Origin: a virus
Length of the DNA: 64,000 nucleotides
Reading direction: 5' to 3' (one strand)
Virus record (IMG/VR): IMGVR_UViG_3300035698_028866
Location: 1 to 64,000 of that record
Positions 1 through 64,000 of this stretch are shown piece by piece. A model generated the notes under the pieces. The model ran no database searches, had not been told where the DNA came from, and saw nothing but the letters and a program-made list of their open reading frames with translations. Positions within the stretch are counted from its first letter, which is position 1. Every line of letters begins with the position of its first letter. The position numbers were made by a program, and so were the translations under genes.

Positions 1-827
1 TTGTTGTCGCTCCAGTATTGCCGATCATTGACGACATTCGAGACAGCCCACAACAGAAGCGAGCCACCAGTTTCCGCAACCAGCGTAACTTCAAATGTAT
101 GTATAAACGTCGGCCCAAAATGATCTAGCCCTCCGTCATCATAAACATAAGCATCCTCATCCATACCCTGCTCATTGACGTCGATTTTGTATGGCACAAC
201 AGTAGTATGGCTCGACGGGTCGGACTTCGTATAATCCGTGAAATCTTGCAGCGTCGCGCCTGTTCCATCGCATGTAGCTGTTAACCATAAATCCCAACCC
301 CCCACTTCCGTTACAGCTACTGCATCCAAGTGACTTGCAGCTGTCGTCTCATTATACCCTCGTGTCATACCCGTCAAGGTATTGTTTGTCTTTCCCGTAT
401 ACTTTAGCAACTCGCTGCCAATCAACACAAAACAGGGCCGAGCAGTTGTGGGCATACGAAACCTCGAAGTCGAAAGTAACGTCAACGTTGTTACAGCAGC
501 ATTGATTCCACCACTCAACTCTGAAGATCCAATAGGTTCATCCTTTGAATCGGCCCATCCATTCTTGTTTACGTCCCACCAACGGTAGATCTTAAAGTTA
601 TCGATTCTGGCATTTGCAGCAGCTTGGTCCACCCCTCCTTTTTGTGCAGTTCCGTAAATAGCAGTAATGAGTTCCGTAGTGGATCTAAAGACATACCCGT
701 CTATGTTGTAGTTCGTGCCATCAGACTCAATGTGGCCTACGGGACAATCCGTAGGCTCCCACGCAAAGCACACGCTCGACAACAAAACAACGCTAGCAAG
801 AATTAGTATGATAGACTTTAGACGCAT
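1..827 (-). CDS. Partial (3' end outside window) secreted or virion-associated protein with signal-peptide-like N-terminus and a phage structural beta-domain
   Basis: Not in the ORF track. ATG at 827 overlaps the upstream TAA (TAATG). Translates MRLKSIILILASVVLLSSVCFAWEP... and later ELSGGINAAVTTLTLLST...LIGSELLKYTGKTNNTLTGMTRGYNETTAASH, a motif typical of phage tail/virion proteins; frame appears open to the window edge. Confidence 0.7.
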   Translation of the reverse strand, partial: MRLKSIILILASVVLLSSVCFAWEPTDCPVGHIESDGTNYNIDGYVFRSTTELITAIYGTAQKGGVDQAAANARIDNFKIYRWWDVNKNGWADSKDEPIGSSELSGGINAAVTTLTLLSTSRFRMPTTARPCFVLIGSELLKYTGKTNNTLTGMTRGYNETTAASHLDAVAVTEVGGWDLWLTATCDGTGATLQDFTDYTKSDPSSHTTVVPYKIDVNEQGMDEDAYVYDDGGLDHFGPTFIHTFEVTLVAETGGSLLLWAVSNVVNDRQYWSDN

Positions 828-1834
828 TACTCGCTCCACAGTAAACTTCCGGGGTAAACTTTATCAGGCATAAGCCCACTTGCCTGCCAAACCGCAGCAT
901 AACCTTGTTTTCTCGCTACTTCTGTCGCCTTAGGGACTGCTACCGAAACAAAGGCCTTTACCTCACGAGCAAGATCTTCGTCAGTTATCTTCCACACCTT
1001 TGCTCCATATAGACCTACCCAAGCCACAGGTCGTCCATCAAAACTACTGTCCGCCCACTGGAAGGCGCGTTTTATGATACCTTCGTCCCAGTCGCGTGGA
1101 AGAACAGGCAACTGCCAAAGAGCCACACCATCAAAAGGGATGTCCTTGATCTTAGCTGCCCACAAGTCACTAACAGGTCTCCCACCCACAGCGCATACCC
1201 ACACAAAGACGGAAGGATTCCCCTCTTTGGCAGACGCAACAGCTCCCTCTACGTCCTGTGCCATACCCACTAAGGTAGCATCAGCGGTATACATCGTAGG
1301 ATTTGCTCTGTGCCACGCAAAAACTAGCTCCGTCGCCCCACTTTTCTCTGCAAAGTCCTTGATAGCAGGAGCATTGAACTCCGTAGGCTCATAGTCAAGA
1401 ACACACACAGACTGAGGAATCAAATCCAACACACCTGCGAACTCCGCCTCCCAATCCATACCAAGTCTACGAAAGAGAAGAACAGGACGCTTACCAGCCA
1501 CCAGATACGGCGTTATCTGTTCTATGGGGGAACTTGCTAAGTATTCTCCCATCCCTACATACCATTCAGGAGCAGGAAGTTCCGGATAGGTAGTTGCCTT
1601 GATATCTCTGGTTCCTAAAGACTCAATGGCAGAAGCCCAAAGGTTAGTTTCCTTAGGAGAGATCGTTAACTTTTCAATATCAACTATAGGCCGTATCTCC
1701 AACTTACGATGTGGAGTCCCTGTGCCCGGTGGGACAGGTATGACAGGAATCTCTGGCCCGCCAGAAGAGAACCAAGCTATAAGCGCAGCAAGAATAGCTG
1801 CAACAGCAACACCAGTTGTTTTTTTCGTTGTCAT
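827..1834 (-). CDS. Hypothetical membrane-anchored protein (N-terminal TM, Pro-rich linker, alpha/beta domain)
   Basis: 335 aa; hydrophobic GVAVAAILAALIAWF; abuts both neighbours. Confidence 0.7.
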   Translation of the reverse strand: MTTKKTTGVAVAAILAALIAWFSSGGPEIPVIPVPPGTGTPHRKLEIRPIVDIEKLTISPKETNLWASAIESLGTRDIKATTYPELPAPEWYVGMGEYLASSPIEQITPYLVAGKRPVLLFRRLGMDWEAEFAGVLDLIPQSVCVLDYEPTEFNAPAIKDFAEKSGATELVFAWHRANPTMYTADATLVGMAQDVEGAVASAKEGNPSVFVWVCAVGGRPVSDLWAAKIKDIPFDGVALWQLPVLPRDWDEGIIKRAFQWADSSFDGRPVAWVGLYGAKVWKITDEDLAREVKAFVSVAVPKATEVARKQGYAAVWQASGLMPDKVYPGSLLWSE

Positions 1835-2707
1835 TTACTCAGTCCAAGAAGCAGCTGCCGCAACCTCATTTCCCAAAAATTTAATATGCTCCATAGCAGT
1901 TTGAAGCTTGTCCATCCTGGCTAACTGAGCTGGCGTTGGTTCCTCTATTGCTACGAGCTCATCAAGAACTACAACGCTTGCCTGATAAATATCCTTTAGA
2001 CCAGTAAGGTACTCTATATCACTCAGAACCTTTTTTGCGTGACCTTCAGACATAACCTTTACAGTAAGAGGGTAAAGGATCTCAGCCCTAGATGGAATTG
2101 CTTGTGCTATACTTACTGCTGCATGATACCTTACATTTTTGTCTGTGAGATGCTTTGGCATAAGCTGAGGTTCAAGCATCACACGTATCTGATCAGAACT
2201 GAGGGATAATACTCTCTGTTCTTCGTATTGTGCAAGCCGTTCTTCCTGTGTGTAGAGACCGGCCTTCCAAGAATTAAAGTAGAAGTAAGTCCTATATCGA
2301 TTAAGCGTATCCGTTTGTTTATATTCTTCTGCCACCAAAACCGCCTTGGCCCATTCCTCCTCTGCAGCTTCTCTATTCTTATTTTTCGCCTTGAGAATAG
2401 CACGGAAGCCTTTTAATCGTATCAGCTTGCTCGTAGCAGCACGAACATAAGGGCTCTCCTCTGCCTGAAGCACCACGATATCCGCAATGAACTCGGCTTC
2501 TAGAGCAATACGCTCATCTACATCCGCAGATCCAAACAGGCTGTTAATATTCTTTGCGTTTTCATTCCCCTTGTATCTGTCAGCTTTCGGAGGACCTTGG
2601 GACTTCCACGACGCAAAGTCACTTTTCCACTTTGGAGTCGCACAGATAGGCAGTGCCAAAAATGAAAGCAGTAAAAATATGGACAAAACTTTAGTCTTCA
2701 TAATCAT
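1835..2707 (-). CDS. Hypothetical secreted helical protein
   Basis: Signal peptide MKTKVLSIFLLLSFLALPICA; AAGGAG RBS supports a start at 2707 or 2701 rather than 2749. Confidence 0.7.
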   Translation of the reverse strand: MIMKTKVLSIFLLLSFLALPICATPKWKSDFASWKSQGPPKADRYKGNENAKNINSLFGSADVDERIALEAEFIADIVVLQAEESPYVRAATSKLIRLKGFRAILKAKNKNREAAEEEWAKAVLVAEEYKQTDTLNRYRTYFYFNSWKAGLYTQEERLAQYEEQRVLSLSSDQIRVMLEPQLMPKHLTDKNVRYHAAVSIAQAIPSRAEILYPLTVKVMSEGHAKKVLSDIEYLTGLKDIYQASVVVLDELVAIEEPTPAQLARMDKLQTAMEHIKFLGNEVAAAASWTE

Positions 2708-2729
2708 TCTCCTTGTAAATATCTTCGCC

Positions 2730-3053
2730 TCAGTTAGTAGACTTCTCAAAAGTAGAAATTTTCTCTTTAAGTCGATTTATCTCGTCGATATACGTAGAGG
2801 AATCCTGCTTCGCCTTTTCTTTTCCAAGATCGGCAAGACCCTGGAAACCTACGTAGGCAAGAACAAGACCCAAAGTCTCCTGAATAACCAAACCCCATTC
2901 CTGCGTTCCTGTAAGTCCTGCAGAAACAGCTGCTAAAATACCTCCCGCAGTAGTAATGAACTTTTTGCTCCGAAGAAGTTGACGCAGCGTGCCTCCAACG
3001 TCTACAGCGGAGCCCGTAACAATCTGTCCTGTTTTTCTTGCTATACCTGGCAT
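2730..3053 (-). CDS. Putative holin (two TM segments)
   Basis: LRSKKF followed by two hydrophobic helices, YVGFQGLAD and a charged C-terminus; RBS AGGAG before ATG 3053. Confidence 0.55.
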   Translation of the reverse strand: MPGIARKTGQIVTGSAVDVGGTLRQLLRSKKFITTAGGILAAVSAGLTGTQEWGLVIQETLGLVLAYVGFQGLADLGKEKAKQDSSTYIDEINRLKEKISTFEKSTN

Positions 3054-3064
3054 ATTTTCTCCTA

Positions 3065-5596
<2,532 letters not shown>

Positions 5597-5597
5597 A

Positions 5598-6353
5598 TTA
5601 GATTGTCAGCTTTTTAAAACCTTGCCATAGAACATTAGACATATTCTCTTTGTGCATCCAAGCAATCCATTCCTGTCTCGCCTGAAGGCCCATTTGGAGA
5701 TATGCCTCTGCTTTCGCTTTGTCATTCACGGAAATGCCACCAGCGTTGTATGGAAGATCGTTTCTCTTGTAATTGTATGCCTTAGATACCAACGCCTCGG
5801 CTACAGCACCCTTTCGCCAGTAAAACACGTTGTCCACAGGGAAACTCGCCTCTGTGAAACGCATATGCCTTCCTGGCTGTGCATTCCACTCTTCAATAAC
5901 CTTTCTTCGTGCATGATAGAGGTCAGAGTCCGTAAACTCCTCATCGTTGAGAAGCTCATTGCTCGCAGTGTAGTCCATAAGCTCCTGCCGCAAGTCTGCC
6001 AACGAGAGAGAAATATCTTCTCCGTCCAGGATAAGAACTACCTGCTCCGTCTTGAATGTCTCGTTTGCATTCAAAACAACCGTGGCTCTCCCCGTAAACG
6101 TTCCTGAGGAAGCTGTGTCGGTAGTACTGAAGTTCACCCTTACCTTGTGAGACTCGCTGCCGTAGTCCTTGGAAAAATCAGCATCAACCTTGGCAATAGA
6201 ACCTAGGGACATAGAAATAGTAGCAGAAGTAACGTCGATAGCCGTGCCATCATCATCATAGAAAGCCATGATCATGTAAAAGGCCTCCCCTGATACCTTG
6301 GTGACCTCTTTCTGCCCACCTTCGCCCAATGTTAGAGAGACATCTCTGCTCAT
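5598..6353 (-). CDS. Putative neck / head-tail adaptor with N-terminal BppU-like Ig domain
   Basis: N-terminal [16 protein letters not shown] beta domain; helical C-terminal domain LRQELMD...NELL...[15 protein letters not shown]; located downstream of the capsid module. Confidence 0.55.
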
Positions 6354-6354
6354 A

Positions 6355-7200
6355 TCAAGCTATCCTTTCTTCTTCCTTGTGCATACTCTTCATGAACCCC
6401 GAAGAAACCGCTGCTGAAAGCTCTGTATCGATCTCCTCACCCATCCTAGTTGGGAGCTTTTTCTTTACCTTAGCCAAACTCTGTTGAACCTGCTTCTGCT
6501 CGGAGGCATAACGCAAGAACCAGAAAATTCCGCCCAAAAGAGCAATACCCACGATAAAGCTACCCGCGAGCATCATGTAGTATGAATACATGTAGATTGC
6601 ATAAGAGGCAACAAGAATGGCTACAAAGACACCACCCACGAGAGCTCCTGCCTTTCCAAAGTTCATACGCAGCCAGACAACTCCAGCAAGACCTATCACC
6701 AGCATAAGCACGAGCGGTATAAGCTTTAACACATTCATGAACGCTGATGCAGGCTTAGGCTGATTGGTATGTATTTCCAAATTGGACAAGAACGCCGCCA
6801 TTGAACTATCATATTCTTCCTGATATGCCCTATAAAGCTGTGCATGACTTTTCAACTCGCACAACATAACCTTCAGGTTCTCGTCTTCGACTGAAACGCT
6901 ATACCCAGGAGATCCCACAACAGCGTCATCTTCAAGAGCACTCAAGATACTGGCGATAGTGTCAAGCCTCTCCTTAGCTGCATCAATATCCGGAGGCTCC
7001 TTAGTCAACTGCATAACTACAGAAGAGGACACGAGAGCCAAAGCGTTTACTGACTGCTGAAGGTCTTTCGTGTAGATCTCCTGAGCAGCACGAAGCGGAG
7101 CAGCATCCGGAGGTAGACTGCTGGACTTCACGCTATTCCGCGTCCCTGCACATCCAGAGACTACCAGCAGCATGACTATGGCAAGAGAGGCGTATTTCAT
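6355..7200 (-). CDS. Lipoprotein with three C-terminal TM helices (spanin-like topology)
   Basis: Start 7200 (ATGA overlap); lipobox MKYASLAIVMLLVVSG-C; helical middle; three hydrophobic segments near the C-terminus. Confidence 0.65.
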   Translation of the reverse strand: MKYASLAIVMLLVVSGCAGTRNSVKSSSLPPDAAPLRAAQEIYTKDLQQSVNALALVSSSVVMQLTKEPPDIDAAKERLDTIASILSALEDDAVVGSPGYSVSVEDENLKVMLCELKSHAQLYRAYQEEYDSSMAAFLSNLEIHTNQPKPASAFMNVLKLIPLVLMLVIGLAGVVWLRMNFGKAGALVGGVFVAILVASYAIYMYSYYMMLAGSFIVGIALLGGIFWFLRYASEQKQVQQSLAKVKKKLPTRMGEEIDTELSAAVSSGFMKSMHKEEERIA

Positions 7201-7628
7201 GCTGCACCTTTTGAAAGCTTGGAAAGGAACGGCCATGCCAATGAAACTCCCTTTATGAGAAAGTAGATAATACCAAGGACATAGGCAGCACCCTTGAGAT
7301 AACTGTGAGCTCTAAGCTGGGCTATATCCAGAGTCCGTAAACTCTTAGCATTCTCATTCATAGTTTTAACAACGTCTGCAAGTTGATCCTTCAAGAGAGA
7401 GCTTCGCTCCTGCACTTCAATAAGCTGCCCCCTAAACTCCCCTCGTGATGCTGAAATTTCGTCCTTTATAGTGATATCAGCCTCTCGGAGCTGTTCCACG
7501 TAGTTCTCCAGCCTTACCACGGTACATTTACAGTGGTCAGACATACCACGAGTGAGACGATCTACGAGAGCTATAATCGCCGTAAGATCATATTTGGGAG
7601 ATTCCATACTAATTTTATCCTCTGTCAT
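7197..7628 (-). CDS. Coiled-coil protein with C-terminal TM (lysis-accessory-like)
   Basis: Heptad-rich region followed by GAAYVLGIIYFLIKGVSLAWPF. Confidence 0.6.
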   Translation of the reverse strand: MTEDKISMESPKYDLTAIIALVDRLTRGMSDHCKCTVVRLENYVEQLREADITIKDEISASRGEFRGQLIEVQERSSLLKDQLADVVKTMNENAKSLRTLDIAQLRAHSYLKGAAYVLGIIYFLIKGVSLAWPFLSKLSKGAA

Positions 7629-8185
7629 GTGGGTTCTGAATCCAAAAAGGAAGGGTCTAATGGCACACCACGAACAGGGCGAACTTCCAAAGGGACAAGC
7701 TGAGGCTTCCCATTCTCATCACGACGCAAACAGCCCTGGAGAGCGTTTAGCATTTCCTTTCTTTCCACTGCCCAGCAAAGACTATCAGCTAACCAATCTT
7801 CATCTGTGTAATGCTTGATGATAACATCGTCAGCCCCCGCATGAATATACTCTATGGCTTTTTTGGTAGAAACCGACGTGGCAAGAACAACAATAGGATT
7901 AGAGACCATATTACGAAGAAAGACAATCTCATCCTCGTGGAGTGGGTTCTCTATGTTAGTGTCAAAGACAATAAGGTCATAAGTCTTGTCTTTGAGTTCC
8001 TCTTTAGCCGCTTCTGTTGAAGGAACAGACGTAACGATAAAGGTCATGTATTGATAGTAAAACGAGCGCTCTAAAGCAGCCTGAAATTCAGGAACTTCTG
8101 GTAGACTTTGTCCCACAAGCAACAAAGTCATAGTGCTGTGAGCCCCACGTGAGCTTTCTGTTTTGAATGTATCCGGTGTTCCCAT
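7625..8185 (-). CDS. Stand-alone response-regulator receiver (REC/CheY-like) domain protein
   Basis: YDLIVFD (phosphoacceptor Asp), PIVVLAT, AGADDVIIK (conserved Lys). Confidence 0.85.
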   Translation of the reverse strand: MGTPDTFKTESSRGAHSTMTLLLVGQSLPEVPEFQAALERSFYYQYMTFIVTSVPSTEAAKEELKDKTYDLIVFDTNIENPLHEDEIVFLRNMVSNPIVVLATSVSTKKAIEYIHAGADDVIIKHYTDEDWLADSLCWAVERKEMLNALQGCLRRDENGKPQLVPLEVRPVRGVPLDPSFLDSEPT

Positions 8186-8212
8186 GTAGACAACTCTCCT
8201 CTAGTCTGTTCC

Positions 8213-8241
8213 ATTATAGCCGGGAGCGTTAAAGGTATCAA
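8213..8241 (-). promoter_or_regulatory. Sigma70-type promoter
   Basis: TTGATA-17 nt-TATAAT upstream of the REC gene. Confidence 0.75.
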
Positions 8242-8262
8242 GCGTGTCTTTGCCTCTTCCTT

Positions 8263-8301
8263 AAAAAGAAGGCCCCGCTGGGAGGAAGCAGCAGGGCCTT
8301 C
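8263..8301 (-). terminator. Intrinsic terminator
   Basis: GAAGGCCCUGCUG-CUUCCUCC-CAGCGGGGCCUUC followed by a U run. Confidence 0.8.
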
Positions 8302-8380
8302 GCGCCGCTCTTTAGCCGGTGGGAGGGACACCGACCGAGGGAGGAGCGGCTTCTTTTGGTGATAAAGTATCTCTACATTA

Positions 8381-9799
8381 TCACCACTCAAACGGCTTTT
8401 CCGTCTGAGACACAGGGCTCTCAGAAGACGCTGGAGTAAATACGCCATTCTCATCAGGAACTCTAGGTTCAGGATGCTCCAACCTAATCTTACATCTCCA
8501 GTTTGGCCCGTGTTCAGGATGGACCAAGTATACAAGCTGCGAAGCTCCGTTTGTAGATGGGATTCCTCCGTCCAGTCCATAAGGAGTTACACCGCAGAAA
8601 GATCCATTACAAGCTATCTCCAAGACACTCTCTTCCCACTCTGCAGGTTTATGAAAGTGTCCTGAAAAAGCCATTGTGATAGGAGTCTGCAGGATATTTA
8701 CGTAGCTCTTGACATTCCTCGTAAGGCTATACCACGGATGCGACATGTAAGACTTTGCTGCAAACGAGTGGCTGATAAGATAATTCAACCCATTTATCTC
8801 ATAACCAAGAATAGGCGCATCAGCAACGATCATCTTTACGCCTTCCAGATCTCTGATGTCATTCTGCAGACAGCGCAACATCATATACTCTGCGTTAGCA
8901 AGTCTTGACCCATCACGTATCCTTCCATGATTTCCAGAAACGGCAAATACAACTACCTCGGGAACACGCAAAGCCAGATCGCGCAAGAAATACCCGAAGT
9001 ATCTGAGAGTTACAAAGAATTGCTCCTGAAGTTGAAGATCCTGTTCCCACGCCTGACCTCTATAGATATCATGCCCATCTAAAAGATCTCCTAGGAAATT
9101 TATAACAAGGCGAGAGATAGGACGTACTTCCTGCCACTGGTGAATAACCGCAAGGATACTGTCTCGATACGTTCGCAGTCTCTCTACAAAAATATCAAAA
9201 TTGTATCCTCCTAGATTAAGAACACTGGACGGGTCAACTTCAAGACCTACATGAGAATCCCCTAAATTTGCCGTTACGTAGGCTGGTTCTTTTTGCTCTT
9301 CTGGATCGAACTGGGGAAGCTCTCTCTCACCCGGCAAGAATGCGGGGATGGCGTCTTTTACTTCATCGTAAAGAGAGAGAAAAATATTTGTTCGCTCCTT
9401 CTGAGTCTTGATCTGCCTCTTCAAAGAACGAATATCCCGCAGAGCCTGAACATAGGAATCCGGGGAGTACATGTCTGCGTCATTGACCTCAGCCTCCATT
9501 TCATAATATCGAACAGCTGCAGCAGCCAATTCAGCACGAGCGGTATTCAGCTCGTATTCCTCCGCAATATCCTTTTTATTGGAAACTCCATTCATCTTGC
9601 AGTTATCCAAGATCTCCTGCCAACGCTCTAAAGAAAGATCTTCATACGGGGCTATCCCACGCTCCGCACGACCAATCTTAAGCGCTACATCTGCTTCGTA
9701 GCGTGAGCACTCGAACTTAGTCTGCAAGTCTGAACGACTTACACTTCCATCCCGCGACCTAACAAAATCTACAAAGCCTCGTAGGCGCTCGTGATTCAC
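8381..9799 (-). CDS. Calcineurin-like metallophosphoesterase with N-terminal helical/HTH-like region
   Basis: GDSH, GDLLDG, GNHGR, SH, GHFH motifs; GTG at 9799 preceded by AGGAGG. Confidence 0.85.
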   Translation of the reverse strand: MNHERLRGFVDFVRSRDGSVSRSDLQTKFECSRYEADVALKIGRAERGIAPYEDLSLERWQEILDNCKMNGVSNKKDIAEEYELNTARAELAAAAVRYYEMEAEVNDADMYSPDSYVQALRDIRSLKRQIKTQKERTNIFLSLYDEVKDAIPAFLPGERELPQFDPEEQKEPAYVTANLGDSHVGLEVDPSSVLNLGGYNFDIFVERLRTYRDSILAVIHQWQEVRPISRLVINFLGDLLDGHDIYRGQAWEQDLQLQEQFFVTLRYFGYFLRDLALRVPEVVVFAVSGNHGRIRDGSRLANAEYMMLRCLQNDIRDLEGVKMIVADAPILGYEINGLNYLISHSFAAKSYMSHPWYSLTRNVKSYVNILQTPITMAFSGHFHKPAEWEESVLEIACNGSFCGVTPYGLDGGIPSTNGASQLVYLVHPEHGPNWRCKIRLEHPEPRVPDENGVFTPASSESPVSQTEKPFEW

Positions 9800-9843
9800 A
9801 GCGGCCTCCTTAAAAAGATATACGTAACCCTCCAACAACATCT

Positions 9844-9872
9844 ATGATACTAGTTGTAGAGGGACATATCAA
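9844..9872 (-). promoter_or_regulatory. Sigma70-type promoter
   Basis: TTGATA-17 nt-TATCAT. Confidence 0.65.
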
Positions 9873-9880
9873 GTGCAAAC

Positions 9881-9919
9881 GAAAAGACAGGGAACCCCAT
9901 AGAGTCGAGGTTCCCTGTC
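9881..9919 (-). terminator. Intrinsic terminator of the capsid operon
   Basis: 11-bp stem GACAGGGAACC/GGTTCCCTGTC followed by UUUUCGUUU. Confidence 0.75.
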
Positions 9920-9947
9920 GTTCTTAACCAGTTGATCATATAGTACT

Positions 9948-10472
9948 TTACGGGCCAGTTGCACCGGTTGCACCAGTAGGACCAATTGAACCAGTAGGAC
10001 CAATAGGACCAGTAACACCGTCCGCACCAGTAGGACCTTGGATACCTGTGTTACCTTGACTACCAGTAACACCCTGAGAGCCAGTAACGCCCTGAGAACC
10101 AGTAACACCCTGAATTCCTGTGTTACCCTGAGAACCAGTATCACCCTGAGCGCCAGTAACGCCCTGAATGCCTGTGTTACCTTGATCACCAGTATCACCC
10201 TGAGCTCCGGTGTCTCCTACTCCGCCAGTCGGACCTGCACAAGCGGTCGACCACGTAACAGATCCAATACGTACCTGAACAGTTATGACACTGTTGGCAA
10301 GCGCAGTGTTGAATGCATCACGATCGACGGCGCTCAAACCAGTCGGAAGGATTCCCGGTTGTTCGTAGGTTCCACTGCTAGCCAGTGTAACCCCATAGTC
10401 ACCCAGCCAGCCGAAGAAACGAGAATACCCGGAAGTGTTGGTGACAAGAGAAACAACGTAATTTTTAGCCAC
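9948..10472 (-). CDS. Short collagen-like (head) fibre protein, paralog of 10500..11024
   Basis: N-terminal domain VTNTSG..FGWL..YGVTLA..GTY shared with neighbour; G-X-T C-terminal tract. Confidence 0.8.
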
Positions 10473-10499
10473 GATTAGTCTCCTTACTCTAAAACATCA

Positions 10500-11024
10500 T
10501 TAGCCTTTAGCGCCAGTCGGTCCAGTTGCACCAATAGGACCGGTTGCTCCAATGGGACCAGTTACACCTATAGGACCAGTAATACCCAGACCACCAGTTG
10601 CACCAGTTGGTCCGATTAGACCAACACCACCGGTAATACCAAGATCACCGGTAATCCCTTGACCACCAGTAATACCAAGATCACCGGTAATACCAAGATC
10701 ACCAGTAATGCCCAGACCACCAGTATCACCCGTAGTGCCAGTAATACCACCAGCACCAGCAGCACCAGTGGGACCAGTTATCCAAACCTCGCCACCGGAC
10801 GTCCCAGGTGATGCAGGACGGAGCTGAACAGTGACCCATCCATTATCCAAAGCCGTGTTCAACGCATCGCGGTCTGTAATCCCAAGGGCGTCAACGAGAA
10901 TGCCGGGAAAATCATAAGTTCCACCGTTAGCCAGTGTTATCCCGTATTTCGTCAGCCAACCAAAGCTCATACTGTGACCGGAAGCGTTCGTGACTCTGGT
11001 AACCAAATATCGTCTAGTTGCCAT
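10500..11024 (-). CDS. Short collagen-like (head) fibre protein
   Basis: VTNASG..FGWL..YGITLA..GTY domain plus GIT/GDL/GPT repeats. Confidence 0.8.
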
Positions 11025-11044
11025 ATATGTCTCCGATTACTAAG

Positions 11045-11416
11045 TTAATCCCTATACTGTGTATAAATCTTCACTGTGGTAGCCGTCATTGCCGTAACAA
11101 CTATCTTGTGCTTCGCGGGAGACGTAAAACGCCTTTGGAACTGCTGACCGCTATGCGAAACGGTGAACTCCTCTACGAAACACCACTCGTCTGTGCCAAA
11201 AATCTCAGACCAGAGCTGGAGCGTAGCAGAAGCCGTACCCGTAGTTACGACATAGATGTTCAGGAGGATTTCCGCAGCATAAGAGTTTTCTTCCAGATCA
11301 ATGTAGTCGGTCACCGTACCTGCAGAAGCATCCGCGGCGGTGATCCCAGAACGATGCAGAGTGGGATAGTCTAACCAGGATGTGTTATAATTCTGTTTTT
11401 TTCCGGTTCCGGCCAT
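11045..11416 (-). CDS. Small beta-rich putative virion protein
   Basis: 123 aa, in capsid operon, RBS AGGAG. Confidence 0.65.
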   Translation of the reverse strand: MAGTGKKQNYNTSWLDYPTLHRSGITAADASAGTVTDYIDLEENSYAAEILLNIYVVTTGTASATLQLWSEIFGTDEWCFVEEFTVSHSGQQFQRRFTSPAKHKIVVTAMTATTVKIYTQYRD

Positions 11417-11441
11417 AATTCACTCCTATCGTATACTACTC

Positions 11442-11684
11442 TTAGGTCTTGGTCTGGTCCAAGAGATCCTGAGTTATCAGGGTGGCAACTTTGTTAACCT
11501 GTTCTTGGGTTTCATCCACAGAGCTCTTAAGTTGTTTTACAACGTCAAGAGCATCAGCCAACTTCTCCTGGCTGGTAATGTGTGTATACCCGCGCTCTTC
11601 ACAACGCTTCAGAAAAGCCGGGATATAAACAGTCTGGACAGCTTCAACAAGTTCCTGAGGAACAGCCTCGTTATCCTTAGGCAT
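11442..11684 (-). CDS. Small putative head-associated protein
   Basis: 80 aa directly after the capsid gene; KLA and KVA motifs. Confidence 0.65.
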   Translation of the reverse strand: MPKDNEAVPQELVEAVQTVYIPAFLKRCEERGYTHITSQEKLADALDVVKQLKSSVDETQEQVNKVATLITQDLLDQTKT

Positions 11685-11759
11685 GACTTTCCTCTCCTAG
11701 AATCGATCTTTATGAAGGCCCGGGCGAGAGCACGAGCTCCCGCCCCAGACCTTCAGAGT

Positions 11760-12707
11760 TTACGCTATGGTCGCTTTGGCAACACCGGTGATCTGCGCAA
11801 GCGACAAGCCCACGCACTCTTCGGCATACCACTCTATTTCGGAACCCTTGGCCTCCGGATAGATGGTAACGTCGTCCAGAATACAGAACCTACCAAGCTT
11901 GTTCGGTTCGGCGAACATATACAACTCGTTGTCCCCGACCAGATCGCGCTTGATGGTAATTATAATCCTGCGACCGTTAAACTTCATCTCTCCGAAACCA
12001 TTGGCAACAACCTCTTCCTTGAGCGTCATGCCCAGATCAAAGGCGTCCCAGGCCTCGAACTCCATTGCCGTGACCATGTTCATCACAACAGTTGACGGAA
12101 CAAATCGTGCGTCAGCTTTCGGCATGATCTGCATAGCGGACTTCCACGTGTTCGGCGTAAAGCCACCGCTGATGTTCTTCCACAGCGCGACATCAGTACC
12201 CGCCGCACTAATAGTAACCTCAGCAACACCGGAGCCACCAGAGAGCATACTGTCGATCGTAGCAAAGAGCCTGCGATCCTCATGTTCAAGGATTTCGTTC
12301 AGATCATTATCAGTCACGATCTGTCGGATATCGTTCTCATAGGTAAGCAACAGGTTCTTGTCTTTGGTGTGCTTGACGGTCTGAATCTTGTCAAACACCA
12401 CCATGTAGGTGTCACCTTCAAGCTCACGCGCTTCAGGTTCATGACCAAACGGGACCGTAACAGCATTCGCCGAGTCCGGTTCCTTCTCAAAAATCTTCAC
12501 AGGTTCCTCGAAACCATACTGTCTGTCGAGGTCTTCCGGAAGAATAGTGTCCGGAGGAACAAGCTTACGCGTAAGACCCTGCTCGCGAGACTTCACACGA
12601 ATATAATCGTTGAGTCCCTCGGCAGCCTCTTTGCGCATCTCCGGATCCGAAGAGCACAGGCCATCGATCACAACCTTGTTTTCCAATTTCCTGGTAGGAT
12701 CTTCCAT
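11760..12707 (-). CDS. Putative major capsid protein (HK97-fold)
   Basis: 315 aa at the end of a protease-scaffold-decoration series; EKEPDS..VPF, EILEHEDRRLF, C-terminal WYAEECVGLS; C-biased codons as in a highly expressed gene; KEA motif near N-terminus. Confidence 0.7.
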   Translation of the reverse strand: MEDPTRKLENKVVIDGLCSSDPEMRKEAAEGLNDYIRVKSREQGLTRKLVPPDTILPEDLDRQYGFEEPVKIFEKEPDSANAVTVPFGHEPEARELEGDTYMVVFDKIQTVKHTKDKNLLLTYENDIRQIVTDNDLNEILEHEDRRLFATIDSMLSGGSGVAEVTISAAGTDVALWKNISGGFTPNTWKSAMQIMPKADARFVPSTVVMNMVTAMEFEAWDAFDLGMTLKEEVVANGFGEMKFNGRRIIITIKRDLVGDNELYMFAEPNKLGRFCILDDVTIYPEAKGSEIEWYAEECVGLSLAQITGVAKATIA

Positions 12708-12761
12708 CTTTTTCTCCTTCTGGGTGATTAAAGCTCAACCACTAGTTAGAACTTCCGTCGC

Positions 12762-13286
12762 TTAGGAACGATTCGGAGAATCCCAAGCCAGCATGAGCTT
12801 CAGCACATTTCGGTTTTTGTCATAGTTAACGGAAGCAGGCGCAGTGACTACATAGCCGTAGATCCACTGCTCGCCGTTGTTGTCATTGAGGCGGAACTGC
12901 CCATCAGCCGTATTACAGGTAAGCTTAGCACCCGGGGTGTATGAGTCAGTCGTAATGTATTCGGTCGTAAGAACAACAGCGCCCGAACGCATAGGAATAC
13001 ACGAGATATACCCGTCTACACCACTGGAAGCCGCCCAGTAACCCGTCTGGCCCGAAGCAATCGCAGCAACACCACCAACGTCAGCGCATTCAACACCACG
13101 CGACGCAACAAACGGGAGATCCGTACCCGTAGCACCTTCGCGACAGTCACCAGCAGTACCCAAGTGACAGATACGCCCGGAATACAGCGTATCCTGTTCC
13201 GAAGTACTCACAGGGAGTCTTACACGAAGTTTCGAATCAATCTCTTCTCCGGAGGCAACCTCTAGAGAGTGAGTTCTAATAGACAT
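12762..13286 (-). CDS. Putative capsid decoration/cement protein
   Basis: 174 aa beta-rich, immediately upstream of MCP; TTEY...YTPGAKLT motif. Confidence 0.55.
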   Translation of the reverse strand: MSIRTHSLEVASGEEIDSKLRVRLPVSTSEQDTLYSGRICHLGTAGDCREGATGTDLPFVASRGVECADVGGVAAIASGQTGYWAASSGVDGYISCIPMRSGAVVLTTEYITTDSYTPGAKLTCNTADGQFRLNDNNGEQWIYGYVVTAPASVNYDKNRNVLKLMLAWDSPNRS

Positions 13287-13298
13287 ACTTTTCTCCTT

Positions 13299-13676
13299 TT
13301 AGCGCAAAGTACCAAAGTGACGCTGCCATACCTGCTCGCTCTCAGGAAGATCATCTTTTACAGATGCTTCCTTGTTCTGGGCCGAGCCGAGCGAAATGGG
13401 CATACGCTGAATCTGCGAGACAAGCCTCTGAAGCCCATCAAAGGCTGCCTTTTTTTGGTTAACAAGTTTGCCAACCAACTCATCCCGAGGCATGTCTATA
13501 AGACGTGCATCAAGCAGAACTTGGGCAGTCTTCTCAGCCTCAGCAACAACTTCGTTACCAAGCTGAGAGGTGAGCAATACACTCTGCTCATCAAAAAGCT
13601 CCTGAGCCTGTTTGCAAAACTCCTGCATTATGCCCAGAACCTTGAAGGTTTGCTCTTTGTTCTTGGTTTTCTTCAT
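13299..13676 (-). CDS. Putative scaffold-associated helical protein
   Basis: Between acidic scaffold and decoration genes; KQA/KTA/KAA/KEA motifs; RBS AAAGGAG supports start 13676. Confidence 0.6.
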   Translation of the reverse strand: MKKTKNKEQTFKVLGIMQEFCKQAQELFDEQSVLLTSQLGNEVVAEAEKTAQVLLDARLIDMPRDELVGKLVNQKKAAFDGLQRLVSQIQRMPISLGSAQNKEASVKDDLPESEQVWQRHFGTLR

Positions 13677-13693
13677 AGTTTCTCCTTTCAATC

Positions 13694-14806
13694 CTAGAGA
13701 CTCTTAAGAGCCTCAATGAGCAACTGAAGTTTAGCAGCGGTCTTGTCGTCTGCGTCCTTCATAGATTCCTCTAAAAGTGCAGGATCCTCTTCAGGAGCAG
13801 CTTCAAGCGCAGCTTCAGGCTCAGCTTCAGCTTCGAGCCCGGGCTCAGCTCCGCCCCCACCGATAGGTATACCGGCAGAAACTAGAACGTCAAGCAGTGC
13901 CTTCTCTTCGGGCGTAGTAGGTTCCTGCCCAGAGAGAAGCGCCTTAAGCATACCAATGAGCTCTTCAGCACTCACAACACCACCGCCACCAGCCGCTTCA
14001 GGACCAGGAGCCATAGGAGGAGCACCAGGAGCCGCCATCTCTTCAGGAGGCATCGGAGGCATCGGAGGCATAGCACCAGGCGCACTACCACCCATAGCTG
14101 CTAAAGCTTCCGGAGGAACGCCCATACCGGCTTGTTTGGTAGCCTGCATGAACCCATCGAAGTAGGAACAGAGCAGATCAGCGTCTTCATAGGCTTCTGC
14201 GGCCTTAGTCTGGAGAAAGTCGCCTATCTCCTTATTGGCCTGAACCTGAAGAAGAGCCTTGATCTCTTCAGACGCTTCCTTAGATGCCTCTTCGTCTTCG
14301 CTCTCTTCGTCAGAGTCCTCAACGTTTTCTACCTTGGCATCCTCTTCAGCGTCATCCTCTTCCTTTTCGATTTCATCCACAATATCTTCTACATCATCAC
14401 TTGCGCTCTCTTCGGAATCATCCATCTGTTCCGCAAGAGTTTCCATTGCACCAGCAAGTTTCTTACTGAGCTCAGAAATAGCGGCTTTCTTATCTTCAAC
14501 AGAACGCAAAGCCTTGTTCGTAATGTGGCCCGGACTTTCTGGGGGCAAGTTGGTCAGCGTAGTATTATACTCAAGACCGCTGTCAGGAACAGTGTCTCGC
14601 CGCTCTTCGTCAGAGTCCTTGTTTTCTTCAAGCTCTTCAGTAACAGCAGCAGGACCTTCCTCAACTTTCCTATCCACATTCTGTTCTCGGCTACGTTCTC
14701 CTAAAGGATATTCTCGGCCACCATCATCTATTCCGTCGGTAATAAACTCAGCTTTCTTCATGAGCAAGTCCCGTACGAAACCGAGCGTTTTTTCAGGATC
14801 AGCCAT
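13694..14806 (-). CDS. Putative head scaffolding protein (acidic, low complexity)
   Basis: D/E-rich tracts, Met/Pro-rich segment, many K-x-A motifs; directly after the protease gene. Confidence 0.65.
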   Translation of the reverse strand: MADPEKTLGFVRDLLMKKAEFITDGIDDGGREYPLGERSREQNVDRKVEEGPAAVTEELEENKDSDEERRDTVPDSGLEYNTTLTNLPPESPGHITNKALRSVEDKKAAISELSKKLAGAMETLAEQMDDSEESASDDVEDIVDEIEKEEDDAEEDAKVENVEDSDEESEDEEASKEASEEIKALLQVQANKEIGDFLQTKAAEAYEDADLLCSYFDGFMQATKQAGMGVPPEALAAMGGSAPGAMPPMPPMPPEEMAAPGAPPMAPGPEAAGGGGVVSAEELIGMLKALLSGQEPTTPEEKALLDVLVSAGIPIGGGGAEPGLEAEAEPEAALEAAPEEDPALLEESMKDADDKTAAKLQLLIEALKSL

Positions 14807-14835
14807 ACCAGTCTCCTTCTTAAGTTAACAAATAC

Positions 14836-14864
14836 AGTATAAATCAGTAAACATCGTCTGTCAA
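14836..14864 (-). promoter_or_regulatory. Sigma70-type promoter of the scaffold/capsid operon
   Basis: TTGACA-17 nt-TATACT; the -35 box contains the TGA stop of the protease gene. Confidence 0.8.
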
Positions 14865-16873
14865 GTAGAACTTGAAACAGCATTGGACAAAACTGAAAGA
14901 AACAAAGAACTATCTTGGTTCTCGCCCAAAGCGGAGAGAACATACCTTCCATACTCCTTGGCAAAAAGCTTGGCACGTTTGTTCGTGTCTTCTGGCTTCC
15001 CTCCCATTTTTCTCAGCTTAGGACTAGTAGGATACTCCATAAGTGACACAGCTACACGAGACATCAGGGCCTCTCCCTCAACAGAGAACGCCTGCTTGAG
15101 TGTCTCAGCCGCCTGTTTAATGTTATCTGGAAGAATTGTAAGGGGATCTGACTCGTAACGTCCTGCAGAAAGGAACTCGCTAAGGTCTTCCGTCTCTCGT
15201 ATGCAACTGAATACGTTAGGAAGAGCAGCCGAAGCCTCTTTCGCAAGCTCAGGTGCACCTAATAGCAAAAAGAAAGCGTCCGCGGGAAGAACTATGCTGG
15301 CTCGCTTCAATGCTGTAAATACTACACGAGGGCGCACCTTTTTGAGCTTATCGAGTGCGCTCTTCACACTATGCTCATTATGTATCCCGACTCTGTTATC
15401 CACGGCTCTAAGCATATCTTCCATAGGAGTCCCAGGAGAAAATCCCATAGCCTCTACTTCTTTCTCCATCTGGGACAGCTTTTGAAGCATTGCGATCTTC
15501 CTGCGCAGGTCGTCTTCGCCTATTGCAAGTAAGACCTCTTCGGGACAATGTATCTCCATTTCCTTTGCCAGAACGTGCCCCGGCTTCTCAAGATCAGAAA
15601 GACCAGCCACCTTGCCCAGACCATAGCCAATTCTATCAGCTTGGCGATAAACTCCAGACAAGTCAATGAACGTAGGTCTTTCGTTTACCATGATGACCTG
15701 ATGTCCGTTGTCTAGTATGGCTCCCGCATTTTTTTTGATATGCTCACAGTGGTCGCTCAGTTTTGGAGCTATATGCCCACAATAGGAACAATTATGGACG
15801 GCACAGCCTCCTGCGACGTAGCTCTCATCCTCTTCTACAGCCAGATTATAAACACTATGAGCTCCTGCAAGAGGAACAATGGACTGAATAGATTGATAAA
15901 TATAGTCATCAACTATAAAGTTTCGGAGACGACCACAGGCTTTCTTGCAGTCTTCAGCAATAACAGTAGGACAACAAACATAGTCCCCTATGGAAAGACT
16001 AGATAATGGAAGAAACTCTGGGTGAATGTTTGTTTCTTTACCACAAAAAGAACAAACCGAGGTATTATCAGCAAACGTATGCCTGCGTTTCTTTCCGCCT
16101 GCAGATCCGTGACAAGCTTCAAGAGGCTCTCTGTGCACTCCAAAAAAAGGATGATTATTAGTCACAGCAATTGGGTCGGGATTTCCATGAAGTTTTAGCC
16201 ATACAACTGGAGCCGTTCTCTGAAACTTCTTTGTAACTCTTCTAAAACGTCCTCTATGAGTTAAAACCTCGTCGCCAATTTGAACGTTTTCGATAGAAAC
16301 TAAGCCATCTCTAGTCTCTATTAGTGTTCCTGCGCCAAAACAAACGTCGTTTTGAACGTCAGCACTCATGGAGAACGGAGAAGGTTTTCCTGCTTCCATA
16401 TCTGAGAGCTCATCGCGCCAGTCCGCATCCTTGAGCCATGCTACGACCTCTACTCTTCCGCACTTATCATTATGGAGGGCGGAATGAATATCTCCCTTTG
16501 CGAACTTAGGATCTCTGTTCTTATGGTCCTTGTAGATCTTAGCAAACTTCTCAAAGGTCTTGTATCTTGTATCCAGAGCTTCCTTGACATTGTAGAAGGG
16601 ATTACCGTCCCTTGGGCTATCGATACGAACAGGACCTGCATGACCCGGAAAGCCGTCTGCGTTCTTGTTAGCCCCAAAGTGTTCGTAGTCGCCCATAGCT
16701 AGGACGAAGACGGGAGTGTATCCTGCACGCTTTCGAAGGTTTGTTCGTGCCTGGGTAAGAAAAGAGGCACGCTTCTCAAACTCTCCTGTATCAGGGCCCT
16801 TGGAGGAAATCTTAAGGATCTCCGCAGTAGGAAGACCGAAGTCAAAACCATCTGTGAAGCTTACTTTTATCAT
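14861..16873 (-). CDS. Putative prohead (capsid maturation) protease with intein
   Basis: GANKNADGF, IYKDH (His), FSMS (Ser), DV|CSYCG..CEH zinc motif, FIDLSGV..AD; position upstream of scaffold and MCP. Confidence 0.7.
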   Translation of the reverse strand: MIKVSFTDGFDFGLPTAEILKISSKGPDTGEFEKRASFLTQARTNLRKRAGYTPVFVLAMGDYEHFGANKNADGFPGHAGPVRIDSPRDGNPFYNVKEALDTRYKTFEKFAKIYKDHKNRDPKFAKGDIHSALHNDKCGRVEVVAWLKDADWRDELSDMEAGKPSPFSMSADVQNDVCFGAGTLIETRDGLVSIENVQIGDEVLTHRGRFRRVTKKFQRTAPVVWLKLHGNPDPIAVTNNHPFFGVHREPLEACHGSAGGKKRRHTFADNTSVCSFCGKETNIHPEFLPLSSLSIGDYVCCPTVIAEDCKKACGRLRNFIVDDYIYQSIQSIVPLAGAHSVYNLAVEEDESYVAGGCAVHNCSYCGHIAPKLSDHCEHIKKNAGAILDNGHQVIMVNERPTFIDLSGVYRQADRIGYGLGKVAGLSDLEKPGHVLAKEMEIHCPEEVLLAIGEDDLRRKIAMLQKLSQMEKEVEAMGFSPGTPMEDMLRAVDNRVGIHNEHSVKSALDKLKKVRPRVVFTALKRASIVLPADAFFLLLGAPELAKEASAALPNVFSCIRETEDLSEFLSAGRYESDPLTILPDNIKQAAETLKQAFSVEGEALMSRVAVSLMEYPTSPKLRKMGGKPEDTNKRAKLFAKEYGRYVLSALGENQDSSLFLSVLSNAVSSST
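15791..16342 (-). mobile_element. Mini-intein (184 aa) in prohead protease
   Basis: Starts CFGAGTLIET, block B TNNHPF, ends VYNLAVEEDESYVAGGCAVHN, +1 Cys; no LAGLIDADG motif. Confidence 0.92.
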
Positions 16874-18060
16874 GGGGACACTCCTTGGGCTTGTGCTAAG
16901 GAACTCTGTCTAAGCTTAACTTGAATCTTCATCGCTTTAGCTTGTTTCAAAAGAGCCTCAAGCCGCATAACCTTGCCTGTGAGATCAGGATAGTATTTCT
17001 GTGCAAAGTCAGGACGCATTCTGTCGAGATTGGATTTGGCCTCTGTGTAGTACGTATTCAATCCTGAAAGGGTCTCGTCTAACTTCGGATCCCAACTACC
17101 CATGGTCTTATTGTTCAAAATATCATTAGCAAGACGCACCCCAGAGTCTGCTGCAGCGCTAGACCTAGAAACTGACTGCTTCTCAACTAGTGATCTCTGT
17201 CCTCGTTTACCATTCTTTCTCGTCGCTTGCTCATAAGCCTGAACCATGTTAGGAGAAAGGTCAGTTCTGTTTTTCATGCGTCTAATATGATTCCAAATAG
17301 GAGAATAGAGCCCCTGATTCACTTCAATTAGGTCGTTTGATCTATAATTCCTGGCCATGTCGGCTATGACCTCCTTACGAAGAGGATCAACAGGATTGTT
17401 AAGATCATAATTATGGGCCCAAAGCTCTATCTCTGGCTGCATCTCCTTGATCTTCTTATTGTACTCTCGATTTAAAACGTATCCTGCCGCAAGGGGAGCT
17501 GCAACAAGAGTACCACCCCCCAAACCTAATGAACCCGCTCCGAGTGCAAACTTCGTACCTGCCCAACGAGTAACGGCTGGAATAGCAGTCTTTAACGCAA
17601 AATAAGACGCGAGTGCTCCTCCGATCAGAGGCCCATGCTTCTTCCCAAATGTTTTTGCTCTACCCATCATTGTATCTTCTGGAAGTGTGGGATCTCTTGT
17701 GAAAAGGTCCTGGATACCACCCTGCAGCTGAGGATAGAAGTAACCACCAGCTCCGCCTGCAGCTCCCCCAATAGCCATATTTCTGATATAGTCTGCCATA
17801 CCTGCGTTAGGATTCATCATAGCCATAAGCGCCCCACCACCGGCACCCAAAGCTGCTCCAGGAAGAACATTCTTGTTCGCCATAATCTTATCGATCCAAC
17901 TGCCTTCTGGATCATCAGGAGTAACTGGAGGAGTAGCTGGAGTCACAGGAGGAGTAGCTGGAGTCACAGGAGGATTTGTAACTCCCCCAGCCACCTTTAC
18001 CAGGTCGCAACGCTTTATCAGAAAGCTTTGAATGTTCTCCGTTGCATCTTTTCGCATCAT
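16870..18060 (-). CDS. Putative internal virion protein with leader, PPVTPAT repeats and glycine-rich hydrophobic segments
   Basis: Likely start MMRKD at 18060 (RBS AAAGGA); KVA-G site; GAALGAGGGAL...GGAAGGAGG segment. Confidence 0.65.
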   Translation of the reverse strand: MMRKDATENIQSFLIKRCDLVKVAGGVTNPPVTPATPPVTPATPPVTPDDPEGSWIDKIMANKNVLPGAALGAGGGALMAMMNPNAGMADYIRNMAIGGAAGGAGGYFYPQLQGGIQDLFTRDPTLPEDTMMGRAKTFGKKHGPLIGGALASYFALKTAIPAVTRWAGTKFALGAGSLGLGGGTLVAAPLAAGYVLNREYNKKIKEMQPEIELWAHNYDLNNPVDPLRKEVIADMARNYRSNDLIEVNQGLYSPIWNHIRRMKNRTDLSPNMVQAYEQATRKNGKRGQRSLVEKQSVSRSSAAADSGVRLANDILNNKTMGSWDPKLDETLSGLNTYYTEAKSNLDRMRPDFAQKYYPDLTGKVMRLEALLKQAKAMKIQVKLRQSSLAQAQGVSP

Positions 18061-18082
18061 AAGTCCTTTCGCAAACCTAAAC

Positions 18083-19528
18083 TTATCGATCTTTGCTTTC
18101 CTGCAGACGCCTGGCCTCATCTATCAGGGAGAGGGCCTGTGAGGGCTCCAAACGATACTGAGCAGCCATCATCTGTTGAAGAAGTCCAGAAAGAAGGGCC
18201 TTATGCTCAATAACATTAGGATAGAGCCTGGAAATCTCATTAAACGCATCCACTACATCTTCCGGGGGGTAATCTCTGAGAATTTCATCATGAGATAGAA
18301 TGGTGTTAAGAACAGCCTGTGTCTTTATCTTCATGATCTCATTCTCATGTTGCGGAGTGAACACGTCTGATCCAGATATACGTTCATTGTGCTCCTCCCT
18401 GTCGTCCATAGTGATATCGTGAAGAGCACCAGTAATAGCTTTTGCTTTTCTAAAGAAAGTAAGGGGCAGATTTTCAATACCTAATGGCTCCATGCTCTTT
18501 GAGGGTACTTCCTTTTTCGGTTTCTGCTCTTTCGGTCCAATTCGCTTCTCCTGCCCGGAAACATCCGACACGTTAAGTGCCAGAACATCCGCTTCCGGGC
18601 TAGAGGCTTTTTTTGATTGAGGTCTCGTGTCTATGCCGTAAAGGGAAAGAAAACGCTGTGCTACCCCAGGTGAATCCGTAAGGTCTATGATCTCCTGTGC
18701 AGCAGCCATCTTTTCCTGCCCGATCCTTTTTCTAGACTTCTCCAGCGTAATGATCTTCCTGCAGGTATCCACCCCTGATGCGATAGTTGCATAGGGAGAG
18801 GTAGCCATGTCTGTTGCAAGAATACCAGAAGACACACTGCCTCTCTTCTCAGCCCCAATATCTCTAGCCAGGGCTTCCATAAAGGCTGTAGAGATACTTC
18901 CAAGCTTGGCGAGAACCCTAGTCTCTACCTCTTCGAAGGCAGGAACAGAGGGAGCGCCAAGTTCTATAGCGGACTTGGACAGCTGGGAGAGAAGATCCCA
19001 CTTCAAGACACGTTCCTCAGCCTTACATGCTCGCTCTTCACGGGCTAGCTTCTCCAACGTATTTCTGCACTTCGCAGTCTTCAGATGAGTGGCTCTGGGG
19101 AACTCACTCGCTTTCTTCTCACCGAAGACATCATGGAGTGTAGGAGTCTCCAAAGACGCAGACTTACGAACGAAGTCTCCGGGATCTCTTCTGTAGAAAT
19201 CCTCAGCGGACACATCCAAAACACCAGCTTCCTTCTTGTAGATGCTGGCCAGAAGTTTCTCACCGTCTATTGCGTCTATGTCCACAACCTTATCGTCCAG
19301 GGCATCAGCACGCTTGATCTGCCCCAGCTGTAGAGAGGTGTTATAGCAGGATACGAGATGCTTCAGGTAGTCTGGAGAGAGATTCTCTTCTTCTGCCACC
19401 TTCACAATAATATCCTGCGCGGGTTCCTTTCCGATCACTCTAGACGCGACCTTCTTGACTGCGCGCATGAACTTTGTCCTGTTCTGAGGCGAGATCTTCT
19501 TAAGGTCTTTATCTGCGTTTTCTCTCAT
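18083..19528 (-). CDS. Putative virion protein, K-x-A-rich
   Basis: 481 aa helical protein with about 11 K-x-A motifs counted by eye. Confidence 0.7.
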   Translation of the reverse strand: MRENADKDLKKISPQNRTKFMRAVKKVASRVIGKEPAQDIIVKVAEEENLSPDYLKHLVSCYNTSLQLGQIKRADALDDKVVDIDAIDGEKLLASIYKKEAGVLDVSAEDFYRRDPGDFVRKSASLETPTLHDVFGEKKASEFPRATHLKTAKCRNTLEKLAREERACKAEERVLKWDLLSQLSKSAIELGAPSVPAFEEVETRVLAKLGSISTAFMEALARDIGAEKRGSVSSGILATDMATSPYATIASGVDTCRKIITLEKSRKRIGQEKMAAAQEIIDLTDSPGVAQRFLSLYGIDTRPQSKKASSPEADVLALNVSDVSGQEKRIGPKEQKPKKEVPSKSMEPLGIENLPLTFFRKAKAITGALHDITMDDREEHNERISGSDVFTPQHENEIMKIKTQAVLNTILSHDEILRDYPPEDVVDAFNEISRLYPNVIEHKALLSGLLQQMMAAQYRLEPSQALSLIDEARRLQESKDR

Positions 19529-20394
19529 TTTATGTCCTCTTCTGTGTCTTCGGTAAAGTCTGCATCCACGTAGTCCGGCAGGCCTTCTGGAAGCCTTCTG
19601 AATTCGTCCTTGGTTAAAAGATCTCCTTCGGCAGGCTCCATAGGTCTTATGTTCAGTTTGTCCATCATATCGTAAACGGCCTGGACTTCAGCAGACGCGG
19701 CCTCTGCTCTGTCCTTGCCCGCAACAAGCCCCATAGCTGCAACCTGTTGTGCCATAACACGCTCCAGAATACTAGGAGCAGACGATCTGGAAACTTTCTC
19801 GCTAAACGTGGCAGTGAGGCTCTTTCGGAGTTCCTTCTGCCCGATGAGATTGACAACGAGTCTAGCCGCCACTGTGTTGGACTCTGTGTTGAAGAGATAG
19901 GACTTGAGTACTTCCCATCCACCGAAGAATCCTACGAGCTTCCATATGTCCTGCTCATCTACCTCTTCCCTGTCACTGAGAACAGACGGCACTAGATTCC
20001 CTATGAAGCATCCCTCAGTATTCAGATTTTCCCTGATGTTGAAGAAGAGTGTCTCATACATACTGATAACGTCTTCGGGAGTGTTCAGGGCTTTGCTGAG
20101 CTCTTTTGCTGTAGCTCCTGCAAAGACACCAGCCTCAAGAACATACTTACGCTTATCAGCAAGGTCGTTTCGAAGAGCAACCGCCTTATGAACTAAGGGA
20201 TATTCCCCCTCTACCAGGTTCACATCCCGCATAGCACCCTTCGTAGACTCCTGAGTATACAAATAGCTCAGGAACAGATTCACGCCTGTATTTCCCCTGG
20301 GATCTATAGTGCGTTTTCGTCTAAAGAGGTCCCGTGCCCGTCTGTAGATGTAGTCGGGAGTACTGACGGCTAAATTTTGAAGCGTAACGGGCAT
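19525..20394 (-). CDS. Hypothetical protein (possible HTH: ATAKELSKALNTPEDVISMYE)
   Basis: 289 aa, coupled to both neighbours. Confidence 0.65.
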   Translation of the reverse strand: MPVTLQNLAVSTPDYIYRRARDLFRRKRTIDPRGNTGVNLFLSYLYTQESTKGAMRDVNLVEGEYPLVHKAVALRNDLADKRKYVLEAGVFAGATAKELSKALNTPEDVISMYETLFFNIRENLNTEGCFIGNLVPSVLSDREEVDEQDIWKLVGFFGGWEVLKSYLFNTESNTVAARLVVNLIGQKELRKSLTATFSEKVSRSSAPSILERVMAQQVAAMGLVAGKDRAEAASAEVQAVYDMMDKLNIRPMEPAEGDLLTKDEFRRLPEGLPDYVDADFTEDTEEDIK

Positions 20395-20395
20395 C

Positions 20396-22414
20396 TTAGC
20401 GCCTTACAAGGGGAAGATCGTTGGTCGAGGTTATCTTCTCTCTAACCTTGAGGATAATCTTACCTACGAGATCGAACGCGCTCCTTAGCATGTCTTCGAG
20501 CTCTGAAAGGTCGTCCGCTCCGTAGTCTTCCTTCAGTTTCGGGTAATTCCAGTAGATCGTAAAGAGCATACGTCCCATAGCATCGAGTGCGCCGAGTAAC
20601 TTGCCTAGCTTCTGTCCCAAAATGCGACTCTCGTCCGTAGAGCTCAACATGGCAGAAAGACCAGCTACGTCTACTACTTCATTCTGGCCCTGGTCGATAG
20701 CCTGTTGTGCAAGCTGAACAGCCTGCTGAGCTCCTGGATCCTGAGGCATCTCCGAAGGCATTTGCATGGGCATGGGCATTCCACCGGCAGGCATTCCACC
20801 GGCGGGCATTTGCATAGGCATACCCTGCTCCATCATACCTGCACTTTTCACAAGGTAGGTGATACTCCCTCGGTCCTTTGCAGATTTCAGCATGTCAAGA
20901 GAATCAGACTCAGTCAATTGCATACCTTCTACAAGAGCCTTGAGAGCTTCAACGTGACGGCATGGAGTCTTAGTAATATCAATGGATGCAGACTTGAGCA
21001 GATACCCGGAAGATGCTGACTTTATCGTAACGAGTTTTCCCCTGCTAGTCAGAAGAGCTTCGGCGCTATACTTGTCAAGCACCGGAACCTCCCCTTCCTT
21101 AACAACCTTATACCTGAAGGTGCTAGGGATAACATAACGCTTTTCACGTGTGGAAAAATCGTAACCTCCCTTAGGACAGTAACCTACATCCCCGAGGACA
21201 ACAAGCTTACCTTTAGACTCTGTGATCGTAGCATTGGTGGAGTCATCTAGTATAAGATCTATCTGACCATCCTTCCTTCTGATAATGCTAGTCAACGTCA
21301 CAGGTCCAAGACAGCTTCCGATTCTAGGGCTAACGAAAACAACAGTCTGCCCTTCTTTGAAGCCCTTGTCCTCGGGAAGGGAGGAATAGAACTCATCCCA
21401 TCGTGACTGTGCAACGCTATCAGGATCGTTTAAGGCGTAGAGTGCTTCACGAACTCGCTTGAACGCTCCGCTATCCAAATCTACTATAGTGCTTATTCTT
21501 AGGCCAGGATCTACCTCTTCCCCAGTCTTCTTGTTGGTGAGCACCAGGTATTCTTTCACATCATGATCATAGGTGATAAGCTTGAAGATCCCTGTATAAC
21601 CAGGAGTCTGAAGATTAAGCTTCCCTGCTTCGAGAGCTCTTGCAACCTGAGCGCTCTTCCTGTTATCCCGTACCACGTATTTCTTCTGAACAAAACTAGC
21701 ACGTTCATCATCGGAAAGGTCAGGACTAGCAGTGATGAGAACCTCTACTTCAGCGGACTTCGTGGAACAGTTAAAGCCGCCCGAGTCCTCTTCAAGCACT
21801 ATCTCCATATCGTGTCTGGGACGGAGCCTTTCCACCGCGTTGTCTATTCTGGATGCAAAATGCTCGGCCAGGCGTGTATCAGAGGCCATGACACGGAGGA
21901 GGGCAGACTTCGCGTTGTTATCTGCAGAGTCTATGAAGTCATTCCAGTCAATTTCAAAGCTCTCTGCATTCTTGACGGAGCCGTTTATAGCTTCTATGGC
22001 ACTCTTGACAGTTCCACTTCCCGTGCCACCGCCGCCAAAGTCATTATCGAACACCTTCAGGTCGGGGAATGAAGTCTCGTTGTCACTTACAGTAGATACG
22101 TCCCCAAGAATAACAGGGTCCTTTGACAGGATGTAGTTGACCCACTCCTCATCAAATGGAACAACAAGATTTCTGTCCTTAAGGAAAAGAAGCTCTTCTC
22201 CCTTGGGCTCACCGTCTACGTAAAATAGAGGGGCCAGGAGCCAAAGGTCATCCTTAACCTTAAACACCCGCACACCTACAGTTTTCTCTTCGTCTTCGTC
22301 GTTTTCTATAATCTGAAAGCCGACATTGTAGTCCTTGTAAAGTGCGGGAGCCGCCTCTCTCCGTACAGCGCTGTCTATCTGCGCCAGATCCTTCTCAATC
22401 TGTACATTTGGCAT
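20396..22414 (-). CDS. Putative virion protein, KSA-rich
   Basis: 672 aa; eight KSA motifs; Met/Pro-rich segment. Confidence 0.7.
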   Translation of the reverse strand: MPNVQIEKDLAQIDSAVRREAAPALYKDYNVGFQIIENDEDEEKTVGVRVFKVKDDLWLLAPLFYVDGEPKGEELLFLKDRNLVVPFDEEWVNYILSKDPVILGDVSTVSDNETSFPDLKVFDNDFGGGGTGSGTVKSAIEAINGSVKNAESFEIDWNDFIDSADNNAKSALLRVMASDTRLAEHFASRIDNAVERLRPRHDMEIVLEEDSGGFNCSTKSAEVEVLITASPDLSDDERASFVQKKYVVRDNRKSAQVARALEAGKLNLQTPGYTGIFKLITYDHDVKEYLVLTNKKTGEEVDPGLRISTIVDLDSGAFKRVREALYALNDPDSVAQSRWDEFYSSLPEDKGFKEGQTVVFVSPRIGSCLGPVTLTSIIRRKDGQIDLILDDSTNATITESKGKLVVLGDVGYCPKGGYDFSTREKRYVIPSTFRYKVVKEGEVPVLDKYSAEALLTSRGKLVTIKSASSGYLLKSASIDITKTPCRHVEALKALVEGMQLTESDSLDMLKSAKDRGSITYLVKSAGMMEQGMPMQMPAGGMPAGGMPMPMQMPSEMPQDPGAQQAVQLAQQAIDQGQNEVVDVAGLSAMLSSTDESRILGQKLGKLLGALDAMGRMLFTIYWNYPKLKEDYGADDLSELEDMLRSAFDLVGKIILKVREKITSTNDLPLVRR

Positions 22415-22454
22415 TTGTCTCTGTTCCTTAAAGGACGTGCCGGTTCATAAGTAA

Positions 22455-22483
22455 ATTTTACACTGCATAAGTCCACACGTCAA
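22455..22483 (-). promoter_or_regulatory. Sigma70-type promoter
   Basis: TTGACG-17 nt-TAAAAT. Confidence 0.75.
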
Positions 22484-22489
22484 GCAAAT

Positions 22490-22512
22490 ATTGCCTAGTC
22501 CCCTATATTGGT
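22490..22512. repeat. 23-bp direct repeat, copy 1
   Basis: attgcctagtcccctatattggt, identical to 23098..23120. Confidence 0.95.
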
Positions 22513-22516
22513 AATT

Positions 22517-23098
22517 TTATGCTCCTAGAATTCTTTCTACTTCTTTAGGATAGCGTTTCTTTACGAGTTCTGTTAGCCGTTCTCTTAGCTCATCGGGTAG
22601 CATCCCCGCCAGCCCACGACCGGCAGCCTCGGAACGGGCCTGTGTTGGAAGAAGAAATCTGCGCCAAAACCCTGTTTCGTCTTCAGGAGTAAAGAAGCCT
22701 TCAAGGGCATTTCTAGGAACACCCATGGAGGAATACTGTGGAAAAAGGCCAAGCGGAGATGTTAAGGCATAAAGCAGTGACTCTGATATGCGTTTTAGGT
22801 TGCTATGAGGGGGTTTCTTCTCTTTTGCAATCGCCGAAACTTCTTTCATAAGTTCAGAGTCCATTTTGTTGATTGCGTTGAAAAACTCCATACTCTCAAA
22901 CGGGCTCTGTGGCTGCCATACGGCTTCTTCTGGCAATAGATCTTTTTGAGCCTTAGCCATCGGGACAGAGATAGGAGATGTAATTAACCGCGTAAGAATT
23001 TCTGGGGTACTCAAGATATTCTGAATAGCACCACCGGCAGCATTCTTAACCAGCACGTCAAAATATGCGTCAATCCGTTGTTTTGCTGATTTATTCAA
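22517..23098 (-). CDS. Leader-bearing putative internal virion protein
   Basis: TTG start; N-terminus MNKSAKQRIDAYFDVLVKNA-AG. Confidence 0.7.
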   Translation of the reverse strand: MNKSAKQRIDAYFDVLVKNAAGGAIQNILSTPEILTRLITSPISVPMAKAQKDLLPEEAVWQPQSPFESMEFFNAINKMDSELMKEVSAIAKEKKPPHSNLKRISESLLYALTSPLGLFPQYSSMGVPRNALEGFFTPEDETGFWRRFLLPTQARSEAAGRGLAGMLPDELRERLTELVKKRYPKEVERILGA

Positions 23099-23120
23099 TT
23101 GCCTAGTCCCCTATATTGGT
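23098..23120. repeat. 23-bp direct repeat, copy 2 (3' end of the beta' C-half gene)
   Basis: attgcctagtcccctatattggt. Confidence 0.95.
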
Positions 23121-25436
23121 TATCTTTCCACTCAATACGATTTGCGGAATTGTTGCTGAAGCTCTTGTTGGGTCACTAAAGGTCTGACCAGAATGTAACG
23201 CGTCCATGAGAGATCCTTTAAGGTAGTATCCCCCCAGGCGCTCCAGCCAGTCAGAAGAATGCTGAAGAGCTTCTACGGCAGGACGCATTTCAGGATCAAA
23301 GGGTGGGGGGACATTGTGCACCGCGATTTCCTTTACGTTGTGCCCCACCATCTCTTTTACCATGCTCGGTGTCAGTCTAGTTCCAATAGTGTAATGCATG
23401 ATGGGTTTCTCCAGCCATGTATCCACAGCTCGCTTCGGATCCATAAGCTTGAAACCTTCTCGAGGCTTATAGGACCTAGCTATCTGAGAATACTCCACAA
23501 TGTCCCCCGGCACCCACTCCCCAAAGCGTGAATTCATCCTCACGTGGTTTATGACCCCTCTTGCCAGATATTCTATGTTCCTCTTGTTGTGTGATATCCC
23601 TGAGTCTTTGAGAGCCTTGGAGAAGATGTCAACGAATAGCTTCCTGCCTTCCCCAATACCCCTATAACGAGCAAGCTCCGCAGGATTGGGTATACCTTCG
23701 CTCAGAACAGTTCCCCTTTCCACGTGCTGCCCCGATCTTACGTTTACGGCTAGACCTGGGGCTATATGGTATTCCTGCGTCCCTACGAGGATATTCTTGC
23801 CTCCTGCTGGTAGATCCAGTATGTCTTTTACGACACCGCCCTGAGAGGCAATGGCTGCACCCCCCGCAAAGCTCTTGGGAACGGTTATGAGCTGCTTCAC
23901 AAGCTCCAGCCCTGTTACTGTTCCTCGGGATACGTGCTTGCTCGCGATAGCTGACTGAGTTAATGGTTCTGAATTACTAACTACCAAACCATTGGCCAAA
24001 AGAAAAAGATGGTCAGGATGATTTACATAGATGTCGTATGTTTTCTTTTTTCCTACACTCTCTGCTGAAATTCTGCAACAGCGATCAATACTATCAAAAG
24101 AGTCCGGCAGAACAGCCTGAAACCTATCAAGATTGTTAGCTAAGCAGAAACTAACAGGACGCTTTGCAACAAGCTCTCCATATGTTTTTTCGCTCTGAGT
24201 CCTATTTGACCTTACGTCTATCGTAGAAAGTATTTTATGATCAGGTGTAGATATTACTTCCAGCAGACACTCTCTAGTAGATTTTCCTGTCCCTCTTCGG
24301 AAGATAGTTTTGATGCACTCCTTTTCTCCGCTGTAACCTGTCTTTAGCACCTCTACTGGTTTAATCTTTCCGTGTTTGCTACATCCGAGAATCCTATCAC
24401 TTAAGGCTATGTCCTGTATTTTTTTCTCGCTCCCATCAGCCATCTGTATTAGAGTGTCTTCGGCCAAACAAAGGCTCTGGGTCGCGGATACTCCTGGGAA
24501 AGAACCTAAGGCAGGATACGTCCCTGTCTCTCTATAGCCTGCAGCCTGTTGAGATATCCCATCCTCTAGCATAGAAGTAGTAGGGGAGTATACGAGGATC
24601 CTTTCGTGCTTTCTTGCAATACGCTTCATGAGACGAGGGGTAAGTACTTCACCAGCCTTTGCAATGTCATCAATGTCTTCTGCAAGCACGGCCCCCTCAT
24701 AATCAGGATCCTTAGGGTCTATGGGAAGACCTATTCCCTTCTCTGGTTCCAGCTGCCCTGTAACTCTAAGTCTAAGAACGGAGCGGAAGAGCTGATTAGC
24801 CAGATACCCAGCCTCGGGAGTTGCAAGCTTCAAAGCGGTGTAGCCTTTTCGTGTTCCATATCCCGTAGTCCAATACTCTTCCGGAGTCAAACCTTCCGCA
24901 TACCCATGGAGAATTGGAACGGGTAGAGGTTTGTCATCATTCCCTACACCATAGATAGGTCCTGCCACGAGATCCAAAGTCTTACCAATTGAGCCTCTGC
25001 TTCCGCTCTTTACCTGGAGGAGGAAAGATGTGTCTCCCTTGTCCTTGACCAGTCTATCCTCCAGAACTCCACGCGAGAGCTCAAGAAGCTTTACTATCCT
25101 ACTGCGCTTTTCCTCGGGTGAAGAGTCACTTGCCACAACGGCGTCTACCTGTTGCTTTAGCTGCTCCCGGATCTCCACCATCTGCTTGGAGAGGGAGAAC
25201 GACTTAGGCGTAAGAGAGCTAACACCACCATACTCCTTTGCGACGTGCTCTCCAAAAAGGTGAAGCCTTCGGAGAATAGCGGCATAGTCTTCAGGGTGAG
25301 CCTTAGCCACTTCGTACATGATCAGCTGAATCTTGTTCTTGTCTATACCCCCAGAGTCAACAAGGTAATGGACATCCTTAGGGAGAATGTCTTTCAGTAT
25401 GAGCTTGCCTATTGTGGTGTTTACTACATTACCCAT
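23103..25436 (-). CDS. rpoC: Phage RNA polymerase beta'-like subunit, C-terminal half, with intein
   Basis: TTIGK, SGSRGS, bridge helix EGLTPEEYW..GTRKG..KLATPEAGYL, trigger loop QSL|SEPLTQ..SKH. Confidence 0.92.
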   Translation of the reverse strand: MGNVVNTTIGKLILKDILPKDVHYLVDSGGIDKNKIQLIMYEVAKAHPEDYAAILRRLHLFGEHVAKEYGGVSSLTPKSFSLSKQMVEIREQLKQQVDAVVASDSSPEEKRSRIVKLLELSRGVLEDRLVKDKGDTSFLLQVKSGSRGSIGKTLDLVAGPIYGVGNDDKPLPVPILHGYAEGLTPEEYWTTGYGTRKGYTALKLATPEAGYLANQLFRSVLRLRVTGQLEPEKGIGLPIDPKDPDYEGAVLAEDIDDIAKAGEVLTPRLMKRIARKHERILVYSPTTSMLEDGISQQAAGYRETGTYPALGSFPGVSATQSLCLAEDTLIQMADGSEKKIQDIALSDRILGCSKHGKIKPVEVLKTGYSGEKECIKTIFRRGTGKSTRECLLEVISTPDHKILSTIDVRSNRTQSEKTYGELVAKRPVSFCLANNLDRFQAVLPDSFDSIDRCCRISAESVGKKKTYDIYVNHPDHLFLLANGLVVSNSEPLTQSAIASKHVSRGTVTGLELVKQLITVPKSFAGGAAIASQGGVVKDILDLPAGGKNILVGTQEYHIAPGLAVNVRSGQHVERGTVLSEGIPNPAELARYRGIGEGRKLFVDIFSKALKDSGISHNKRNIEYLARGVINHVRMNSRFGEWVPGDIVEYSQIARSYKPREGFKLMDPKRAVDTWLEKPIMHYTIGTRLTPSMVKEMVGHNVKEIAVHNVPPPFDPEMRPAVEALQHSSDWLERLGGYYLKGSLMDALHSGQTFSDPTRASATIPQIVLSGKITNIGD
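23973..24470 (-). mobile_element. Mini-intein (166 aa) in the trigger-loop region
   Basis: Starts CLAEDTLIQMADG, block B TPDH, ends TYDIYV..HLFLLANGLVVSN, +1 Ser. Confidence 0.92.
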
Positions 25437-26235
25437 ATCCGAGAGCCTCTAATTGAGCCTTTAGTGCTTCGTCGTCCGGAACTTCATCATCATCACGCAA
25501 CTCTACTGGTTTCAGCTTGTCGTTGAACTCACCTATGGACACCCACGGAACAGTCAAAAGCTCTGGATTTGACCACGAAGCATGGTGACCGAAGCATGCA
25601 TCTTCTCCGATCAGCTGTCCATGGTCTGCCGTAACTATGACTCTACCTTTCAGCTTCGGAAGTAGCTTCTCCGCTAAGTTGATAGAGAGACGAGCGTTAC
25701 GCGTGTAGGCTAGCTTCAAAAGATTCCAGAACTCAGGCTTCCAGTTCTTATGCCGCCCTTTTTTCATTATCTGACGATTGAATTTCTTGTCTTCCTCCAG
25801 AATGAATGGTTCGTGAGGCTGAAGGAAGTGAATCACTGTGTGCAGAGGCTGACCTTCCGCTGTATGCCTGAGAACGGCGGTGGATACTCTGTCTGGCTCT
25901 ATTCCAAGTGTAGGACATCCAGATCTATGAATAGCAGTCCAGGTGTTCACAAACTTGAAGTTCTCCGCCTTCTCCCTACGAGCCTGATTATAGGGTACAG
26001 GATTAGCCGTAACATAGAGAACAGGAGGACCATCCGAGAACATATCACAGATCCCAGACATGTAGCATTGGGTCTGACCCCCCATGGAAATCATGCTCTC
26101 TATCTTGTCGGAGCGGGACCATATCTCTCGGAAAGTGTCATCTCGACAGGCATCAAGAATGATAAGGACGTTCCAGTCCTTTTTGGACAAACGTAGATAT
26201 TGTTCGGAATGTTGATTTGCTGAAGCTTTTGACAT
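25429..26235 (-). CDS. Sulfatase-like alkaline-phosphatase-superfamily protein
   Basis: IILDACR, HFLQPHEPF, VTADHG, GHH, VPW, C-terminal LEALGY. Confidence 0.8.
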   Translation of the reverse strand: MSKASANQHSEQYLRLSKKDWNVLIILDACRDDTFREIWSRSDKIESMISMGGQTQCYMSGICDMFSDGPPVLYVTANPVPYNQARREKAENFKFVNTWTAIHRSGCPTLGIEPDRVSTAVLRHTAEGQPLHTVIHFLQPHEPFILEEDKKFNRQIMKKGRHKNWKPEFWNLLKLAYTRNARLSINLAEKLLPKLKGRVIVTADHGQLIGEDACFGHHASWSNPELLTVPWVSIGEFNDKLKPVELRDDDEVPDDEALKAQLEALGYG

Positions 26236-26241
26236 ACGTAT

Positions 26242-26270
26242 ATTATATGTCTACTGCCAAGGCGTGTCCA
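26242..26270 (-). promoter_or_regulatory. Sigma70-type promoter, probably leaderless transcript
   Basis: TGGACA-17 nt-TATAAT, then 6 nt, then ATG 26235; no SD. Confidence 0.65.
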
Positions 26271-27549
26271 GTTCAAAAAAGCTAAAGATGTTCCTACCCA
26301 CTTGACAGATATCCGAAGCCTTGGAAATCTCTGGGGAGGAAGACCATACAAAGGCATCGTCAAGTGTATGAGTCCCGCACAGAGTAGACGGAGGAACAAA
26401 CACCTTACCCGACTCAATCTTTGAGCTTAAAGCAAAGCCGTCTTCTGGGATTAGGACAAGATCGGGAATGATACCAAAGGATTCATCACCATAGATATCC
26501 TCCCCTTTGTGAATAGCCTTGAACACTCTTTTGTCAGTGTCAAATGTCTTCAGGGCCTTCAAGTCCATCTGCAAGGCATTACGTATTTCCTCTACGTCTG
26601 TAACACAACCCTTATCCCATACGCCCTTCTGCATGATGTAGATCCGACCCATGAACAAGGAGAATGCAAGAGACCCCATCTGTATGTCCCTATAGAGCTG
26701 GCGATATCCACAGCGTTCAAACCTGGTAAAGCCCTCGTTCCATAGCCATGTGTTCAGCTTAACCTCTTTCTCTATGAGGCACATGCCGTGATCACTTAGG
26801 ATAACCACATCAGCTCCAGCACGGTCAGCCTCCTCAAGGAAATCAGCAACGAGAGAATCCACTCTGCGATAAAAGTCCAGGAAGTACTCATGATCTTCGT
26901 GATTCTTGTCATGGTAGGCATCCAGAGCAAAATGTCCTATCCTATCTGTGTCTATGTCATGTAGGAAGAAGAAGTCCCAGTCGTAGTTGTGCATTACATC
27001 CATAGAAAACCTATGACGTGCTGCACTTACAGTATCCAGCTCTGTCTTGAATAGGCTAGGGTTCAATTGGGTCTTTACGGCATCAATGTCCTGTCTGTAG
27101 CCCGTAGAACGAATCTTCTCACGAACACTCTCAGGACCTACTATATCTCTAGAGTCTGGGTTTATCTCACACCCGGAGAGGAAACCACTCACCATGATGT
27201 TACAGTTCGGAAGTGCAGGGTAAGACAGGGGAACACCTAGAGATATGCAGGTTGCGCCCTCTAAGTCTAAACTGTCCCATATGGTGCGTCCTGCAATATA
27301 GTAGCTATCAGGGATGCTAACACTGAGGTCGTAATTAGGCTCCAAAAACCCAAAGACTTCTGTGTCCTGAGGATAAAGCCCTGTCTGAAAGGATGCCCAA
27401 GCTGATATACTCACGGGAAGAACAACACTGGAGATCTCATGCCCGTTCTTCAAGAGGCTCCCAAGAACAGGCATTACGCCTTCTTCTCCGAGAGCCCTTG
27501 CAAGAGATAAACTAAGACCATCAAGACCCAAGCCTGCTAGTTTTTTCAT
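26251..27549 (-). CDS. AlkP-superfamily type I phosphodiesterase / nucleotide pyrophosphatase-like protein
   Basis: GLDG, PVSISAWASFQTG, DRIGH, SDHG, PDLVLIP, GTH. Confidence 0.88.
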   Translation of the reverse strand: MKKLAGLGLDGLSLSLARALGEEGVMPVLGSLLKNGHEISSVVLPVSISAWASFQTGLYPQDTEVFGFLEPNYDLSVSIPDSYYIAGRTIWDSLDLEGATCISLGVPLSYPALPNCNIMVSGFLSGCEINPDSRDIVGPESVREKIRSTGYRQDIDAVKTQLNPSLFKTELDTVSAARHRFSMDVMHNYDWDFFFLHDIDTDRIGHFALDAYHDKNHEDHEYFLDFYRRVDSLVADFLEEADRAGADVVILSDHGMCLIEKEVKLNTWLWNEGFTRFERCGYRQLYRDIQMGSLAFSLFMGRIYIMQKGVWDKGCVTDVEEIRNALQMDLKALKTFDTDKRVFKAIHKGEDIYGDESFGIIPDLVLIPEDGFALSSKIESGKVFVPPSTLCGTHTLDDAFVWSSSPEISKASDICQVGRNIFSFFELDTPWQ

Positions 27550-28781
27550 GTAAAGATACCTCCGGCTACGGTTTTTCCGTCCCTTAGGAGAGAAAACCTG
27601 CCTGTATATGGGTTATTAGCAAACGTCTCAAATGCCAGCGCCTTCACGAGAAACCCTGCGTCGGCTATATTAGTCTTTTCCAGCTTCATCAGATCTTTCA
27701 TATTTCCCGCTGTAGCCGTATTCGTCCTTGTAGTCAAACTAATGCCTGTGCACGGATACTTGGTGAATCCAGCACGGAGGACAAGATTGTTGGTTTTCTC
27801 ACCTTCTACTATCTTTAAGGGCTCGTCGTCCAACCAGAATATAGTCCCGTGACCAATAGGAAAGAACACTAGTGCTTGATACTTAGGAGTAAGAATGTCC
27901 CCACGGTCAGGAGCAAGCGTGGTTGGATCGAACGTAAGCCCGATAGCATCACCAGCGGAAGCAGACTCAATAGGCCTTCCCCATCCATCTATTAGTGTAT
28001 ATACCTCTCCTGTCATTCTTGGGAAGCCACCTACTACAAAGTCCTTAAGCTTGATACTTCCTGTTCGAACAACTCCCATGTAGATATCTTCCCCAGGCAT
28101 AGAGATCTTATCCTGTATCTCTATACGAGAAGGAAGAAGAGACCTGGTGTCAGTCGGGGGAATCTGCTCTGCTATAACATCGAGTAAAGCACCCCCAAGC
28201 TCAAACGCAGGGAAGCCGGGAGTAGATACGTTGAAGCCTGTAAGCGCGCTAATGGGGACATGAGCAGTTATCTTGCACCCAACCTTGGTTATAAGCCTAT
28301 CCAAGGTCTTTTTGGCTTCTTGATAGCGTTTCATGTCATATTCAATTGCATCCAGCTTATTGTAGACAGCTATTACCGACTTAGTGGACATGAACTTGAG
28401 AAGATGTGCATGTCTAACAGTCTGCTCCGTAACACCCTCTGTAACGTCGAAGATGAAGAGGACAGAGTCAGCCTGTGTAGCACCGCTAGCGGCCGCTGTG
28501 AAGAATTCCAAGTGACCGGGTACGTCTACGAGGGTAAACTGCCTATCCTTGTGCCTGTAGGTTACCTGACTCTCTCCTATTGTCTTCCTAGTTATCCGCT
28601 CCTCTCTCAAGTAGTCTACGAGAAATCCAAGCTCTAAGTCTTTCATACCACGCTCTTTACAAGTCTTCTTCACATCGTCGATCCTACTCTGAGGAATTCC
28701 GCCTGTGTCTAGAAGGATCCTGCCTAACAGTGTGGACTTTCCATGATCCGTGCTTCCAAGAAGTACTAGTTTATGTATCAT
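27546..28781 (-). CDS. cysN: Sulfate adenylyltransferase subunit 1 (CysN-like GTPase)
   Basis: GSTDHGKST, DVPGH, NKLD, SALTG, C-terminal GRFSLL..TVAGG; adjacent to cysD. Confidence 0.85.
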   Translation of the reverse strand: MIHKLVLLGSTDHGKSTLLGRILLDTGGIPQSRIDDVKKTCKERGMKDLELGFLVDYLREERITRKTIGESQVTYRHKDRQFTLVDVPGHLEFFTAAASGATQADSVLFIFDVTEGVTEQTVRHAHLLKFMSTKSVIAVYNKLDAIEYDMKRYQEAKKTLDRLITKVGCKITAHVPISALTGFNVSTPGFPAFELGGALLDVIAEQIPPTDTRSLLPSRIEIQDKISMPGEDIYMGVVRTGSIKLKDFVVGGFPRMTGEVYTLIDGWGRPIESASAGDAIGLTFDPTTLAPDRGDILTPKYQALVFFPIGHGTIFWLDDEPLKIVEGEKTNNLVLRAGFTKYPCTGISLTTRTNTATAGNMKDLMKLEKTNIADAGFLVKALAFETFANNPYTGRFSLLRDGKTVAGGIFT

Positions 28782-29603
28782 TTACATATATCCCAAAGCG
28801 TGAAGTCGTTGCATGTTATAAGTGTCTTCCTTGTCTTGTGCCCTTCCGTCTCGTTCAGCATCCGTTGTGGTGCATAGTTCCTTCATGATCGCATCCAACG
28901 TATCAGCATCGGAGTCTATCGGAGAGCTACAAGGATCACAGCCCAAGCTTCTATAGCGTTTCCCTTCCGAAGCAAAGTAGAGAGGGCAGACGGGGAGGTT
29001 GTTCTTCTTGACATAGCTCCAGACGTCGATCTCGCGCCATGCAAGCAAAGGATGAATCCTGTAATGCTCCCCGGGATTCATCTCACTATCATAATGATCC
29101 CACAACTCAGGAGACTGGTCCATGTAGTTCCACTTGAAGTCCTTATTCCTGGGAGACCACATGCGTTCCTTTGCTCTTATCCCATGCTCATCCCTTCTTA
29201 TACCCAAGAAGAGCGCGTCGAACCCATTCTCCTCTACACAGTCCATGAGCGCCACAGTCTTAAGCTTATGGCAGCACGTGAACTTATCTGACTTACTAGG
29301 CCCCTGCCCCTCACTAAGAGCCTTTTCGTTCTTCGCCACTATTAGGTTCAGCCCGAGCTCTTCCACCTGCTGGTCCCTGAAGCGTAGAAGCTCTATCTTA
29401 TGCCATCCCGTATCTATGAATACCACGGGGAAGGGGTTTATACCAAAGAATGAACTCCTACATAGCCAGAGAAGGGTCTGACTATCTTTACCACATGACC
29501 ACAGCAAGGCAGGGTTCTTGAATTGGACCCTTGCCTCACGAATAGCAATCACGGAGAGCTGCTCTAGTTCGTGCAGCCTCTCATCTGACGTCTCTTTGTC
29601 CAT
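28782..29603 (-). CDS. cysD: Sulfate adenylyltransferase subunit 2
   Basis: LWSCGKDS, IDTGW, GIRRDE..RAKER..SPR, QSPELW, RIHPL..W.E.DVW.Y, YRSLGC, ERDGRAQDKE, GYM; start at MDKET. Confidence 0.95.
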   Translation of the reverse strand: MDKETSDERLHELEQLSVIAIREARVQFKNPALLWSCGKDSQTLLWLCRSSFFGINPFPVVFIDTGWHKIELLRFRDQQVEELGLNLIVAKNEKALSEGQGPSKSDKFTCCHKLKTVALMDCVEENGFDALFLGIRRDEHGIRAKERMWSPRNKDFKWNYMDQSPELWDHYDSEMNPGEHYRIHPLLAWREIDVWSYVKKNNLPVCPLYFASEGKRYRSLGCDPCSSPIDSDADTLDAIMKELCTTTDAERDGRAQDKEDTYNMQRLHALGYM

Positions 29604-29604
29604 A

Positions 29605-29862
29605 CTAGTGTCCCTTTGAGGTTGATTCAATTGCATCTTTTATGATCTCTATATCATCCCTTAGCTCTTCAAAGCGCTTTACGAGGTCTGAAAGCTTCAG
29701 GTCTTCCGGGGGAGCACAACAGCGTATCCCCGAGAAGCCATTGTTCACACCAGGGAATGCTGCTGGGTAGTGCTCCTTCAACTCTTCGGTCAACTCTACA
29801 AGATCGAGCGACAGGAAATAAAGCCTATTCCTGTCCGCCTTGTTTATACCTCCACTAGTCAT
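29605..29862 (-). CDS. Hypothetical protein
   Basis: 85 aa, fills the operon gap. Confidence 0.6.
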   Translation of the reverse strand: MTSGGINKADRNRLYFLSLDLVELTEELKEHYPAAFPGVNNGFSGIRCCAPPEDLKLSDLVKRFEELRDDIEIIKDAIESTSKGH

Positions 29863-29863
29863 T

Positions 29864-30427
29864 TCATCCCTCCCCTTTTACCAACTCAGCAGGGTCATAC
29901 GAGTCCATTACCTCCGTAGACAACTTCCCAGGAGATTTTATCCTCTTCTGCCTGTCCATTATCACCTTGGCATAGTTCCTACCATCGTGATCAGGTTCAA
30001 ACATACAGATAAGCTGGATAGGCTTGTTAAATGCGTAGGCAACCCCAAGATCGAAGTGGCTCCCCGTACTTTTCCTTGTCCAGAATATCGCTACCATATC
30101 ACTCCATGCTATCTTCTTTACCTCCAAGGCTACGATCTCATTCCCCGTCTCATCCTCGGGCATTCTAACCTCATTGGGGTAGAAGATGTCATGCCCCTCA
30201 TCTCTCCATACCCTCACCTGCTCACTCATTTGCTTCAGCTGCTCATCAGTCGCCTTCCTGACAGGGCAGATAGCATACACCTTTAAGGGTCTTGGGGGAA
30301 ACAAGGACGTATCCTCATCCTTCCCCATGCTCTTCTTCTCCATCTTCAACTTCCGTCTTGTTTTGGCCCAAGAACTTTTGCCACTGCCAGAGTTGCCGAT
30401 TTCTTCTTTGCTGCTTTCCCACGTCAT
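29864..30427 (-). CDS. Nucleoside 2-deoxyribosyltransferase-like (NDT/RCL) protein
   Basis: KVYAICP, IFYP, IAWSDMV, STGSHFDLGVAYAFNKPI. Confidence 0.75.
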   Translation of the reverse strand: MTWESSKEEIGNSGSGKSSWAKTRRKLKMEKKSMGKDEDTSLFPPRPLKVYAICPVRKATDEQLKQMSEQVRVWRDEGHDIFYPNEVRMPEDETGNEIVALEVKKIAWSDMVAIFWTRKSTGSHFDLGVAYAFNKPIQLICMFEPDHDGRNYAKVIMDRQKRIKSPGKLSTEVMDSYDPAELVKGEG

Positions 30428-30442
30428 GGGTTAGTCTCCTTT

Positions 30443-31184
30443 TCATAAGGTATTAGCTACACGGTTAAATAGATCTTTATTCACATGTTCAAACACATAC
30501 GATACGTCACTCACTTTTATAGTCTTAAACTCCCCAGTCTCCGAATCTGTTACATATCCGTCAATAATAAGCCCAATGACCTTATAGAGCTCTTCCATAG
30601 ACTTCGGAGGGGTATAGGTCTTATCTTCGTTCATGTTAATTCCTCATGAGCACGAGGTTCTAAGCAGTAACCAAAAATACCACGGAGCTTCTCACATGTA
30701 TGACTGTGAACTATCGGCGCGTTGCCTGCATTTGCACCACACCAGCATTCATTATCCTCCAGACTTAAGAGTAAAACGGACAAAAGGTTAAGGGACTCGT
30801 AAGACATAACAAGCTCCTGTAACACATCCCTTACACGACACAGACCGACACGCGTAACTGAATCACCCTCCAATCTTAAGACAGATCCATCCTTGTCTGG
30901 AACATTCCCTAGAATTACGTTCTTCTCATCCGTAAGATCGGAGAGAAGTTCATAGGGCTTGATATCGCCACGAATACGCAAGTTCAGCTTCATAATACAT
31001 ACCTTTCATATGCCACTTGCATTGGGAAAACGCTGAAAAGGTGTCTAGAGTGCCCTGAACGAGCTCCCTGGGAAACACCACACGAAGCACAAGAACGAGG
31101 CATATCACAGTTAGGCAAGACCCGTCCTTGTGCACAACTTGGTAGGTACTCCTCCATGCCCTTCATTATACGGAATAACGTCAT
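30443..31184 (-). other. Three small hypothetical genes (30443..30634, 30631..30993, 30990..31184)
   Basis: ATGA-coupled ORFs; the last is Cys-rich and may start at MEEYL. Confidence 0.55.
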
Positions 31185-31194
31185 GTAAATGCAA
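31165..31194 (-). promoter_or_regulatory. Sigma70-type promoter of the NDT-cysDN operon
   Basis: TTGCAT-18 nt-TATAAT directly after the terminator. Confidence 0.55.
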
Positions 31195-31207
31195 CTGAAA
31201 ATCTAGG

Positions 31208-31250
31208 TCATAGCAAAAAAAAAGGAGGGTTGATCTCCTCCCTTTTTTTT
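31208..31250 (-). terminator. Intrinsic terminator closing accessory island B
   Basis: GGGAGG/CCUCCU stem flanked by A8 and U9, tail GCUAUGA. Confidence 0.8.
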
Positions 31251-31299
31251 GATGTCAGGCTCTCCTTAAGCTAATCTGGGTGTGTTAGATAAGTCTTGC

Positions 31300-31506
31300 T
31301 CACCAGAAGGGAATGGGAACTTTCAATGGGAAATCCAAAGCTGCTATCTCCCAGCAGTCGTCAAACAGCTCTTTACATATAGGCAATGGTGCGAAAGGAT
31401 ATTTGACATTATAAAGCTGCTGCTCTCGCAATATCACATTTCCAAAACTAGGATGCTTCAGAATAGTACCCTTCTTCGCCTGTGGGAGCAGCTCTCGTAT
31501 ATACAT
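31300..31506 (-). CDS. Paralog family A protein
   Basis: N-terminus MYIRELLPQAKKG...HP...DDCWEIA. Confidence 0.7.
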   Translation of the reverse strand: MYIRELLPQAKKGTILKHPSFGNVILREQQLYNVKYPFAPLPICKELFDDCWEIAALDFPLKVPIPFW

Positions 31507-31519
31507 AGTCAGTCTCCTT

Positions 31520-31825
31520 TCATGGATTTAGTCCAGTTCCTTTACAGTCAGGGCATACCAGATTTGGGTTGTTTATCAGAGTCTTACACCATCCCTTATC
31601 CACGCGCCCAGTTCCGTCACACTTGTTGCATGCCCCTGGTGCTGGCTCGGCTATCTCCCAGCGATCGTTGAGCACGTCTAGAGTGATTTTGACTAGCATG
31701 GTCTTGACGCCCTTTTCATCCCGCCAATAGAGTGTACCATTGCTCCACATTGCCAAGCACATAAATGCACGATTACTAAACAGAGCACCCTCCTCTGCCT
31801 GTGGGAGCAACTCTCGTAGATACAT
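31520..31825 (-). CDS. Paralog family A protein with DnaJ-type CxxCxGxG zinc finger
   Basis: MYLRELLPQAEEG; CNKCDGTG, CPDCKGTG. Confidence 0.75.
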   Translation of the reverse strand: MYLRELLPQAEEGALFSNRAFMCLAMWSNGTLYWRDEKGVKTMLVKITLDVLNDRWEIAEPAPGACNKCDGTGRVDKGWCKTLINNPNLVCPDCKGTGLNP

Positions 31826-31827
31826 AG

Positions 31828-32274
31828 TCAGTCTCCTTTTCCATTGTAGACAATACCGCCACCAATGTTCATTAACCTAGTTTCAAGCTCCTCAACGCGT
31901 TGTAGTGCAGCATCAAGCTTCTCTTCGCGTAATACTGATAGCGTTGGAACCTCGGGCTCTATTAGTTTACCTGTTCCTTTACAAACAGGACATTCATAGA
32001 CTTCGTCAAGAGAATTTGGAATAACGATTTTTTCCTTATCAGATAGCCTAAGGTGTGAGATATCCACGCGTCCCAGTCCCTTACACTTTGGGCATGCTCC
32101 CGGTGCTGGCTTGGATATATACCAAAAGTTGTCAAAAACCGCATTTGTCATAGTCACAGCTGAACCATGTCGGGCCACAGAAAGACGCTCTTGTAACCAA
32201 ACACAATCTGACTTTACTGGATGCCCTAATACTGCACCAGCCTTTGCTACGTCAATTAGTTCACGTAGATACAT
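31828..32274 (-). CDS. Paralog family A protein with CxxCxGxG zinc finger
   Basis: MYLRELIDVAKAG; CPKCKGLG, CPVCKGTG. Confidence 0.75.
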   Translation of the reverse strand: MYLRELIDVAKAGAVLGHPVKSDCVWLQERLSVARHGSAVTMTNAVFDNFWYISKPAPGACPKCKGLGRVDISHLRLSDKEKIVIPNSLDEVYECPVCKGTGKLIEPEVPTLSVLREEKLDAALQRVEELETRLMNIGGGIVYNGKGD

Positions 32275-32276
32275 CG

Positions 32277-32870
32277 TTAGTCTCCTTTCTTCAATACCAA
32301 GTAGCCACCGTCATCGTCTATTGCAATGATCTGACTTCCTGGTGGTAATTCTATTTGTTGTGGAGTTTCACCGGGGCGGACATACTTTTTGGCATCATCC
32401 TCACACTCTGTTACCCAAACAATATCTGATGCTTTGAATGCTGTAAGATCAATTCCGCATGCCTTAGCAGCTACCAAGATATCATCATTGCCAAGTTCGT
32501 CTGCCTCAAAGCGGACAACATCAAAGGCTGTTGTTCCCTTGGCGTGTACGTAGCCACTCGAAACGCGCCAAGCAGGTCCTTGCCATATAGCAACTTTATC
32601 TGTTTGGTTCACGAAAACCCTTCTCCTCTTACGTATTGGGATTTCGACGATCTTCCCCGGAGGCCATGCCTTTTCGTAGGCATCGGGGAGCAACGCTTCA
32701 GGAGGGGCTATCTCCCAGCGATTGTCGATGACGTCACAGTCAAGGATCAATGTTTCTCCACCATCTGGTCGGAAATTACCATCAGCGTCTATACGCACAA
32801 CCCCTCGAACAGCTGGGTGTATCAAAGGAATGCCCTTCTTTGCCTCATTGAGTAACTCATGCGGGTACAT
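32277..32870 (-). CDS. Paralog family A protein with an extra C-terminal domain
   Basis: Start at MYPHELLNEAKKG (RBS AAAGGAGG) rather than 33068. Confidence 0.7.
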   Translation of the reverse strand: MYPHELLNEAKKGIPLIHPAVRGVVRIDADGNFRPDGGETLILDCDVIDNRWEIAPPEALLPDAYEKAWPPGKIVEIPIRKRRRVFVNQTDKVAIWQGPAWRVSSGYVHAKGTTAFDVVRFEADELGNDDILVAAKACGIDLTAFKASDIVWVTECEDDAKKYVRPGETPQQIELPPGSQIIAIDDDGGYLVLKKGD

Positions 32871-33195
32871 TATCATCCTCCTTTGAGAGTTTTGCTCCAC
32901 AGCACGCGCATCTGTGTCCATTCTCCGAGAATGTCTCCCATCTCCCGCCACACAAAGAACACACGCTCTGTATGTCACGCACGACCTGAAGATGTACCCA
33001 GTCCCGGCTACGGTGGTCACGTAGGAAGTCTTGGAAATCCTTAACGGCTTGATCAAGCTCCTTTGCATACTGTTCCCACTGAGCCTCGGTCATCCCGTAA
33101 GCTCTCCGAACCTCTGGGAAGGAAGCAACTACATGGGCATCCACAAGACGCTGGACTTCCTTGCATGTTTCCTGTACTGCGATTTGGTCACTCAT
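32857..33195 (-). CDS. Hypothetical protein with C-terminal zinc ribbon
   Basis: Start MSDQ (RBS AAGGAG); CSLCG...CACCG. Confidence 0.65.
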   Translation of the reverse strand: MSDQIAVQETCKEVQRLVDAHVVASFPEVRRAYGMTEAQWEQYAKELDQAVKDFQDFLRDHRSRDWVHLQVVRDIQSVCSLCGGRWETFSENGHRCACCGAKLSKEDDNVPA

Positions 33196-33206
33196 AGCCT
33201 GTCTCC

Positions 33207-33431
33207 TTATGCTTTGTAAGTGGAGGGATACAAGGTGTCCACAAAAGTAATGGCCCCCATACATCCGATATAAAAATCCTTCTTCGTCGGCCACGGGTCT
33301 AAGGGAGCCATTGCATAATAGGCTGTGTTGGCATCGTGTATGTTTCTACATACGCACCAGACCCCATACTGTACTCCCTTGTCGTCGGCAGTGTTTTGTG
33401 CGTTCGAGAGTGCCTGTTTTAGTGTATTCAT
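33207..33431 (-). CDS. Hypothetical protein
   Basis: 74 aa, ATGA-coupled. Confidence 0.55.
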   Translation of the reverse strand: MNTLKQALSNAQNTADDKGVQYGVWCVCRNIHDANTAYYAMAPLDPWPTKKDFYIGCMGAITFVDTLYPSTYKA

Positions 33432-33793
33432 AACTGGACCCCTTCCGCTTTGGCAATTGCAGCCTGAAGAGCCTCAAGCCTACGATTAGGCCACGGCCCG
33501 TTTGCGCGGACGTAGCGCTCTAAATATGGCTGACAAGCCCGCGCCGCCTCCAACAGGTCAGGAGCCGCAGCGATTAGGTGTGCATTGGCCCGATTAACAC
33601 CTACAATTGTCCCATCGGCCTCCACCCCTGCCTCAGGGTCCGCCACCTCTGCGACAACATAGCCCCCTCCAGCCCCCCGTATTGGGGGATTCACGTTGAG
33701 CGGTGCCATTACCCAGAAACAATACTCGGGTAAGGAGTGTCCGAAGGGATAATAAACCTGCCACGGTCCCGGCGTGTACTTTGATTCGCTCAT
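33428..33793 (-). CDS. Conserved phage hypothetical protein (TPGPW...ANAxLIAAAPDL family)
   Basis: YTPGPW and ANAHLIAAAPDLLEA motifs. Confidence 0.75.
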   Translation of the reverse strand: MSESKYTPGPWQVYYPFGHSLPEYCFWVMAPLNVNPPIRGAGGGYVVAEVADPEAGVEADGTIVGVNRANAHLIAAAPDLLEAARACQPYLERYVRANGPWPNRRLEALQAAIAKAEGVQL

Positions 33794-33804
33794 AACCTGC
33801 CTCC

Positions 33805-34134
33805 TTATGCTTTGTCAATGGCTTCACGGGCCTCTTGTGTCATACAAGCCCACATATCTTCCTTGCCAACGGCTTGATAAGCTTCTTTTGTGATTCTGTG
33901 TTCACAACGCTCAATAAGCAAACGCAGTGCTGCCATCAGTATAGGTGCAGCAGCAACAGGATCAAGAATCTCTATACTCCAGCGATCATCAAGTAAGTTC
34001 TCACACGCTGTTAATGGATAATAAGGATGCTTAGTATCGTAAAGAGTTTGACCGCGCAAAAACACAGTTCCAAAGCAGGGATGGGTCAGAATAGCTCCAT
34101 GCTTCGCTTTCTCGAGTAATTCATGTACATACAT
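33805..34134 (-). CDS. Paralog family A protein
   Basis: MYVHELLEKAKHG..HP...DDRWSI. Confidence 0.7.
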   Translation of the reverse strand: MYVHELLEKAKHGAILTHPCFGTVFLRGQTLYDTKHPYYPLTACENLLDDRWSIEILDPVAAAPILMAALRLLIERCEHRITKEAYQAVGKEDMWACMTQEAREAIDKA

Positions 34135-34398
34135 TTATCCCTTCTCCTTATTATCAAAACACATTGGAGGCGGTGGTGGATTATGCCCAATTCTTTCGGG
34201 TTTCAGTTTGTACCTCCAGTTAGATAACTTAAGTGTAAAGCTTGACATTCCAACCTTGTCGTTATCAGCATCATAATACCGCCAAAGCTCATTGACTAAT
34301 TCTACTCTCATACCGTCAATTTCTATAGCTGCCCCCTTAGAGGCAGCTATATTTAATTCATCCCACGACTTCGGAGTTACCCAGTCATGGACAAGCAT
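34135..34398 (-). CDS. Paralog family B protein
   Basis: WVTPKSWDEL...NWRY. Confidence 0.7.
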   Translation of the reverse strand: MLVHDWVTPKSWDELNIAASKGAAIEIDGMRVELVNELWRYYDADNDKVGMSSFTLKLSNWRYKLKPERIGHNPPPPPMCFDNKEKG

Positions 34399-34400
34399 AG

Positions 34401-35174
34401 TTAAGCTCCTTTTAGTATGCGTTCTACACGGCTTTGAATTATAGCACCGGCAATGTCCCTCACTTTAAGGGCTGACGATGTAACGAAGCTGTTCCATAGA
34501 TATTCCAGCATGCTGCGAAACTCCTCACGATCTTCCTCAGCTTTTTTAGCGCGCTCTTCCAGTTCTCGATTAGCTTCAAGCAGAGAAGCCTTATCCGCCC
34601 GCAGTGTCAGAGCCATGTCACCAAGATTAGCCCTCTGAGCGTCGAATTCTTCCGCTGCCCTCGCCGCCTTAAACATCACTTCCACATTCTCAGCGCGGTT
34701 TGCCAGTTCTCGATTAGCTTCCGACAACACTTCCACATGTTCATACGTGGATATTAGCTGATCATTGAGGTTGGCATTGCGTCCGGTCCAGAAGAGAACG
34801 CGCTCGTCCAAGAGGGCCATCCTTGTATCCGAGTTAGCCACAGCCTCATACGCCTTGTCCAATCGACTTTCGAGACGGGCAATTTTCTCGTCTTTGTCGT
34901 TCTCCAATGTCCCCAGTCCTCCCAGACATATATCGCCAGCGGAAAGTTCAGACAGATCTACGGACGACCCTGTCTTCTCCGGTATCCAATAACGCCAATT
35001 TGGGAGATAGCGGCCTTCGTTAGTCCTGGAAGCCAAGGTCTCGAGAGGCTTGGCAACGTAATGCCAACAGCCATCCTTCTCGAATACACGCTCCCCACAA
35101 ACCTCAACCTTAGGACTAGAGTCCCGAGCACGTATCAACTCTCCCCATGTTTCTGGTTCAACCCATCCCATCAT
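34401..35174 (-). CDS. Paralog family B protein with coiled coil
   Basis: GWVEPETWGEL, CGERV, NWRY, C-terminal YLWN...RVERILK. Confidence 0.75.
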   Translation of the reverse strand: MMGWVEPETWGELIRARDSSPKVEVCGERVFEKDGCWHYVAKPLETLASRTNEGRYLPNWRYWIPEKTGSSVDLSELSAGDICLGGLGTLENDKDEKIARLESRLDKAYEAVANSDTRMALLDERVLFWTGRNANLNDQLISTYEHVEVLSEANRELANRAENVEVMFKAARAAEEFDAQRANLGDMALTLRADKASLLEANRELEERAKKAEEDREEFRSMLEYLWNSFVTSSALKVRDIAGAIIQSRVERILKGA

Positions 35175-35574
35175 CTGTCTCCTTTAGTATGCGTTCTATG
35201 TGAAGTTGCATTGTGATACAAGCAACATCCTTCACCTTCTGTTCTGGCGGCGTAGCTGGCGGCGTAGCAAGACTGTTCCAGAGAGATTCCAGCGCAGTCC
35301 GAAGCGCGTCATGTTCGGCCTCAAGCTTCCTGATGTATTTACTGAGGGGTTCCAAAGGATCCGAGCTCCAATAACGCCAATTCGAAAGGTTGCAGTTCTC
35401 TGCGATTAGTAACGAAATATGGGCATAGTTATGTTTTTCTTCAGTGGGTTCGAGAATAAACCATAGATTACCTCTCGATAGGGCTACCCAGTTACCACAA
35501 AATGTGACGTCTATTCCGTTTTGCCCCTTCTCTGTCAACTCTTCCCACGTTTTTGGTTTAACCCAACCCATCAC
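35158..35574 (-). CDS. Paralog family B protein
   Basis: GWVKPKTWEEL, FCG, NWRY, LWN...IERILK. Confidence 0.75.
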   Translation of the reverse strand: MMGWVKPKTWEELTEKGQNGIDVTFCGNWVALSRGNLWFILEPTEEKHNYAHISLLIAENCNLSNWRYWSSDPLEPLSKYIRKLEAEHDALRTALESLWNSLATPPATPPEQKVKDVACITMQLHIERILKETDDGMG

Positions 35575-35890
35575 TTATCTCCTTATCTCTTTGTAATTGT
35601 GTCAAGAAGTTTTTCCTTATGCTATCCCTGAATTTTTCCTGACTTACCAAATCCGCTCCCTGCGAAATTGCATCAGCATGTTCACTCTCTGTAAGGTTAT
35701 AATGTGGGAAGTTCCTTACATCCTTAAACTTCCTACGTTTAATCCCTAACCGTGCGGCATACCTGTGAAGTTTTCTGATACCTTCATCTGTATTACGAAC
35801 AAACAAGTCGGATATTTTAACCCCATCACGGAGTCTTAACCTATTTACATAAATGCTGCCCATGCTTTTATCTTGATCCTTGCCCATCAT
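35558..35890 (-). CDS. DUF4031-like protein
   Basis: LHRYAARLGIKRR.F...PHYNL......AI..GA pattern. Confidence 0.65.
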   Translation of the reverse strand: MMGKDQDKSMGSIYVNRLRLRDGVKISDLFVRNTDEGIRKLHRYAARLGIKRRKFKDVRNFPHYNLTESEHADAISQGADLVSQEKFRDSIRKNFLTQLQRDKEISDGLG

Positions 35891-36114
35891 TTATCTCCTT
35901 TTAGCCTATACCGCCAATTCACAAGGCGACGGCACTTGGCTGTAAATGGCAATGGCCCGTCGGATGGCCATCCGTAGAAATAATACCAGAAGCCGTTTTT
36001 TGAAAACACCCGCTCGCCGCAAAATTCAATCACTGCACCGTTGCGCTTCGCGACTTCAATTTCTTCCCACGTCCACGGTCTTCTCCACAGCCTTTTATCT
36101 CGATCCTTGCCCAT
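35887..36114 (-). CDS. Paralog family B protein
   Basis: WRRPWTWEEI, FCGERV, NWRY. Confidence 0.7.
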   Translation of the reverse strand: MGKDRDKRLWRRPWTWEEIEVAKRNGAVIEFCGERVFSKNGFWYYFYGWPSDGPLPFTAKCRRLVNWRYRLKGDK

Positions 36115-36274
36115 CGAATCTCCCATCCCTTTTTAGTTTCAGCGCGTATTGTTCCCTAGCCCTCAGGATTGCTCGACGGCGTTTGTTGATTGCCACGCTA
36201 CACTCGATCTCATCATCAGGCAACGGACCGAAGTGTGGCATATCTCTCCACGTCCTTGGTTCAACCCGTAGCAT
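36095..36274 (-). CDS. Small protein with family-B-like N-terminus (59 aa)
   Basis: Not in the ORF track; MLRVEPRTWRDMPHF...; fills the gap between neighbours. Confidence 0.5.
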   Translation of the reverse strand: MLRVEPRTWRDMPHFGPLPDDEIECSVAINKRRRAILRAREQYALKLKRDGRFDGQGSR

Positions 36275-36617
36275 TACTCATTCTCCAGGCCTCTAATTGT
36301 GCTTCTACTTTACTGCGTACTTGCCCGACGGTTTTGCGCAACACGTCGTCGAACCACTTAGCCACTGGAGCAGGTGCATCTTCCAGTGCGTGCTCGACAC
36401 TCTCCATGAAATCTGTAGCAGTCTTCCGGAGCAAATCCCACTCGTCAACCGGAAGGAGGAGTGCACGCTTATGGAATAACAGCAGTCCTAACTTCTCTGG
36501 GACATTCACGGTAATCCGAGCCGCAGTATGCAAGACACCATTTGGCACGGAGTCTTTTTCATCTATGAGTTTGATGCCCTCGACAAACCCTATACGTTCC
36601 TTATCTGGATGTCCCAT
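36261..36617 (-). CDS. Hypothetical protein
   Basis: 118 aa, TAATG-coupled. Confidence 0.6.
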   Translation of the reverse strand: MGHPDKERIGFVEGIKLIDEKDSVPNGVLHTAARITVNVPEKLGLLLFHKRALLLPVDEWDLLRKTATDFMESVEHALEDAPAPVAKWFDDVLRKTVGQVRSKVEAQLEAWRMSNATG

Positions 36618-37006
36618 TACTCATCCTCCCTCTTTAATACGCGTTCTACCCTAAGGCGCATTGTGTCAGAAGCAACGTCCTTCACGCTTACGGATGCCGC
36701 TGTGGCGAATCCGTTCCATAGGTATTTCAATACATCCCGCAACTCGTCACGTTCTTCCTCAAGCTCCTCAATGTATCCAGGGGTGGGCGCGAAAGGATTC
36801 GCAAGCCAAATCCCCCAATTCTCAAAATTGCGGCTCATGAAAGTAAATTCAATCCGTTCATAGTTGTGGTTGGTCTTGACGTCTTTGAGGATATACCAAC
36901 AATCATCCTTCGAGGCGACGGCCCGGCATCCGCAAAAAGTGACTTCTGCTCCTTGTCGCCCTGCTACTGTTAGCTCTAACCACGTCTTTGGTGGAACCCA
37001 TCCCAT
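36617..37006 (-). CDS. Paralog family B protein
   Basis: GWVPPKTWLEL, FCG, YLWN...RVERVLK. Confidence 0.75.
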   Translation of the reverse strand: MGWVPPKTWLELTVAGRQGAEVTFCGCRAVASKDDCWYILKDVKTNHNYERIEFTFMSRNFENWGIWLANPFAPTPGYIEELEEERDELRDVLKYLWNGFATAASVSVKDVASDTMRLRVERVLKREDE

Positions 37007-37059
37007 CAGCTGTCTCCTTTTGTGAATTCTCTGCTAACACTAAAGATCAACACTCAATA

Positions 37060-38472
37060 CTATGTCAGTGCCTTGTCCAAAGTAGCTAAGCTCAATGCCT
37101 TGTCCAAAGCAACCAGGCTATCCTCTTTTGCGTGAAGAACATTCCGACAAGCTTGCTTCAGATTATACAAAGCATGGTCTAATTTTTCAGCAAGCTCTCT
37201 CGAACATTTTGCACTAGTCATTTCACAATTATACGTGAAACTGAGTGCGTCAAGCTTACCTTCAAGCTCTTCTGCGTGCTCTGTTTGTGCGGTAAGGAGA
37301 GCTTGAAGGTTAGAGACATTGCTTTCTTCCCTCTTAGCACGCTTGCTCTCGGCCAGGCGCTCAATAGCACACATATTGCGACTCTCCACGAGCTGATTTA
37401 TACGATCTACCTGGTGATCAACAACCGCGTTAAGCTTAAGGACTTCACCTTCAGCCTTATCAGCTCTATTCTCCGCAATCCCCAAACTAGATAGCAGCTC
37501 ACTCTTCCCGCAAGTTTCCCGTGCTAATGTAGCCTCAAGCTCAGAAACCCTATCTGGTGTCGTAACCCTGTCATAGATTAAAGTATTGAGCTTAGACTTC
37601 GACTTAGAGACCTCATATTCAGCCTTACGAGCACGATCCAAGTCCGCATCCCGATAGGCCACCGCAGCCTTAAGCTCCTTTATAAGGTGTGCTTGGGTAT
37701 CAATCGTATCGTTAAGATCAGCGAAGACATCAAACTCCTCCATCTCTGCTGCACAAGTTTCAAGCTCTATTATGCGAGACTCTTGTATGGCATTGACGGC
37801 ATATGCCGTTGCTAATGAGGCCTCAGCACTAGCAGCAAGCTCTGTCTTAGCATCAAGCGCAAGCTCAAGATGTATTATATGTTCTTCACACCGAACTATA
37901 GTAGCTTTGAGCTCAGAGACTTTATCCTCTGCATCGCGCGAACTAGCCTTTGCAATCTGCCAACTCTCAGCCCACGCGATACAATTCTTCTTCAGCGTAG
38001 AAGCTACTGTAGCAGAATCTTGTAGCGTATTCTCAAGCTCCTCTATACGATCTGAGGAGGCATAAAGACTCCTGGCCTTAGACTCAACGCTGGCAGAATG
38101 CCTCTTTTCATCCTGCAAGATAGCCTGCAGATCATCAGTCTCCTTAGCAGAGGCTTCTAGCGCAGCTTCAGCTTCCACAACACGTGCACACGCAGCCTCA
38201 TTATTATCCATCACGCATTTAAGATTTTTCTTGCAAAGGGCTAGCTCAAGCGTAAGATCACCAATACGTCTACCTTTTAGAATAGACCCGCTGTAAGCGT
38301 TTCTTTGAAAAGCGTCTTCGTTTGCCTGTTCTACCTCCTTTTTCTCTTCGTTGTCTATTTCTACACTCCCTGTTCCAGAACAAATGGGACAATTTTCCCT
38401 GACCCACCCTCCTTTATTGGATGGGCCACAAAGCAGTCCTTTTCCTTCACAAACTTTACACGGTATCGTCAT
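37060..38472 (-). CDS. CxxCxGxG zinc finger plus long coiled-coil protein (family C)
   Basis: CKVCEGKG, CPICSGTG, then extended heptads. Confidence 0.8.
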   Translation of the reverse strand: MTIPCKVCEGKGLLCGPSNKGGWVRENCPICSGTGSVEIDNEEKKEVEQANEDAFQRNAYSGSILKGRRIGDLTLELALCKKNLKCVMDNNEAACARVVEAEAALEASAKETDDLQAILQDEKRHSASVESKARSLYASSDRIEELENTLQDSATVASTLKKNCIAWAESWQIAKASSRDAEDKVSELKATIVRCEEHIIHLELALDAKTELAASAEASLATAYAVNAIQESRIIELETCAAEMEEFDVFADLNDTIDTQAHLIKELKAAVAYRDADLDRARKAEYEVSKSKSKLNTLIYDRVTTPDRVSELEATLARETCGKSELLSSLGIAENRADKAEGEVLKLNAVVDHQVDRINQLVESRNMCAIERLAESKRAKREESNVSNLQALLTAQTEHAEELEGKLDALSFTYNCEMTSAKCSRELAEKLDHALYNLKQACRNVLHAKEDSLVALDKALSLATLDKALT

Positions 38473-38500
38473 ACTAGTCTCCTTTTGTGTTATTCTTTAT

Positions 38501-39634
38501 CTACTTTGGCAACCCGAGAACCATATCATCATCTATCGCCCTGTGAAGATCTTCTAGATTCTTTTCAGTTGAATTAAAAAGTTTCAAACAAGCCGCCCTC
38601 AAATGAACTATTCGGTGTGCCAGCACGGTGCCACACTTCGTCTCAGACTTAAGGTGCTTATCTGAGACATCAAGATCCTCGGAAAGAGCTTCGATGTGAT
38701 CCTCAAGCTCCTTTATTTTTTCTGCCTGTATGTTATCAGTGGTCTTGTTATGCTGAGCGGAAATGAGTTTGATCCTGTCACCAATACGAGCTAAGACAGT
38801 TTCAGGAACGCCTCCAGGTTCACCCATATACCACCCAAGCCGCAGCACTTTCTGAGCCAAAGACACGAACTTAGTCTCAAACAGCTCTTCATGCTCTCGA
38901 GATTGCTTATCCTCTAGCTCCTTTAGACGCCCTGCTTGATTCTCAGTAATAGTGGTAAGCTCAAAGATTTTAATATCGGCTTGGTCAGCACGTGCGTATG
39001 CTTTCCTCCATTCCTGAATTATCTCCTGTTCAGCTTGAGTAGCGTTTTTTAGCTTAGTCAAAAGCTCATCTATGCGCTCTATTTGATGAGTTATTCGACC
39101 TACCTGCTGAGAAATAGTAGCTTCAAGCTCAACGACTATAGCCTCAGCCGCATTAGCACGTGCCGTTTGAGCCTCCAGGCTGTCTGCCCGTTCCAATTCC
39201 TTTCGCAACTTAGCAGCATTCTCATCCATAGAAACTGTCAGCCTAGACACAAGCTCCTTTGTGCCCTCTAGTAGTTGAGAAGGAGAAAGCTTGACGTCGG
39301 ATTCCTCTACGTCGGCTGTTCCTACCCTACCTGTCCCACCACAGGCAGAACATTCATGTAGTAACGGAAATACACCACGAACAATCCCTTCTCCTTTACA
39401 TTTTTTACATGATATCAGCATACTATTCTCCTTTTGTTTATTCTTTACTATTCTATTATGCAGGGCCGTGTATTTAGCCTCAATCTCCTCAGCAAACGTG
39501 TAATCTCGCTTAAACTCTTCTATATCGTCTGCCTCTACCATACCTGTCCCACCACAAGAAAAGCAGCTGAATATCAGAAATAGACCAGGACTCAAGCGAC
39601 CTGTTCCTTCACAAACTTTACACGGTATCATCAT
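38501..39634 (-). CDS. Double zinc finger plus coiled-coil protein (family C), with internal second start at 39421
   Basis: Start MMIPCKVCEG at 39634; duplicated AAAAGGAGAATAGTATG module. Confidence 0.75.
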   Translation of the reverse strand: MMIPCKVCEGTGRLSPGLFLIFSCFSCGGTGMVEADDIEEFKRDYTFAEEIEAKYTALHNRIVKNKQKENSMLISCKKCKGEGIVRGVFPLLHECSACGGTGRVGTADVEESDVKLSPSQLLEGTKELVSRLTVSMDENAAKLRKELERADSLEAQTARANAAEAIVVELEATISQQVGRITHQIERIDELLTKLKNATQAEQEIIQEWRKAYARADQADIKIFELTTITENQAGRLKELEDKQSREHEELFETKFVSLAQKVLRLGWYMGEPGGVPETVLARIGDRIKLISAQHNKTTDNIQAEKIKELEDHIEALSEDLDVSDKHLKSETKCGTVLAHRIVHLRAACLKLFNSTEKNLEDLHRAIDDDMVLGLPK

Positions 39635-39635
39635 A

Positions 39636-40028
39636 CTATTCTCCTTTTGTGTTATTCCAGAAAAGATAACTGAAACCCGACTCCTGTATCTTGCCCATTG
39701 CCGCTCCGGCTTCTTCAGAACTACTAAGCAAAGACTGGAAGAACAACCGACATGCATCTTCCAGCTTAGCTAACTTGACCTCAGCCTTGTAAGCACGACC
39801 CGTTTCCTCCCTTCGATCTTCTTCAGCATCCATAAGGCGAGTTTCTGCGGATTCACGAGCACGAACACAGACAGCAAGCTCAGACTCAAGCGTGCTGATT
39901 TTGCTCTTAGCCTGGGCAACACGGTTCCTCTCAAGCACACACCTAGTTTCTGCGATATCACGATCCTTGATACAGCAGACAAGCTCATTATCAGTACTGC
40001 TGAAAAAAGGCATCTTTGGCATAACCAT
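39636..40028 (-). CDS. Coiled-coil protein (family C-related)
   Basis: Same RBS module; LEDACR C-terminus resembles LKQACR/LRAACL of neighbours. Confidence 0.65.
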   Translation of the reverse strand: MVMPKMPFFSSTDNELVCCIKDRDIAETRCVLERNRVAQAKSKISTLESELAVCVRARESAETRLMDAEEDRREETGRAYKAEVKLAKLEDACRLFFQSLLSSSEEAGAAMGKIQESGFSYLFWNNTKGE

Positions 40029-40053
40029 ACTATTCTCCTTTTACTTGATGCTA

Positions 40054-40734
40054 TTAGTATCTCCGTACTGCGTAGTTATTTTCCAGATTCTCACAAAACC
40101 AGCCAAACGCATCATTCAACCTTTCAAACGTGGCTGAAATATCTTCATTCTCCTTAAGCTGGAGGAGTGCCAACTTTCTATCCCCGCTAGGATAATCCCC
40201 AGGAAGATAGACGGTGAGAACCTCTTCACTGCTGACCCTGTTAAGAGAGGGATAATTACGGGAGTAGAATACAATTGGCTCCTCGGAGTAGAATGCCTGT
40301 GATCTATTCCCGAGATAGCGAGATATAGCTAGCTTACCTCGCAGTTCTTTGGGAAATACATGTATCCGAAACCCTAACATGTCACTCAGCCTGAAGACTA
40401 CTGTGGAGAACATGATGTCTGTCTCATCGAACGCACTATGGATCTGACTTTCTCTTACGTCGTTCACAATAGGGTTACCGCAGTCTTTGTAGATAACTTC
40501 CGGGGTGATACTAGGTTTTGAATCTGAGTTCTCTTCCCATAATAAGGAGTCATCTATAGTTAAAGCATCAGCTGGTTCTCCGTCAGATAAGTCTCCTCCA
40601 ACGTAGACAAAACGACATGCGTGAGAGTTCCATTTTACAAGCGTCCACCCATAATTAGGAACATGGGTACGCATTGTAATACCTTTTTTGATCATCATAC
40701 ATCGTGCTTCTCTTGCATCTACTGACCTAGGCAT
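40054..40734 (-). CDS. Paralog family D protein
   Basis: AREARCMMI; FSTVVFRL..GF...PKELRG; VYLPG; AFGWFC. Confidence 0.75.
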   Translation of the reverse strand: MPRSVDAREARCMMIKKGITMRTHVPNYGWTLVKWNSHACRFVYVGGDLSDGEPADALTIDDSLLWEENSDSKPSITPEVIYKDCGNPIVNDVRESQIHSAFDETDIMFSTVVFRLSDMLGFRIHVFPKELRGKLAISRYLGNRSQAFYSEEPIVFYSRNYPSLNRVSSEEVLTVYLPGDYPSGDRKLALLQLKENEDISATFERLNDAFGWFCENLENNYAVRRY

Positions 40735-40760
40735 ATTCGTCCTCCTTTTATTTGACGTTA

Positions 40761-41435
40761 TTAGTCTCCCTGTATTGCGTAGTGCTCTTCTATGAAAGTG
40801 CAGAACCACGCAAAAGCAGCGTCCAACTTTGTATGAGCAGTCGAAGTATCTTTATGCCTACCGAGCTGGAGGAATGCTACTCTGTTATCGCGCGCAGCAG
40901 AATTCCCTGGAAGATAGACGTGGAACACATTATCAATAGAGTTCAAGCCAAGCTCAGGCTCAGCACTGGAGTAGAATATAGCTGAATCAGGCATTGTCAT
41001 ATTCGAAGGGTAGCGAGCTATCCGTAACTTACCACGCAGCTCATCAGGCATTACTTTAACCTGGAACCCCAATACGTCAGCCATTCTGAAAACTATTGCA
41101 GAGAATAAAATGTCTCCCCCATCGAACGCCCTATGGAAACGACCTATTTCTATTCCATACCCAAGAACGTTTTTTACGTCTCCGTATATGACTTTCGGGG
41201 TAACGATCGTTTTTTCTTTTGGAGCCTCTTCCCATACCAGATGAGGCTCCATAAGGAAAGATAAGTCATCCCCATTCTCACAAGTGAAACAATACTCGTC
41301 GGGATTCCATGATACTATCTTCTTATCCACATGGTTAGACTCTGGAGCACCTACAAACGTGCGCATTCTAATACCGTCCTCGATCATCTTCTGTCGTGCT
41401 TCTCTTGACCTAAATACTTTTAGCATCTCCATCAT
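40761..41435 (-). CDS. Paralog family D protein
   Basis: SREARQKMI; GFQVKVMPDELRG; VYLPG; AFAWFC. Confidence 0.75.
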   Translation of the reverse strand: MMEMLKVFRSREARQKMIEDGIRMRTFVGAPESNHVDKKIVSWNPDEYCFTCENGDDLSFLMEPHLVWEEAPKEKTIVTPKVIYGDVKNVLGYGIEIGRFHRAFDGGDILFSAIVFRMADVLGFQVKVMPDELRGKLRIARYPSNMTMPDSAIFYSSAEPELGLNSIDNVFHVYLPGNSAARDNRVAFLQLGRHKDTSTAHTKLDAAFAWFCTFIEEHYAIQGD

Positions 41436-41449
41436 CCTTTTATTTGATG

Positions 41450-42145
41450 TTAATGTGTTCTTTTTATCAAATAATGCTCTTTCAGGTAATAACAAAACCA
41501 GTCGAAGGCTTCAGCTAAGCTTGAATACGCGCTGTAGGCCTTTTCCGTGCTAGGAAGCTGTAAAAATGCCACCTTGCCATCGTCTGACCTTCTGCTCCCA
41601 GGAAGATAAACACTAAGCAGCGTGTTACCGTAGCCCTTGGCCATCTCAGGAAACGAAGAGGATAAAAAGTCAACGCAATCACTCTCAGTAAGATCATACT
41701 TAGCTATCATCTTCGCACCACGCAGCTCATCAGGCATTACCTTGACCTGGAAGCCTACGAGAGTTCCCATCATAAAGACTACCGCGGAGAATAAGGTGTC
41801 TACTCCATCTTTGGATTCATAAAGGTGACTTTTTCCTTCGGGTAACTCAAGATCGGACTCGTTTCCTAAGTATAAGCCTTTCGGAGTAACGGGCGTTCTT
41901 GTTTCTTTTACGGCCTCTTCCCATACCCGCCCAGGATTCATAAGGAGAGACATGTCAGCTCCCACGCAGACGAAACAACTCTCTTCTTTATTCCACGACA
42001 TTTTCACAGACTTCGACTGCTCAGAATCGAGGTCAAAAACACATGTGCAGAAACTCTTACCATATGCGACCATCTGCAATCTTGCTTCTTTTGCACTAAA
42101 TACTTTTCCCATAGTACCCTCCTGTGATTTGGTTATGGTTTGCAT
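41450..42145 (-). CDS. Paralog family D protein
   Basis: AKEARLQMV; GFQVKVMPDELRG; VYLPG; AFDWFC. Confidence 0.75.
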   Translation of the reverse strand: MQTITKSQEGTMGKVFSAKEARLQMVAYGKSFCTCVFDLDSEQSKSVKMSWNKEESCFVCVGADMSLLMNPGRVWEEAVKETRTPVTPKGLYLGNESDLELPEGKSHLYESKDGVDTLFSAVVFMMGTLVGFQVKVMPDELRGAKMIAKYDLTESDCVDFLSSSFPEMAKGYGNTLLSVYLPGSRRSDDGKVAFLQLPSTEKAYSAYSSLAEAFDWFCYYLKEHYLIKRTH

Positions 42146-42146
42146 C

Positions 42147-42341
42147 TTAGGCTCCTTCTGTAGTGTTTATGAAATGTTCAACTATGAGTAGAAGCTCATT
42201 GTCAGTTAGCATGTTAAGGACTTCCTGTGCCTCATCAAACAAAGGAGACGCATCTTCCCTCTTCCTAACCTCGCGCCAGTAGAGACTCATTCCCTTTAGA
42301 TGCTTACGCTGATCATCTGTGAGAACATAGCTTTTAATCAT
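42147..42341 (-). CDS. Small hypothetical protein
   Basis: Likely start MIKSYV at 42341 (TAATG overlap). Confidence 0.55.
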   Translation of the reverse strand: MIKSYVLTDDQRKHLKGMSLYWREVRKREDASPLFDEAQEVLNMLTDNELLLIVEHFINTTEGA

Positions 42342-42994
42342 TAGTTTTCCGCCTCTATGTAATAGTTCTCTTCCAAGAAGGCACAAAACCACTGAAACGC
42401 AGGATCCATAGCAGCATAAGCAAAGTCAGCCTCTTTCATGGTCTCGAAACGGAAAGATGCCACTACACTATCTTGATGCCAGTCATTCCCAGGAAGATAG
42501 ACTTTAAGAATTTCTGGGTAGTGAACTGCAAGATCTGGGTTATTGCCGCTAAAGAATACGACATCAGTATCCGCATACTTATAGCTAGCTAGCTCATACT
42601 GAACACGCAGCTCATCAGGCATTACCTTTACCTGAAATCCAATTGTTCTTTTCATCCTGAACAGCAGAGCAGAAAACATAGTAGAGGAGCCCTGGAAGGC
42701 CGAATAAAAATCTAAGTCTGCTGAATCAATCTCAAGAGCATTCTCGTAGTCCTGGTAGATCTGTCTTGGAGTGAGAAGCTTCAATCCTTGGCCAGGGGAC
42801 TCAAACCACAGCGAAATGGGATCTAGAACAATAGATGGGGCATGTCCTTCTCCGCATACAAAACGATGTGCCACAGAATCCCAATACGCCTCAACGACGA
42901 CCGCGTCCATTTCAGTTTGGACATGAGTCTGCATTCTAATCCCATCCTCAACCATCTTACGTCGGGCCTCGTTTGAGTTAACAAATTCAGGCAT
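42341..42994 (-). CDS. Paralog family D protein
   Basis: SNEARRKMV; GFQVKVMPDELR; VYLPG; AFQWFC. Confidence 0.75.
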   Translation of the reverse strand: MPEFVNSNEARRKMVEDGIRMQTHVQTEMDAVVVEAYWDSVAHRFVCGEGHAPSIVLDPISLWFESPGQGLKLLTPRQIYQDYENALEIDSADLDFYSAFQGSSTMFSALLFRMKRTIGFQVKVMPDELRVQYELASYKYADTDVVFFSGNNPDLAVHYPEILKVYLPGNDWHQDSVVASFRFETMKEADFAYAAMDPAFQWFCAFLEENYYIEAEN

Positions 42995-44066
42995 TTCTAT
43001 CTCCTTTTAATTTGCATTGATATTCAGATTCCAGCTCGTCGCAGAACTGAAGAAGGCTAGCTTTCAGGAGCTCGAACACTCTTTCTGGATCTTCAGTCTT
43101 CATTATGGCTATATTTCCATCGGCGGTTCTGTCACTACCAGGAATACCGATATGCAAATAGTCAGGTCCACCAGAGAGAGACGGAACACTCTTACTCTCA
43201 ATGATAACATGGTCACTAAAGTTTTTAACAGCGATATGATGGTTCGTTCCCCTAAGCTCATCAGGCATTACACTGACCTGAAATCCTACCTGCTTCCCCA
43301 TTCTAAACAGATCAGTGGAAAACATAGCTTGCTTGGAAAACGCAATACATGACCATTCATCATCAACGTCAAATGATACAAGATTAAGTGCGCTGTCTGA
43401 GAGAAATAAAGGAGTCAACATTGGCTTTTCGTCCCAATCTATAGTGGCTCCGTGATCCTTTGCCTCTTCTATCATGCGAGTTACGTTCTCGGTCCACTCT
43501 TCCAGCCCCTTTCGTCTGAAGAGCTCTGTCCTAACGCCCGCACCCGTGAGCCTCTTCACAAAACGGGCGGTGACTCTATTGCCAAAAATTTTTCCGCCCA
43601 CAGGACAACTCCTTATCTTTACATCCTGCGCGTTGAAAGCCGCAAGGGTATACGCACTAAGGGCGTGTCCGCAAGCTACTGTGAGATTGAGAAAGGTGGT
43701 CGAAACGTAAACTCCGTGTTCTCCGCCATAAACAACTTTGTTGACGGGATACTCCAGAATTTTGCCTCCAGTGTTCCCGGCAAAAGGACTCTTTCCGTCT
43801 TTGGTTAAGAGCTTAAAGACAAGATACTTAGGGACATTCTCATCCCATGTAGCGCTTTCTACCTCTGAGTCATACTTTTCATACCATACGAGAGCTTCAT
43901 CGGCAATAACTGGATACTTTGTTTTATAGCCATACTGGTTTGAGTCTTTCTTCTTAAAGCAAAATTCAATAGGATCATACCAATAGACATCATCATCCCC
44001 CAGCAGTCCCATATGAGCCCCATTTATCATCATAAGGTGTCTTGCTTCACTTGTGCTATATCCCAT
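42987..44066 (-). CDS. Paralog family D protein with an inserted domain shared with 51235..52275
   Basis: TSEARHLMM; KLLT..G.SP...YPV...GGEHGVYVS; GFQVSVMPDELRG. Confidence 0.75.
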   Translation of the reverse strand: MGYSTSEARHLMMINGAHMGLLGDDDVYWYDPIEFCFKKKDSNQYGYKTKYPVIADEALVWYEKYDSEVESATWDENVPKYLVFKLLTKDGKSPFAGNTGGKILEYPVNKVVYGGEHGVYVSTTFLNLTVACGHALSAYTLAAFNAQDVKIRSCPVGGKIFGNRVTARFVKRLTGAGVRTELFRRKGLEEWTENVTRMIEEAKDHGATIDWDEKPMLTPLFLSDSALNLVSFDVDDEWSCIAFSKQAMFSTDLFRMGKQVGFQVSVMPDELRGTNHHIAVKNFSDHVIIESKSVPSLSGGPDYLHIGIPGSDRTADGNIAIMKTEDPERVFELLKASLLQFCDELESEYQCKLKGDRNA

Positions 44067-44205
44067 GTTGGTATACTCCTTGAACTAAAGGCGAAAAAAA
44101 GCAGTAGTATTGATACAGAACTCTCGACGTTTCCAGGGCAGGAGCTAACCTCTATATAACAAAAAGCTCCTGCCCACAGGTAAGTTCCTACAAGATATCC
44201 AAGAG

Positions 44206-44703
44206 CTAGTCTATAGGACCACCAGCTCCTTCTGCGTTCATGCTGTCGAACATGGCTCTGTAGGGAAGCCATGCCACGGCCCCAGTCCTCTTATTGTAGT
44301 TAGGGGACATACACTCATCAGAATTTCGATGAGGTTCGATCGTGCGACATTCTTTCGGCCGCTTTTCAAAAGGAAGCATACACCCTTTCTCGGAATCCCA
44401 AAATGTACACGCGCCGCGATAAGCCGGGTCAAAGATACGCCCTTCGTTCCCCTTAGTCGCGGGGCGGACGTAATACGCTCTATCGATAGTCTCAGAGCCT
44501 ACTCTAGGATCTCCCTCCCACCAATCAACTGCCCACTTTCCCGATTCAATTGCATCTCTGACATTTTGCTCGATATCAGGTTCCCAATCCTCAGGAAACG
44601 AGGACCCTGGCATAGAGGCACAGCATTCACCTCCGCAGGCTGCGCAAATGCCTTCGTTCAAATACTCGCCTTCAGGCAAGTCTATGGTTTTTTCTCCAGG
44701 CAT
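44206..44703 (-). CDS. YkgJ-family (CxxCxxCC) cysteine-cluster protein
   Basis: CAACGGECC, CTFW, GCML, RPKECR. Confidence 0.75.
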   Translation of the reverse strand: MPGEKTIDLPEGEYLNEGICAACGGECCASMPGSSFPEDWEPDIEQNVRDAIESGKWAVDWWEGDPRVGSETIDRAYYVRPATKGNEGRIFDPAYRGACTFWDSEKGCMLPFEKRPKECRTIEPHRNSDECMSPNYNKRTGAVAWLPYRAMFDSMNAEGAGGPID

Positions 44704-45143
44704 AGCTTATCTTCCCTTTCCCTCGTTATAGATCCGTCTGGCCACACAATAGACACTGGGAGCTCCTCAGCTCTCGCCAGACGAATTGTTAACCACACGT
44801 CCACCCATTCTTCCTCTTTCATACCTCCGGGAGCTGCCAGAACGATCTGAGACGCTCTGACGATGTCCCCGTTTCTTTGCTCTCGGTACTTAGGAGTGTG
44901 TATCTTACCCCCAGCGCAGAAGGCACGAACAAGTGAGTCCGTGCCAGGATGGATAACAAGAAGCGCATGGGGTCTGAGAAGCTCCACCATTCCGTGAAAC
45001 TCAGCATCAGCCCCAAGACTGTCTCCATGATGCGCCTCTGTAACGTAATGCCTTTGAACCTCTTCCGTCAGGGCATCGCGCTGTGGTTCCGTAAGTCCTC
45101 TCGCTGTACCTGAGAATCCAACGCGAAACGCTTGGGTTCCCAT
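44682..45143 (-). CDS. SLOG-superfamily (DprA/YspA-like) nucleotide-binding protein
   Basis: VGFSGT, HHGDSLGAD, RNGDIV, LAAP; start MGTQ with RBS AAAGGAG. Confidence 0.7.
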   Translation of the reverse strand: MGTQAFRVGFSGTARGLTEPQRDALTEEVQRHYVTEAHHGDSLGADAEFHGMVELLRPHALLVIHPGTDSLVRAFCAGGKIHTPKYREQRNGDIVRASQIVLAAPGGMKEEEWVDVWLTIRLARAEELPVSIVWPDGSITREREDKLCLEKKP

Positions 45144-45156
45144 GGAGTCTTCTCCT

Positions 45157-45672
45157 TTAGTTAAGGGTACAGATGGGAAAGTCTTGAGGGAACAAGGATA
45201 TAAATATTCCATCAACCCATCCGTCAAGCAGGCGTTCGAGCTCTGCTTGGGTGTCTTTGAAGATCTGGAGATTTTGCCATATCTCCAGAAGGGGGCAAAC
45301 CTTTTCAGTGTTGCCTTTCTCCTGAATATCATATGCGCACTCTACCTGCCTTCGAAGGACATCATACCTCTCTCTTTGCGTTTCGGAAACTATCGGCACT
45401 GGCTCAGTTTCCAGGATCCCGAACGTATTCAGGAGGCCTGAGAAATATGATGTGCCATCTGAGGTTTCGAGCAGGACCCTGAGATCGTCCGCACTGCTGA
45501 CTTCATCGTCGCTCTTGTATTTGATGTTACTGGGTTCTTGCCCCAGAATATGTTTCCGTAGAAACCACACACTAGCAGCCGTGTCCAATGAGTTTGTCCC
45601 ATACAAGTCCACTGACTTTCTCCTTCTGTGTGAGAAAGGAGGGAAACCTCTAAAACGAGCTTCCTCCCGCAT
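45157..45672 (-). CDS. Hypothetical protein
   Basis: 171 aa ORF; start uncertain. Confidence 0.55.
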   Translation of the reverse strand: MREEARFRGFPPFSHRRRKSVDLYGTNSLDTAASVWFLRKHILGQEPSNIKYKSDDEVSSADDLRVLLETSDGTSYFSGLLNTFGILETEPVPIVSETQRERYDVLRRQVECAYDIQEKGNTEKVCPLLEIWQNLQIFKDTQAELERLLDGWVDGIFISLFPQDFPICTLN

Positions 45673-45679
45673 GTTGATG

Positions 45680-45979
45680 TTATTCGCTAACTTCGCCCAA
45701 AGCTGGAGACAGCGTGAATGCTGCTGTCTTCATTTTTTTCCGTCTTTCCTCTCTCCATATATGTAAGCGCAAGTCATCTTCCCTATTGGCTCTGGCTATT
45801 TTTGCCCTGGCCGACGCCGAAGACATATGTATCCTCCGCAAGGCCACTTCGCACAAGGGACATCTAGGAAACCCTGCTGGAGGATCAGTTTGTTCCCAGT
45901 AGATTAACAATTCTACTGGATCAGTTGTAAGTCCGCAGCATGGGCATTCATAGCCTAGGCATTCGTCTTTTTTTAGCAT
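45680..45979 (-). CDS. Zinc-ribbon protein
   Basis: YECPCCG...CPLC. Confidence 0.6.
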   Translation of the reverse strand: MLKKDECLGYECPCCGLTTDPVELLIYWEQTDPPAGFPRCPLCEVALRRIHMSSASARAKIARANREDDLRLHIWREERRKKMKTAAFTLSPALGEVSE

Positions 45980-45988
45980 TGTACCCCC

Positions 45989-46543
45989 TTAGATTTTAAC
46001 ATCAGACAGGAAGGCCTGGTCGAAATTCGCCATGATAACCTTGGCCTTACGCATGTCAGCACCTTCAAGGATAGACTTGCTAAAGTCAGCCTTTACGCAA
46101 TGCGCTTTACGCAGATCCACATCTAGGAGAAAGCATTCTGACAAAACTGCTCCATCGAGGAAGGCACCATAAAAACTGGATCCTCCCAAGTTCGAACCTT
46201 TAAAGTTTGCTCCATCGGCATGAACTCTACTCAGATCCGCGCAGATAATCTTGGCGTTCTGAATCATAAGCTCAGACAACCAGGCTTTACGGAGCTTGAC
46301 TCTGTTAAGCTTGGCCCCAGTGAGATCGGCCCACTGGAGATGGGCTTTTGACAAATTTGCCCAACTCAAGTCAGCGCCTCTCAGGTCTGCCCTACTAAGC
46401 ACGGCTCCTCGCAAATCTTCCCCACAAAGATCAGCCTCAAACAGGCTAACCCCATCACACACGGCGACCTCCACAGCTCTTTTGAGGCTTTTCGCCAAAC
46501 CCTCCCAAAGAACCTTTCCCTTTATACTTCTAATCTTCATCAC
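45989..46543 (-). CDS. Pentapeptide-repeat protein
   Basis: Tandem A[DN]Lxx repeats (ADLCG EDLRG AVLSR ADLRG ADLSW ANLSK...). Confidence 0.92.
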   Translation of the reverse strand: MMKIRSIKGKVLWEGLAKSLKRAVEVAVCDGVSLFEADLCGEDLRGAVLSRADLRGADLSWANLSKAHLQWADLTGAKLNRVKLRKAWLSELMIQNAKIICADLSRVHADGANFKGSNLGGSSFYGAFLDGAVLSECFLLDVDLRKAHCVKADFSKSILEGADMRKAKVIMANFDQAFLSDVKI

Positions 46544-46650
46544 TTGTCCTCCTACTGTAACACTTACTCTCTATTCTTTATGTAGTCTGGCCAGAGAGTT
46601 TAGCCGGGAAAGACTAGGATAGGTTATTTGTTGAGTTTCCCCAAGAATAA

Positions 46651-46695
46651 ACCTACCATGTATTATATTATAACGCATGGTAGGTCATTATTAAG
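46651..46695 (-). promoter_or_regulatory. Island-B promoter (CTTAAT-17-TATAAT) whose -10 box lies within a 10-bp inverted repeat
   Basis: CTTAAT AATGACCTACC ATGCGT TATAATATA; matches 54026..54057; IR ACCTACCATG 46651-46660 / CATGGTAGGT 46676-46685. Confidence 0.75.
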
Positions 46696-46718
46696 GCTTG
46701 TCTGAGGGCGGAAAATGG

Positions 46719-46754
46719 TCAAAAAGAGATGAACTCTGCTGCTGATTTAATCAT
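46719..46754 (-). pseudogene. Leader-only remnant MIKSAAEFISF*
   Basis: ATGATTAAATCAGCAGCAGA identical to the 5' end of 46767..47441, with its own RBS, stop after 11 codons. Confidence 0.65.
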
Positions 46755-46766
46755 ATTTAACCTCTT

Positions 46767-47441
46767 CTAGAGACCTTGTTCCCCGGCTTCGATGTCCAAG
46801 AATCTCTGGGCTGATGGGTCTTCTACTTGTGATGGATATACACTAGCCTCAATATATCTCTGAATCATGTCAGCCTTCTCTCTCGACTCCCCAGCCTCAT
46901 TCTTATAGAACTCGGGAAGCTTTCGTGCTTCGTTTCTGGAAAGAGTTCCAACGCCAAGCCCTGCACCAGTACCCATCACTCCACCCAAGAGCATAGACTT
47001 AAGATACTCGGGGTTTTCTTTTGCCATGAGCCAAGTCAAAAGAGCTCCTATACCTGCTCCCCCAAGACCCCCTGCGGCGGCATAGGTGGCCTCTCGAGGA
47101 AGGCCTGCTATGTTCGGAAAATGGTCTTCTTTTGATTTTTGCGTAAGCCTATCAGTATTGCCCTTCTCGTGCTGCAGTAACGATCTAAGATCCTCTTGCC
47201 CACGCTGAACCTGCCATTCTTCGGCACTCCTTCCTTTCAGAAACTTCAACCTTCCCTCTAACTTTTTAATTCTATCATCAACATCCCGAATTGAGTCATT
47301 AACAGATCGTGGCTCAGTCCCTGCTTTTATCATAGACATACCATCAAGAACCAAGCCTAGCTGGGCTTCTGCCTTTTTTCTATCGAAAAGACACTGCTTA
47401 CGGAAATGACCATTTATTCTGTCTGCTGCTGATTTAATCAT
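46767..47441 (-). CDS. Leader-bearing putative internal virion protein with glycine-zipper segments
   Basis: MIKSAADRINGHF leader; GGLGGAGIGALLTWLMAKENPEYLK.MLLG. Confidence 0.75.
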   Translation of the reverse strand: MIKSAADRINGHFRKQCLFDRKKAEAQLGLVLDGMSMIKAGTEPRSVNDSIRDVDDRIKKLEGRLKFLKGRSAEEWQVQRGQEDLRSLLQHEKGNTDRLTQKSKEDHFPNIAGLPREATYAAAGGLGGAGIGALLTWLMAKENPEYLKSMLLGGVMGTGAGLGVGTLSRNEARKLPEFYKNEAGESREKADMIQRYIEASVYPSQVEDPSAQRFLDIEAGEQGL

Positions 47442-47449
47442 AAGACTAA

Positions 47450-48769
47450 TTATCCTTTTTTAGATCCAAGTTGTGATCTCAACTTGCGTAAACCGCCCTG
47501 AGTAGCCCCGTAGAGATACCCAGCGCGATCTCCAAGCCAACGTGAAAGTCTTGCGTCTGGAGTAGTTCTGTTCTTATATGTATCATAGAAACCTTCTCCA
47601 AATCCCTTAAGAGACTCTGTTGGCTGAGATGCGAATTCCGGCGCGGACACAGTGAGAAATCTACCTAGAGTACCCACGGCCTTTCCGCTTTCGTATGGGT
47701 TAAGAGCTCCAGCTACAGCTCCCCCTATATTATCCTTAGATCCTCGAGAGAGTGCTTCGAGTTTCTTATTGTAAACCTTAGTGTTAAACGCACCAGCACC
47801 CATACCAAGCGCAGCAAGAGCAGTTGCAACTGGAACCCCCCAAGACTTAGCTGCTGCCTGAACCCCGCTTGATGCACTTATACCCGTTCCTAATGTCGCC
47901 CCTGCTCCTGGAAGTGCTCCTACAACCCCCGAGCTAAGAATCCCAGCTGTCGAAGCATAAGGCACAGCTTTTTTTGCTGCTAGGGCATAGGGAGCAGTAA
48001 CATCGGCAGCTGCAGCAACATTTCTTGTTGCAAGTGGATGCTTCGTAGCTGTGCTAATTCCCCCTCTTTGTAGAGCAGTTAGTCTATCCCCCGCCCACTC
48101 TTTTATCGAATTAGGAACGGTTTCTTTCGTAGGAGTTATAAAATCGAACGTTGAAACGGAATGAAGCACATCACCTATCTTATCCCAGCCAGTTGGGTTT
48201 TTGGTTTTTTCCAAAGCCTTACTACCAAACGTCTTCATCACTCCTAAGGTATGCTTTGCCGCAGAAGAAAGATGACCAATTTGTTTGTCGGTCCAAGCAG
48301 CAATTACAGGAGGCTCGAAAGGAATACCAGGGATCTTTTCCTTCATAATGGATGCAAAGCCAGCTTTCATCCCCGGTGTAAGTGGAAGTTTCATATAGGA
48401 CTGTGCAAGCGCCCTTAAGGAGTTAAGAGCTTTTTTTGGGTCTATTTTTTCAATATCGCGTGGCGTCCTAGAAAGATCTAGCAAAGAGGCAGCAAAGACT
48501 ACTACGTTCTTTTTGTGCTCTTCAATCTGTCCCCCAGTCCCCGGAGATGCAAAAAGGGCAAGACGCGTAGAGCCTTTGCCCATATTCCATACGTCTCGAA
48601 TTATACTTGTCTCAGGATCAGTCAAGCCCGTCATGCCACTTAAAGTCTGTTGAACCGCGCCAAAGAGTGAGAATTTCTTGTAGGTTGAACGCGCCTTCAA
48701 AGCCTTTTGGGCTATTGTGGGTGGGGAAGAAGGTTTGGCTGTCTGTTCTTTTGCTGCTAGTTTTCTCAT
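47450..48769 (-). CDS. Ala/Gly-rich basic putative internal virion protein
   Basis: N-terminal KLA-A; hydrophobic Gly/Ala tract. Confidence 0.7.
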   Translation of the reverse strand: MRKLAAKEQTAKPSSPPTIAQKALKARSTYKKFSLFGAVQQTLSGMTGLTDPETSIIRDVWNMGKGSTRLALFASPGTGGQIEEHKKNVVVFAASLLDLSRTPRDIEKIDPKKALNSLRALAQSYMKLPLTPGMKAGFASIMKEKIPGIPFEPPVIAAWTDKQIGHLSSAAKHTLGVMKTFGSKALEKTKNPTGWDKIGDVLHSVSTFDFITPTKETVPNSIKEWAGDRLTALQRGGISTATKHPLATRNVAAAADVTAPYALAAKKAVPYASTAGILSSGVVGALPGAGATLGTGISASSGVQAAAKSWGVPVATALAALGMGAGAFNTKVYNKKLEALSRGSKDNIGGAVAGALNPYESGKAVGTLGRFLTVSAPEFASQPTESLKGFGEGFYDTYKNRTTPDARLSRWLGDRAGYLYGATQGGLRKLRSQLGSKKG

Positions 48770-49728
48770 GCCACCACCCCCAGGGTATTTAAGTCAAATT
48801 TAGTCTTGGGGCGTTCCACCAGTCCCTGTATCCTGTTTACCATGTACTCTTGAAGTTCTGTTGGAGCCTTATCATAGTCAAACTCTCCTGTACGATTTCT
48901 AGACTTCCGGGAAGGGTGAAAGAATGGATACAGCCTCAGTGCATCTTCAGCCTTTTCAGACGTATCGATTATCTCCCCTGTTTCTTGAAAATATCTCTGC
49001 TTGATATGAGAAAGTCTAGGGTCTATCTCTGCTGGCGTAAGACCATACCTTACAAAGTCTTCTGTATATGTATCAAAAGGCTTCCGAGGATTTTTCTTTA
49101 GATACGAATCTGCAAATCTTTGAGACTCGCCTAGAGATTTCCAAAGTGGCTGTTTCCAAAGCTGTAAAGAATGCATCAGCTCATGACGCATAGTTGCATC
49201 AAAATCAGGAGTATATGCTAAGTTAGCGGCATTTACACCTACCTCATCCGTTTTCGTATCGTAATACCCATCGGTCATCGAGTCGGGAGAAAGAGTTTCA
49301 AACTTGACAGGAATCTCCCTATGGAGTGCCTCAGGAGATAAGTCTGGCCATGGAATGTTTTTCTCAGTAGAAGATAGACCTAGCGTCCACTTATTAGGCA
49401 CGCTCACTGGAAACGGACTATCTTTCTGGTGCTGCAAAGCCTTCTGATGCGCTTCATCCCAGCGATCTCCATACTCCATACTCCTATACTGAGGAGCAAG
49501 ATAGGAATGCGGAGAAGTAGTCCCTACGTTAACATCGAAGTCTACAGGTTCCACTAGAGCACGCTGAGATTGATATGATCTACCAGCGCGATGAGCAAGA
49601 GTGTTCAAATTCTTCCGTGTTCGGGAAGGAGGAACCTTTAACTCAGCGCGCTCCCCCTTCTTCTTGAGGCCACGAAGACACTTCAAGTAGAAATACTGAT
49701 CTAAGTGATCTCGTGCAGTATTTAACAC
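48766..49728 (-). CDS. Leader-bearing protein with HExxH zincin-like metallopeptidase motif
   Basis: MLNTARDHLDQYF leader; DGYYD...ATMRHELMHSLQ...PAEIDPR. Confidence 0.65.
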   Translation of the reverse strand: MLNTARDHLDQYFYLKCLRGLKKKGERAELKVPPSRTRKNLNTLAHRAGRSYQSQRALVEPVDFDVNVGTTSPHSYLAPQYRSMEYGDRWDEAHQKALQHQKDSPFPVSVPNKWTLGLSSTEKNIPWPDLSPEALHREIPVKFETLSPDSMTDGYYDTKTDEVGVNAANLAYTPDFDATMRHELMHSLQLWKQPLWKSLGESQRFADSYLKKNPRKPFDTYTEDFVRYGLTPAEIDPRLSHIKQRYFQETGEIIDTSEKAEDALRLYPFFHPSRKSRNRTGEFDYDKAPTELQEYMVNRIQGLVERPKTKFDLNTLGVVA

Positions 49729-49772
49729 TCTCTACCCCAGACTAAAAGTTAAATCCTTTCCTTACCTATAGG

Positions 49773-50321
49773 CTACACCGATATTCCACCTGTAGGAAGC
49801 TCTAGGTCAGGAACAGCTCCTTCGCCCCCGAGCTGATCTTTCCAATAGCCTGCGCCTGCTCCAACACCGCCGCCCGCGAGTGCGCCAAGGAGCATATTCT
49901 TGAGATACTGTGGGTTCTCTTTTGCCATGAGCCAGGTAAGAATTGCACCCAGACCCGCGCCTCCACCCGCTCCCATAAGACCATAGCGAGCAGCAGGATT
50001 ATCAAAAATACCGGATAACCCCTCATTTTCAGAGCCCAGCATCGTAGCCGCATCGCCAGCTTGTCCGCCTATAGTCCGAGTGAGTTGATCGGCATCCATA
50101 TTTTTTAGTTTCTCAAGAGGATCGACATAAGGAGACTCATCCCCTCCACTTGCGAGGCGGTTCGTCGAGACCGGACCGCGCAGCAGCACCTCCGTCCAAT
50201 CCACGGCGCGCTTGTTCATATCTTCCAGAGTAAACCCCAAAGAAGCCTCTGCGACAGCCTTATCGCGAAGACACGTTACACAAAAATGTCCATTTATTCT
50301 TGCTGCAGCTGATTTAAGCAT
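49773..50321 (-). CDS. Leader-bearing putative internal virion protein with glycine-zipper segments
   Basis: MLKSAAARINGHF leader; GAGGGAGLGAILTWLMAKENPQYLK.MLLG. Confidence 0.75.
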   Translation of the reverse strand: MLKSAAARINGHFCVTCLRDKAVAEASLGFTLEDMNKRAVDWTEVLLRGPVSTNRLASGGDESPYVDPLEKLKNMDADQLTRTIGGQAGDAATMLGSENEGLSGIFDNPAARYGLMGAGGGAGLGAILTWLMAKENPQYLKNMLLGALAGGGVGAGAGYWKDQLGGEGAVPDLELPTGGISV

Positions 50322-50653
50322 TATTTATACCTCGGGTAAATGTTGGAAAGGAACTTCTGAGTCTCTTCGTTTATCTGTTTCTCTCGTCGGTTTGCTATCC
50401 ATCCCCCCAAACGCTCTGCCATCCCCCACGGTGTAAAGTAAGAGCCCGTAAGAGGCGCACTTCCTGGAAGAGTAGGAGAATTAGGAGCTAAAGGAATGTT
50501 ACTAACATCTCCAACGGAAGGATCGTGGATGTTGTCTACGGGATCTGCCAAAGCATCCAACACATTGTTTCTTGCCGCAATAGCTCCAGCCTGCTTAATG
50601 AGAGTTCGGCGGGCGAAATACTCAGAAAGACGCTCCTTTGTTGAACTAGGCAT
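50321..50653 (-). CDS. Leader-bearing small putative internal virion protein
   Basis: MPSSTKERLSEYFARRTLIKQA-G. Confidence 0.7.
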   Translation of the reverse strand: MPSSTKERLSEYFARRTLIKQAGAIAARNNVLDALADPVDNIHDPSVGDVSNIPLAPNSPTLPGSAPLTGSYFTPWGMAERLGGWIANRREKQINEETQKFLSNIYPRYK

Positions 50654-50695
50654 TGTAAATCCTCATGTGAAAAAAGTTCTTTCCGACCATAAGAT

Positions 50696-50724
50696 ATTTT
50701 AGCGTCTAAAGGTTCACCTGTCAA
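50696..50724 (-). promoter_or_regulatory. Sigma70-type promoter of the leader-protein cluster
   Basis: TTGACA-17 nt-TAAAAT. Confidence 0.8.
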
Positions 50725-50742
50725 ACGTCTTTTTTTCCTGGC

Positions 50743-50786
50743 TCATAGCAAAAAAAAAGAGAGGAAGAAAACCTCCTCTCTTTTTT
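50743..50786 (-). terminator. Intrinsic terminator closing accessory island A
   Basis: AGAGAGGA/UCCUCUCU stem with U9 and tail GCUAUGA. Confidence 0.8.
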
Positions 50787-50829
50787 AGACCTTAGATAAG
50801 AAGCTGCTCCACAGCCTCCCCAAGTTCCG

Positions 50830-51120
50830 TCAGTTTAATCCTAAGACAGCTTCTTCAGCTGGTCCTGTAGATCCTGTAGGGTAAATAGACTCATCTTTAC
50901 GCTCCTCCTCTACAGGAATCTTCAAGTTATCATAGTCTATTCTCTCATTTTTTCCTGGAACCTCCCCAACTTCTTCTTTCAGCCTCTCAACCTCAGCTAT
51001 CAAGGCAAGGCCAATAATGCGAATGGTTGGGATCTCTATTGTTTTAAAAGGTTCATCAAGTGTTAAAAGTGCCTCTTTGAGTATAGCCAGGTTCTCTTCG
51101 GTAACGTCGAAAGCTTTCAT
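50830..51120 (-). CDS. Hypothetical protein
   Basis: 96 aa, RBS GGGAGG. Confidence 0.65.
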   Translation of the reverse strand: MKAFDVTEENLAILKEALLTLDEPFKTIEIPTIRIIGLALIAEVERLKEEVGEVPGKNERIDYDNLKIPVEEERKDESIYPTGSTGPAEEAVLGLN

Positions 51121-51234
51121 ACACCCTCCCTCTCGCAGAAGACTATCTCTGCATAGAAAAGTTAAACAGGGCCAGGAAAATGAGTAAGACTGAGAGGAGC
51201 CGGAGGACTCCTCTCACTGCACCACAGCAAAAGC

Positions 51235-52275
51235 CTAGGCTAAGCTGTCATAGTCAGGAGCAATTGTCGGACTAGCACGGAGAATACGCACGTAAGGAGT
51301 CAAAAGCTCTGCTCCATCTTTCCAAACACTGTTACCCGTAGCTATGTCTTTATGCCACCAAACAGGTGAGTATGTGGAACTAATCCTTTCTACGCCATTT
51401 GGAACTTTCCACACAAACTTAACAAAATGCGCATAAGAATGTGCGTGGACGATAGAATACACTTTGTCATTGTATGTGTAAATCCATTTTTTGCTGGACA
51501 GATAACACTTTAGGTCAACCGTGCGTGAAGGTTCTTCAGTTAACTGCCAATCCAAAGGAACATTTCGGAAGGCACACTCACGCATAGCAGGCATCATCAT
51601 CTCAATATCCTCTTTTATGATCCTGGCTATAGGCTTCTTACCAGAAATCAGATGAAAAGCCTCAGCTCTAGTCAACCTACGCACACGCAAAGCTGTGAGT
51701 TTTTCGTCCTCTGTCTCAAAATGAACAGGAACCCTCCGAAAATGTAAACTTTCACATTCAAACAGTGCACAAATAAACCTCTCGGGGAACTTTTCAACTT
51801 CATCAACACATCCAGATATCATATTGTTCCAGTTACGCGAAACATACACCCCATGCTCTCCTCCGTCAACCCACGTATCTACGGGGTAGTCTAAGTCTAC
51901 GCCCCCATGAGCTGAAGCTGCTGGACTTCTTCCGTGAGGCGTGAGGAGCTTTAAGGCATACCTGTTACGCTCTGGTTTCTCAGATTTAGCTTTAGCTAAA
52001 GCTGCAGGTTTAGACTCCGGATCGGGTACTATAATCCAGTCAAAATTCGAACTAATACCTGCGTATATGACGTCGTTTACCCACATATCTAAAACAGGAT
52101 TCCAATACTGGAATACCCCGTTTGACCAACGGTGGGGCGTAGTCCTGTCATACAGGTCTGACAAATACTCTTCCTGAGCAGGCTCATGCTCTAAGGAGCG
52201 CATCATGCACAAACCTTCCCTGGCGATCATAAGGTCAATTGCTTCTTGTCTTGTGAAACAATCTTGCTTTTGCAT
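51235..52275 (-). CDS. Mosaic protein sharing a domain with 42987..44066
   Basis: LKLLTPHGRSP...LDYPV...GGEHGVYVS...RRLT. Confidence 0.75.
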   Translation of the reverse strand: MQKQDCFTRQEAIDLMIAREGLCMMRSLEHEPAQEEYLSDLYDRTTPHRWSNGVFQYWNPVLDMWVNDVIYAGISSNFDWIIVPDPESKPAALAKAKSEKPERNRYALKLLTPHGRSPAASAHGGVDLDYPVDTWVDGGEHGVYVSRNWNNMISGCVDEVEKFPERFICALFECESLHFRRVPVHFETEDEKLTALRVRRLTRAEAFHLISGKKPIARIIKEDIEMMMPAMRECAFRNVPLDWQLTEEPSRTVDLKCYLSSKKWIYTYNDKVYSIVHAHSYAHFVKFVWKVPNGVERISSTYSPVWWHKDIATGNSVWKDGAELLTPYVRILRASPTIAPDYDSLA

Positions 52276-52293
52276 TATACTGTCCTCCTAAGC

Positions 52294-52770
52294 TTATGAA
52301 AGAAACCTATCCCAGTTTTCAGACGTCATTCGCCTGCCCTTCATAACCTGTCGTAAAGCTATCATCTCTGTGTCCTCGTCAACAACAGCAAAGAATCTTG
52401 CTCCGCAACCTAAACAATTTAGCTCAAAGCGGTAGTATCCTCCCGGCTGAAACCCAAGCTCTTCCGTTTCTAGCGGTTCTCCACAATGTGAACAAAACAT
52501 CGCCACTACCCCTCTCTTTTTTTTGTAGAACTAATTCAATTGACTAGCAGCTTGCCTTTTGAGTCTACGTTTTTTAGCTAAGGATAAATTCCTTCGCACG
52601 CGCGCTGCCTCTGCACTCTTTCTGAGACAGTTCACGCACGTCACAGCATCTCCCGTAGTTTTATCAAAAAAACCCAAACCGATACGCCTACCACAAAGAG
52701 TTTTCCAGTCGCTCTTCGAGAGATCCTCTTGATGAATAACTCCCCCTTTTTTCAGAATCCAACGTCGCAT
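52294..52770 (-). other. Two small zinc-finger genes (52294..52506, 52531..52770)
   Basis: CSHCG..CLGCG; H..TLCG..VTCVNC. Confidence 0.6.
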
Positions 52771-52791
52771 AAATCCCTCCTTAGTCGAAGT

Positions 52792-52844
52792 AAAAAAATA
52801 GGAAAGAAGATTCTCCGGGAGGACTCTCAGAGAACCTCCTTTCC
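52792..52844 (-). terminator. Intrinsic terminator / attenuator
   Basis: Long G-U-containing stem GGAAAGGAGGUUCUC...GAGAAUCUUCUUUCC followed by UAUUUUUUU. Confidence 0.65.
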
Positions 52845-52856
52845 CTTGGTGGAGGC

Positions 52857-53411
52857 CTATTCAGCTCCCTCAGGTGGATCCATTTTCAACGCCCCAGCTT
52901 CAAGCTCGGACATGCTCACACCCAGAAGAGAACTGGCAGCCGCCCAAACCTCTTTGATCTGCTTAGTGGTGGTCGCTAGCCAAACCGTATCCAGCATTGA
53001 ATCTTGTTCTCTCCGAAGCTTAAGGATACCTTTCCCCAACTCAGTCTCAGCGAGGATCGAAGGCTTTAGTGAGTTAACATTCTGTATCCTTATGGTTCGC
53101 GCGCTACTTTTGATATCATACAGCTGCTGCCTGCGAACAGAGGAAGAATCCATCCCCATGACCGTAAGTGCAATAGAATTAGTAACGTCCTGGAGGTCCC
53201 CACCTAACTTCTCTATGGTATTCTCCAACTTTAATTTTTCCTTCTCAAGAGCAGTTATTCCAAACGAATCATCTGACCTACGCGCCGCTTCCTCGTCAAC
53301 TTTTGACAAAAACGAAGGATCTTCTTTCGATATTCGATTCTTAATTTCCTTGTCAATAAAGCTGTTTATCCGACTCTTCCAATGTTCCTTCTCCGCAACG
53401 GTCATAGACAT
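52857..53411 (-). CDS. Hypothetical helical protein
   Basis: 184 aa; MTVAEKEHWK...DTVWLAT. Confidence 0.7.
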   Translation of the reverse strand: MSMTVAEKEHWKSRINSFIDKEIKNRISKEDPSFLSKVDEEAARRSDDSFGITALEKEKLKLENTIEKLGGDLQDVTNSIALTVMGMDSSSVRRQQLYDIKSSARTIRIQNVNSLKPSILAETELGKGILKLRREQDSMLDTVWLATTTKQIKEVWAAASSLLGVSMSELEAGALKMDPPEGAE

Positions 53412-53590
53412 ATTAAATCTCCCAGAAATATAGCTAACATCAAGAAAAAAAAGGAGGGAAAAAACCTAAGTTCTCCCCCTCCCCTACACAGAAAGCCCCG
53501 CTGGCCGGTGGACTCATTACGACTCAGTTGTATTCCGGCATTGCACCCAGTGTACATATCCACTGCGGCAGGTCTCAAGTTCACTCTTCA

Positions 53591-53938
53591 TCAGTTCTTT
53601 ACGGCAACTTCTGGCGTAGGTTCAGGCTGAACAGCTACCGCTGCCGTTCTAGGAACCACTTCAATCTTGGTTCCGACAACTGTGAGCCGATCCCCGTCGT
53701 CCAGCCGGAGATACGTTTGATCATCAGTTGTTCGGTTGGTCAGGATGAATACGTCTTCATCCCGCTTAACCTTGATGTCGCCGGACCAGGCCTGAGTCGT
53801 ATTTCCAGAGGCATCCTCCACTGTGACTGTTGTCACGGTCTTGGTCTTGGCCTCCTGCGCATCGTCACCTTTCTTCCAGTCACAACCCACCGACAACACC
53901 ATAAGACACATAACTGACGCGATCACTAAAGACTTCAT
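53591..53938 (-). CDS. Small lipoprotein, first gene of island A
   Basis: Lipobox MKSLVIASVMCLMVLSVG-C; RBS AAGGAGG supports start 53938. Confidence 0.75.
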   Translation of the reverse strand: MKSLVIASVMCLMVLSVGCDWKKGDDAQEAKTKTVTTVTVEDASGNTTQAWSGDIKVKRDEDVFILTNRTTDDQTYLRLDDGDRLTVVGTKIEVVPRTAAVAVQPEPTPEVAVKN

Positions 53939-54025
53939 AGTACGCCCTCCTTCTGGTTCTTGTTCTCTATTTAGATTGGGTAGAGAACTTTTCCCAAATT
54001 GACAAACACTAAAATCCCTATACAC

Positions 54026-54057
54026 TATATTATAGCACATAAGGGGGATAAATTAAG
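54026..54057 (-). promoter_or_regulatory. Island-A promoter (CTTAAT-17-TATAAT)
   Basis: CTTAAT TTATCCCCCTT ATGTGC TATAATATA; same layout as 46664..46695. Confidence 0.75.
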
Positions 54058-54080
54058 CTAGGAGCGGGGATAAGAATAGG

Positions 54081-54521
54081 CTATGAATGCTTGCTCGCCT
54101 GGATTGCTCGTTCCTGGGCTTGTGCTTCTTTCTCGCTATTATGTCGACCTAGAACCTTATTACCTAGGTGATCATAGAGAATCCACTTATCCCCTTCATG
54201 CTTGATCACGGCCGACTTCTCCATAGCCACCCTCAGAATAAGCTTGCGAAGGGGTGTTAGCTCTTCCTGTGCCAGCTTCTCAAAGCCTTCGGGAGTATCT
54301 ATCTCTTTAAGTGTTTTAGCTGCAGTTTTGACATAGTCCTCTACTGCCTCATGGAATAACGAAGCAGTCTTCTCATCCATGTCTGTGGTATCTGTGAACT
54401 TCTTGAGTCCTCGTGTGAAACCCTCTGAAATGCTAGTAGAAGTATCTGATCCTTGGAGACTGGAAGACTTCTCCATCTCGTCTAGAATGACTTTTCCTCT
54501 TTGCATAAACTTAGAGAGCAT
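54081..54521 (-). CDS. K-x-A-rich putative virion protein with small basic C-terminal domain
   Basis: KTA, KTA, KLA, KSA, then VIKHEGDKWILY..G.KVLG.H. Confidence 0.7.
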   Translation of the reverse strand: MLSKFMQRGKVILDEMEKSSSLQGSDTSTSISEGFTRGLKKFTDTTDMDEKTASLFHEAVEDYVKTAAKTLKEIDTPEGFEKLAQEELTPLRKLILRVAMEKSAVIKHEGDKWILYDHLGNKVLGRHNSEKEAQAQERAIQASKHS

Positions 54522-54756
54522 CTTCTTTCTCCGTTCTAAATCTTACCACAGGGGAAGCCTTTATGTTTAATGTCTGCTCCAGAAGCTTCTCAAAGTCTTT
54601 GTCTCCCGCAACGGCAATAGCATAGATCTTGCGATCGTCCTTCTGGAACGTGTGCATGACAACGGCGGGAGCACCTTCGTCAGTAAACCCTACAAAGTCA
54701 ACTACCTTGTCGAGTTCCTGAGAGTCTCCAGCTGTGTCTACTAACAAGAGCTTCAT
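54511..54756 (-). CDS. Hypothetical protein
   Basis: 81 aa, coupled to neighbours. Confidence 0.65.
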   Translation of the reverse strand: MKLLLVDTAGDSQELDKVVDFVGFTDEGAPAVVMHTFQKDDRKIYAIAVAGDKDFEKLLEQTLNIKASPVVRFRTEKEDAL

Positions 54757-55382
54757 GTTATGTCCTGTCCTATGTCCTGAAGAGCTCCGATAAACCTACG
54801 GGCATCTGGGTTCTCAGAACCAGGCTCCAGCTTCGGTGCTGAAGCAGACTCAGGAGGAGCTTCGCCTTGAAGCCCCGCTAACTGATCTGGAGCTCCTATA
54901 GGCATAGCCATATCAACAGGAGGAGGGCCTCCGGGATTTCCTGCAATCATTTGCATAAGATTCATAAGGCTCTCGAATTGTTCTGAAAGCCCGTCGATCC
55001 TTTCAGAGAGACGCTTTAAGTCTGCGCCTTCTCCTGCGTCTTCGCTTTTACTCTCAGGGTCAGCCTTAACGTCTCGAAGCATAGACTGCAAATCATTAAG
55101 GTCAACGAGAACCGTCCCCGCAGGAACTGTAACAGTATCCTGCTCAGGTTCAGGCATGGGTGGGCCTTCCATAGCTGCAGGATCCATTCCCATAGCTGCA
55201 GGATCCATTCCCATAGCTGTAGGATCCTGGGGAGGCATAGCCATAGCTGCAGGATCCTGAGGAGGCATTGCCTGAGCTGCAGGATCCTGAGGAGGCATTG
55301 CCTGAGCTGCAGGATCCTGAGGAGTAACAAACCCACTCTTTGCTAATATCGCGGCTAGCTTCTCTGAGGTTTCTATACGCAT
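54753..55382 (-). CDS. Met/Pro-rich low-complexity putative virion protein
   Basis: PQDPAAQAMP and MGMDPAA tandem repeats (about 55150-55325); KLA-A. Confidence 0.7.
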   Translation of the reverse strand: MRIETSEKLAAILAKSGFVTPQDPAAQAMPPQDPAAQAMPPQDPAAMAMPPQDPTAMGMDPAAMGMDPAAMEGPPMPEPEQDTVTVPAGTVLVDLNDLQSMLRDVKADPESKSEDAGEGADLKRLSERIDGLSEQFESLMNLMQMIAGNPGGPPPVDMAMPIGAPDQLAGLQGEAPPESASAPKLEPGSENPDARRFIGALQDIGQDIT

Positions 55383-55385
55383 TGA

Positions 55386-55688
55386 CTAAACTCCTGTCAT
55401 AGGCTTACCACATTTGGGACACGTCATCTCGGCACAAGGTGTTCCTCTCGTGTGAGGAGCTGTAGCACCACAAGAAGCACAGGTGCACGTATCTGTTCCT
55501 GCTATGCCTTGTGCAGGCCCGCCTACGCCCAGGCCCTTTCCTGTGGCAACTGCAACTTTCTTATGCGCAAGAGAGGACATAAGCTCCTCAACAGCTAAAT
55601 CATGAAGATAGTCCGCAGCCTTCTTCATGAGAATAGACTTGGCTAATTTACGTACAGCTTCGGTAGCGTCAGCAGCTTCCTTAGTCAT
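55386..55688 (-). CDS. K-x-A-rich protein with C-terminal Cys/His metal-binding ribbon
   Basis: KEA, KLA, KKA, KVA, then CTCASCG..PH.RG.PC....CPKCG..M. Confidence 0.75.
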   Translation of the reverse strand: MTKEAADATEAVRKLAKSILMKKAADYLHDLAVEELMSSLAHKKVAVATGKGLGVGGPAQGIAGTDTCTCASCGATAPHTRGTPCAEMTCPKCGKPMTGV

Positions 55689-55830
55689 TTTCCTGCCCTT
55701 TCATGGCTTGTGTTTTAGACTCTAAGGCGGGCCCAGCTTTACGTATCTGCACACAGTGTGACTTAAACTTCAAGTTAGCAAGAAGAACCAACCCCGCCAT
55801 TATCGATATGACAATTAAATCAGAAATCAT
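55681..55830 (-). CDS. Small membrane protein (49 aa)
   Basis: Not in the ORF track; MISDLIVISIMAGLVLLANLK...; lies between the promoter and the 55688 gene. Confidence 0.45.
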   Translation of the reverse strand: MISDLIVISIMAGLVLLANLKFKSHCVQIRKAGPALESKTQAMKGQEND

Positions 55831-55847
55831 GTTCTTAACCTGCTTTC

Positions 55848-55876
55848 ATTATAGTGTTTACGTGCTAAAGTATCAA
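55848..55876 (-). promoter_or_regulatory. Sigma70-type promoter
   Basis: TTGATA-17 nt-TATAAT; the -35 box contains the TGA stop of the RNAP gene. Confidence 0.75.
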
Positions 55877-58800
55877 GTCCCAAGAATTCTCACCGGCTGA
55901 TCCACTCGTATCTTTCCCTGTCTATAAGACTTAAGAGCGGCATCACTTGTTGCAAAGCTTCGAGCTGGACCTTTCTTGCGCCCAGAAGCAAGATACACTC
56001 CCTGAAGGAATTCTGCAAGGGGAAGATACATAACATTGAAGTCCTTCGGGTTAAAAAGGTTACGAGACGGAAGCATCTTATAGGAGTCTTTCACAGCTGC
56101 CTCTGACGCAGGCACATGAAACATCATTGTATTTGACAGGATTAGCCCTTCAATGTTCATAAATGTCTCATAACCAGGCACAGTCAAGTCATAGCCAGTT
56201 TCTTGTTTTCCTGTCTCTTCGTATCCTACTACACGATCCCATAGGATGTCTTCGTTCTGCGTCATAGCTTTGAAGTTGTTCCAATAGGAGCCTTCAACCA
56301 TAGAGTCCATTTCCTCTATGATCGCTAGCGCTATGTCCCTACGCATATGCCCTGCTGTTATTGCGCTCGACAGCCGGAAGTAAAGACTCTTCATGCCAGT
56401 ACCTGCTAGGCTACGAAGATACCTAGCGAACGCATTACTCATCGGAATAACATCCTTGTCTGAGTATTTGCGCACAGTTCCTTTCTCCAAAGCCTCCTTG
56501 TTGCTCTTACAGCAAAGATCAGGATTAAGAGTCTTAAGACCAGATGTGTAGATGTTAAGACACCAAAAAGGAAGTCCCTTTGGAGTCTTAGTGGTTGTTA
56601 CTCTTGATCCAACAGATAAGCTACGAAGCAGATTCTGTATCTCTCTAATGAGCTGTAATGACTTGCTCGTGTAGTTAGCCATAAGCTGTGGACTTTTTCT
56701 GATCTTCTCATTACACAGAGATACGGAACCGTCTGTGTCAATAAGCCCCTCTACGAGACCTAAGCGGAAATCTCTAGGTGTTAAGAGGTAGAACGAAGGC
56801 AGGTGTTTGTTTTCAGCTCCTTTACCTATAAGCCCTTCCAGGAAATCTGCAAACTCGCTGCTGCTTACGACGTATTTTTCACTCTTTCCATATGAAGTCT
56901 GCCCTGACACAATGTGACCAACATGGGGATCGTCCTTAAACACAGCAGCTAAAGACTCTTTGAACCGCTCCACAATACCTGGTTGCAGTGCAGAAAAACA
57001 TACCGAGCCATTCAACTGGCCATTATGATAGGTATTCCAACCGTCACCTATTAGGGCACCAAGCAAGTAACCAAACTGCCTGTCAAGAGCAACTGTCTCA
57101 CGCAGCCTGTTGTTGTGGCCAGTAGGAATCTCTGTTATCGCTACTGGAAGCTCTGAAGCACCCTGAGCTCTTGGGACATACATTCCTACAGCTTCAGCCG
57201 GACGAAAGCGATTCATCTGATAATCAGCAGGGTCTAATCCGTATACAGCTCTTGGGTCGTCATCGCTGAATATCTGTCTTCCGGAGGCTAAGTTGATTAG
57301 AACTATCTCTTTGTCTTCATGCACAGACCAATGGGAGACAGCGGCCAAAACAACCTTCTTGGCTTTCTCATCATAGGCTAAGACCTTTGTGCCATTAACA
57401 GCCTCGTACAGGGTAATGTGTTCCTTCTGTCCGACTGGTTTCTCCCGATGAGGAAAGTCCTTCAAATCACAGTAGAAGAAAGTATGTCCCTTTGCCCCAA
57501 ACAGTCCTGTCTTAAATCGTGCTGCCATCTTTGCGTCTCCAGAAAAAGGTTTAGTGTCTGAAGACGTATTAGAACCAATCTTGTTGGGCAAATCAAGGCC
57601 AATTTCGACAATACCATCATTTTTGGAAATAAATACACTAAGCTCGCTATTTTTGGTTTGTAGTAAGTCGTTATCAGCAGCGAAGATAACACTACCAATC
57701 TGTTTATCTCCGTCAAAATCTCCACCGATCGCTTTCGTAATAGCTGGTGGGATTTCCAAAGTCTCCCCTTTAGTAAGAAGAGGAAAGGCAGACATCATAC
57801 CAAACTTGTGAAGTGTAGGTGCTCGGTTGATGATGACGGGGCGCTCCTTTATAACCCTCAAGAGTGCGCTTCGAGCCTGTTTAGATTTCTCCTCTACCTC
57901 TTTTGTCGCTGTGGTTGGAGCTATCCCTGTTCGAACCAGCTCGCGCAGAATAAACGGTCTATAGACTTTCCATGCGGTTCTCTCAGGGAGGCCCACCTGA
58001 TCAATTGTTAAGTTGCTATTGGGAGTAATTACTGCTAAACCTGACGTATCGACGGAACGCCCAAGGATTCTCCCCTGAATAATAGAGAACTTGGGAGAGC
58101 TTCCGAAAATAGAATGAAGGATTCCTTTCAGCTGCTTGTCCTGGGACTCTTTGCTAATAGGATCTCCAAATCCCATGATAGCCTTCACCCCATCATAGAT
58201 CTGAGACTTGGCTTTTTCCAGCTGATCCTCGGGGACTTCTCCCTTACTATCATTGTATTCCTTGACCAGATCGAATAGGTCCTTGTAGAGGTAGTTAACA
58301 TCGCTGATAACCGGAGTCCCTCTAACCTGCGTAATAGGACGTGCTGCTGGAGGAAGGACAGGAACTTTGGATAGCATGAGCTCTTCAGGAGCTATATCAT
58401 ATTTATCGAGTACCTGAAGGAACTTGAGCTCCTGAGCAGCCTTGTTCTTTTTGCTCACAGGGAGAGAGTCTATTCCATGACGAAGTTCAGTAAGTCTCTT
58501 TTTAACGTTCAGGTTCTTGAGAGCTTTGTAGAGTGCTCCTGGTCCACTTTGTCCGCGGAGCTCTTCCTTTCCTATAAAGACATTCTTCACGTCCTTTATC
58601 TTAAGGCCAAGAAGAACCGCAATAGGTTTTTCTATCGAAGGATTGGGGACAGGCATAGGAAGATTTATATGCCCCCAACGATCCCCACTGGCTCCACCCA
58701 GAGTAGGAGACATAAAGCCTCCCTCTACAGGCTTGAGGGTCTTCTGATCGAGCATGAGGGAGTTCACAATGGCTCCCGAAGAGACCGACTCAGTATCCTT

Positions 58801-61800
58801 GTCCGTCATTGGGAAGATATGAAGCTGGCCCCCTTTTCGCTGTACGTTTATCCCCGCACCCTTCAGCAGGTCAAAGAACTTCTGATGGACAAAAGGAATC
58901 CTGGGAAGTGAAGGCATGCGGCCCATTTTGAAGGCGTTCCACCAGTCTTCGTTCTTCTGGCCTCTTACGAGATGAGCGTCAGCTAAGACATCAATCGCCC
59001 CATGAGAAATAAATGCAGCCAACGCCTGTGAGCCTATCTTCTTGGCTGAGTCCGTGCCGGCGCGAGAAGGCGCTTCTTCAGAAGTATACTCAGCAAGACT
59101 TCGACCCTTAGCTTTCGCTTCTCCCATGTGATACAGCTTATACGCATAGGTCTGGCCCGTCCAAACATCCGGGATTACCTTCCCTGTCTCTGGGTCAGTA
59201 ATGTTCTCTGTAGCCTTTATGCCACTCTTCTGTGCCTCTCCAAGAGCAAACTCCATGATGCTTCCGTCTAAAAACGCGGGGACCTTGTATGGATTTCCTC
59301 TCTTCTTCGCCACCTTACCCAGAAGCATTGCCGCCGCCATAGAAGGATTGCCTCGAGTCTGAATGGAAAGGGGTGAGATCAAAAGCTCAAAAACCTTGCC
59401 TGAGGCATCCCTAGGCATCTTCTCATCCGGGATGACATCAGCAATGATAGAGTTACCAGACCAAAGAGTTCGTCCGTTCCGTCTAGTTAACAAGAGACCT
59501 CCACCTATGTCAACACAGTAAACCTTACCAGAATAAAGTTTTTTGTAGTATCGAAGCTTTTTCCTCGTTTCTATGTGTGTCTTACTCAAACTAAAATCTA
59601 AACGATAGATAGAGTATCCGGCACAACGTCCAGTTTTGGCTGTCTCCATGCTCAGAGAACAGTAAATTCCAAGAGACGCTGAAAGCTGCTGGAAATCGTC
59701 AGCCAGTTGTTTGGATACCGTGTCGTATCTTCCACCTTTATCTGAATACCAATATCCATCACCTTTGATCATGGTCTCCCAAAGAATTCTACGAATACTA
59801 ATGGATGTATTAAAAATCTCCTTTGGGATATGCTTGTCATATGCGCCCTTTAGATCCTGTAGGGCAAAGAATAACTGCTTAGAGTGTATTGCATACTTTA
59901 TCTCGTCACGATTGTGCTGAGAATATGTGTTATATCTCCAAGGGAGCTTTTTAAGCAACGCCTCAATCTCCCTACAATTCTGAGGATTAACTCTTGGAGT
60001 TTGACTAATTACTATCGTATATCCCCGACTATCTGAAATATTACCTTCAGTTATGACCCAGCCTAAAAATTCAGCCCAAAGCTCCATAGAAATTGCCTGA
60101 ACACTGTCTCCGTTTTGACGTTCTGATTGGCGTCCTGGAGGCATAGGAATTTCCTTGTGTGTTAGAGGAGACTCCGACTCATAACCCCAACCCGCGACAC
60201 TGTAGTCATAGCCAAGCTTTTCGTGGCATTCTTCCGCAGGAATGAACTCGTAATTGTCTCTACCACAACGTTGAGCATGCATTCTGTGGTTAGGAGTTAC
60301 GAGATAATCCAGACAGCCCCCACGGTAACCATACATTTCGCCCTCATAGTCATAGCTAAGATGCTCTTTTGGAGTGACAAATACCATCTTGTCATCTACG
60401 ACGGTCGCAACCCTGGAATCCTCATGCATATCCTTAAAAAGCTTCCAGCCACATTCAGTCAATATTTCAGTCTGGTCGTCGTGGCATTTGTGACCAAATC
60501 TTAAAGCCAGCTTATCAGCTTCTTCTGCAGGAGCCTTAGCCTTCACAAAAACTCTCCACCCACTCGGAGAAACCTGAGCATCAGTTACTACGCCCGGCCA
60601 GGCATGCTTCCATGTCACAGAAGAATCAGAGAATTGCCCCAAACCCTTACGCAGCTGATAGTAGAACGGTTTCTTCTCCCTCTCAGAAATAGAGAGTATC
60701 AACGGATCTCCCTCACTTACCTCAGTCCCGGGAAGGATCAAACCTTTATCTCCAATCCTGTCGAACTGCTTTCTGTTGTAATGGCTAGGGAAAGTGCTGA
60801 GGAACTTCTTCTTACCAACGAACACTCCCGGGTCTTTTGGAAGGTCATGGGAAAACAGGTGGATCGACGTCATCTTCTTAGCAGCACTCTCGCTTATTGC
60901 TGCAGCATCCTCGTATGTCTTGCTATAGGGAAGAAGCGCAACCTTAAGGTTCACACCCAGAGCGAGAGTTCCCTTATCCGAGGTAAAATTGGATGAAGCT
61001 ACAAGGTCTCCTTCTCGAACCACATCTCCAACGGCAACTCGAGCAGTCTGGTCTAGGCTAGTCTTGAGGTTGAAGGGATGATCCTTGTAGAGTTCTATCG
61101 TGTGATTTTTACCGTTGGCATCCTTGAGTATTATCTCTTCGTCGGAAACTTTGGCAATACGTCCCGAAACAGGTGCAGATATAGCCCCTGCTCGAGTTCC
61201 AAGAAACTCCTCATAGCTCCTCTTGGTTCCCGGCATAAGAGACTGAACGAGAGGAGCTTCGCGATATTCCAGAGGGAGTGCCTGCTGTGCCATCTTCGAC
61301 GCCATCAAGAGCCTTCCCTGATTGATACCAGAAATCATAGGTGTAAGCTCACTGGCAAGCGAGAACATCTGATTTTTATCAGGAAGGTAATAGTCTACAG
61401 ATTTCCCAGAAACATATGCCTGTTCGAAACCGTGGACGATAGCACTTTGAAGAGGCTTGTTTTCGTTGCCGGGGAAACCAATGATAACATTCTGAAGGTC
61501 CATATTACTAAGATACTCTTTTTTCCCTGTTTTGGCATTGATCATGGGCGCGAAGATCTCTCCCCTGTCATTCGTTTTCACGTTGTTAGCTGCGCGCATG
61601 TCAACACCCACGGTTGTGCTTTCACTCGTGCGGGACGGATCTATAAAACCCAAATAGCTAGGCTGGACAAACCTGGCTTCTTCTGGGATGCCCTGCTTCG
61701 AAGCTATGCCACCCTCTCCCATTCTAGTTAGCCTGAAAAGCTGATCCGTTATCTCTATGGGATTGATTTCAGAGAGAGGCTGAGCAAGACCACTTTTGAA

Positions 61801-64000
61801 CAGGAAGGACGCAATGAGTGGATCAAACATACCCCCAGGAACCCTATCCAGTTTACGGCGATTTGTAGCCTTCCACAGAAGCTTCCTAGCATTACCACCC
61901 CTGTCTTTTGCAAGAGCGTATCTGAGCAGGGAAGGCGGGGTATAGATCTTCTGAGCGTAAAGAGCATCCCTGGGGCTATAACGAGCCTCGCCGCGCCCTA
62001 ACTGGAGAAGGCGTGAGGACGCGGCAAGAAGAAGATTAGGAGTCACATTGCTTTCAGCCTTTCCCAGTGTTCGAAAGGTTATGTCCGGGTCAATATGATG
62101 TAAGGAGAAATACGACGTCAGCTTCTCCTGTGCATCTGCTGTATCAGTAGATCCAAAAAGACGATTCATCACACGAGAGAGAGCCCTTGGGTCGGATTTT
62201 TCCTTGTTGGTCTTATAGAGCTCATCCCCCCATGCGGTTTTCAGTTCATCATCTGAGATACCCAATGTCTGAAGTATAGGGAAAAGCTTCTGGTGCGCCT
62301 GTCCTATTCCAAGACGGAAAACACCTTCTTCTGGAGAGAAAAAGACTCTAAAGCCCCTTCCACCTTCTACGTTGAATGATGCTTCGATATCCCCTGACTT
62401 TGCTCTACGTGTGTAAACACCAGGACGGAGCCTCATCTGATTACAGTTTGATACTAGTATACCGTTGGCAACATAATTATGATTATCCTCTATGCGAATA
62501 TTGTATACAATCTTGCTAGCCTCCCAAGTTTTACCCTCTTTCCACTTAAATGAGGTAGGTATTTCTTCTAACTCGTTGTGCATCTCAGTATCTACCCTAA
62601 GAGCTTCAACCTTGGAACCAGCTACCTTGAGCGTATTTTCCCATGTTTCTACTCCTACTGCCTCTTCAGGAACAGTTTCTGACCTGAGAAGTGTTCGCAC
62701 AGCTCCAGAAGACCCAAACCTGTATCTAGCAGTTTTAGATATGCACGCTTGGCTAGACTCACGTTTAAGTAGACAAAAATTACATATCTCCCTATGTTTT
62801 GAAATTTCTTGGCCGCATTTACACACGCCAGTATTGGGCCTATTAAGAAGTTTATAGTGAAGACATTTTGGAAGATAGGGAGCTACTATTCTAAGCAGTT
62901 TTTGAGTAGCCTTTGCATGTAGAATAAGCACTAACCCTGTTCTACTTTTAGCTATATGAGAAGTCAGCCCCCATCTTTTTTCTATCCACCCTTTTAAAAG
63001 TTCTATGCCTTCTTTTGAGAAACCTTGCGTACAGAATATGGCCTCTGGCGTGTTATAGGGAGTTTGACGTCTACAAGATCCATCATCTCCAAACCAGAAA
63101 GCTAGACCCCTTTCGTCTATCTTATCCAACCACTCCTTACTTATAGTCTTTATTGAATTAGGATAGCATAATTGACTGGCTCTTATAATCTCACTGTGTT
63201 GTCTTAGTCTAAAATAAAAACTGACCTTAGAATTAATCACATGGCCTAAGCTTTCAGAATAACGACTACTCGCCGGCACGCGCTTAAAGCTCTGCATTAA
63301 GGGACTCAATATGTCCCGCTTTAACTGTAAATATTCTTTTTGCTTTATTGAATGACTGCAAGCCCACAAACCCGTGGACTGATCTATAGTTGCGTCCCCA
63401 AGTAAAGAACCATAAATGACCTGCTTTTGGGTCTCGGACAACTGTTTGCGAACTGCTGTCACGGTGGTGGCATGCTGTAAGTCTTTTTTTTCGCCAGTGG
63501 GGCTTACAACTTGATGAGTTCTAGTTCCCCAAAGAGTGCTGGGTTGACTAGTGCTTCCAGGCAAAAAAGCACCATTATTCTTAAATTTTGTATGCCCTAT
63601 ACCTTCCGGGGAATAATTTTTATACCAGCCTGTAATATGTTTAAGCTCAAAACACTCCTTCTTAAAATTGTAGGTCCATACTCGAATTTTTTTCTTTTCC
63701 TTAACAATCTTTCCTATAGAAATCATACCCTTCTCGGTCCATATCTGTGTGGACGTATGAAGACAGATGGTGTAATCATTCCCGGAGTAGATCAATGTCC
63801 CTCTATCGGTAAGATAAGGGACATGGGCCAGAATAGAGGTCTTTCGGTCTATGACGTCTTCTGTGGCAGCATCCCGGAGAACAAGATCACCATGCAGGGG
63901 ATAGAAGAGTGTCTGCCCCTTTGTTATGGCTTTGTACTCGTCCCTCTTACCGTATTTCCGCGGCTTGTATTTCAAGTTTTCCGCACTGAGAGTATACTGT
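55873..64000 (-). CDS. rpoBC: Phage RNA polymerase: beta fused to N-terminal half of beta', three inteins; 5'-partial
   Basis: beta motifs PYLTDRGT, NPIEI, GFIDPSRTSES, MASKMAQQA, YEDA, ADKLALRFGHK, YKLYH, KKIG; beta' motifs WGHINL, PVLPPAARP, NRAPTLH, GDFDGD; frame is open upstream of 63975 to the window edge. Confidence 0.95.
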   Translation of the reverse strand, partial: QYTLSAENLKYKPRKYGKRDEYKAITKGQTLFYPLHGDLVLRDAATEDVIDRKTSILAHVPYLTDRGTLIYSGNDYTICLHTSTQIWTEKGMISIGKIVKEKKKIRVWTYNFKKECFELKHITGWYKNYSPEGIGHTKFKNNGAFLPGSTSQPSTLWGTRTHQVVSPTGEKKDLQHATTVTAVRKQLSETQKQVIYGSLLGDATIDQSTGLWACSHSIKQKEYLQLKRDILSPLMQSFKRVPASSRYSESLGHVINSKVSFYFRLRQHSEIIRASQLCYPNSIKTISKEWLDKIDERGLAFWFGDDGSCRRQTPYNTPEAIFCTQGFSKEGIELLKGWIEKRWGLTSHIAKSRTGLVLILHAKATQKLLRIVAPYLPKCLHYKLLNRPNTGVCKCGQEISKHREICNFCLLKRESSQACISKTARYRFGSSGAVRTLLRSETVPEEAVGVETWENTLKVAGSKVEALRVDTEMHNELEEIPTSFKWKEGKTWEASKIVYNIRIEDNHNYVANGILVSNCNQMRLRPGVYTRRAKSGDIEASFNVEGGRGFRVFFSPEEGVFRLGIGQAHQKLFPILQTLGISDDELKTAWGDELYKTNKEKSDPRALSRVMNRLFGSTDTADAQEKLTSYFSLHHIDPDITFRTLGKAESNVTPNLLLAASSRLLQLGRGEARYSPRDALYAQKIYTPPSLLRYALAKDRGGNARKLLWKATNRRKLDRVPGGMFDPLIASFLFKSGLAQPLSEINPIEITDQLFRLTRMGEGGIASKQGIPEEARFVQPSYLGFIDPSRTSESTTVGVDMRAANNVKTNDRGEIFAPMINAKTGKKEYLSNMDLQNVIIGFPGNENKPLQSAIVHGFEQAYVSGKSVDYYLPDKNQMFSLASELTPMISGINQGRLLMASKMAQQALPLEYREAPLVQSLMPGTKRSYEEFLGTRAGAISAPVSGRIAKVSDEEIILKDANGKNHTIELYKDHPFNLKTSLDQTARVAVGDVVREGDLVASSNFTSDKGTLALGVNLKVALLPYSKTYEDAAAISESAAKKMTSIHLFSHDLPKDPGVFVGKKKFLSTFPSHYNRKQFDRIGDKGLILPGTEVSEGDPLILSISEREKKPFYYQLRKGLGQFSDSSVTWKHAWPGVVTDAQVSPSGWRVFVKAKAPAEEADKLALRFGHKCHDDQTEILTECGWKLFKDMHEDSRVATVVDDKMVFVTPKEHLSYDYEGEMYGYRGGCLDYLVTPNHRMHAQRCGRDNYEFIPAEECHEKLGYDYSVAGWGYESESPLTHKEIPMPPGRQSERQNGDSVQAISMELWAEFLGWVITEGNISDSRGYTIVISQTPRVNPQNCREIEALLKKLPWRYNTYSQHNRDEIKYAIHSKQLFFALQDLKGAYDKHIPKEIFNTSISIRRILWETMIKGDGYWYSDKGGRYDTVSKQLADDFQQLSASLGIYCSLSMETAKTGRCAGYSIYRLDFSLSKTHIETRKKLRYYKKLYSGKVYCVDIGGGLLLTRRNGRTLWSGNSIIADVIPDEKMPRDASGKVFELLISPLSIQTRGNPSMAAAMLLGKVAKKRGNPYKVPAFLDGSIMEFALGEAQKSGIKATENITDPETGKVIPDVWTGQTYAYKLYHMGEAKAKGRSLAEYTSEEAPSRAGTDSAKKIGSQALAAFISHGAIDVLADAHLVRGQKNEDWWNAFKMGRMPSLPRIPFVHQKFFDLLKGAGINVQRKGGQLHIFPMTDKDTESVSSGAIVNSLMLDQKTLKPVEGGFMSPTLGGASGDRWGHINLPMPVPNPSIEKPIAVLLGLKIKDVKNVFIGKEELRGQSGPGALYKALKNLNVKKRLTELRHGIDSLPVSKKNKAAQELKFLQVLDKYDIAPEELMLSKVPVLPPAARPITQVRGTPVISDVNYLYKDLFDLVKEYNDSKGEVPEDQLEKAKSQIYDGVKAIMGFGDPISKESQDKQLKGILHSIFGSSPKFSIIQGRILGRSVDTSGLAVITPNSNLTIDQVGLPERTAWKVYRPFILRELVRTGIAPTTATKEVEEKSKQARSALLRVIKERPVIINRAPTLHKFGMMSAFPLLTKGETLEIPPAITKAIGGDFDGDKQIGSVIFAADNDLLQTKNSELSVFISKNDGIVEIGLDLPNKIGSNTSSDTKPFSGDAKMAARFKTGLFGAKGHTFFYCDLKDFPHREKPVGQKEHITLYEAVNGTKVLAYDEKAKKVVLAAVSHWSVHEDKEIVLINLASGRQIFSDDDPRAVYGLDPADYQMNRFRPAEAVGMYVPRAQGASELPVAITEIPTGHNNRLRETVALDRQFGYLLGALIGDGWNTYHNGQLNGSVCFSALQPGIVERFKESLAAVFKDDPHVGHIVSGQTSYGKSEKYVVSSSEFADFLEGLIGKGAENKHLPSFYLLTPRDFRLGLVEGLIDTDGSVSLCNEKIRKSPQLMANYTSKSLQLIREIQNLLRSLSVGSRVTTTKTPKGLPFWCLNIYTSGLKTLNPDLCCKSNKEALEKGTVRKYSDKDVIPMSNAFARYLRSLAGTGMKSLYFRLSSAITAGHMRRDIALAIIEEMDSMVEGSYWNNFKAMTQNEDILWDRVVGYEETGKQETGYDLTVPGYETFMNIEGLILSNTMMFHVPASEAAVKDSYKMLPSRNLFNPKDFNVMYLPLAEFLQGVYLASGRKKGPARSFATSDAALKSYRQGKIRVDQPVRILGT
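56131..57705 (-). mobile_element. Atypical intein (about 525 aa) with LAGLIDADG endonuclease, directly after DFDGD
   Basis: Ends GYDLTVPGYETFMNIEGLILSN, +1 Thr; GYLLGALIGDG and GLIDTDGS; N-terminal boundary inferred from restoring DFDGD-TMMFHVP. Confidence 0.85.
59452..60486 (-). mobile_element. Intein (345 aa) with LAGLIDADG endonuclease in the beta catalytic-lysine motif
   Basis: Starts CHDDQTEILT, TPNH, FLGWVITEG, MIKGDG, ends RRNGRTLWSGN, +1 Ser. Confidence 0.93.
62446..63765 (-). mobile_element. Intein (440 aa) with LAGLIDADG endonuclease in the beta N-terminal region
   Basis: Starts CLHTSTQIWT, TRTH, YGSLLGDA, FWFGDDGS, ends HNYVANGILVSN, +1 Cys. Confidence 0.93.

Follow-up and report, generated by a model that had tools for sequence, protein, structure and literature searches.

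The window, a stretch of 64,000 nucleotides, belongs to an 80.5-kb contig that is a fragment (42% complete) of the genome of an uncultured large phage, a distant relative of Salmonella phage Arash. Six of its minus-strand ORFs begin with M-x-[KNS]-[STD]-[AT]-x2-[RHN]-[IL]-x2-[YHF]-[FL] (Table 1), and all six N-termini are present as a sequence-only reading of this DNA had described them. Each of the six starts, including the GTG at 49728, the TTG at 23098 and the internal ATG at 18060, is preceded 5 to 10 nt upstream by a Shine-Dalgarno-like run; the start at 18060 is better supported than the first ATG of that ORF (18120), and that of g23098 matches two independent gene calls on other contigs. 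Five genes, with g50653 first and g47441 last, look like one transcription unit, the leader operon, situated 24 kb away from the head genes and behind a promoter that is near-consensus sigma70-type as judged by consensus scan only. One of them, g48769, has an M-R-K-L-A-A start that is an N-terminal copy of the clade motif described below and is also found on an 844-aa protein of relative L025; its C-terminal half is hydrophobic and Gly/Ala-rich. Two of the six leader genes are located within the head-assembly block and are syntenic with Arash virion proteins detected by mass spectrometry (MS): g23098 sits between the RNA polymerase (RNAP) beta'-C gene and the gene for a gp218-like virion protein, and g18060 lies directly upstream of the protease gene.

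Table 1. Leader genes, head-module genes and associated features in the window
Feature	Position	Strand	Product size	Remarks
Terminator-like hairpin and promoter	50696..50786	-		Hairpin 50786-50753; TTGACA-17-TAAAAT 50724-50696; ahead of g50653
g50653	50321..50653	-	110 aa	Leader residues 1-24 (window 50582-50653); L-I-K-Q-A-G at 18-23
g50321	49773..50321	-	182 aa	Leader start M-L-K-S-A-A (motif copy, residues 1-6), then Gly-zipper hairpin domain
g49728	48766..49728	-	320 aa	GTG start; leader and orphan body; H-E-L-M-H at residue 182
g48769	47450..48769	-	439 aa	Leader operon; no helix leader; starts M-R-K-L-A-A
g47441	46767..47441	-	224 aa	Leader M-I-K-S-A-A; R-K-K-A-E at 21-25, then Gly-zipper hairpin domain
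g23098	22517..23098	-	193 aa	TTG start; leader M-N-K-S-A-K...; L-V-K-N-A-A-G-G at 16-23
Arash gp218 homolog	20396..22414	-	672 aa	8 K-S-A tripeptides
Two head-module genes	18083..20394	-	481 aa, 289 aa
g18060	16870..18060	-	396 aa from ATG 18060	Weakest leader, M-M-R-K-D-A-T-E-N-I-Q-S-F-L; L-V-K-V-A-G-G at 20-26
Head-maturation protease homolog (transitive assignment)	14861..16873	-	670 aa	Intein residues 178-361 (window 15791-16342)
Acidic low-complexity protein, scaffold-like	13694..14806	-	370 aa	Between protease and capsid protein
Major capsid protein	11760..12707	-	315 aa	K-E-A-A at residues 26-29; no leader

The leader motif proved significant against shuffled N-termini. A strict pattern, [ST][AT]xx[RH][IL]xx[YH]F, has five matches in 25,123 residues, every one at residue 4, against 0.014 expected anywhere and none at N-termini in 2000 shuffles; the pattern was defined post hoc, but its identical position across the leaders was not. 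A looser pattern additionally picks up g18060. When a score derived from three leaders was run over 88,674 six-frame windows, g50653 was the top non-seed and g49728 came about fifth to eighth, the top ranks being held by adjacent genes. Smith-Waterman comparison of residues 1 to 35 gave z values of 4 to 7 for most pairs among five leaders and of 3.7 to 3.8 for the g18060 leader against two others. The leader codons differ synonymously among the six genes, which places the conservation at the level of protein rather than DNA. Leave-one-out hidden Markov models (HMMs) were weak for three members (g49728, g50653 and g18060), which is no surprise with so few sequences and a motif of 13 residues. 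The leaders have no measurable amphipathicity, their mean hydrophobicity is negative with no hydrophobic signal-peptide core, and four of the six have Cys at position 17 or 18. Searches of 60 related loci and of 1.84 billion representative proteins found no copy of their helix-like part (R-I-x-x-[HY]-F-x3-C-L). As far as these searches reach, the core [RH]-[IL]-x-x-[YH]-F-x3-C-L is private to this phage; it lies outside the clade K-x-A motif, and a targeting role for it, which we infer purely, is not checkable by comparison because the core has no counterpart in relatives.

The bodies that follow had been called largely unrelated, which applies to half of them. Those of g49728, g50653 and g23098 are unrelated orphans (z < 2.7 against everything), and g47441, g50321 and g18060, which align over one common Gly-zipper hairpin domain (cargo z 21, 8.0 and 4.3), are by this alignment paralogs; part of the leader sharing is thus simple descent. 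g50321 and g47441 are 39% identical, and the sole database match of g47441 is the hairpin of P0001. In g18060 a (P-P-V-T-P-A-T)x3 linker separates leader and hairpin domain, and a long C-terminal part follows. The body of g50653 is proline/serine-rich with a short C-terminal segment, and its first 99 residues have an identical copy on a 512-bp ENA contig (P0002). That of g23098 is helical. The peptidase-like domain that had been noticed in g49728 comes down to a zincin-type H-E-L-M-H motif with no family match. AF2 models of g49728 and g23098 were poor, and their atlas (language-model) leads, LPD23 at only 0.89 and LPD38, respectively, were weak.

The head module supplies a context for the K-x-A that had been described as usually following the leader. 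The exteins of the protease homolog, whose intein was recognized by Hint/intein matches, match Arash gp222, D69_270 and L062:6037-7644 (E 3e-11 to 3e-18), which in turn match phrog_18299 "head maturation protease" (E 2e-6 to 1e-12); phrog_18299 searched directly against the source genome gave no match, and the assignment is therefore transitive. Across this phage, Arash, Vibrio phage D69 and 60 relatives from IMG/VR, enrichment of [LMIV]-x-K-x-A-[AGS] (5- to 30-fold) is confined to the head-assembly proteins. K-x-A-[AGS] occurs 26 times in the source head module against 5.5 +/- 2.3 expected (0 of 3000 shuffles), an excess that owes part of its size to repeats within scaffold-like proteins, and 20 times against 21.7 in all other ORFs. 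Arash has about 7 sites of the longer motif per 1000 aa in gp218-226 versus 0.2 over 100 kb elsewhere, and, with the capsid gene as reference for orientation, 36 related loci have 2 to 10 per 1000 aa upstream of it, 0 to 0.4 in the 10 kb after it and 0.09 on antisense ORFs. The preference for Leu/Met two residues before the Lys was unforced. First sites peak at residues 20 to 40, as expected for propeptide cuts, with the motif at about residues 26 to 29 of every examined capsid protein and 27 to 37 of proteases; the capsid proteins of Arash and D69 share an invariant K-E-A at this point, and 17 of 17 examined capsid proteins of relatives also have it there. The protease homolog, which has a C-terminal extension of about 250 aa, bears seven K-x-A-[AGS] sites on the flanks of its catalytic part; the acidic protein, which appears scaffold-like by position and composition, has five (0.47 expected), and there are six in the protein of 481 aa, where 0.61 would be expected. 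Weak similarity to Arash gp219 was seen for the 289-aa protein. The gp218 homolog has 8 K-S-A where our own estimate from composition gives about 0.2 to 0.3, and its residues 137 to 151 and 509 to 526 resemble leaders; Arash gp218 itself is an abundant virion protein, not the portal (PMC10585845). Together, these distributions suggest that [LMIV]-x-K-x-A-[AGS] is the cleavage site of the head-maturation protease.

In the leaders, the clade motif is found at residues 1 to 6, at about residues 18 to 24/25, or at both. The canonical follow-on K-x-A-[GA] (residues 18 to 25) is present in three of the six (g50653, g23098 and g18060), so that "usually" was too strong; g47441 has a variant second site and g49728 has none. 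The leader operon has four sites in total, each at residue 3 or residue 20, with none in the bodies. Relatives have comparable N-termini: in 28 of the 60 related loci, a total of 48 ORFs have a site in their first 12 residues, and 25 of these ORFs show a [YF]-[LIVM]-x-K-x-A-[AGS] core, most as M-x-N-K-Y-L-E-K-I-A. The cargo of the tagged ORFs forms 25 BLAST clusters, and this 10-residue tag, which is the same as the extended site N-K-Y-L-E-K-I-A seen internally, stands at the N-terminus of no fewer than 25 unrelated families of proteins, also on ORFs far from head genes (four genomes 92 to 100% complete by CheckV and one 61% complete). One tagged protein is an ortholog (39% identity, E 8e-63) of the Arash gp217 helicase, for which virion MS recorded 1148 spectra (PMC10585845, the source of all Arash spectral counts used here). 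Arash gp100, with the start M-E-K-Q-A-S, is likewise an MS-detected virion protein; the Arash MS list comprises 116 proteins, probably including contaminants.

The leader is most likely, on this comparative evidence, a T4-style tag for loading into the capsid and subsequent trimming. More specifically, it may be this phage's own longer, lineage-private variant of an N-terminal tag system common to the Arash clade, acting like the T4 capsid-targeting sequence (CTS) with a different cleavage code, a reading to which we assign a probability of about one half. The N-terminal 20 to 25 residues would draw the protein into the prohead core during assembly, with the scaffold, the protease proenzyme, the gp218-like protein and the inner face of the shell as candidate partners. 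The head-maturation protease would then cut at [LMIV]-x-K-x-A-[AGS/E], probably after Ala, at one copy within residues 1 to 6 of several leaders and at a second within residues 18 to 25 of g50653, g23098 and g18060 (in variant form in g47441); a cut at the residue 3 to 5 copy alone would leave the leader on the mature protein. Cutting would release the bodies (Gly-zipper membrane hairpins, an HExxH protein and two orphans) within the head, from which they would exit with the DNA at infection. We infer all three of these steps, core entry, cutting and exit. The packaging signal proposed by the sequence-only reading is thus partly supported, by the common N-terminus on nonhomologous bodies, by the protease gene directly downstream of g18060, by the K-x-A as an instance of a clade motif restricted to head-assembly proteins, and by the motif-ending 10-residue tag that relatives carry on many unrelated proteins, including the gp217 ortholog.

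Alternatively, the leader could be an N-terminal domain conserved in a family of duplicated genes that serves a purpose unconnected with capsids, for instance as an oligomerization helix or a membrane-proximal helix in proteins for the envelope, lysis or superinfection exclusion, while the remainder of each protein diverged or was swapped. The three clear paralogs with two-helix Gly-zipper membrane domains, an operon with its own promoter away from the head genes, the privacy of the leader and the expansion of other gene families in this genome with their common N-terminus kept would all fit. We nevertheless consider it unlikely, although the foremost of the alternatives, because the three orphan bodies are dissimilar to the others while their leaders are similar, two members lie in the head module, a head-specific motif is embedded at fixed positions, and in Arash the Gly-zipper proteins encoded at the corresponding place in the head module belong to the virion. 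Next in probability, and doubtful, is a propeptide that is cut by the head protease, or resembles its sites, without directing packaging; it might prevent the hairpins, which are membrane-active, and the HExxH protein from acting before maturation, with incorporation through other parts. Such restraint is plausibly needed for membrane-active cargo, the leaders do contain K-x-A sites, and the relatives' tag, being identical to an internal site, could be a mere substrate. However, a prohead-confined protease acts only on proteins already inside, so that with tags on small, unrelated ORFs dispersed over the genomes of relatives entry is still implied, and without a recruiting role it is difficult to see why a 10-residue tag should consist only of a site.

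Recognition by another enzyme, chaperone or export route (a radical-SAM or other enzyme modifying the conserved Cys17, a Prp/L27-type host protease, a secretion system) is improbable. The frequent Cys speaks for it, as does the L27-like N-terminal propeptide of the capsid and scaffold proteins of staphylococcal phage 80alpha. The 80.5-kb contig, 42% complete, has no radical-SAM match, there is no F-A|S-type L27 motif and no leader on the capsid protein, and the leaders' negative hydrophobicity does not suit secretion. Chance resemblance, aided by Lys/Ala codon bias after the start codon, is already disfavored and very improbable: N-terminal M-x-K is common in bacteria and the leave-one-out models fail for three members, but the fixed position of the strict matches, the adjacent genes heading the six-frame scan and the pairwise leader scores all stand against it.

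Compared with known systems, the proposed tag resembles MuF/SPP1 gp7-type head-targeting domains fused to variable effector/toxin domains, and polyvalent proteins (PMC5512222), in joining a constant head-incorporation module to interchangeable effector bodies that would be delivered with the DNA; cargo of this kind often includes zincin-type peptidase domains. MuF, in contrast, is a folded domain of >100 residues binding the portal, and the source has no MuF or LPD family match, the weak language-model leads to LPD38 and LPD23 being the only link. Assemblin-fold proteases cut after Ala, as at the pseudorabies R- and M-sites YLQA|T and VQA|S (PMC4498786), and the proposed after-Ala cut is like these in that a small residue comes next and a hydrophobic one lies upstream; Y-L-E-K-I-A|[SG] of the relatives resembles Y-L-Q-A|T, and the long, site-bearing C-terminal extension of the source protease recalls the protease-scaffold fusion pUL26. 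The source motif differs in requiring Lys two residues before Ala, and assemblin sites are not known to serve as N-terminal cargo tags. The giant phages phiKZ, 201phi2-1 and SPN3US likewise pack a multisubunit RNAP and many ejection proteins, some with transmembrane segments, and their diverged paralogs keep a conserved N-terminus with protease sites; SPN3US gp53 and gp54 have identical 15-residue N-termini (PMC5694885). Their proteases cut at [S/A/G]-x-E, however, most of their propeptides exceed 100 residues, and their capsid proteins are much larger and of unrelated lineage. The T4 CTS is carried by IPI, IPII, IPIII, Alt and gp24 and removed by the prohead protease gp21 (Mullaney and Black 1996, summarized in PMC5694885). 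The Arash-like clade is unrelated to the T4-like phages, with a capsid protein of about 300 aa and a multisubunit RNAP packed in the virion, and its tag has no sequence similarity to the CTS: the motif is [LM]-x-K-x-A, with a small P1, instead of L/I-x-E, which is absent from the tag, so that the sequence-only reading was right to call the signal sequence-distinct, and the source leader extends to about 20 to 25 residues with two motif copies and a private conserved core. Nonetheless, as with the T4 CTS, a short N-terminal peptide (10 residues in the clade-wide form) is common to otherwise unrelated proteins (head proteins in T4), it ends in or contains a motif that the head protease would cut and that the cargo bodies do not have, and the prohead protease gene lies beside the scaffold and capsid genes.

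Direct reading confirmed the six open reading frames and N termini that the sequence-only reading had picked out (g47441, g50321, g49728, g50653, g23098, and g18060, each named for its start coordinate on the minus strand), and a Shine-Dalgarno-like run lies 5 to 10 nt upstream of all six starts. Because of this run, ATG 18060 was preferred as the start of g18060 over the first ATG of the frame, at 18120. The leaders, the shared N-terminal ~20 to 25 residues, differ in synonymous codons, which indicates that conservation acts at the protein level. The motif is also significant against expectation: its strict form is found five times among 25,123 residues, each time at residue 4, versus 0.014 expected. 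When 88,674 six-frame windows were ranked by a three-leader score, g50653 came first and g49728 about 5th to 8th, and pairwise alignments of residues 1 to 35 gave z scores of 4 to 7 for most pairs. Leave-one-out HMMs were weak for three members, and the case therefore rests on position and pairwise scores. The weakest leader, that of g18060, was retained because the protein shares L-V-K-x-A-G-G with g23098 and has a Gly-zipper hairpin body like those of g47441 and g50321.

The cargoes had been described as largely unrelated, and this applies to half of them. The bodies of g49728 (with an H-E-L-M-H sequence), g50653, and g23098 are mutually unrelated (z < 2.7), a short N-terminal peptide thus being common to nonhomologous proteins, whereas g47441, g50321, and g18060 are paralogs with the hairpin. 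No related protein was found for g49728, g50653, or g23098 in the databases searched, and Pfam, PHROGs, and PDB sequence searches assigned no family to any of the six. Homolog searches with g47441, g23098, and g49728 returned self-fragments and one Gly-zipper hairpin. Among 1.84 billion representative proteins, a leader profile retrieved only proteins of this phage and one spurious repeat translation. Single-sequence AF2 models of g49728 and g23098 were poor (pLDDT, 43 and 39), with only a low-confidence N-terminal helix.

The source record is linear, 80,526 bp long, and 42% complete by CheckV; the window is its first 64 kb and has nearly all of its genes on the minus strand. Megablast against phages found no close relatives of the window, related-locus searches seeded with g47441, or with only the capsid protein, found none either, and a cluster look-up gave only contigs of 512 to 912 bp. 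Among cultured phages, Salmonella phage Arash is the closest; its capsid protein is 31% identical, and its local gene order is the same.

Features of the window, with their counterparts in Salmonella phage Arash or other remarks
Feature	Position	Counterpart or remark
Collagen-repeat (G-x-T/P-G-P-T) tail-fiber protein	3065-5596	collagen-like tail fiber family
Two 174-aa paralogs	9948-10472, 10500-11024	collagen-like C termini
Major capsid protein	11760-12707	phrog_2522; Arash gp226
670-aa protein	14861-16873	Arash gp222
Intein in the 670-aa protein	15791-16342	Hint domain, residues 178-361
289-aa protein	19525-20394	Arash gp219 (similarity weak)
672-aa protein	20396-22414	Arash gp218
RNAP beta'-C piece with intein	23103-25436	Arash gp216
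cysD/cysN and alkaline-phosphatase-type cassette	25429-29636	directly upstream of RNAP beta'-C
Accessory islands, three expanded paralog families	31300-37006, 40054-44066, 51235-52275	common N-terminal domain kept in each family
Small genes flanking the 2750-aa RNAP gene	54753-55688; G000 64125-66160 (= L001:2125-4160)	
100-aa ORF	55386-55688	motif copy at its start
2750-aa RNAP gene	in window	

In the cassette, a cysD-like (PAPS_reduct) gene and a cysN-like GTPase gene adjoin a type I phosphodiesterase-family gene and a second AlkP-like gene. T-G-P and P-T-G are the most overrepresented tripeptides of the proteome owing to the collagen repeats. Of the three paralog families in the accessory islands, one begins with an M-Y-[VL]-[RH]-E-L-type and another with an M-G-W-V-x-P-x-T-W-type N terminus; the third consists of five or six copies of ~230 aa. 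In Arash virions, the proteins most abundant by mass spectrometry (MS) are RNAP subunits, the gp217 helicase, gp218, and the capsid protein; the portal is gp204, not gp218 (PMC10585845). From these data, this lineage packs many proteins, RNAP included, into the particle. Arash gp218, the uncharacterized homolog of the 672-aa protein, equals the capsid protein in virion abundance.

A short motif marks the head genes of this whole group. In the head-assembly block, K-x-A-[AGS] occurs 26 times versus 5.5 +/- 2.3 expected (0 of 3,000 shuffles), and in the 82 other ORFs it occurs 20 times versus 21.7 expected, the enrichment being confined to the block. The 672-aa gp218-like protein contains eight K-S-A tripeptides, with ~0.2 to 0.3 expected as estimated from composition. 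This protein also has leader-like stretches, K-S-A-I-E-A-I-N-G-S-V at residue 137 and L-K-S-A-K-D-R...Y-L-V-K-S-A-G at residue 509. Arash gp220, gp223, and gp225 have five to seven K-x-A-[AGS] sites apiece, and the longer form [LMIV]-x-K-x-A-[AGS] reaches ~7 per 1,000 aa across gp218 to gp226 versus 0.19 to 0.26 across 100 kb of the remaining genome. One scaffold-like protein of Vibrio phage D69 has ten sites.

Sixty related IMG/VR loci were retrieved through an alignment of three capsid proteins, and densities were counted in the 36 with 10 kb on either side of the capsid gene. They amounted to 2 to 10 per 1,000 aa upstream of the capsid gene, 0 to 0.4 over the following 10 kb, and 0.09 in antisense ORFs. 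The consensus extends beyond the search pattern, to [GE]-[LM]-[EV]-K-x-A-[SA]. First sites peak at residues 20 to 40; the motif lies at residues ~27 to 37 of protease homologs and at residues ~26 to 29 of every capsid protein examined. K-E-A was part of one of the two patterns used for retrieval, so the capsid site is in part selected for, a bias that does not affect the enrichment in other head proteins. Outside the head-assembly block, the small genes flanking the 2750-aa RNAP gene have eight K-x-A-[AGS] sites versus 2.2 expected (2 of 3,000 shuffles). Several of these genes encode Gly-rich transmembrane segments; one product begins with M-T-K-E-A-A, and L-T-K-T-A-G is found at residue 5 of another. 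Further head-internal proteins may be encoded here.

The head-assembly block also appears to encode a prohead maturation protease, in a gene split by an intein. The exteins of the 670-aa protein match Arash gp222, D69_270, and L062:6037-7644, a locus of an IMG/VR relative (E values down to 3e-18), and these three in turn match phrog_18299, "head maturation protease" (E values of 2e-6 to 1e-12). By this transitive homology, the 670-aa protein is the putative head-maturation protease; phrog_18299 itself has no direct match in this genome, and profiles of T4-type protease families did not detect the protein. The intein, with C...HN↓C boundaries, follows nine residues behind a conserved S-M-S, a possible location of the catalytic Ser, and it is absent from Arash gp222, D69_270, and L062.

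Sites are many in the acidic scaffold-like proteins, single near the N terminus of the capsid protein, and otherwise placed on the flanks of the protease domain. This is the layout of the L/I-x-E sites of phage T4, and from it we infer that [LMIV]-x-K-x-A-[AGS] is the cleavage site of the protease. The precedent of proteases of the assemblin fold, whose sites in pseudorabies virus are YLQA↓T and VQA↓S (PMC4498786), suggests a cut after Ala.

Within the leaders, g47441 and g50321 open with M-[IL]-K-S-A-A, a full copy of the motif in which the initiator Met occupies the Leu/Met position. Complete copies also begin the 100-aa ORF and g48769 (M-R-K-L-A-A), which joins g50653, g50321, g49728, and g47441 as fifth gene of the leader operon. 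The K-x-A that was said usually to follow the leader is present as L-[IV]-K-x-A-[GA] at residues 16 to 26 of g50653, g23098, and g18060, that is, in three of the six; g47441 has the variant R-K-K-A-E at residues 21 to 25, which resembles the K-E-A-E capsid sites of some relatives. A second site is not evident in g50321 or g49728. Between the two motif copies lies the core [RH]-[IL]-x-x-[YH]-F-x3-C-L. The leader operon has four canonical sites, each at residue 3 or residue 20; none occurs in the bodies. In the 60 related loci, a leader HMM matched nothing except the K-x-A submotif.

In these relatives, a motif copy falls within the first 12 residues of 48 ORFs from 28 loci. Twenty-five of the ORFs (12 loci) have the core [YF]-[LIVM]-x-K-x-A-[AGS], mostly as M-x-N-K-Y-L-E-K-I-A-[AGS]. 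Since N-K-Y-L-E-K-I-A is also found internally in larger head proteins, the tag is an extended site. BLAST sorts the tagged cargoes into 25 clusters, of which several are Gly-zipper hairpins. The pattern encoding the tag occurs four to nine times, versus zero to one for the control, in four genomes of 165 to 185 kb (CheckV, 92 to 100% complete) and one 109-kb record (61%), and tens of kilobases from the capsid gene it again stands at ORF starts, three residues after the ATG. One tagged ORF (L069; G001:C1:63000-64200) is the ortholog of the Arash gp217 helicase (39% identity; E value, 8e-63). A 7-residue N-terminal extension creates its tag, M-N-K-Y-L-V-K-I-A, and is lacking in the helicase of Arash itself. 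In the first 100 kb of Arash, only gp100 (M-E-K-Q-A-S) starts with the motif, and it is annotated as a structural protein from MS. The gp217 ortholog and gp100 are the only links of the tag to virion data, both across species by way of Arash. Another ORF (L073; G005:C1:50000-51500) has N-K-Y-L-E-K-I-A at its N terminus and again at residue 128, ahead of a second Gly-zipper segment; it is a possible two-module cargo with a protease site at the junction.

These results are well supported as a pattern, for which we propose a function. With a probability of about 50%, we favor a system like the capsid-targeting sequences of T4: the leader would bring the protein into the prohead, the head-maturation protease would trim the leader, and the freed body would remain in the head and leave with the DNA. 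The Gly-zipper hairpins would be in keeping with ejection proteins entering the host envelope, and the head block of Arash has Gly-zipper proteins, gp221 and gp224, that are both MS positive. Beyond the 10-residue tag seen across the clade, this phage has a longer leader, private to it, that contains a conserved core. A wider proposal, possible but tentative, is that the whole clade (Arash, Vibrio D69, and at least 60 IMG/VR relatives, with genomes of ~165 to 190 kb and a multisubunit RNAP shipped in the virion) uses [LM]-x-K-x-A, cut before a small residue, both as the head-protease site and, at the extreme N terminus, as a portable address label. The protease proenzyme or the scaffold would serve as the receptor, and gain of a ~10-residue tag could bring helicases, membrane hairpins, peptidases, and orphan effectors into the injected payload, from which they could likewise be dropped; this phage would have evolved a second, private docking element.

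Other explanations of the leader were weighed against packaging. It could mark a duplicated membrane-protein family whose N-terminal element is unconnected with capsids: three members are paralogs, the leader operon, 24 kb away from the head genes, is served by a terminator and a promoter of its own, and this genome tends to expand families with common N termini. The three remaining members have bodies unrelated to one another, and we regard this explanation as unlikely. The leader could instead be a propeptide for processing only, which is cut without directing packaging. Entry into the head would then depend on other parts of the proteins; we consider this explanation quite unlikely. Recognition of the tag by another enzyme or route is very improbable, and the 80.5-kb record, 42% complete as it is, has no Radical_SAM match. 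Chance resemblance, set beside the recurrence of the strict motif at one fixed position, is next to negligible.

Several known signals were rejected. The Prp/L27-type propeptide motif of phage 80alpha, which we take to be an N-terminal (K)-L-N-L-Q-[FH]-F-A↓S on the capsid and scaffold proteins, does not fit: the leaders lack F-A↓S, and the capsid and scaffold-like proteins here do not start with the leader. Residues 3 to 20 have mean hydrophobicities of -0.07 to -0.40, with no hydrophobic run, twin Arg, or lipobox, which rejects Sec, Tat, and lipoprotein signal peptides. Head-targeting modules of the MuF (SPP1 gp7) or LPD type were absent from the six proteins by Pfam and PHROGs profiles; language-model (Atlas) leads to the polyvalent-protein domains (PMC5512222) LPD38, at 0.95, and LPD23, at 0.89, had no profile confirmation. 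An amphipathic docking helix was rejected because the hydrophobic moment of the leader is ordinary. In hhalign, leader residues 1 to 15 aligned with capsid residues 24 to 38 (P = 0.005), but mimicry of the capsid N arm after K-E-A is unsupported, as an independent HMM of this segment from relatives misses both the leaders and the capsid protein of this phage. Homology of the hairpins here to the tagged hairpins of relatives reached only an E value of 0.02, with compositional bias, and the likeness is instead an architectural analogy.

If the favored reading is true, the principle of the T4 capsid-targeting sequence extends to a phage clade that is unrelated and has hardly been studied, and in which the cleavage code differs, and a simple sequence rule predicts which proteins are injected with the DNA. 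Candidates would be the membrane-inserting hairpins, which may build an entry channel, the peptidase, the helicase, and orphan effectors. The rule is testable in Arash and in D69-type Vibrio phages in culture, and MS data for Arash virions exist. Being short and portable, such a tag would also offer a practical means of bringing foreign proteins into the capsids of non-T4 phages.

The kind of system is not new: for T4, the capsid-targeting principle is textbook knowledge. In a longer form, it is also known from phiKZ-like phages (PMC5694885). What is new is the clade, Arash-like and with a virion RNAP, together with the inferred code, the 10-residue tag of the relatives, and the two-part leader of this phage. 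As the sequence-only reading had held, the leaders are distinct from the T4 signal, bearing no likeness to M-K-T-Y-Q-E-F-I-A-E and having no hydrophobic-x-Glu ending. The proposed code has Ala at the cut, as in the herpesvirus assemblins, whereas that of T4 has Glu.

Follow-up and report, generated by a model that had tools for sequence, protein, structure and literature searches.

A bacterial-type phage RNA polymerase encoded as a beta-beta'N fusion and a separate beta'C chain

Two RNA polymerase genes interrupted by inteins

The window analysed here is a stretch of 64,000 nucleotides (positions 1 to 64,000 of the IMG/VR record IMGVR_UViG_3300035698_028866) belonging to an 80,526-bp contig from a salt lake. 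The contig is that of a phage, with genes for a tail fibre, a major-head-like protein and an exonuclease, and was rated 42% complete by CheckV. Two genes of a bacterial-type RNA polymerase (RNAP) lie in the window (Table 1). The open reading frame (ORF) of the first, coding for chain 1, runs from 55873 to 64125 on the minus strand, its GTG start lying 125 nt outside the window, and its 2750-aa product is predicted to be spliced to 1440 aa. Chain 1 consists of a complete, compact beta followed in frame by residues ~6-552 of beta' (E. coli numbering), the end of E. coli beta being aligned at the junction against beta' residue ~6; the family consensus there reads AGINV..R.G....IMAMTDKDVD. In this single frame we found the Pfam domains Rpb2_6 (86 bits for a cut-off of 23.4), Rpb2_3, Rpb1_1 (below its cut-off) and Rpb1_2 (57 bits, above its cut-off), and searches against the PDB matched it both to bacterial beta (E 4e-32) and to bacterial beta' (E 3.5e-39), the latter alignment ending at T. 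thermophilus beta' residue 831. The active-site lysines of beta (DK/HK) are present, ADKLALRFGHK/S being aligned to E. coli 1064-1074. The Zn-binding domain of beta' (E. coli beta' 68-99) is missing from chain 1, and the E. coli lineage inserts SI1, SI2 and SI3 are missing from the phage enzyme.

Chain 2, the product of the beta'C gene, begins with MGNVVNTTIGK, just ahead of the TTxG[RK] motif, and holds the bridge helix, the trigger loop (SATQSL/SEPLTQSAIASKH) with its His intact, and the C-terminal cleft modules. Its PDB matches are exclusively bacterial beta' (E 3e-15), from about M. tuberculosis residue 664 onward, and its Pfam match is Rpb1_5, below the cut-off. Aligned to relatives encoding beta and the whole of beta' in a single ORF, chains 1 and 2 adjoin without loss or overlap, the beta'C homologue of these relatives beginning 0-2 residues after the position where chain 1 ends. 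An earlier note on this DNA had described beta and the N-terminal part of beta' in one chain containing both catalytic double-psi barrels, a seamless junction followed by DFDGD and GVYLAS, and a separate gene that supplies the remainder of beta' from TTxG[RK] through the bridge helix and trigger loop. The matches of a single open frame to both subunits, the motif positions and the PDB alignment of beta'C bear out this description.

Table 1 Positions of the RNAP genes, motifs and inteins in the window
Feature	Position	Strand	Description
beta-beta'N fusion precursor gene	55873..64000 within window	(-)	open frame, GTG start, GAGGAG Shine-Dalgarno
intein 1	62446..63765	(-)	440 aa, C...SN/C; LAGLIDADG_2, Pfam PF03161 6.7e-25; E. 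coli beta 145/146
intein 2	59452..60486	(-)	345 aa, C...GN/S; after catalytic-site Lys of beta GHK motif (E. coli K1073/1074)
fusion junction	58795..58854	(-)	GINVQRKGGQLHIFPM/TDKD; beta C-terminus GINVQRKGGQLHIFP directly joined to beta' MTDKD...
beta' N-terminal part through catalytic GGDFDGD	57706..58809	(-)	PDB alignment to T. thermophilus beta' 449-744, E 3.5e-39
DFDGD motif	57706-57720	(-)	
intein 3	56131..57705	(-)	525 aa, KQIGSV...LSN/T; Pfam Intein_splicing + LAGLIDADG_3; between beta' D464 and residue 465
final 85 residues of chain 1 (TMMFHVP...GVYLAS...VRILGT)	55876..56130	(-)	aligned to T. thermophilus beta' 745-831; reach E. coli beta' ~552
GVYLAS motif	55984-56001	(-)	
chain 1 stop codon	55873-55875	(-)	
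block separating RNAP genes	25437..55872	(-)	30.4 kb, ~55 mostly small same-strand ORFs (ORF list)
beta'C gene	23103..25436	(-)	777-aa precursor; predicted spliced 611 aa; E. coli beta' ~566 to end
TTxG[RK] motif	25404-25421	(-)	
bridge helix	24777-24857	(-)	GTRKGYTALKLATPEAGYLANQL
intein 4	23973..24470	(-)	166-aa mini-intein, C...SN/S; Pfam Hom_end_hint; trigger loop, E. coli beta' 923/924

Four insertions with intein boundaries interrupt the two genes, three in chain 1 and one in chain 2. Inteins 1, 2 and 4 have canonical class 1 boundaries (Cys1, C-terminal Asn, Cys/Ser at +1). The site of intein 2, which has no Pfam match of its own, is an exact gap against gp206 of Salmonella phage Arash and against E. 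coli, and ~20 family members carry an insertion around it. For intein 3, the boundaries were set by the intein-free family consensus DFDGD[A/T]M[QN][YF]HVP together with the family alignment. This intein is non-canonical: it starts with Lys1-Gln2, without Cys or Ser at position 1, its block B is SDDD, with no His where TxxH is expected, and it ends with Ser-Asn. Judging from its sequence, this catalytic-loop intein lacks both a recognisable nucleophile as first residue and the His of block B, so that a mature chain 1 is no more than predicted for this phage. Such features, together with the fact that no expression data were found, would suit a decaying enzyme, inactive as intein 3 cannot splice, in a phage transcribed by the host polymerase. 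We regard such decay as quite improbable: the 8.2-kb frame is free of stops, the catalytic motifs are intact, the boundaries of the three other inteins are canonical, and about 25 diverged representatives have an intein of the same type as intein 3 at this very site, in most cases with Gln as second residue, a recurrence that speaks for selection and function. This phage RNAP family, in which catalytic residues are among the insertion sites, is an exceptional intein host. That the break point of the window itself marks a split intein was ruled out, both new termini being pure extein and abutting in the single-ORF relatives.

Distribution of the two-chain layout and comparison with known polymerases

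Among 1220 strong matches in 1.84 billion representatives, the junction is crossed in one stretch by all of the best 150. In a 5.8-billion set, the top 120 matches span the junction piece completely (100%), with a typical length of 1460-1490 aa and on contigs of up to 235 kb. The break point lies 80-99 aa past DFDGD in 176 of 180 homologues, as in the window. In viral contigs, the search with a single junction protein found nothing and an alignment query was needed. The same two genes were also recognised in cultured phages, namely Arash (OQ632216), with gp206 (1525 aa) and gp216 (606 aa), and Vibrio phage D69, with genes 0261 (1527 aa) and 0264 (609 aa), and likewise in Vibrio phages D148 and D181. 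These four phages, whose genomes are of myovirus size (about 180-187 kb), encode the enzyme in two genes like the window, have the junction motif (..G[IS]..MTD[KR][DE]) in common with it and break beta' at the same point. They differ by their sequences, about 25-29% identical (28-29% along the full length for chain 1 against gp206, 25% for beta'C against gp216), by the absence of inteins and by gene gaps of 4.8 kb (Arash) and 0.6 kb (D69) against 30 kb in the window. Cultured phages thus belong to the large phage lineage in which the two-chain layout is conserved, and the combination, which the earlier note had called unusual, is not peculiar to the window.

An assembly or frameshift artefact of the metagenomic contig could be suspected behind the fusion or the split, the evidence being a single low-coverage contig with a depth of 2-4 in public salt-lake runs and no listed piece spanning the junction. 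We give it hardly any credence, given that hundreds of independently assembled sequences, and the genomes of cultured phages too, show this junction and this break point. Matching contigs from four salt-lake runs are 100% identical, without joints or indels, though as short pieces that leave the junction uncovered they weigh neither way. For the fusion itself, where the earlier note had envisaged such an artefact, the junction recurs in more than 150 cluster representatives as well as in the cultured phages. No RNA sequencing runs containing the contig were listed.

The scan of bacterial genomes returned ordinary rpoC alone, at 23-32% identity; it pointed to no host and revealed neither a close relative in cells nor a copy in a prophage. 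In the Arash and Vibrio records, the annotation is 'beta subunit', 'beta prime subunit' or 'hypothetical protein', and the fusion goes unmentioned. A literature search, with subscription journals outside its scope, found no published description of such a phage beta-beta' fusion layout; this phage lineage with a moved beta/beta' boundary is apparently undescribed so far.

Helicobacter has an rpoB-rpoC fusion. In that of Wolbachia (L164, a single frame of 2853 aa), the C-terminus of beta is also tethered to the N-terminus of beta', as in the window. The cellular fusions differ in that their beta' is whole and works with alpha and omega, whereas chain 1 stops at beta' ~552. In our tree, Wolbachia groups with the unfused Neoehrlichia within bacteria, and the phage fusion is therefore independent. 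As to the break, beta' is likewise interrupted between the double-psi barrel and the funnel/bridge helix in the rpoC1/rpoC2 genes of cyanobacteria and plastids; here it falls at E. coli ~552/566, by an estimated offset some 15-50 residues upstream of where cyanobacteria have theirs. Against cyanobacterial RpoC2, beta'C aligns with an offset of about 15 residues. Cyanobacteria and plastids have a free-standing beta and adjacent rpoC1 and rpoC2 genes, whereas the beta of the window is fused and its two genes are 30.4 kb apart. The phiKZ/AR9 beta' is split after the double-psi barrel (DPBB) domain, at a point coincident with the cyanobacterial one (Sokolova et al. 2020, PMC7598289), and not elsewhere as the earlier note had it. 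In phiKZ-type RNAPs, beta is also split, into at least two pieces, and there are two enzyme sets and no sigma (PMC7598289), whereas beta is intact in the window, and its relatives have one RNAP set and sigma genes.

The mReC phages (Weinheimer & Aylward 2020, PMC7481178) resemble the phage of the window as uncultured tailed phages with recognisably cellular-like beta and beta' branching outside bacteria. The mReC study required separate beta and beta' matches of at least 800 aa and NADxDGD in beta', and never mentions a fusion (PMC7481178); the window differs by its fused chain and by the motif GGDFDGD instead of NADxDGD. The one listed mReC contig that was matched to a locus of the present analysis (149,482 bp, L080) has separate beta' and beta genes and falls outside the fused group. 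Finally, the crAss-like single-chain RNAP (gp66 type) is also a phage protein of very large size that carries a pair of double-psi barrels. It has no detectable similarity to beta/beta' profiles (PMC7481178), whereas the RNAP of the window matches Pfam and bacterial PDB chains with E 1e-24 to 1e-39.

Single-chain relatives and the polarity of the split

In IMG/VR, 29 relatives encode beta and the whole of beta' in one ORF, or 31 if 2 more loci are counted by reading TGA as Trp. These proteins of ~2000-2100 aa, which belong to sister phage lineages (for instance those of loci L025, L057 and L065), share full-length homology with the two chains, the beta-to-beta' junction and the missing Zn-binding domain. 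They differ by an unbroken beta', the entire catalytic core being one polypeptide. A tree including bacterial RpoB/RpoC, as the earlier note had suggested, was built by a quick LG+G4 search with 16 split rows and rooted on 11 distant bacterial outgroups. The phages form a clade apart from bacteria (support 100), within which the 16 split rows, Arash among them, form one clade (support 99) nested among the full fusions. Three successive full-fusion lineages diverge before this split clade. The single-ORF relatives, and the nesting of split forms among them, are new.

This nesting argues that the split is secondary, and we read it, on the basis of the tree, as the fission of an ancestral single-chain enzyme. 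The subunit boundary, described in the earlier note as re-partitioned, appears in the tree as a fusion followed by a fission at a new place. The reverse polarity would make the two-chain layout ancestral and the single-ORF forms the products of a later re-fusion of beta'C. Adjacent genes fuse easily, several split relatives have beta'C less than 1 kb downstream on the same strand, and the root of the tree depends on very distant bacterial sequences. Since three full-fusion lineages branch before the split clade, this polarity would nevertheless require several independent re-fusions at the exact same residue; moreover, the AU test rejects all full fusions as one group (p = 0.00165, for a group chosen after inspection of the tree). 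We therefore hold it to be improbable and keep to a secondary fission.

Partner subunits, proposed assembly and gene spacing

No alpha (PF01000) or sigma Pfam domains were detected in the 80.5-kb contig, sigma being found neither by six-frame Pfam searches nor by phmmer queried with sigma-like ORFs from relatives; these absences are uninformative because the contig is just 42% complete. Among ten near-complete relatives (152-210 kb), alpha and omega (PF01000, PF01193, PF01192) were found in none, the controls being positive in 14/14 genomes. Sigma70 r2 was found in 5 and r4 in 7 of the ten, several of these matches being below Pfam cut-offs; sigma70 is above the cut-off in 5 relatives and weakly detected in most others. 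The absence of alpha, omega and sigma genes pointed out in the earlier note thus extends to the relatives for alpha and omega, while its sigma part carries no weight in a fragmentary contig, most relatives encoding sigma70-family proteins. The promoter motif CTTAAT-N17-TATAAT has 2 exact sites, with no enrichment when 2 mismatches are allowed.

The contig being incomplete and the genes 30 kb apart, each chain might pair with other RNAP pieces in the unsampled 58% of the genome, like the two sets of phiKZ-type phages. This seems very improbable: each of the ten near-complete relatives has exactly one beta-barrel locus, one beta'-barrel locus and one beta'C, the two chains abut when aligned to the single-ORF relatives, and no further RNAP copy was found in the contig with Arash probes.

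We consider it likely that the window encodes the catalytic core of a bacterial-type phage RNAP made of two spliced chains, which arose by fusion and then, in a sub-lineage, by fission. Of this reading, the analysis shows how the genes are built, that this structure is conserved and that the split forms are nested among single-chain forms; that the chains are spliced and assemble, do without alpha, use sigma and are packaged in the virion is inferred. The four inteins would be spliced out before the two chains assemble like a contiguous bacterial beta', chain 2 supplying the funnel, bridge helix, trigger loop and jaw/cleft. Historically, beta and beta' would have been joined into a single chain in the ancestor of the lineage. 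The fused gene would then have been broken at a surface loop past the beta' barrel, in a sub-lineage comprising the window phage, Arash and Vibrio phages D69, D148 and D181, and its parts would have moved away from each other along the genome. The assembly platform of an alpha dimer is probably replaced by the covalent tie between beta and beta', and phage proteins of the sigma70 family probably determine which promoters are used. The most detected protein of Arash virions is gp206, with gp216 and the sigma gp10 found there too (PMC10585845); by likeness to this one relative, at about 28% identity, the enzyme is probably carried in the virion.

Taken jointly, these elements suggest a tentative picture, in which our confidence stays slightly below even: a large undescribed lineage of ~150-230-kb phages would possess a self-sufficient RNAP without alpha or omega, programmed by phage sigma and delivered by the virion, which began as a single ~2000-aa chain and was re-cut at a new site here, and in two relatives at the catalytic loop, through an intein that is naturally split. 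To our knowledge, all cellular RNAPs assemble beta and beta' on an alpha-type platform. The positions of subunit boundaries have been treated as nearly fixed. The present lineage shows a boundary that disappeared and was set again at another place, in an enzyme that can still be compared with bacterial RNAP residue by residue. If the picture is true, the beta/beta' boundary would be freely movable in evolution, and no smaller bacterial-type RNAP, of one gene or two, would be known. Provided with its own sigma, such an enzyme would be attractive as an orthogonal transcription system, and the cultured members (Arash and the Vibrio phages) make alpha-free assembly, sigma use and virion delivery directly testable.

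The spacing of the two genes varies widely. The complete relative G005 is colinear with the window, its gap being 3.3 kb only, and no homologues of the ORFs of the 30.4-kb block were found in it. Among relatives, the distance from beta-beta'N to beta'C ranges from 0.6 kb to about 52 kb; the separation of 30 kb stressed in the earlier note is right for the window and is one value within this range. A homing endonuclease was considered as the cause of the fission and rejected, the intervening ORFs of close relatives and of the window being without any Pfam family. In one relative, a LigD-like gene lies between the RNAP genes.

Subunit boundaries in the two RNA polymerase chains

The earlier note had claimed that beta is joined to beta'N in one chain, with beta'C encoded separately, and reading frames, Pfam, PDB searches and alignment all agree with this. 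The domains Rpb2_3, Rpb2_6, Rpb1_1 and Rpb1_2 were found in a single frame, which matched bacterial beta (E 4e-32) and beta' (E 3.5e-39) in the PDB, the alignment stopping at T. thermophilus beta' residue 831. The beta'C chain aligned from about M. tuberculosis beta' residue 664 through the C-terminal modules. Both chains were aligned with E. coli rpoB/rpoC, the cultured Salmonella phage Arash and ten single-ORF relatives, using E. coli numbering. The fused chain passes from the beta C-terminus (about 1340) to about beta' 6, carries DFDGD at beta' 460-464 and ends at about beta' 552; beta'C begins at about 566, immediately ahead of the TTxG[RK] motif. The beta lysines, Mg loop, bridge helix and trigger-loop His were all found across the two chains, the alignment locating each of the motifs proposed earlier (DFDGD, bridge helix, trigger loop). 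The SI1, SI2 and SI3 inserts of the E. coli lineage are missing, and across the 1965 aligned positions the enzyme is 23% identical to that of E. coli. Between them, the two genes encode all conserved elements of a catalytic core of the bacterial type.

The window enzyme (58600-58760, minus strand), Arash and two aligned single-chain relatives (L025 and L057) all lack the beta' Zn-binding domain (E. coli 68-99). Family-wide, GG(x)3G..RW[GS]H stands where its four-Cys ribbon would be. Just downstream of the fused gene, a 209-aa ORF (54753-55382, minus strand) has no Pfam match; it shows weak similarity (E 1e-4 to 8e-6) to the ORF directly following the fused gene in three relatives (L006, L011 and L049) and may be a conserved partner.

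Features of the window and of related IMG/VR loci (L-numbers); insertion points in E. coli numbering
Feature	Position	Strand	Remarks
Fused RNAP gene (beta + beta'N)	55873-64125	-	GTG start at 64125; 2750 aa; GAGGAG ribosome site
beta'C gene	23103-25436	-	777 aa; PDB matches to bacterial beta' only
Intein 1	62446-63765	-	between beta 145 and 146
Intein 2	59452-60486	-	between beta K1073 and 1074
Intein 3	56131-57705	-	between beta' 464 and 465
Intein 4	23973-24470	-	between beta' 923 and 924
Collagen-like tail-fibre gene	3065-5596
Exonuclease gene	8381-9841
Major-head-like gene	11760-12707
TGA-interrupted RNAP gene	L020:7691-13606		uninterrupted beta-beta' with TGA=Trp
TGA-interrupted RNAP gene	L054:7685-13690		uninterrupted beta-beta' with TGA=Trp
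L018 split between DFDGD and T	L018:6530-11809 with L183:732-3461	- (L183)
L015 split between DFDGD and T	L015:2041-5436 with L015:10452-11429 and L184:142-2430	- (L184)

Conservation and history of the layout

A search of 1.84 billion cluster representatives with a 582-aa piece spanning the junction (57706-59451, minus strand) yielded 1220 matches at E ≤ 1e-30. The best 150 of these (E ≤ 1e-131) all span the beta/beta' junction in a single contiguous match. In a set of 5.8 billion proteins, the top 120 matches cover 100% of the piece and contain both Rpb2_6 and Rpb1_2; their usual length is 1460-1490 aa, with contig sizes up to 235 kb. In 176 of the 180 homologues in which DFDGD can be recognised, the chain ends 80-99 residues past it, as at the window's break point. 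Arash gp206 (1525 aa) aligns over all of beta and beta'N, the gaps being exactly the inteins, and gp216 (606 aa) is the counterpart of beta'C. The cultured Vibrio phage D69 also encodes the two proteins (1527 and 609 aa), both recorded as hypothetical. No junction-bridging piece was found in low-depth public sequencing runs. As junction and break point recur in the homologues, Arash and D69, an assembly artefact is excluded in practice. The combination, considered unusual in the earlier note, proved to be real and not rare, and sequence comparison shows the two-gene layout to be under long-term conservation.

Eighty IMG/VR loci were fetched by alignment of intein-free homologues and their reading frames were checked. 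In 29 loci beta and the entire beta' share one ORF, whose length without inteins is about 2000-2100 aa. Two more (L020 and L054) also carry a single ORF if TGA is read as Trp, every in-frame stop being TGA, suggesting that TGA is recoded in the phages themselves or in their hosts. In the single-ORF relatives the counterpart of the window's last codons (..VRILGT) is followed within 0-2 residues by that of the beta'C start, hence no sequence was lost at the break. A separate beta'C ORF lies 0.85-7.3 kb downstream in the 16 loci closest to the window in sequence, and at 10.7, 16 and about 52 kb in others, in the last case on the opposite strand.

A maximum-likelihood tree was built from concatenated beta and beta' (55 rows, 1960 columns), with 11 bacteria including the fused Wolbachia gene as outgroup. 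The window chains group with their phage homologues, apart from bacteria, with a clade support of 100 in what was a quick LG+G4 search with a distant outgroup. Every split form in the tree, the window and Arash among them, falls in a single clade (support 99) nested among single-chain forms when rooted on bacteria. An AU test, for which the group was named after the tree was seen, rejected the single-chain forms as one group (p = 0.00165). Given this nesting and rejection, the parsimonious history is beta-beta' fusion first, then a single fission inside beta'. The interpretation of a re-partitioned beta/beta' boundary is thereby supported and extended: the lineage probably joined beta to beta', and in one branch the chain was then divided again at a different position.

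According to the tree, the Wolbachia fusion arose independently of the phage fusion. The window's break and the cyanobacterial rpoC1/rpoC2 split share an inter-domain region, the former lying an estimated 15-50 residues upstream of the latter. The phiKZ/AR9 enzymes had been said to be split elsewhere; Sokolova et al. 2020 instead place their beta' split at the position of the rpoC1/rpoC2 type. In defining the mReC phages, Weinheimer and Aylward required beta and beta' as separate proteins with NADxDGD, and their paper makes no mention of fusion; one mReC contig, our locus L080, has unfused beta and beta' and falls outside the window's clade. The single-chain enzyme of the crAss type is from another family. 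Full-text literature searches gave no description of a phage RNAP fused or re-split in this way, and public records name the fused-family proteins "beta subunit" or "hypothetical". The window represents one member of a large phage lineage, itself apparently undescribed; it carries four inteins, and its 30-kb gene separation is unusually wide.

Inteins

The alignment delineated four insertions with intein boundaries in the window's RNAP chains; the predicted products after splicing are 1440 aa (fused chain) and 611 aa (beta'C). Intein 3, immediately 3' of the catalytic DFDGD, starts with Lys-Gln and ends with Ser-Asn before Thr; it carries SDDD where the block-B TxxH is expected and Asp at block F position 4. 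Its type occupies the same site in about 25 diverged family representatives, among which position 1 varies and most have Gln at position 2 (Cys in 4); conservation extends to TDDDxRxVYG and GYDLTVPG.ETF but to no Cys. Intein 3 looks like a member of a conserved non-canonical class, and is the weakest link of the mechanism proposed below.

The RNAP family is an intein hot spot. Insertions of at least 120 aa occur in 140 of the 261 listed homologues (P0003-P0263), whose longest precursors reach 3350 aa; they concentrate where residues are conserved or catalytic, most strongly near beta ~565, beta ~1070 and beta' 464. In two loci (L018 and L015) the gene is broken exactly between DFDGD and T, leaving N fragments of 26 aa (SVAGDTLV...) and 12 aa (CQWGHVFLLIKS). 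A partner ORF opens with the remaining Hint domain and TM.[LV]HVP; it lies on the opposite strand at a distance of about 52 kb in one locus, and about 5 kb downstream in the second. In this the breaks resemble a naturally split intein whose N fragment is very short. L015 is also broken at 552/566, so that its RNAP core is spread over three ORFs.

Phage genome, other subunits and proposed mechanism

The window covers positions 1-64,000 of a linear IMG/VR viral contig of 80,526 bp, 42% complete according to CheckV, with nearly all genes on the minus strand. Its tail-fibre, exonuclease and major-head-like genes identify a tailed phage. Short identical pieces of the contig are present in several salt-lake metagenomes. 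Since the genomes of the closest cultured relatives measure 181-188 kb and those of near-complete metagenomic relatives 152-210 kb, a full genome of about 190 kb is expected.

Ten near-complete relatives were analysed: the complete Arash genome and nine IMG/VR records (8 of 9 at least 90% complete by CheckV). Each has exactly one beta-barrel and one beta'-barrel locus, therefore a single polymerase set, in contrast to phiKZ-type phages. The alpha families PF01000 and PF01193 and omega PF01192 were detected in 0 of the 10, the same searches being positive in 14 of 14 control genomes. Sigma70 region 2 was found in 5 and region 4 in 7 of the 10, above curated cut-offs in five records; Arash encodes two sigma-like proteins. 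Sigma searches of the window's contig were negative, in line with the earlier note, this fragment being incomplete and the relatives' sigma genes lying far from their RNAP genes. In the Arash virion proteome gp206 is the most detected protein, with gp216 and sigma gp10 also present (PMC10585845).

In the mechanism we propose, four protein-splicing events would yield the mature chains, which would associate via the interface found within one polypeptide in single-chain relatives. With beta tethered to beta', no alpha platform would be needed; artificially fused E. coli beta-beta' is functional. Promoter specificity would come from phage sigma factors, and virions may carry the enzyme for early transcription.

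The interval between the two RNAP genes (25437-55872) holds about 55 ORFs, mostly small and on the same strand, including a type I phosphodiesterase (26251-27549) and an elongation-factor-like GTPase (27546-28781). A colinear complete relative (G005), with a gap of 3.3 kb, contains homologues of none of these ORFs; the interval looks like a hypervariable accessory region. The element CTTAAT-N17-TATAAT shows no enrichment in the window with 2 mismatches allowed; its 2 exact copies (46667-46695 and 54029-54057, minus strand), against 0.02 expected, may represent a phage promoter class.

Follow-up and report, generated by a model that had tools for sequence, protein, structure and literature searches.

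A fused RNA polymerase β/β′-N gene of a salt-lake phage has its catalytic DFDGD loop interrupted by a 525-residue intein, which begins with lysine and, judging from sequence comparison, probably leaves via a non-standard splicing route. To our knowledge, three mechanistic intein classes are recognised, and the members studied rely on Cys, Ser or Thr at residue 1, on Cys at +1 or on Cys at block F position 4 (F:4), together with the block-B histidine. The intein belongs to what is apparently a large, strongly conserved and undescribed family, here termed group A, which does without Cys/Ser/Thr1, Cys+1, Cys F:4 and the block-B histidine, yet is conserved, apparently mobile and lodged in an indispensable polymerase loop. 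A sister clade is termed group B.

Insertion site and junctions

The window, the whole stretch of 64,000 nucleotides analysed here, carries the host gene at positions 55873–63999 of the minus strand, on which all features described below lie. The gene encodes a fused RNA polymerase β + β′-N chain with Rpb2_6, Rpb2_3, Rpb1_1 and Rpb1_2 domains. The chain runs for 2708 aa within the window, where its 5′ end is open, and the open frame in the contig comprises 2773 aa; the stop codon is at 55873–55875. The codons of the catalytic, magnesium-binding DFDGD loop (aa 2094–2098) occupy 57706–57720, and the insert lies immediately downstream of the final Asp, the intein −1 residue. The intein spans Lys2099 to Asn2623 (525 aa; 56131–57705) and is composed of a Hint splicing domain with a nested LAGLIDADG endonuclease. 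It opens with Lys-Gln (AAA CAG, 57700–57705; AAA for Lys1), with no nucleophile at position 1, and is followed by the Thr+1 codon (56128–56130) and the C-extein, the last 85 aa of the β′-N part (TMMFHVP...RILGT by translation; 55876–56130). The translated minus strand reads ...AIGGDFDGD/KQIGSVIFAADND...SGRQIFSDDDPRAVYG...GYDLTVPGYETFMNIEGLILSN/TMMFHVPASE (window 55873–63999; slashes mark the junctions).

Alignment with intein-free homologues fixes the N-junction at the Lys directly after DFDGD, where a sequence-only reading of the window had placed it. Intein-free relatives have a single residue between the last Asp and the M/L-x-x-H-x-P strand, as in DFDGD-A-MQFHVP (L011), DFDGD-A-LTIHLP (L012/L013), DNDGD-Q-LNINVP (L003) and GGDFDGD-T-VMYHVP in P0036, the nearest extein relative; the excised unit must therefore be Lys1 to Asn525, with Thr at +1. 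An AlphaFold2 model of the insert (pLDDT 85.8) superposes end to end on inteins of solved structure, both mini inteins and endonuclease-bearing ones: model residue 8–9 (Asp−1/Lys1) coincides with chain residue 1, and model residue 533 (Asn525) with the final intein residue. This places predicted intein residue 1 at Lys1 to within one residue. The alignments used for modelling (A2–A4) are DNA-referenced sub-ranges, the full-length alignment A1, with its first ~60 residues scattered, being left out.

It is hardly credible that the intein splices by the standard class 1 mechanism from a start further inside, at Ser5 of KQIGSV or Cys79 of FFYCDL, and leaves the extra residues in the loop. Both residues exist in the window's single sequence, but position 5 among 52 family members is S13, T9, H6, A5, I5, R4 and others, and Cys79 is likewise variable. 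The intein-free homologues have no extra residues at the site, and the superposed model agrees with them, so the earlier suggestion of a Ser5 start that leaves KQIG behind does not hold.

Domains and splicing motifs

Pfam matches to Intein_splicing and LAGLIDADG_3 fall within the insert. The LAGLIDADG homing endonuclease domain (approximately 56266–57138) has fold matches to I-DmoI and I-Tsp061I with Z of 15–17.6, the highest of them to I-Tsp061I (Z 17.6), and matches PF14528 with E=2.7e-9. Its sequence and model show an I-DmoI-like fold and two acidic motifs, LIGDGW (57037–57054) and DTDGS (56725–56739), which end in G-D-G-W and D-T-D-G-S.

The splicing domain contains several conserved elements. 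An L-K-D-F-P-H motif (residues 81–86; 57448–57465) is common to both clades, as is W-S-V-H (residues 126–129; 57319–57330), with a near-invariant Ser127 and His129 in each of them. In the alignment, His129 falls opposite the 'RH' of PI-PkoII and so corresponds to the NX-motif histidine of cysteine-less inteins (PMC10189870). The block B equivalent reads S-D-D-D-P-R-A-V-Y-G (residues 147–156; 57238–57267). When Ser147 is taken as B:7, B:10 is Asp150; when the turn glycine is used as the anchor (B:1 = Gly142), B:7 is Asp148 and B:10 is Pro151; block B thus has no histidine in either register. Block F is G-Y-D-L-T-V-P-G-Y-E-T-F (56161–56196), in which F:4 is Asp and a Glu takes the place of the His found in many inteins, and block G is G-L-I-L-S-N followed by Thr+1 (56128–56148; Thr+1 at 56128–56130). 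The lack of a block-B histidine, the Asp at F:4 and the S-N/T end had all been noticed in the window alone; the first persists in both registers, and the other two are borne out by the translation and across the family.

A family without the residue-1 nucleophile

Group A comprises 52 distinct members in a first set and 128 in a wider set, all at the same site; a search at E<=1e-30 gave 554 cluster representatives, a count that may include the sister clade, and the top 150 were inspected. The 52 sequences are only 30–42% identical to the window's intein. Viral contigs searched with the window protein alone gave no close relatives, and profile-based scans were required. Likewise, a tblastn search with the insert as query, covering 50,697 records of cultured phages, returned no group A member, only distant endonuclease or intein matches at 22–27% identity, and full-text searches of the open literature (subscription journals being outside their scope) found no description of group A.

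Residue 1 among the 128 members is Q50, D16, E14, A12, L7, C6, K5, F4, N4, S4, Y2, G2, H1 and M1, so that merely 10 of 128 have Cys, Ser or Thr. It changes freely even between close sister members, and the Cys/Ser1 members are scattered across the tree. The residue before the junction behaves differently from residue 1: an upstream DxDGD precedes the N-junction, with Asp at −1, in all 129 members with an automatically located junction (14 further matches were left out of this count). At position 2, 79 of 128 members have Gln and a 14-member subclade has Cys, while the residue varies elsewhere, and we therefore make no claim that Gln2 substitutes for the lost nucleophile; by a hand tally in the 52-sequence set, about 5 of 7 Cys/Ser1 members lack Gln2, versus 7 of 45 other members. 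Splicing of the Cys2 subclade from Cys2 is ruled out by the unchanged T-x-x-x-H-x-P spacing of its C-extein.

Other positions are strongly conserved. The consensus is [ST]DDD[PE]RAVYG for block B, GYDLTVPGxETF for block F and LSN/T at the end, and the 52 sequences show no variation at D148, R152, V154, G504, Y505, D506, E513, S524, N525 and Thr+1, Asn525 and Thr+1 being unvaried also wherever scored in the wider set. His129 is present in 52/52 members of group A and 11/11 of group B, Ser127 in 51/52 and 10/11; the residue before His129, Val in the window's intein, is variable in the family. On this comparative sequence evidence, the missing nucleophile characterises the whole family and is under selection, rather than being an isolated defect. 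Natural mini forms that lack the endonuclease, such as the L045 type, also occur.

Relationship to the sister clade

Group B, found at the same insertion site, comprises 11 contiguous members and 7 split loci (among them contiguous L031, L033, L070, L077, L079, L081, L082 and L085, and split L004–L009 with L015–L018), and groups A and B are each monophyletic (SH-aLRT 99). The two share the insertion site, the L-x-D-F-P and [WYF]-S-x-H motifs, the endonuclease and the split point. In contrast to the free residue 1, DDD[PE]RAVYG, xETF and Ser-Asn end of group A, residue 1 in group B is always Ser, Thr or Cys, block B is SxDH (retained in 9 of 11 contiguous members), block F is xWTF, and the end is [QWY]-Asp, with Asp as the terminal residue in all. 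Group A probably derives from cysteine-less 'oxyester' class 1 inteins at this site, from which it would differ by the loss of the nucleophile at residue 1 and of the block-B histidine, and it is confined to the DFDGD/T site of phage multisubunit RNA polymerase β′.

Integrity and mobility of the element

The insert has a Hint fold with its ends meeting, lies in frame at a site uninterrupted in homologues, and ends in Asn525 followed by Thr+1, as expected of an intein. It is absent from the nearest extein relative, P0036, and the LAGLIDADG motifs are conserved in the family; the best reading of these sequence features is that of a real, intact and mobile LAGLIDADG intein. The 100%-complete genome of a relative (G009) has one Rpb1_2/DFDGD locus, which bears the intein, and the window's own contig likewise has one, although a second polymerase gene is possible in this phage because the contig is only 42% complete. 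Since the element splits the polymerase's sole catalytic loop, it must presumably still be removed, and conservation together with the single copy in a complete genome suggests that its excision would rejoin the exteins.

That the window holds a dead allele, a pseudogene or an assembly error is a practically negligible prospect. The missing residues alone speak for it. Against it stand the uninterrupted 2708-aa frame, the recurrence of these features in at least 128 independent sequences, and the sole catalytic gene of a complete genome, which bears the intein, observations that contradict the dead allele entertained in the sequence-only reading. Its proposal of a non-canonical route is supported by the last of these, by the family-wide nature of the trait and by a free residue 1 beside an unvaried Asn525 and Thr+1. 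An assembly error in particular is ruled out by contigs from salt-lake metagenome runs, which match the N-junction (X1, X2, X3), block B (X2, X4 and partly X1) and the C-junction (X1, X3) with zero differences; one of the runs behind X1–X4 may be the source sample.

Comparison with known intein classes

The window's intein departs from class 1 at both diagnostic places: it has Lys1 in place of Cys/Ser/Thr1, and S-D-D-D-P-R in place of Thr B:7 with His B:10. Its fold nevertheless matches known-structure LAGLIDADG inteins with Z of 20.8 (rmsd 5.9 Å, 344 aligned), 20.4 (rmsd 6.6 Å, 396 aligned) and 16.6, and it shares a two-domain architecture with TliVMA (7qss/7qsu), PI-PkoII (2cw7), PI-PfuI (1dq3) and PI-SceI. 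Unlike the window's intein, these belong to class 1, begin with Cys or Ser and possess the block-B His, and sequence identity to them is 15–18%.

The cysteine-less oxyester class 1 inteins (PolB16 OarG, Aes123 PolB1, PI-PkoII) resemble group A in their NX histidine (His129, invariant in group A), Thr+1, atypical split site and very short IntN, and the Hint fold of the model matches Aes123 PolB1 (9hth) with Z 16.7 and an rmsd of 2.6 Å over 165 residues. In PolB16 OarG the NX histidine is conserved and the block-B histidine dispensable, while a set of 58 Ser1 inteins shows no exception to the block-B His and has Arg/Lys before the NX His (PMC10189870). Oxyester inteins keep Ser1 as an essential nucleophile, whereas group A has neither Ser1 nor the block-B His, and the window's intein has Lys1 and, before the NX His, Val. 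Nor does group A resemble bacterial intein-like (BIL) domains, which have no +1 nucleophile, as its Thr+1 is unvaried.

Class 2, i.e. Methanocaldococcus jannaschii KlbA and its orthologues, is like group A in not needing Cys/Ser/Thr at residue 1, in Asp F:4, in Ser G:6-Asn G:7 (Ser524-Asn525 here), and in a branched intermediate at block G that is proposed to form directly; Ser G:6 is a class 2 feature common to group A (PMC4031507). In class 2, however, Ala1 and Cys+1 are conserved and splicing requires His B:10 (PMC4031507), whereas group A has a variable residue 1, Thr+1 and no such histidine, and resides in another host protein, RNAP β′, at another site; KlbA is absent among the sequence and fold matches of the window's intein. 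Class 3 (mycobacteriophage Bethlehem DnaB, Msm DnaB-1, Dra Snf2) is like group A in that the residue-1 nucleophile is dispensable, +1 Ser/Thr is common, the group is monophyletic and a phage origin is proposed. Unlike the Trp B:12/Cys F:4/Thr G:5 triplet of class 3, the corresponding residues here are Arg152 or Ala153, Asp506 (52/52) and Leu523, and class 3 inteins also require His B:10 (PMC5222942). The exclusion of classes 2 and 3 drawn from the window alone therefore stands, as there is no Cys F:4, Trp B:12, Thr G:5, Cys+1 or conserved Ala1.

A proposed route and its alternatives

Once the nucleophile at residue 1 and the histidine of block B are gone, the standard N-O acyl shift at residue 1 is impossible. 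Our leading guess from the sequences is a class-2-like direct attack by Thr+1. We lean, with modest confidence, towards group A being a mobile intein that splices with no N-terminal nucleophile, passing the N-extein directly to Thr+1 and then cyclising Asn525. In this scheme, Thr+1 would attack the Asp(−1)-Lys1 amide directly to give the usual branched ester, helped by the NX His129 with Ser127, by the D148-D149-D150/R152 acidic cluster, and by Asp506 (F:4) and Glu513; cyclisation of Asn525 and an O-to-N shift would then leave DFDGD-TMMFHVP. Two points count against the class-2-like step: Thr is a poor nucleophile for direct amide attack, and all proven class 2 examples employ Cys+1 and depend on His B:10, which is missing here (PMC4031507).

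It is unlikely, though conceivable, that the N-extein is first taken up by an internal Ser or Thr in a class-3-like manner, which would attack Asp(−1)-Lys1, form an internal branched ester and pass the N-extein on to Thr+1. Ser127 of W-S-x-H is the best candidate, others being Ser/Thr147, Thr508, Thr514 and Ser524. Ser127 lies two residues before His129 on the same strand face, both are near-invariant, and in PolB16 the NX histidine with which His129 aligns is close enough to residue 1 for a hydrogen bond (PMC10189870); class 3 inteins offer a precedent for an internal nucleophile that replaces residue 1. But Ser127 is equally conserved in Ser1-bearing group B, and so is no group A innovation, and F:4, the class 3 position, is Asp.

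The invariance of Asp −1 (129/129) beside an unconstrained residue 1 raises the quite improbable case that the extein itself assists, with Asp −1 cyclising onto its own carbonyl to a cyclic anhydride that breaks the Asp/Lys1 bond, and Thr+1, or its amine freed after Asn cyclisation, capturing the donor and restoring the peptide bond. Group B already cleaves beside a terminal Asp (G:7), as is known for Asp-ending inteins (reference 80 in PMC4031507), and group A has an acidic/Arg cluster in place of histidines. This idea is pure inference with no N-junction precedent, it might leave a catalytic residue with an isoAsp linkage, and the site restriction of the family could merely reflect homing specificity. 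A broader formulation, to which we give limited but appreciable weight, makes group A a fourth splicing class with no cysteine, residue-1 nucleophile or block-B/F/G histidines, whose N-junction is activated by the Asp −1 anhydride or by the Ser127-His129 (NX) dyad, perhaps in trans between a full-length chain and a separately initiated IntC + C-extein.

The missing N-terminal nucleophile and block-B His would also suit an element that does not ligate, being cleaved at the C-junction or at both, or retained, with the polymerase nicked or non-covalent and possibly supplied with separately translated IntC + C-extein. These polymerases already tolerate a split ~85 aa downstream, natural split forms are common, and an internal ribosome-binding site and start are conserved. 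We nevertheless regard this outcome as rather unlikely. Thr+1 is kept in group A although intein-free exteins have T, A or Q and neither Asn cyclisation nor the extein requires Thr, which argues for a +1 nucleophile, i.e. for ligation. Furthermore, from the established RNAP architecture we would expect a 525-aa domain left on the Mg-binding Asp to obstruct the active centre, and the element behaves like a mobile intein in that some close exteins have it and others do not. If there is no splicing, the polymerase functions although its catalytic loop is broken or occupied, an equally surprising outcome.

If splicing by Thr+1 or another route is true, N-junction amide activation is possible with an all-oxygen, histidine-poor active site, which would be of direct mechanistic interest and relevant to tools for protein ligation that need no cysteine and are insensitive to redox conditions, among them natural split forms whose N-fragments have 12–13 residues.

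An internal start site and natural split forms

A conserved ribosome-binding site and start inside the intein is new here. The site (57526–57540) consists of a Shine-Dalgarno-like GGAG (57537–57540), an 8-nt spacer and an ATG (57526–57528) that encodes Met60 of the intein, the first residue of an M-A-A-R-F motif. The start codon (ATG/GTG) is kept in 25 of 27 loci, Val in this column being encoded by GTG in 6/6 cases, and the SD-like motif is present in 21 of 25 loci, versus 12% at control ATG/GTG codons (P=5e-15). The site lies in a variable linker (residues 38–70; 57496–57594) that is predicted to be disordered (pLDDT <50, model residues 46–78). The natural split forms of the family, whose IntN is very short (12–32 aa), are broken in this linker, and the internal start is exactly where they begin. 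The conserved site therefore makes it probable, on sequence grounds, that IntC + C-extein is also produced as a separate chain, of an expected ~53 kDa, like the natural split forms, and it could point to a reaction in trans; any experiment would have to take this additional layer of gene expression into account. The AlphaFold2 model leaves the region of the conserved M-x-A-R-F motif disordered.

A phage RNA polymerase intein with lysine at position 1

The window lies on an 80.5-kb viral contig, estimated to be 42% complete. Positions 55873–63999 (minus strand) form a single open frame of 2708 aa (2773 aa on the full contig) that encodes RNA polymerase β fused to the N-terminal part of β′ (Pfam Rpb2_3, Rpb2_6, Rpb1_1 and Rpb1_2) and contains three inteins. 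Intein 1 (aa 79–518; 62446–63765, minus strand) reads C...SN|C with block B T-R-T-H, and intein 2 (aa 1172–1516; 59452–60486, minus strand) reads C...GN|S with block B T-P-N-H. By these residues, Cys1 and a T-x-x-H block B, both look like ordinary class 1 inteins, and they provide an internal contrast to intein 3 of the same chain (aa 2099–2623; 56131–57705, minus strand), which runs from Lys1 to Asn525 and is followed by Thr+1. The polymerase is re-partitioned: β and β′-N are fused, β′-N stops ~85 aa past DFDGD, and a separate 781-aa frame ~30 kb away (23103–25436, minus strand), with weak Rpb1_5 matches, is probably β′-C.

Intein 3 reads GGDFDGD|KQIGSVIF...SGRQIFSDDDPRAVYG...GYDLTVPGYETFMNIEGLILSN|TMMFHVP, with N-junction codons gat AAA cag. 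In intein-free relatives, the last Asp and the M/L-x-x-H-x-P strand are separated by exactly one residue: DFDGD-A-MQFHVP in locus L011, DFDGD-A-LTIHLP in L012 and L013, DNDGD-Q-LNINVP in L003, and GGDFDGD-T-VMYHVP in protein P0036, the closest extein relative (72% identity beside the site). This defines the excised unit as Lys1 to Asn525 with Thr+1, and the alignment fixes the junction where the sequence-only reading had placed it, at Lys straight after DFDGD. The window sequence recurs in salt-lake metagenome runs, and their contigs match it with no differences at the N-junction (X1–X3), block B (X2, X4 and, partly, X1) and the C-junction (X1 and X3), which together with the reading and the intein-free homologues confirms the original observation. 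Identical sequence to window 55900–57900, at least in part, is present in contigs of several salt-lake runs from 2017–2019, suggesting a persistent phage population in this habitat.

The insert matches Pfam Intein_splicing and LAGLIDADG_3. An AlphaFold2 model computed from an alignment of 35 sequences (mean pLDDT 85.8, pTM 0.85; Lys1 is model residue 9, Asn525 residue 533) resembles the endonuclease-bearing inteins TliVMA (7qsu; Z 20.8, RMSD 5.9 Å, 344 residues) and PI-PkoII (2cw7; Z 20.4, RMSD 6.6 Å, 396 residues), as well as the cysteine-less Aes123 PolB1 intein (9hth; Z 16.7, RMSD 2.6 Å, 165 residues). Model residues 9–533 superpose on mini-inteins 4e2t and 5o9i from chain residue 1 to the end, such that Lys1 occupies the place of Cys1/Ser1 of solved inteins and Asn525 their end, to within one residue.

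A large family with a variable first residue

A word-indexed protein search, queried with intein residues 1–230 preceded by the end of the N-extein, returned 37 long polymerase chains, most spanning the whole query, and further DNA loci came from profile-guided scans of viral and metagenome contigs. Among 1.84 billion cluster representatives, an HMM search retrieved 554 proteins at E ≤ 1e-30, which may include the sister clade (group B); the best 150 of the 554 all score below 1e-109. We call the window-type inteins at DFDGD|T group A; its core set comprises 52 distinct sequences, 30–42% identical to the window's intein.

In the core set, position 1 varies widely (entropy 3.1 bits) and position 2 is mostly Gln, followed downstream by M-[S/T/A]-A-R-F, L-x-D-F-P-[HR] and [WY]-S-x-H. 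Blocks B and F read [ST]-D-[DN]-D-[PE]-R-A-V-Y-G and G-Y-D-L-T-V-P-G-x-E-T-F, respectively, and block G is L-S-N, then Thr; D148, R152, V154, G504, Y505, D506, E513, S524, N525 and Thr+1 are invariant in 52/52. In a wider set of 128 distinct members, the counts at residue 1 are Q50, D16, E14, A12, L7, C6, K5, F4, N4, S4, Y2, G2, H1 and M1, so that Cys, Ser or Thr occurs in only 10. The peculiarities first noticed in the window recur in the family: no conserved N-terminal nucleophile, no block-B histidine (the register is uncertain by one residue, and neither register has one), Asp at F:4 (D506), and the S-N|T end. A one-off lesion is rejected, as the trait is common to the 52- and 128-member sets. 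Fourteen members (P0050, P0067, P0091, P0092, P0096, P0101, P0103, P0108, P0112, P0116, P0118, P0153, P0178 and P0020) carry Cys2 in place of Gln2 (x-C-I-N-Q...) with the same C-extein spacing.

Full-text literature searches found no paper on an intein at DFDGD or on a nucleophile-less phage polymerase intein, and no cultured phage in a 50,697-record collection has a group A intein; the family is apparently undescribed.

A sister clade at the same site

Group B, inserted at the same site, comprises 11 contiguous inteins (L031, L033, L070, L077, L079, L081, L082, L085, P0034, P0037 and P0038) and seven split loci (L004–L009 and L014; IntC genes located for four, L015–L018). Both groups have L-x-D-F-P and [WYF]-S-x-H. 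Residue 1, however, is always Ser, Thr or Cys in group B; its block B is S-x-D-H (9/11 contiguous; T-D-D-H in split forms), whereas group A lacks the histidine; block F has x-W-T-F instead of x-E-T-F; and the C-terminus is [Q/W/Y]-Asp rather than Ser-Asn.

In a maximum-likelihood tree built without the first intein residues, each group is set apart by a branch with SH-aLRT 99. Cys/Ser1 members are scattered within group A (seven changes, no better than shuffled labels), and close sisters differ at residue 1 (P0005 Asn and P0009 Tyr; L164 Glu and P0015 Leu). Where the constraint on residue 1 was lost, the block-B histidine thus disappeared as well, and terminal Asp gave way to Ser-Asn.

The split group B loci have exteins of 33–35% identity, Ser1, T-D-D-H, Tyr-Asp|Thr and an IntN of 26–32 aa; in the four genomes where they were located, IntC and the β′ remainder lie ~50 kb or more from it on the same genome. 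An Asp-ending relative (L080:1534–3036) has an apparent insertion two residues downstream (DFDGD-AM|SVRGD...VVWD|SVYLP), which would place a second insertion point beside the first within this loop.

Splicing class and possible route

Class 1 inteins have Cys, Ser or Thr at residue 1; class 2 inteins, the KlbA orthologues, have Ala1, Ser G:6 and Cys+1; and class 3 inteins have Trp B:12, Cys F:4 and Thr G:5 (PMC4031507; PMC5222942). Group A fails the class 1 and class 3 definitions outright, and shares with class 2 the lack of a residue-1 nucleophile, Ser G:6-Asn and Asp F:4, but nothing else. Intein 3 belongs to a large, conserved family that, by its residues, falls outside all three known classes, which supports the proposal of a non-canonical route.

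His129 of the window's intein aligns with the "RH" of PI-PkoII and is, by this alignment, the NX-motif histidine. This histidine, specific to cysteine-less Ser1 inteins, is close enough to residue 1 to form a hydrogen bond; PolB16 OarG critically needs it and can do without the block-B histidine (Pasch et al., PMC10189870). Our leading guess is that an oxyester-type ancestor already depended on the NX histidine and that group A then gave up Ser1; Thr+1 would receive the N-extein directly, and Asn525 would cyclise afterwards. The same segment could instead supply an internal nucleophile, at Ser127-His129, which we consider unlikely. The N-junction follows D-x-D-G-D in all 129 matches where the automated parse placed it (14 others have no D-x-D-G-D within 330 aa; about half are split IntC chains); activation through an anhydride of Asp −1 seems less likely still. 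The splicing chemistry of group A is directly testable.

The intein must probably still come out of the polymerase. The window's contig has only one Rpb1_2/DFDGD locus, and in a complete relative genome (G009; 100% complete, 172.9 kb) the sole such locus bears a group A intein. Given established polymerase architecture, catalysis should not be possible with a 525-residue domain still attached to the third catalytic Asp. Asn cyclisation needs no +1 nucleophile, and Thr+1 is constant across group A wherever scored, while intein-free exteins have Thr, Ala or Gln there; this constancy suggests that the exteins are ligated and not only cleaved apart, and we regard a non-ligating outcome as improbable. 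With its LAGLIDADG motifs conserved and its closest extein relative (P0036) intein-free, the element behaves, by sequence comparison, as a mobile insertion.

Split forms and an internal start signal

Intein residues 38–70 are predicted to be disordered in the AlphaFold2 model and vary in length, and natural split forms are broken within this linker. L032 reads DFDGD|FQVSRVIVRFKRNIDVPFKYRLDF* (asterisk, stop), with an overlapping IntC gene, and L167 reads DFDGD|LQINSVFVRFYDKSSEGQKIK*. Stand-alone IntC representatives also exist: at least six (P0079, P0085, P0107, P0117, P0119 and P0124) have M-x-x-R as their start, and the start of a few others lies slightly downstream.

Contiguous genes retain a start signal in this disordered linker, precisely where the IntC gene of split forms opens. 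The contiguous gene of the window has a GGAG (57537–57540, minus strand) followed after 8 nt by an ATG (57526–57528, minus strand) that encodes the Met of M-A-A-R-F. Of the 27 group A loci with DNA (the window and others from the series L023–L030, L035, L075, L076 and L141–L166), 25 have ATG or GTG within three codons of the aligned Met column. Val at this column is always encoded by GTG (6/6; among Val codons, GTG accounts for 26%; P = 3e-4). A Shine-Dalgarno-like tetramer lies 5–18 nt upstream of the start in 21/25 loci, compared with 66/547 (12%) of the remaining ATG/GTG codons in frame within these inserts (Fisher P = 5e-15). The motif, mostly G-GAG-G, crosses codon boundaries amid differing residues, indicating conservation at the nucleotide level, and the signal is also the one used by true split forms. 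Its conservation in contiguous genes makes it probable that the IntC part and C-extein are also translated separately from them.

The split group A forms L172 and L173 have an IntN of only 12–13 aa (CQWGHVF...; CQWGHVFVCVRNS* and CQWGHVFLLIKS*), to our knowledge among the shortest natural IntN fragments. Their endonuclease-less IntC partners (~230 aa), fused to a ~90-aa C-extein, are encoded at another place on the contig (L045 and L048).
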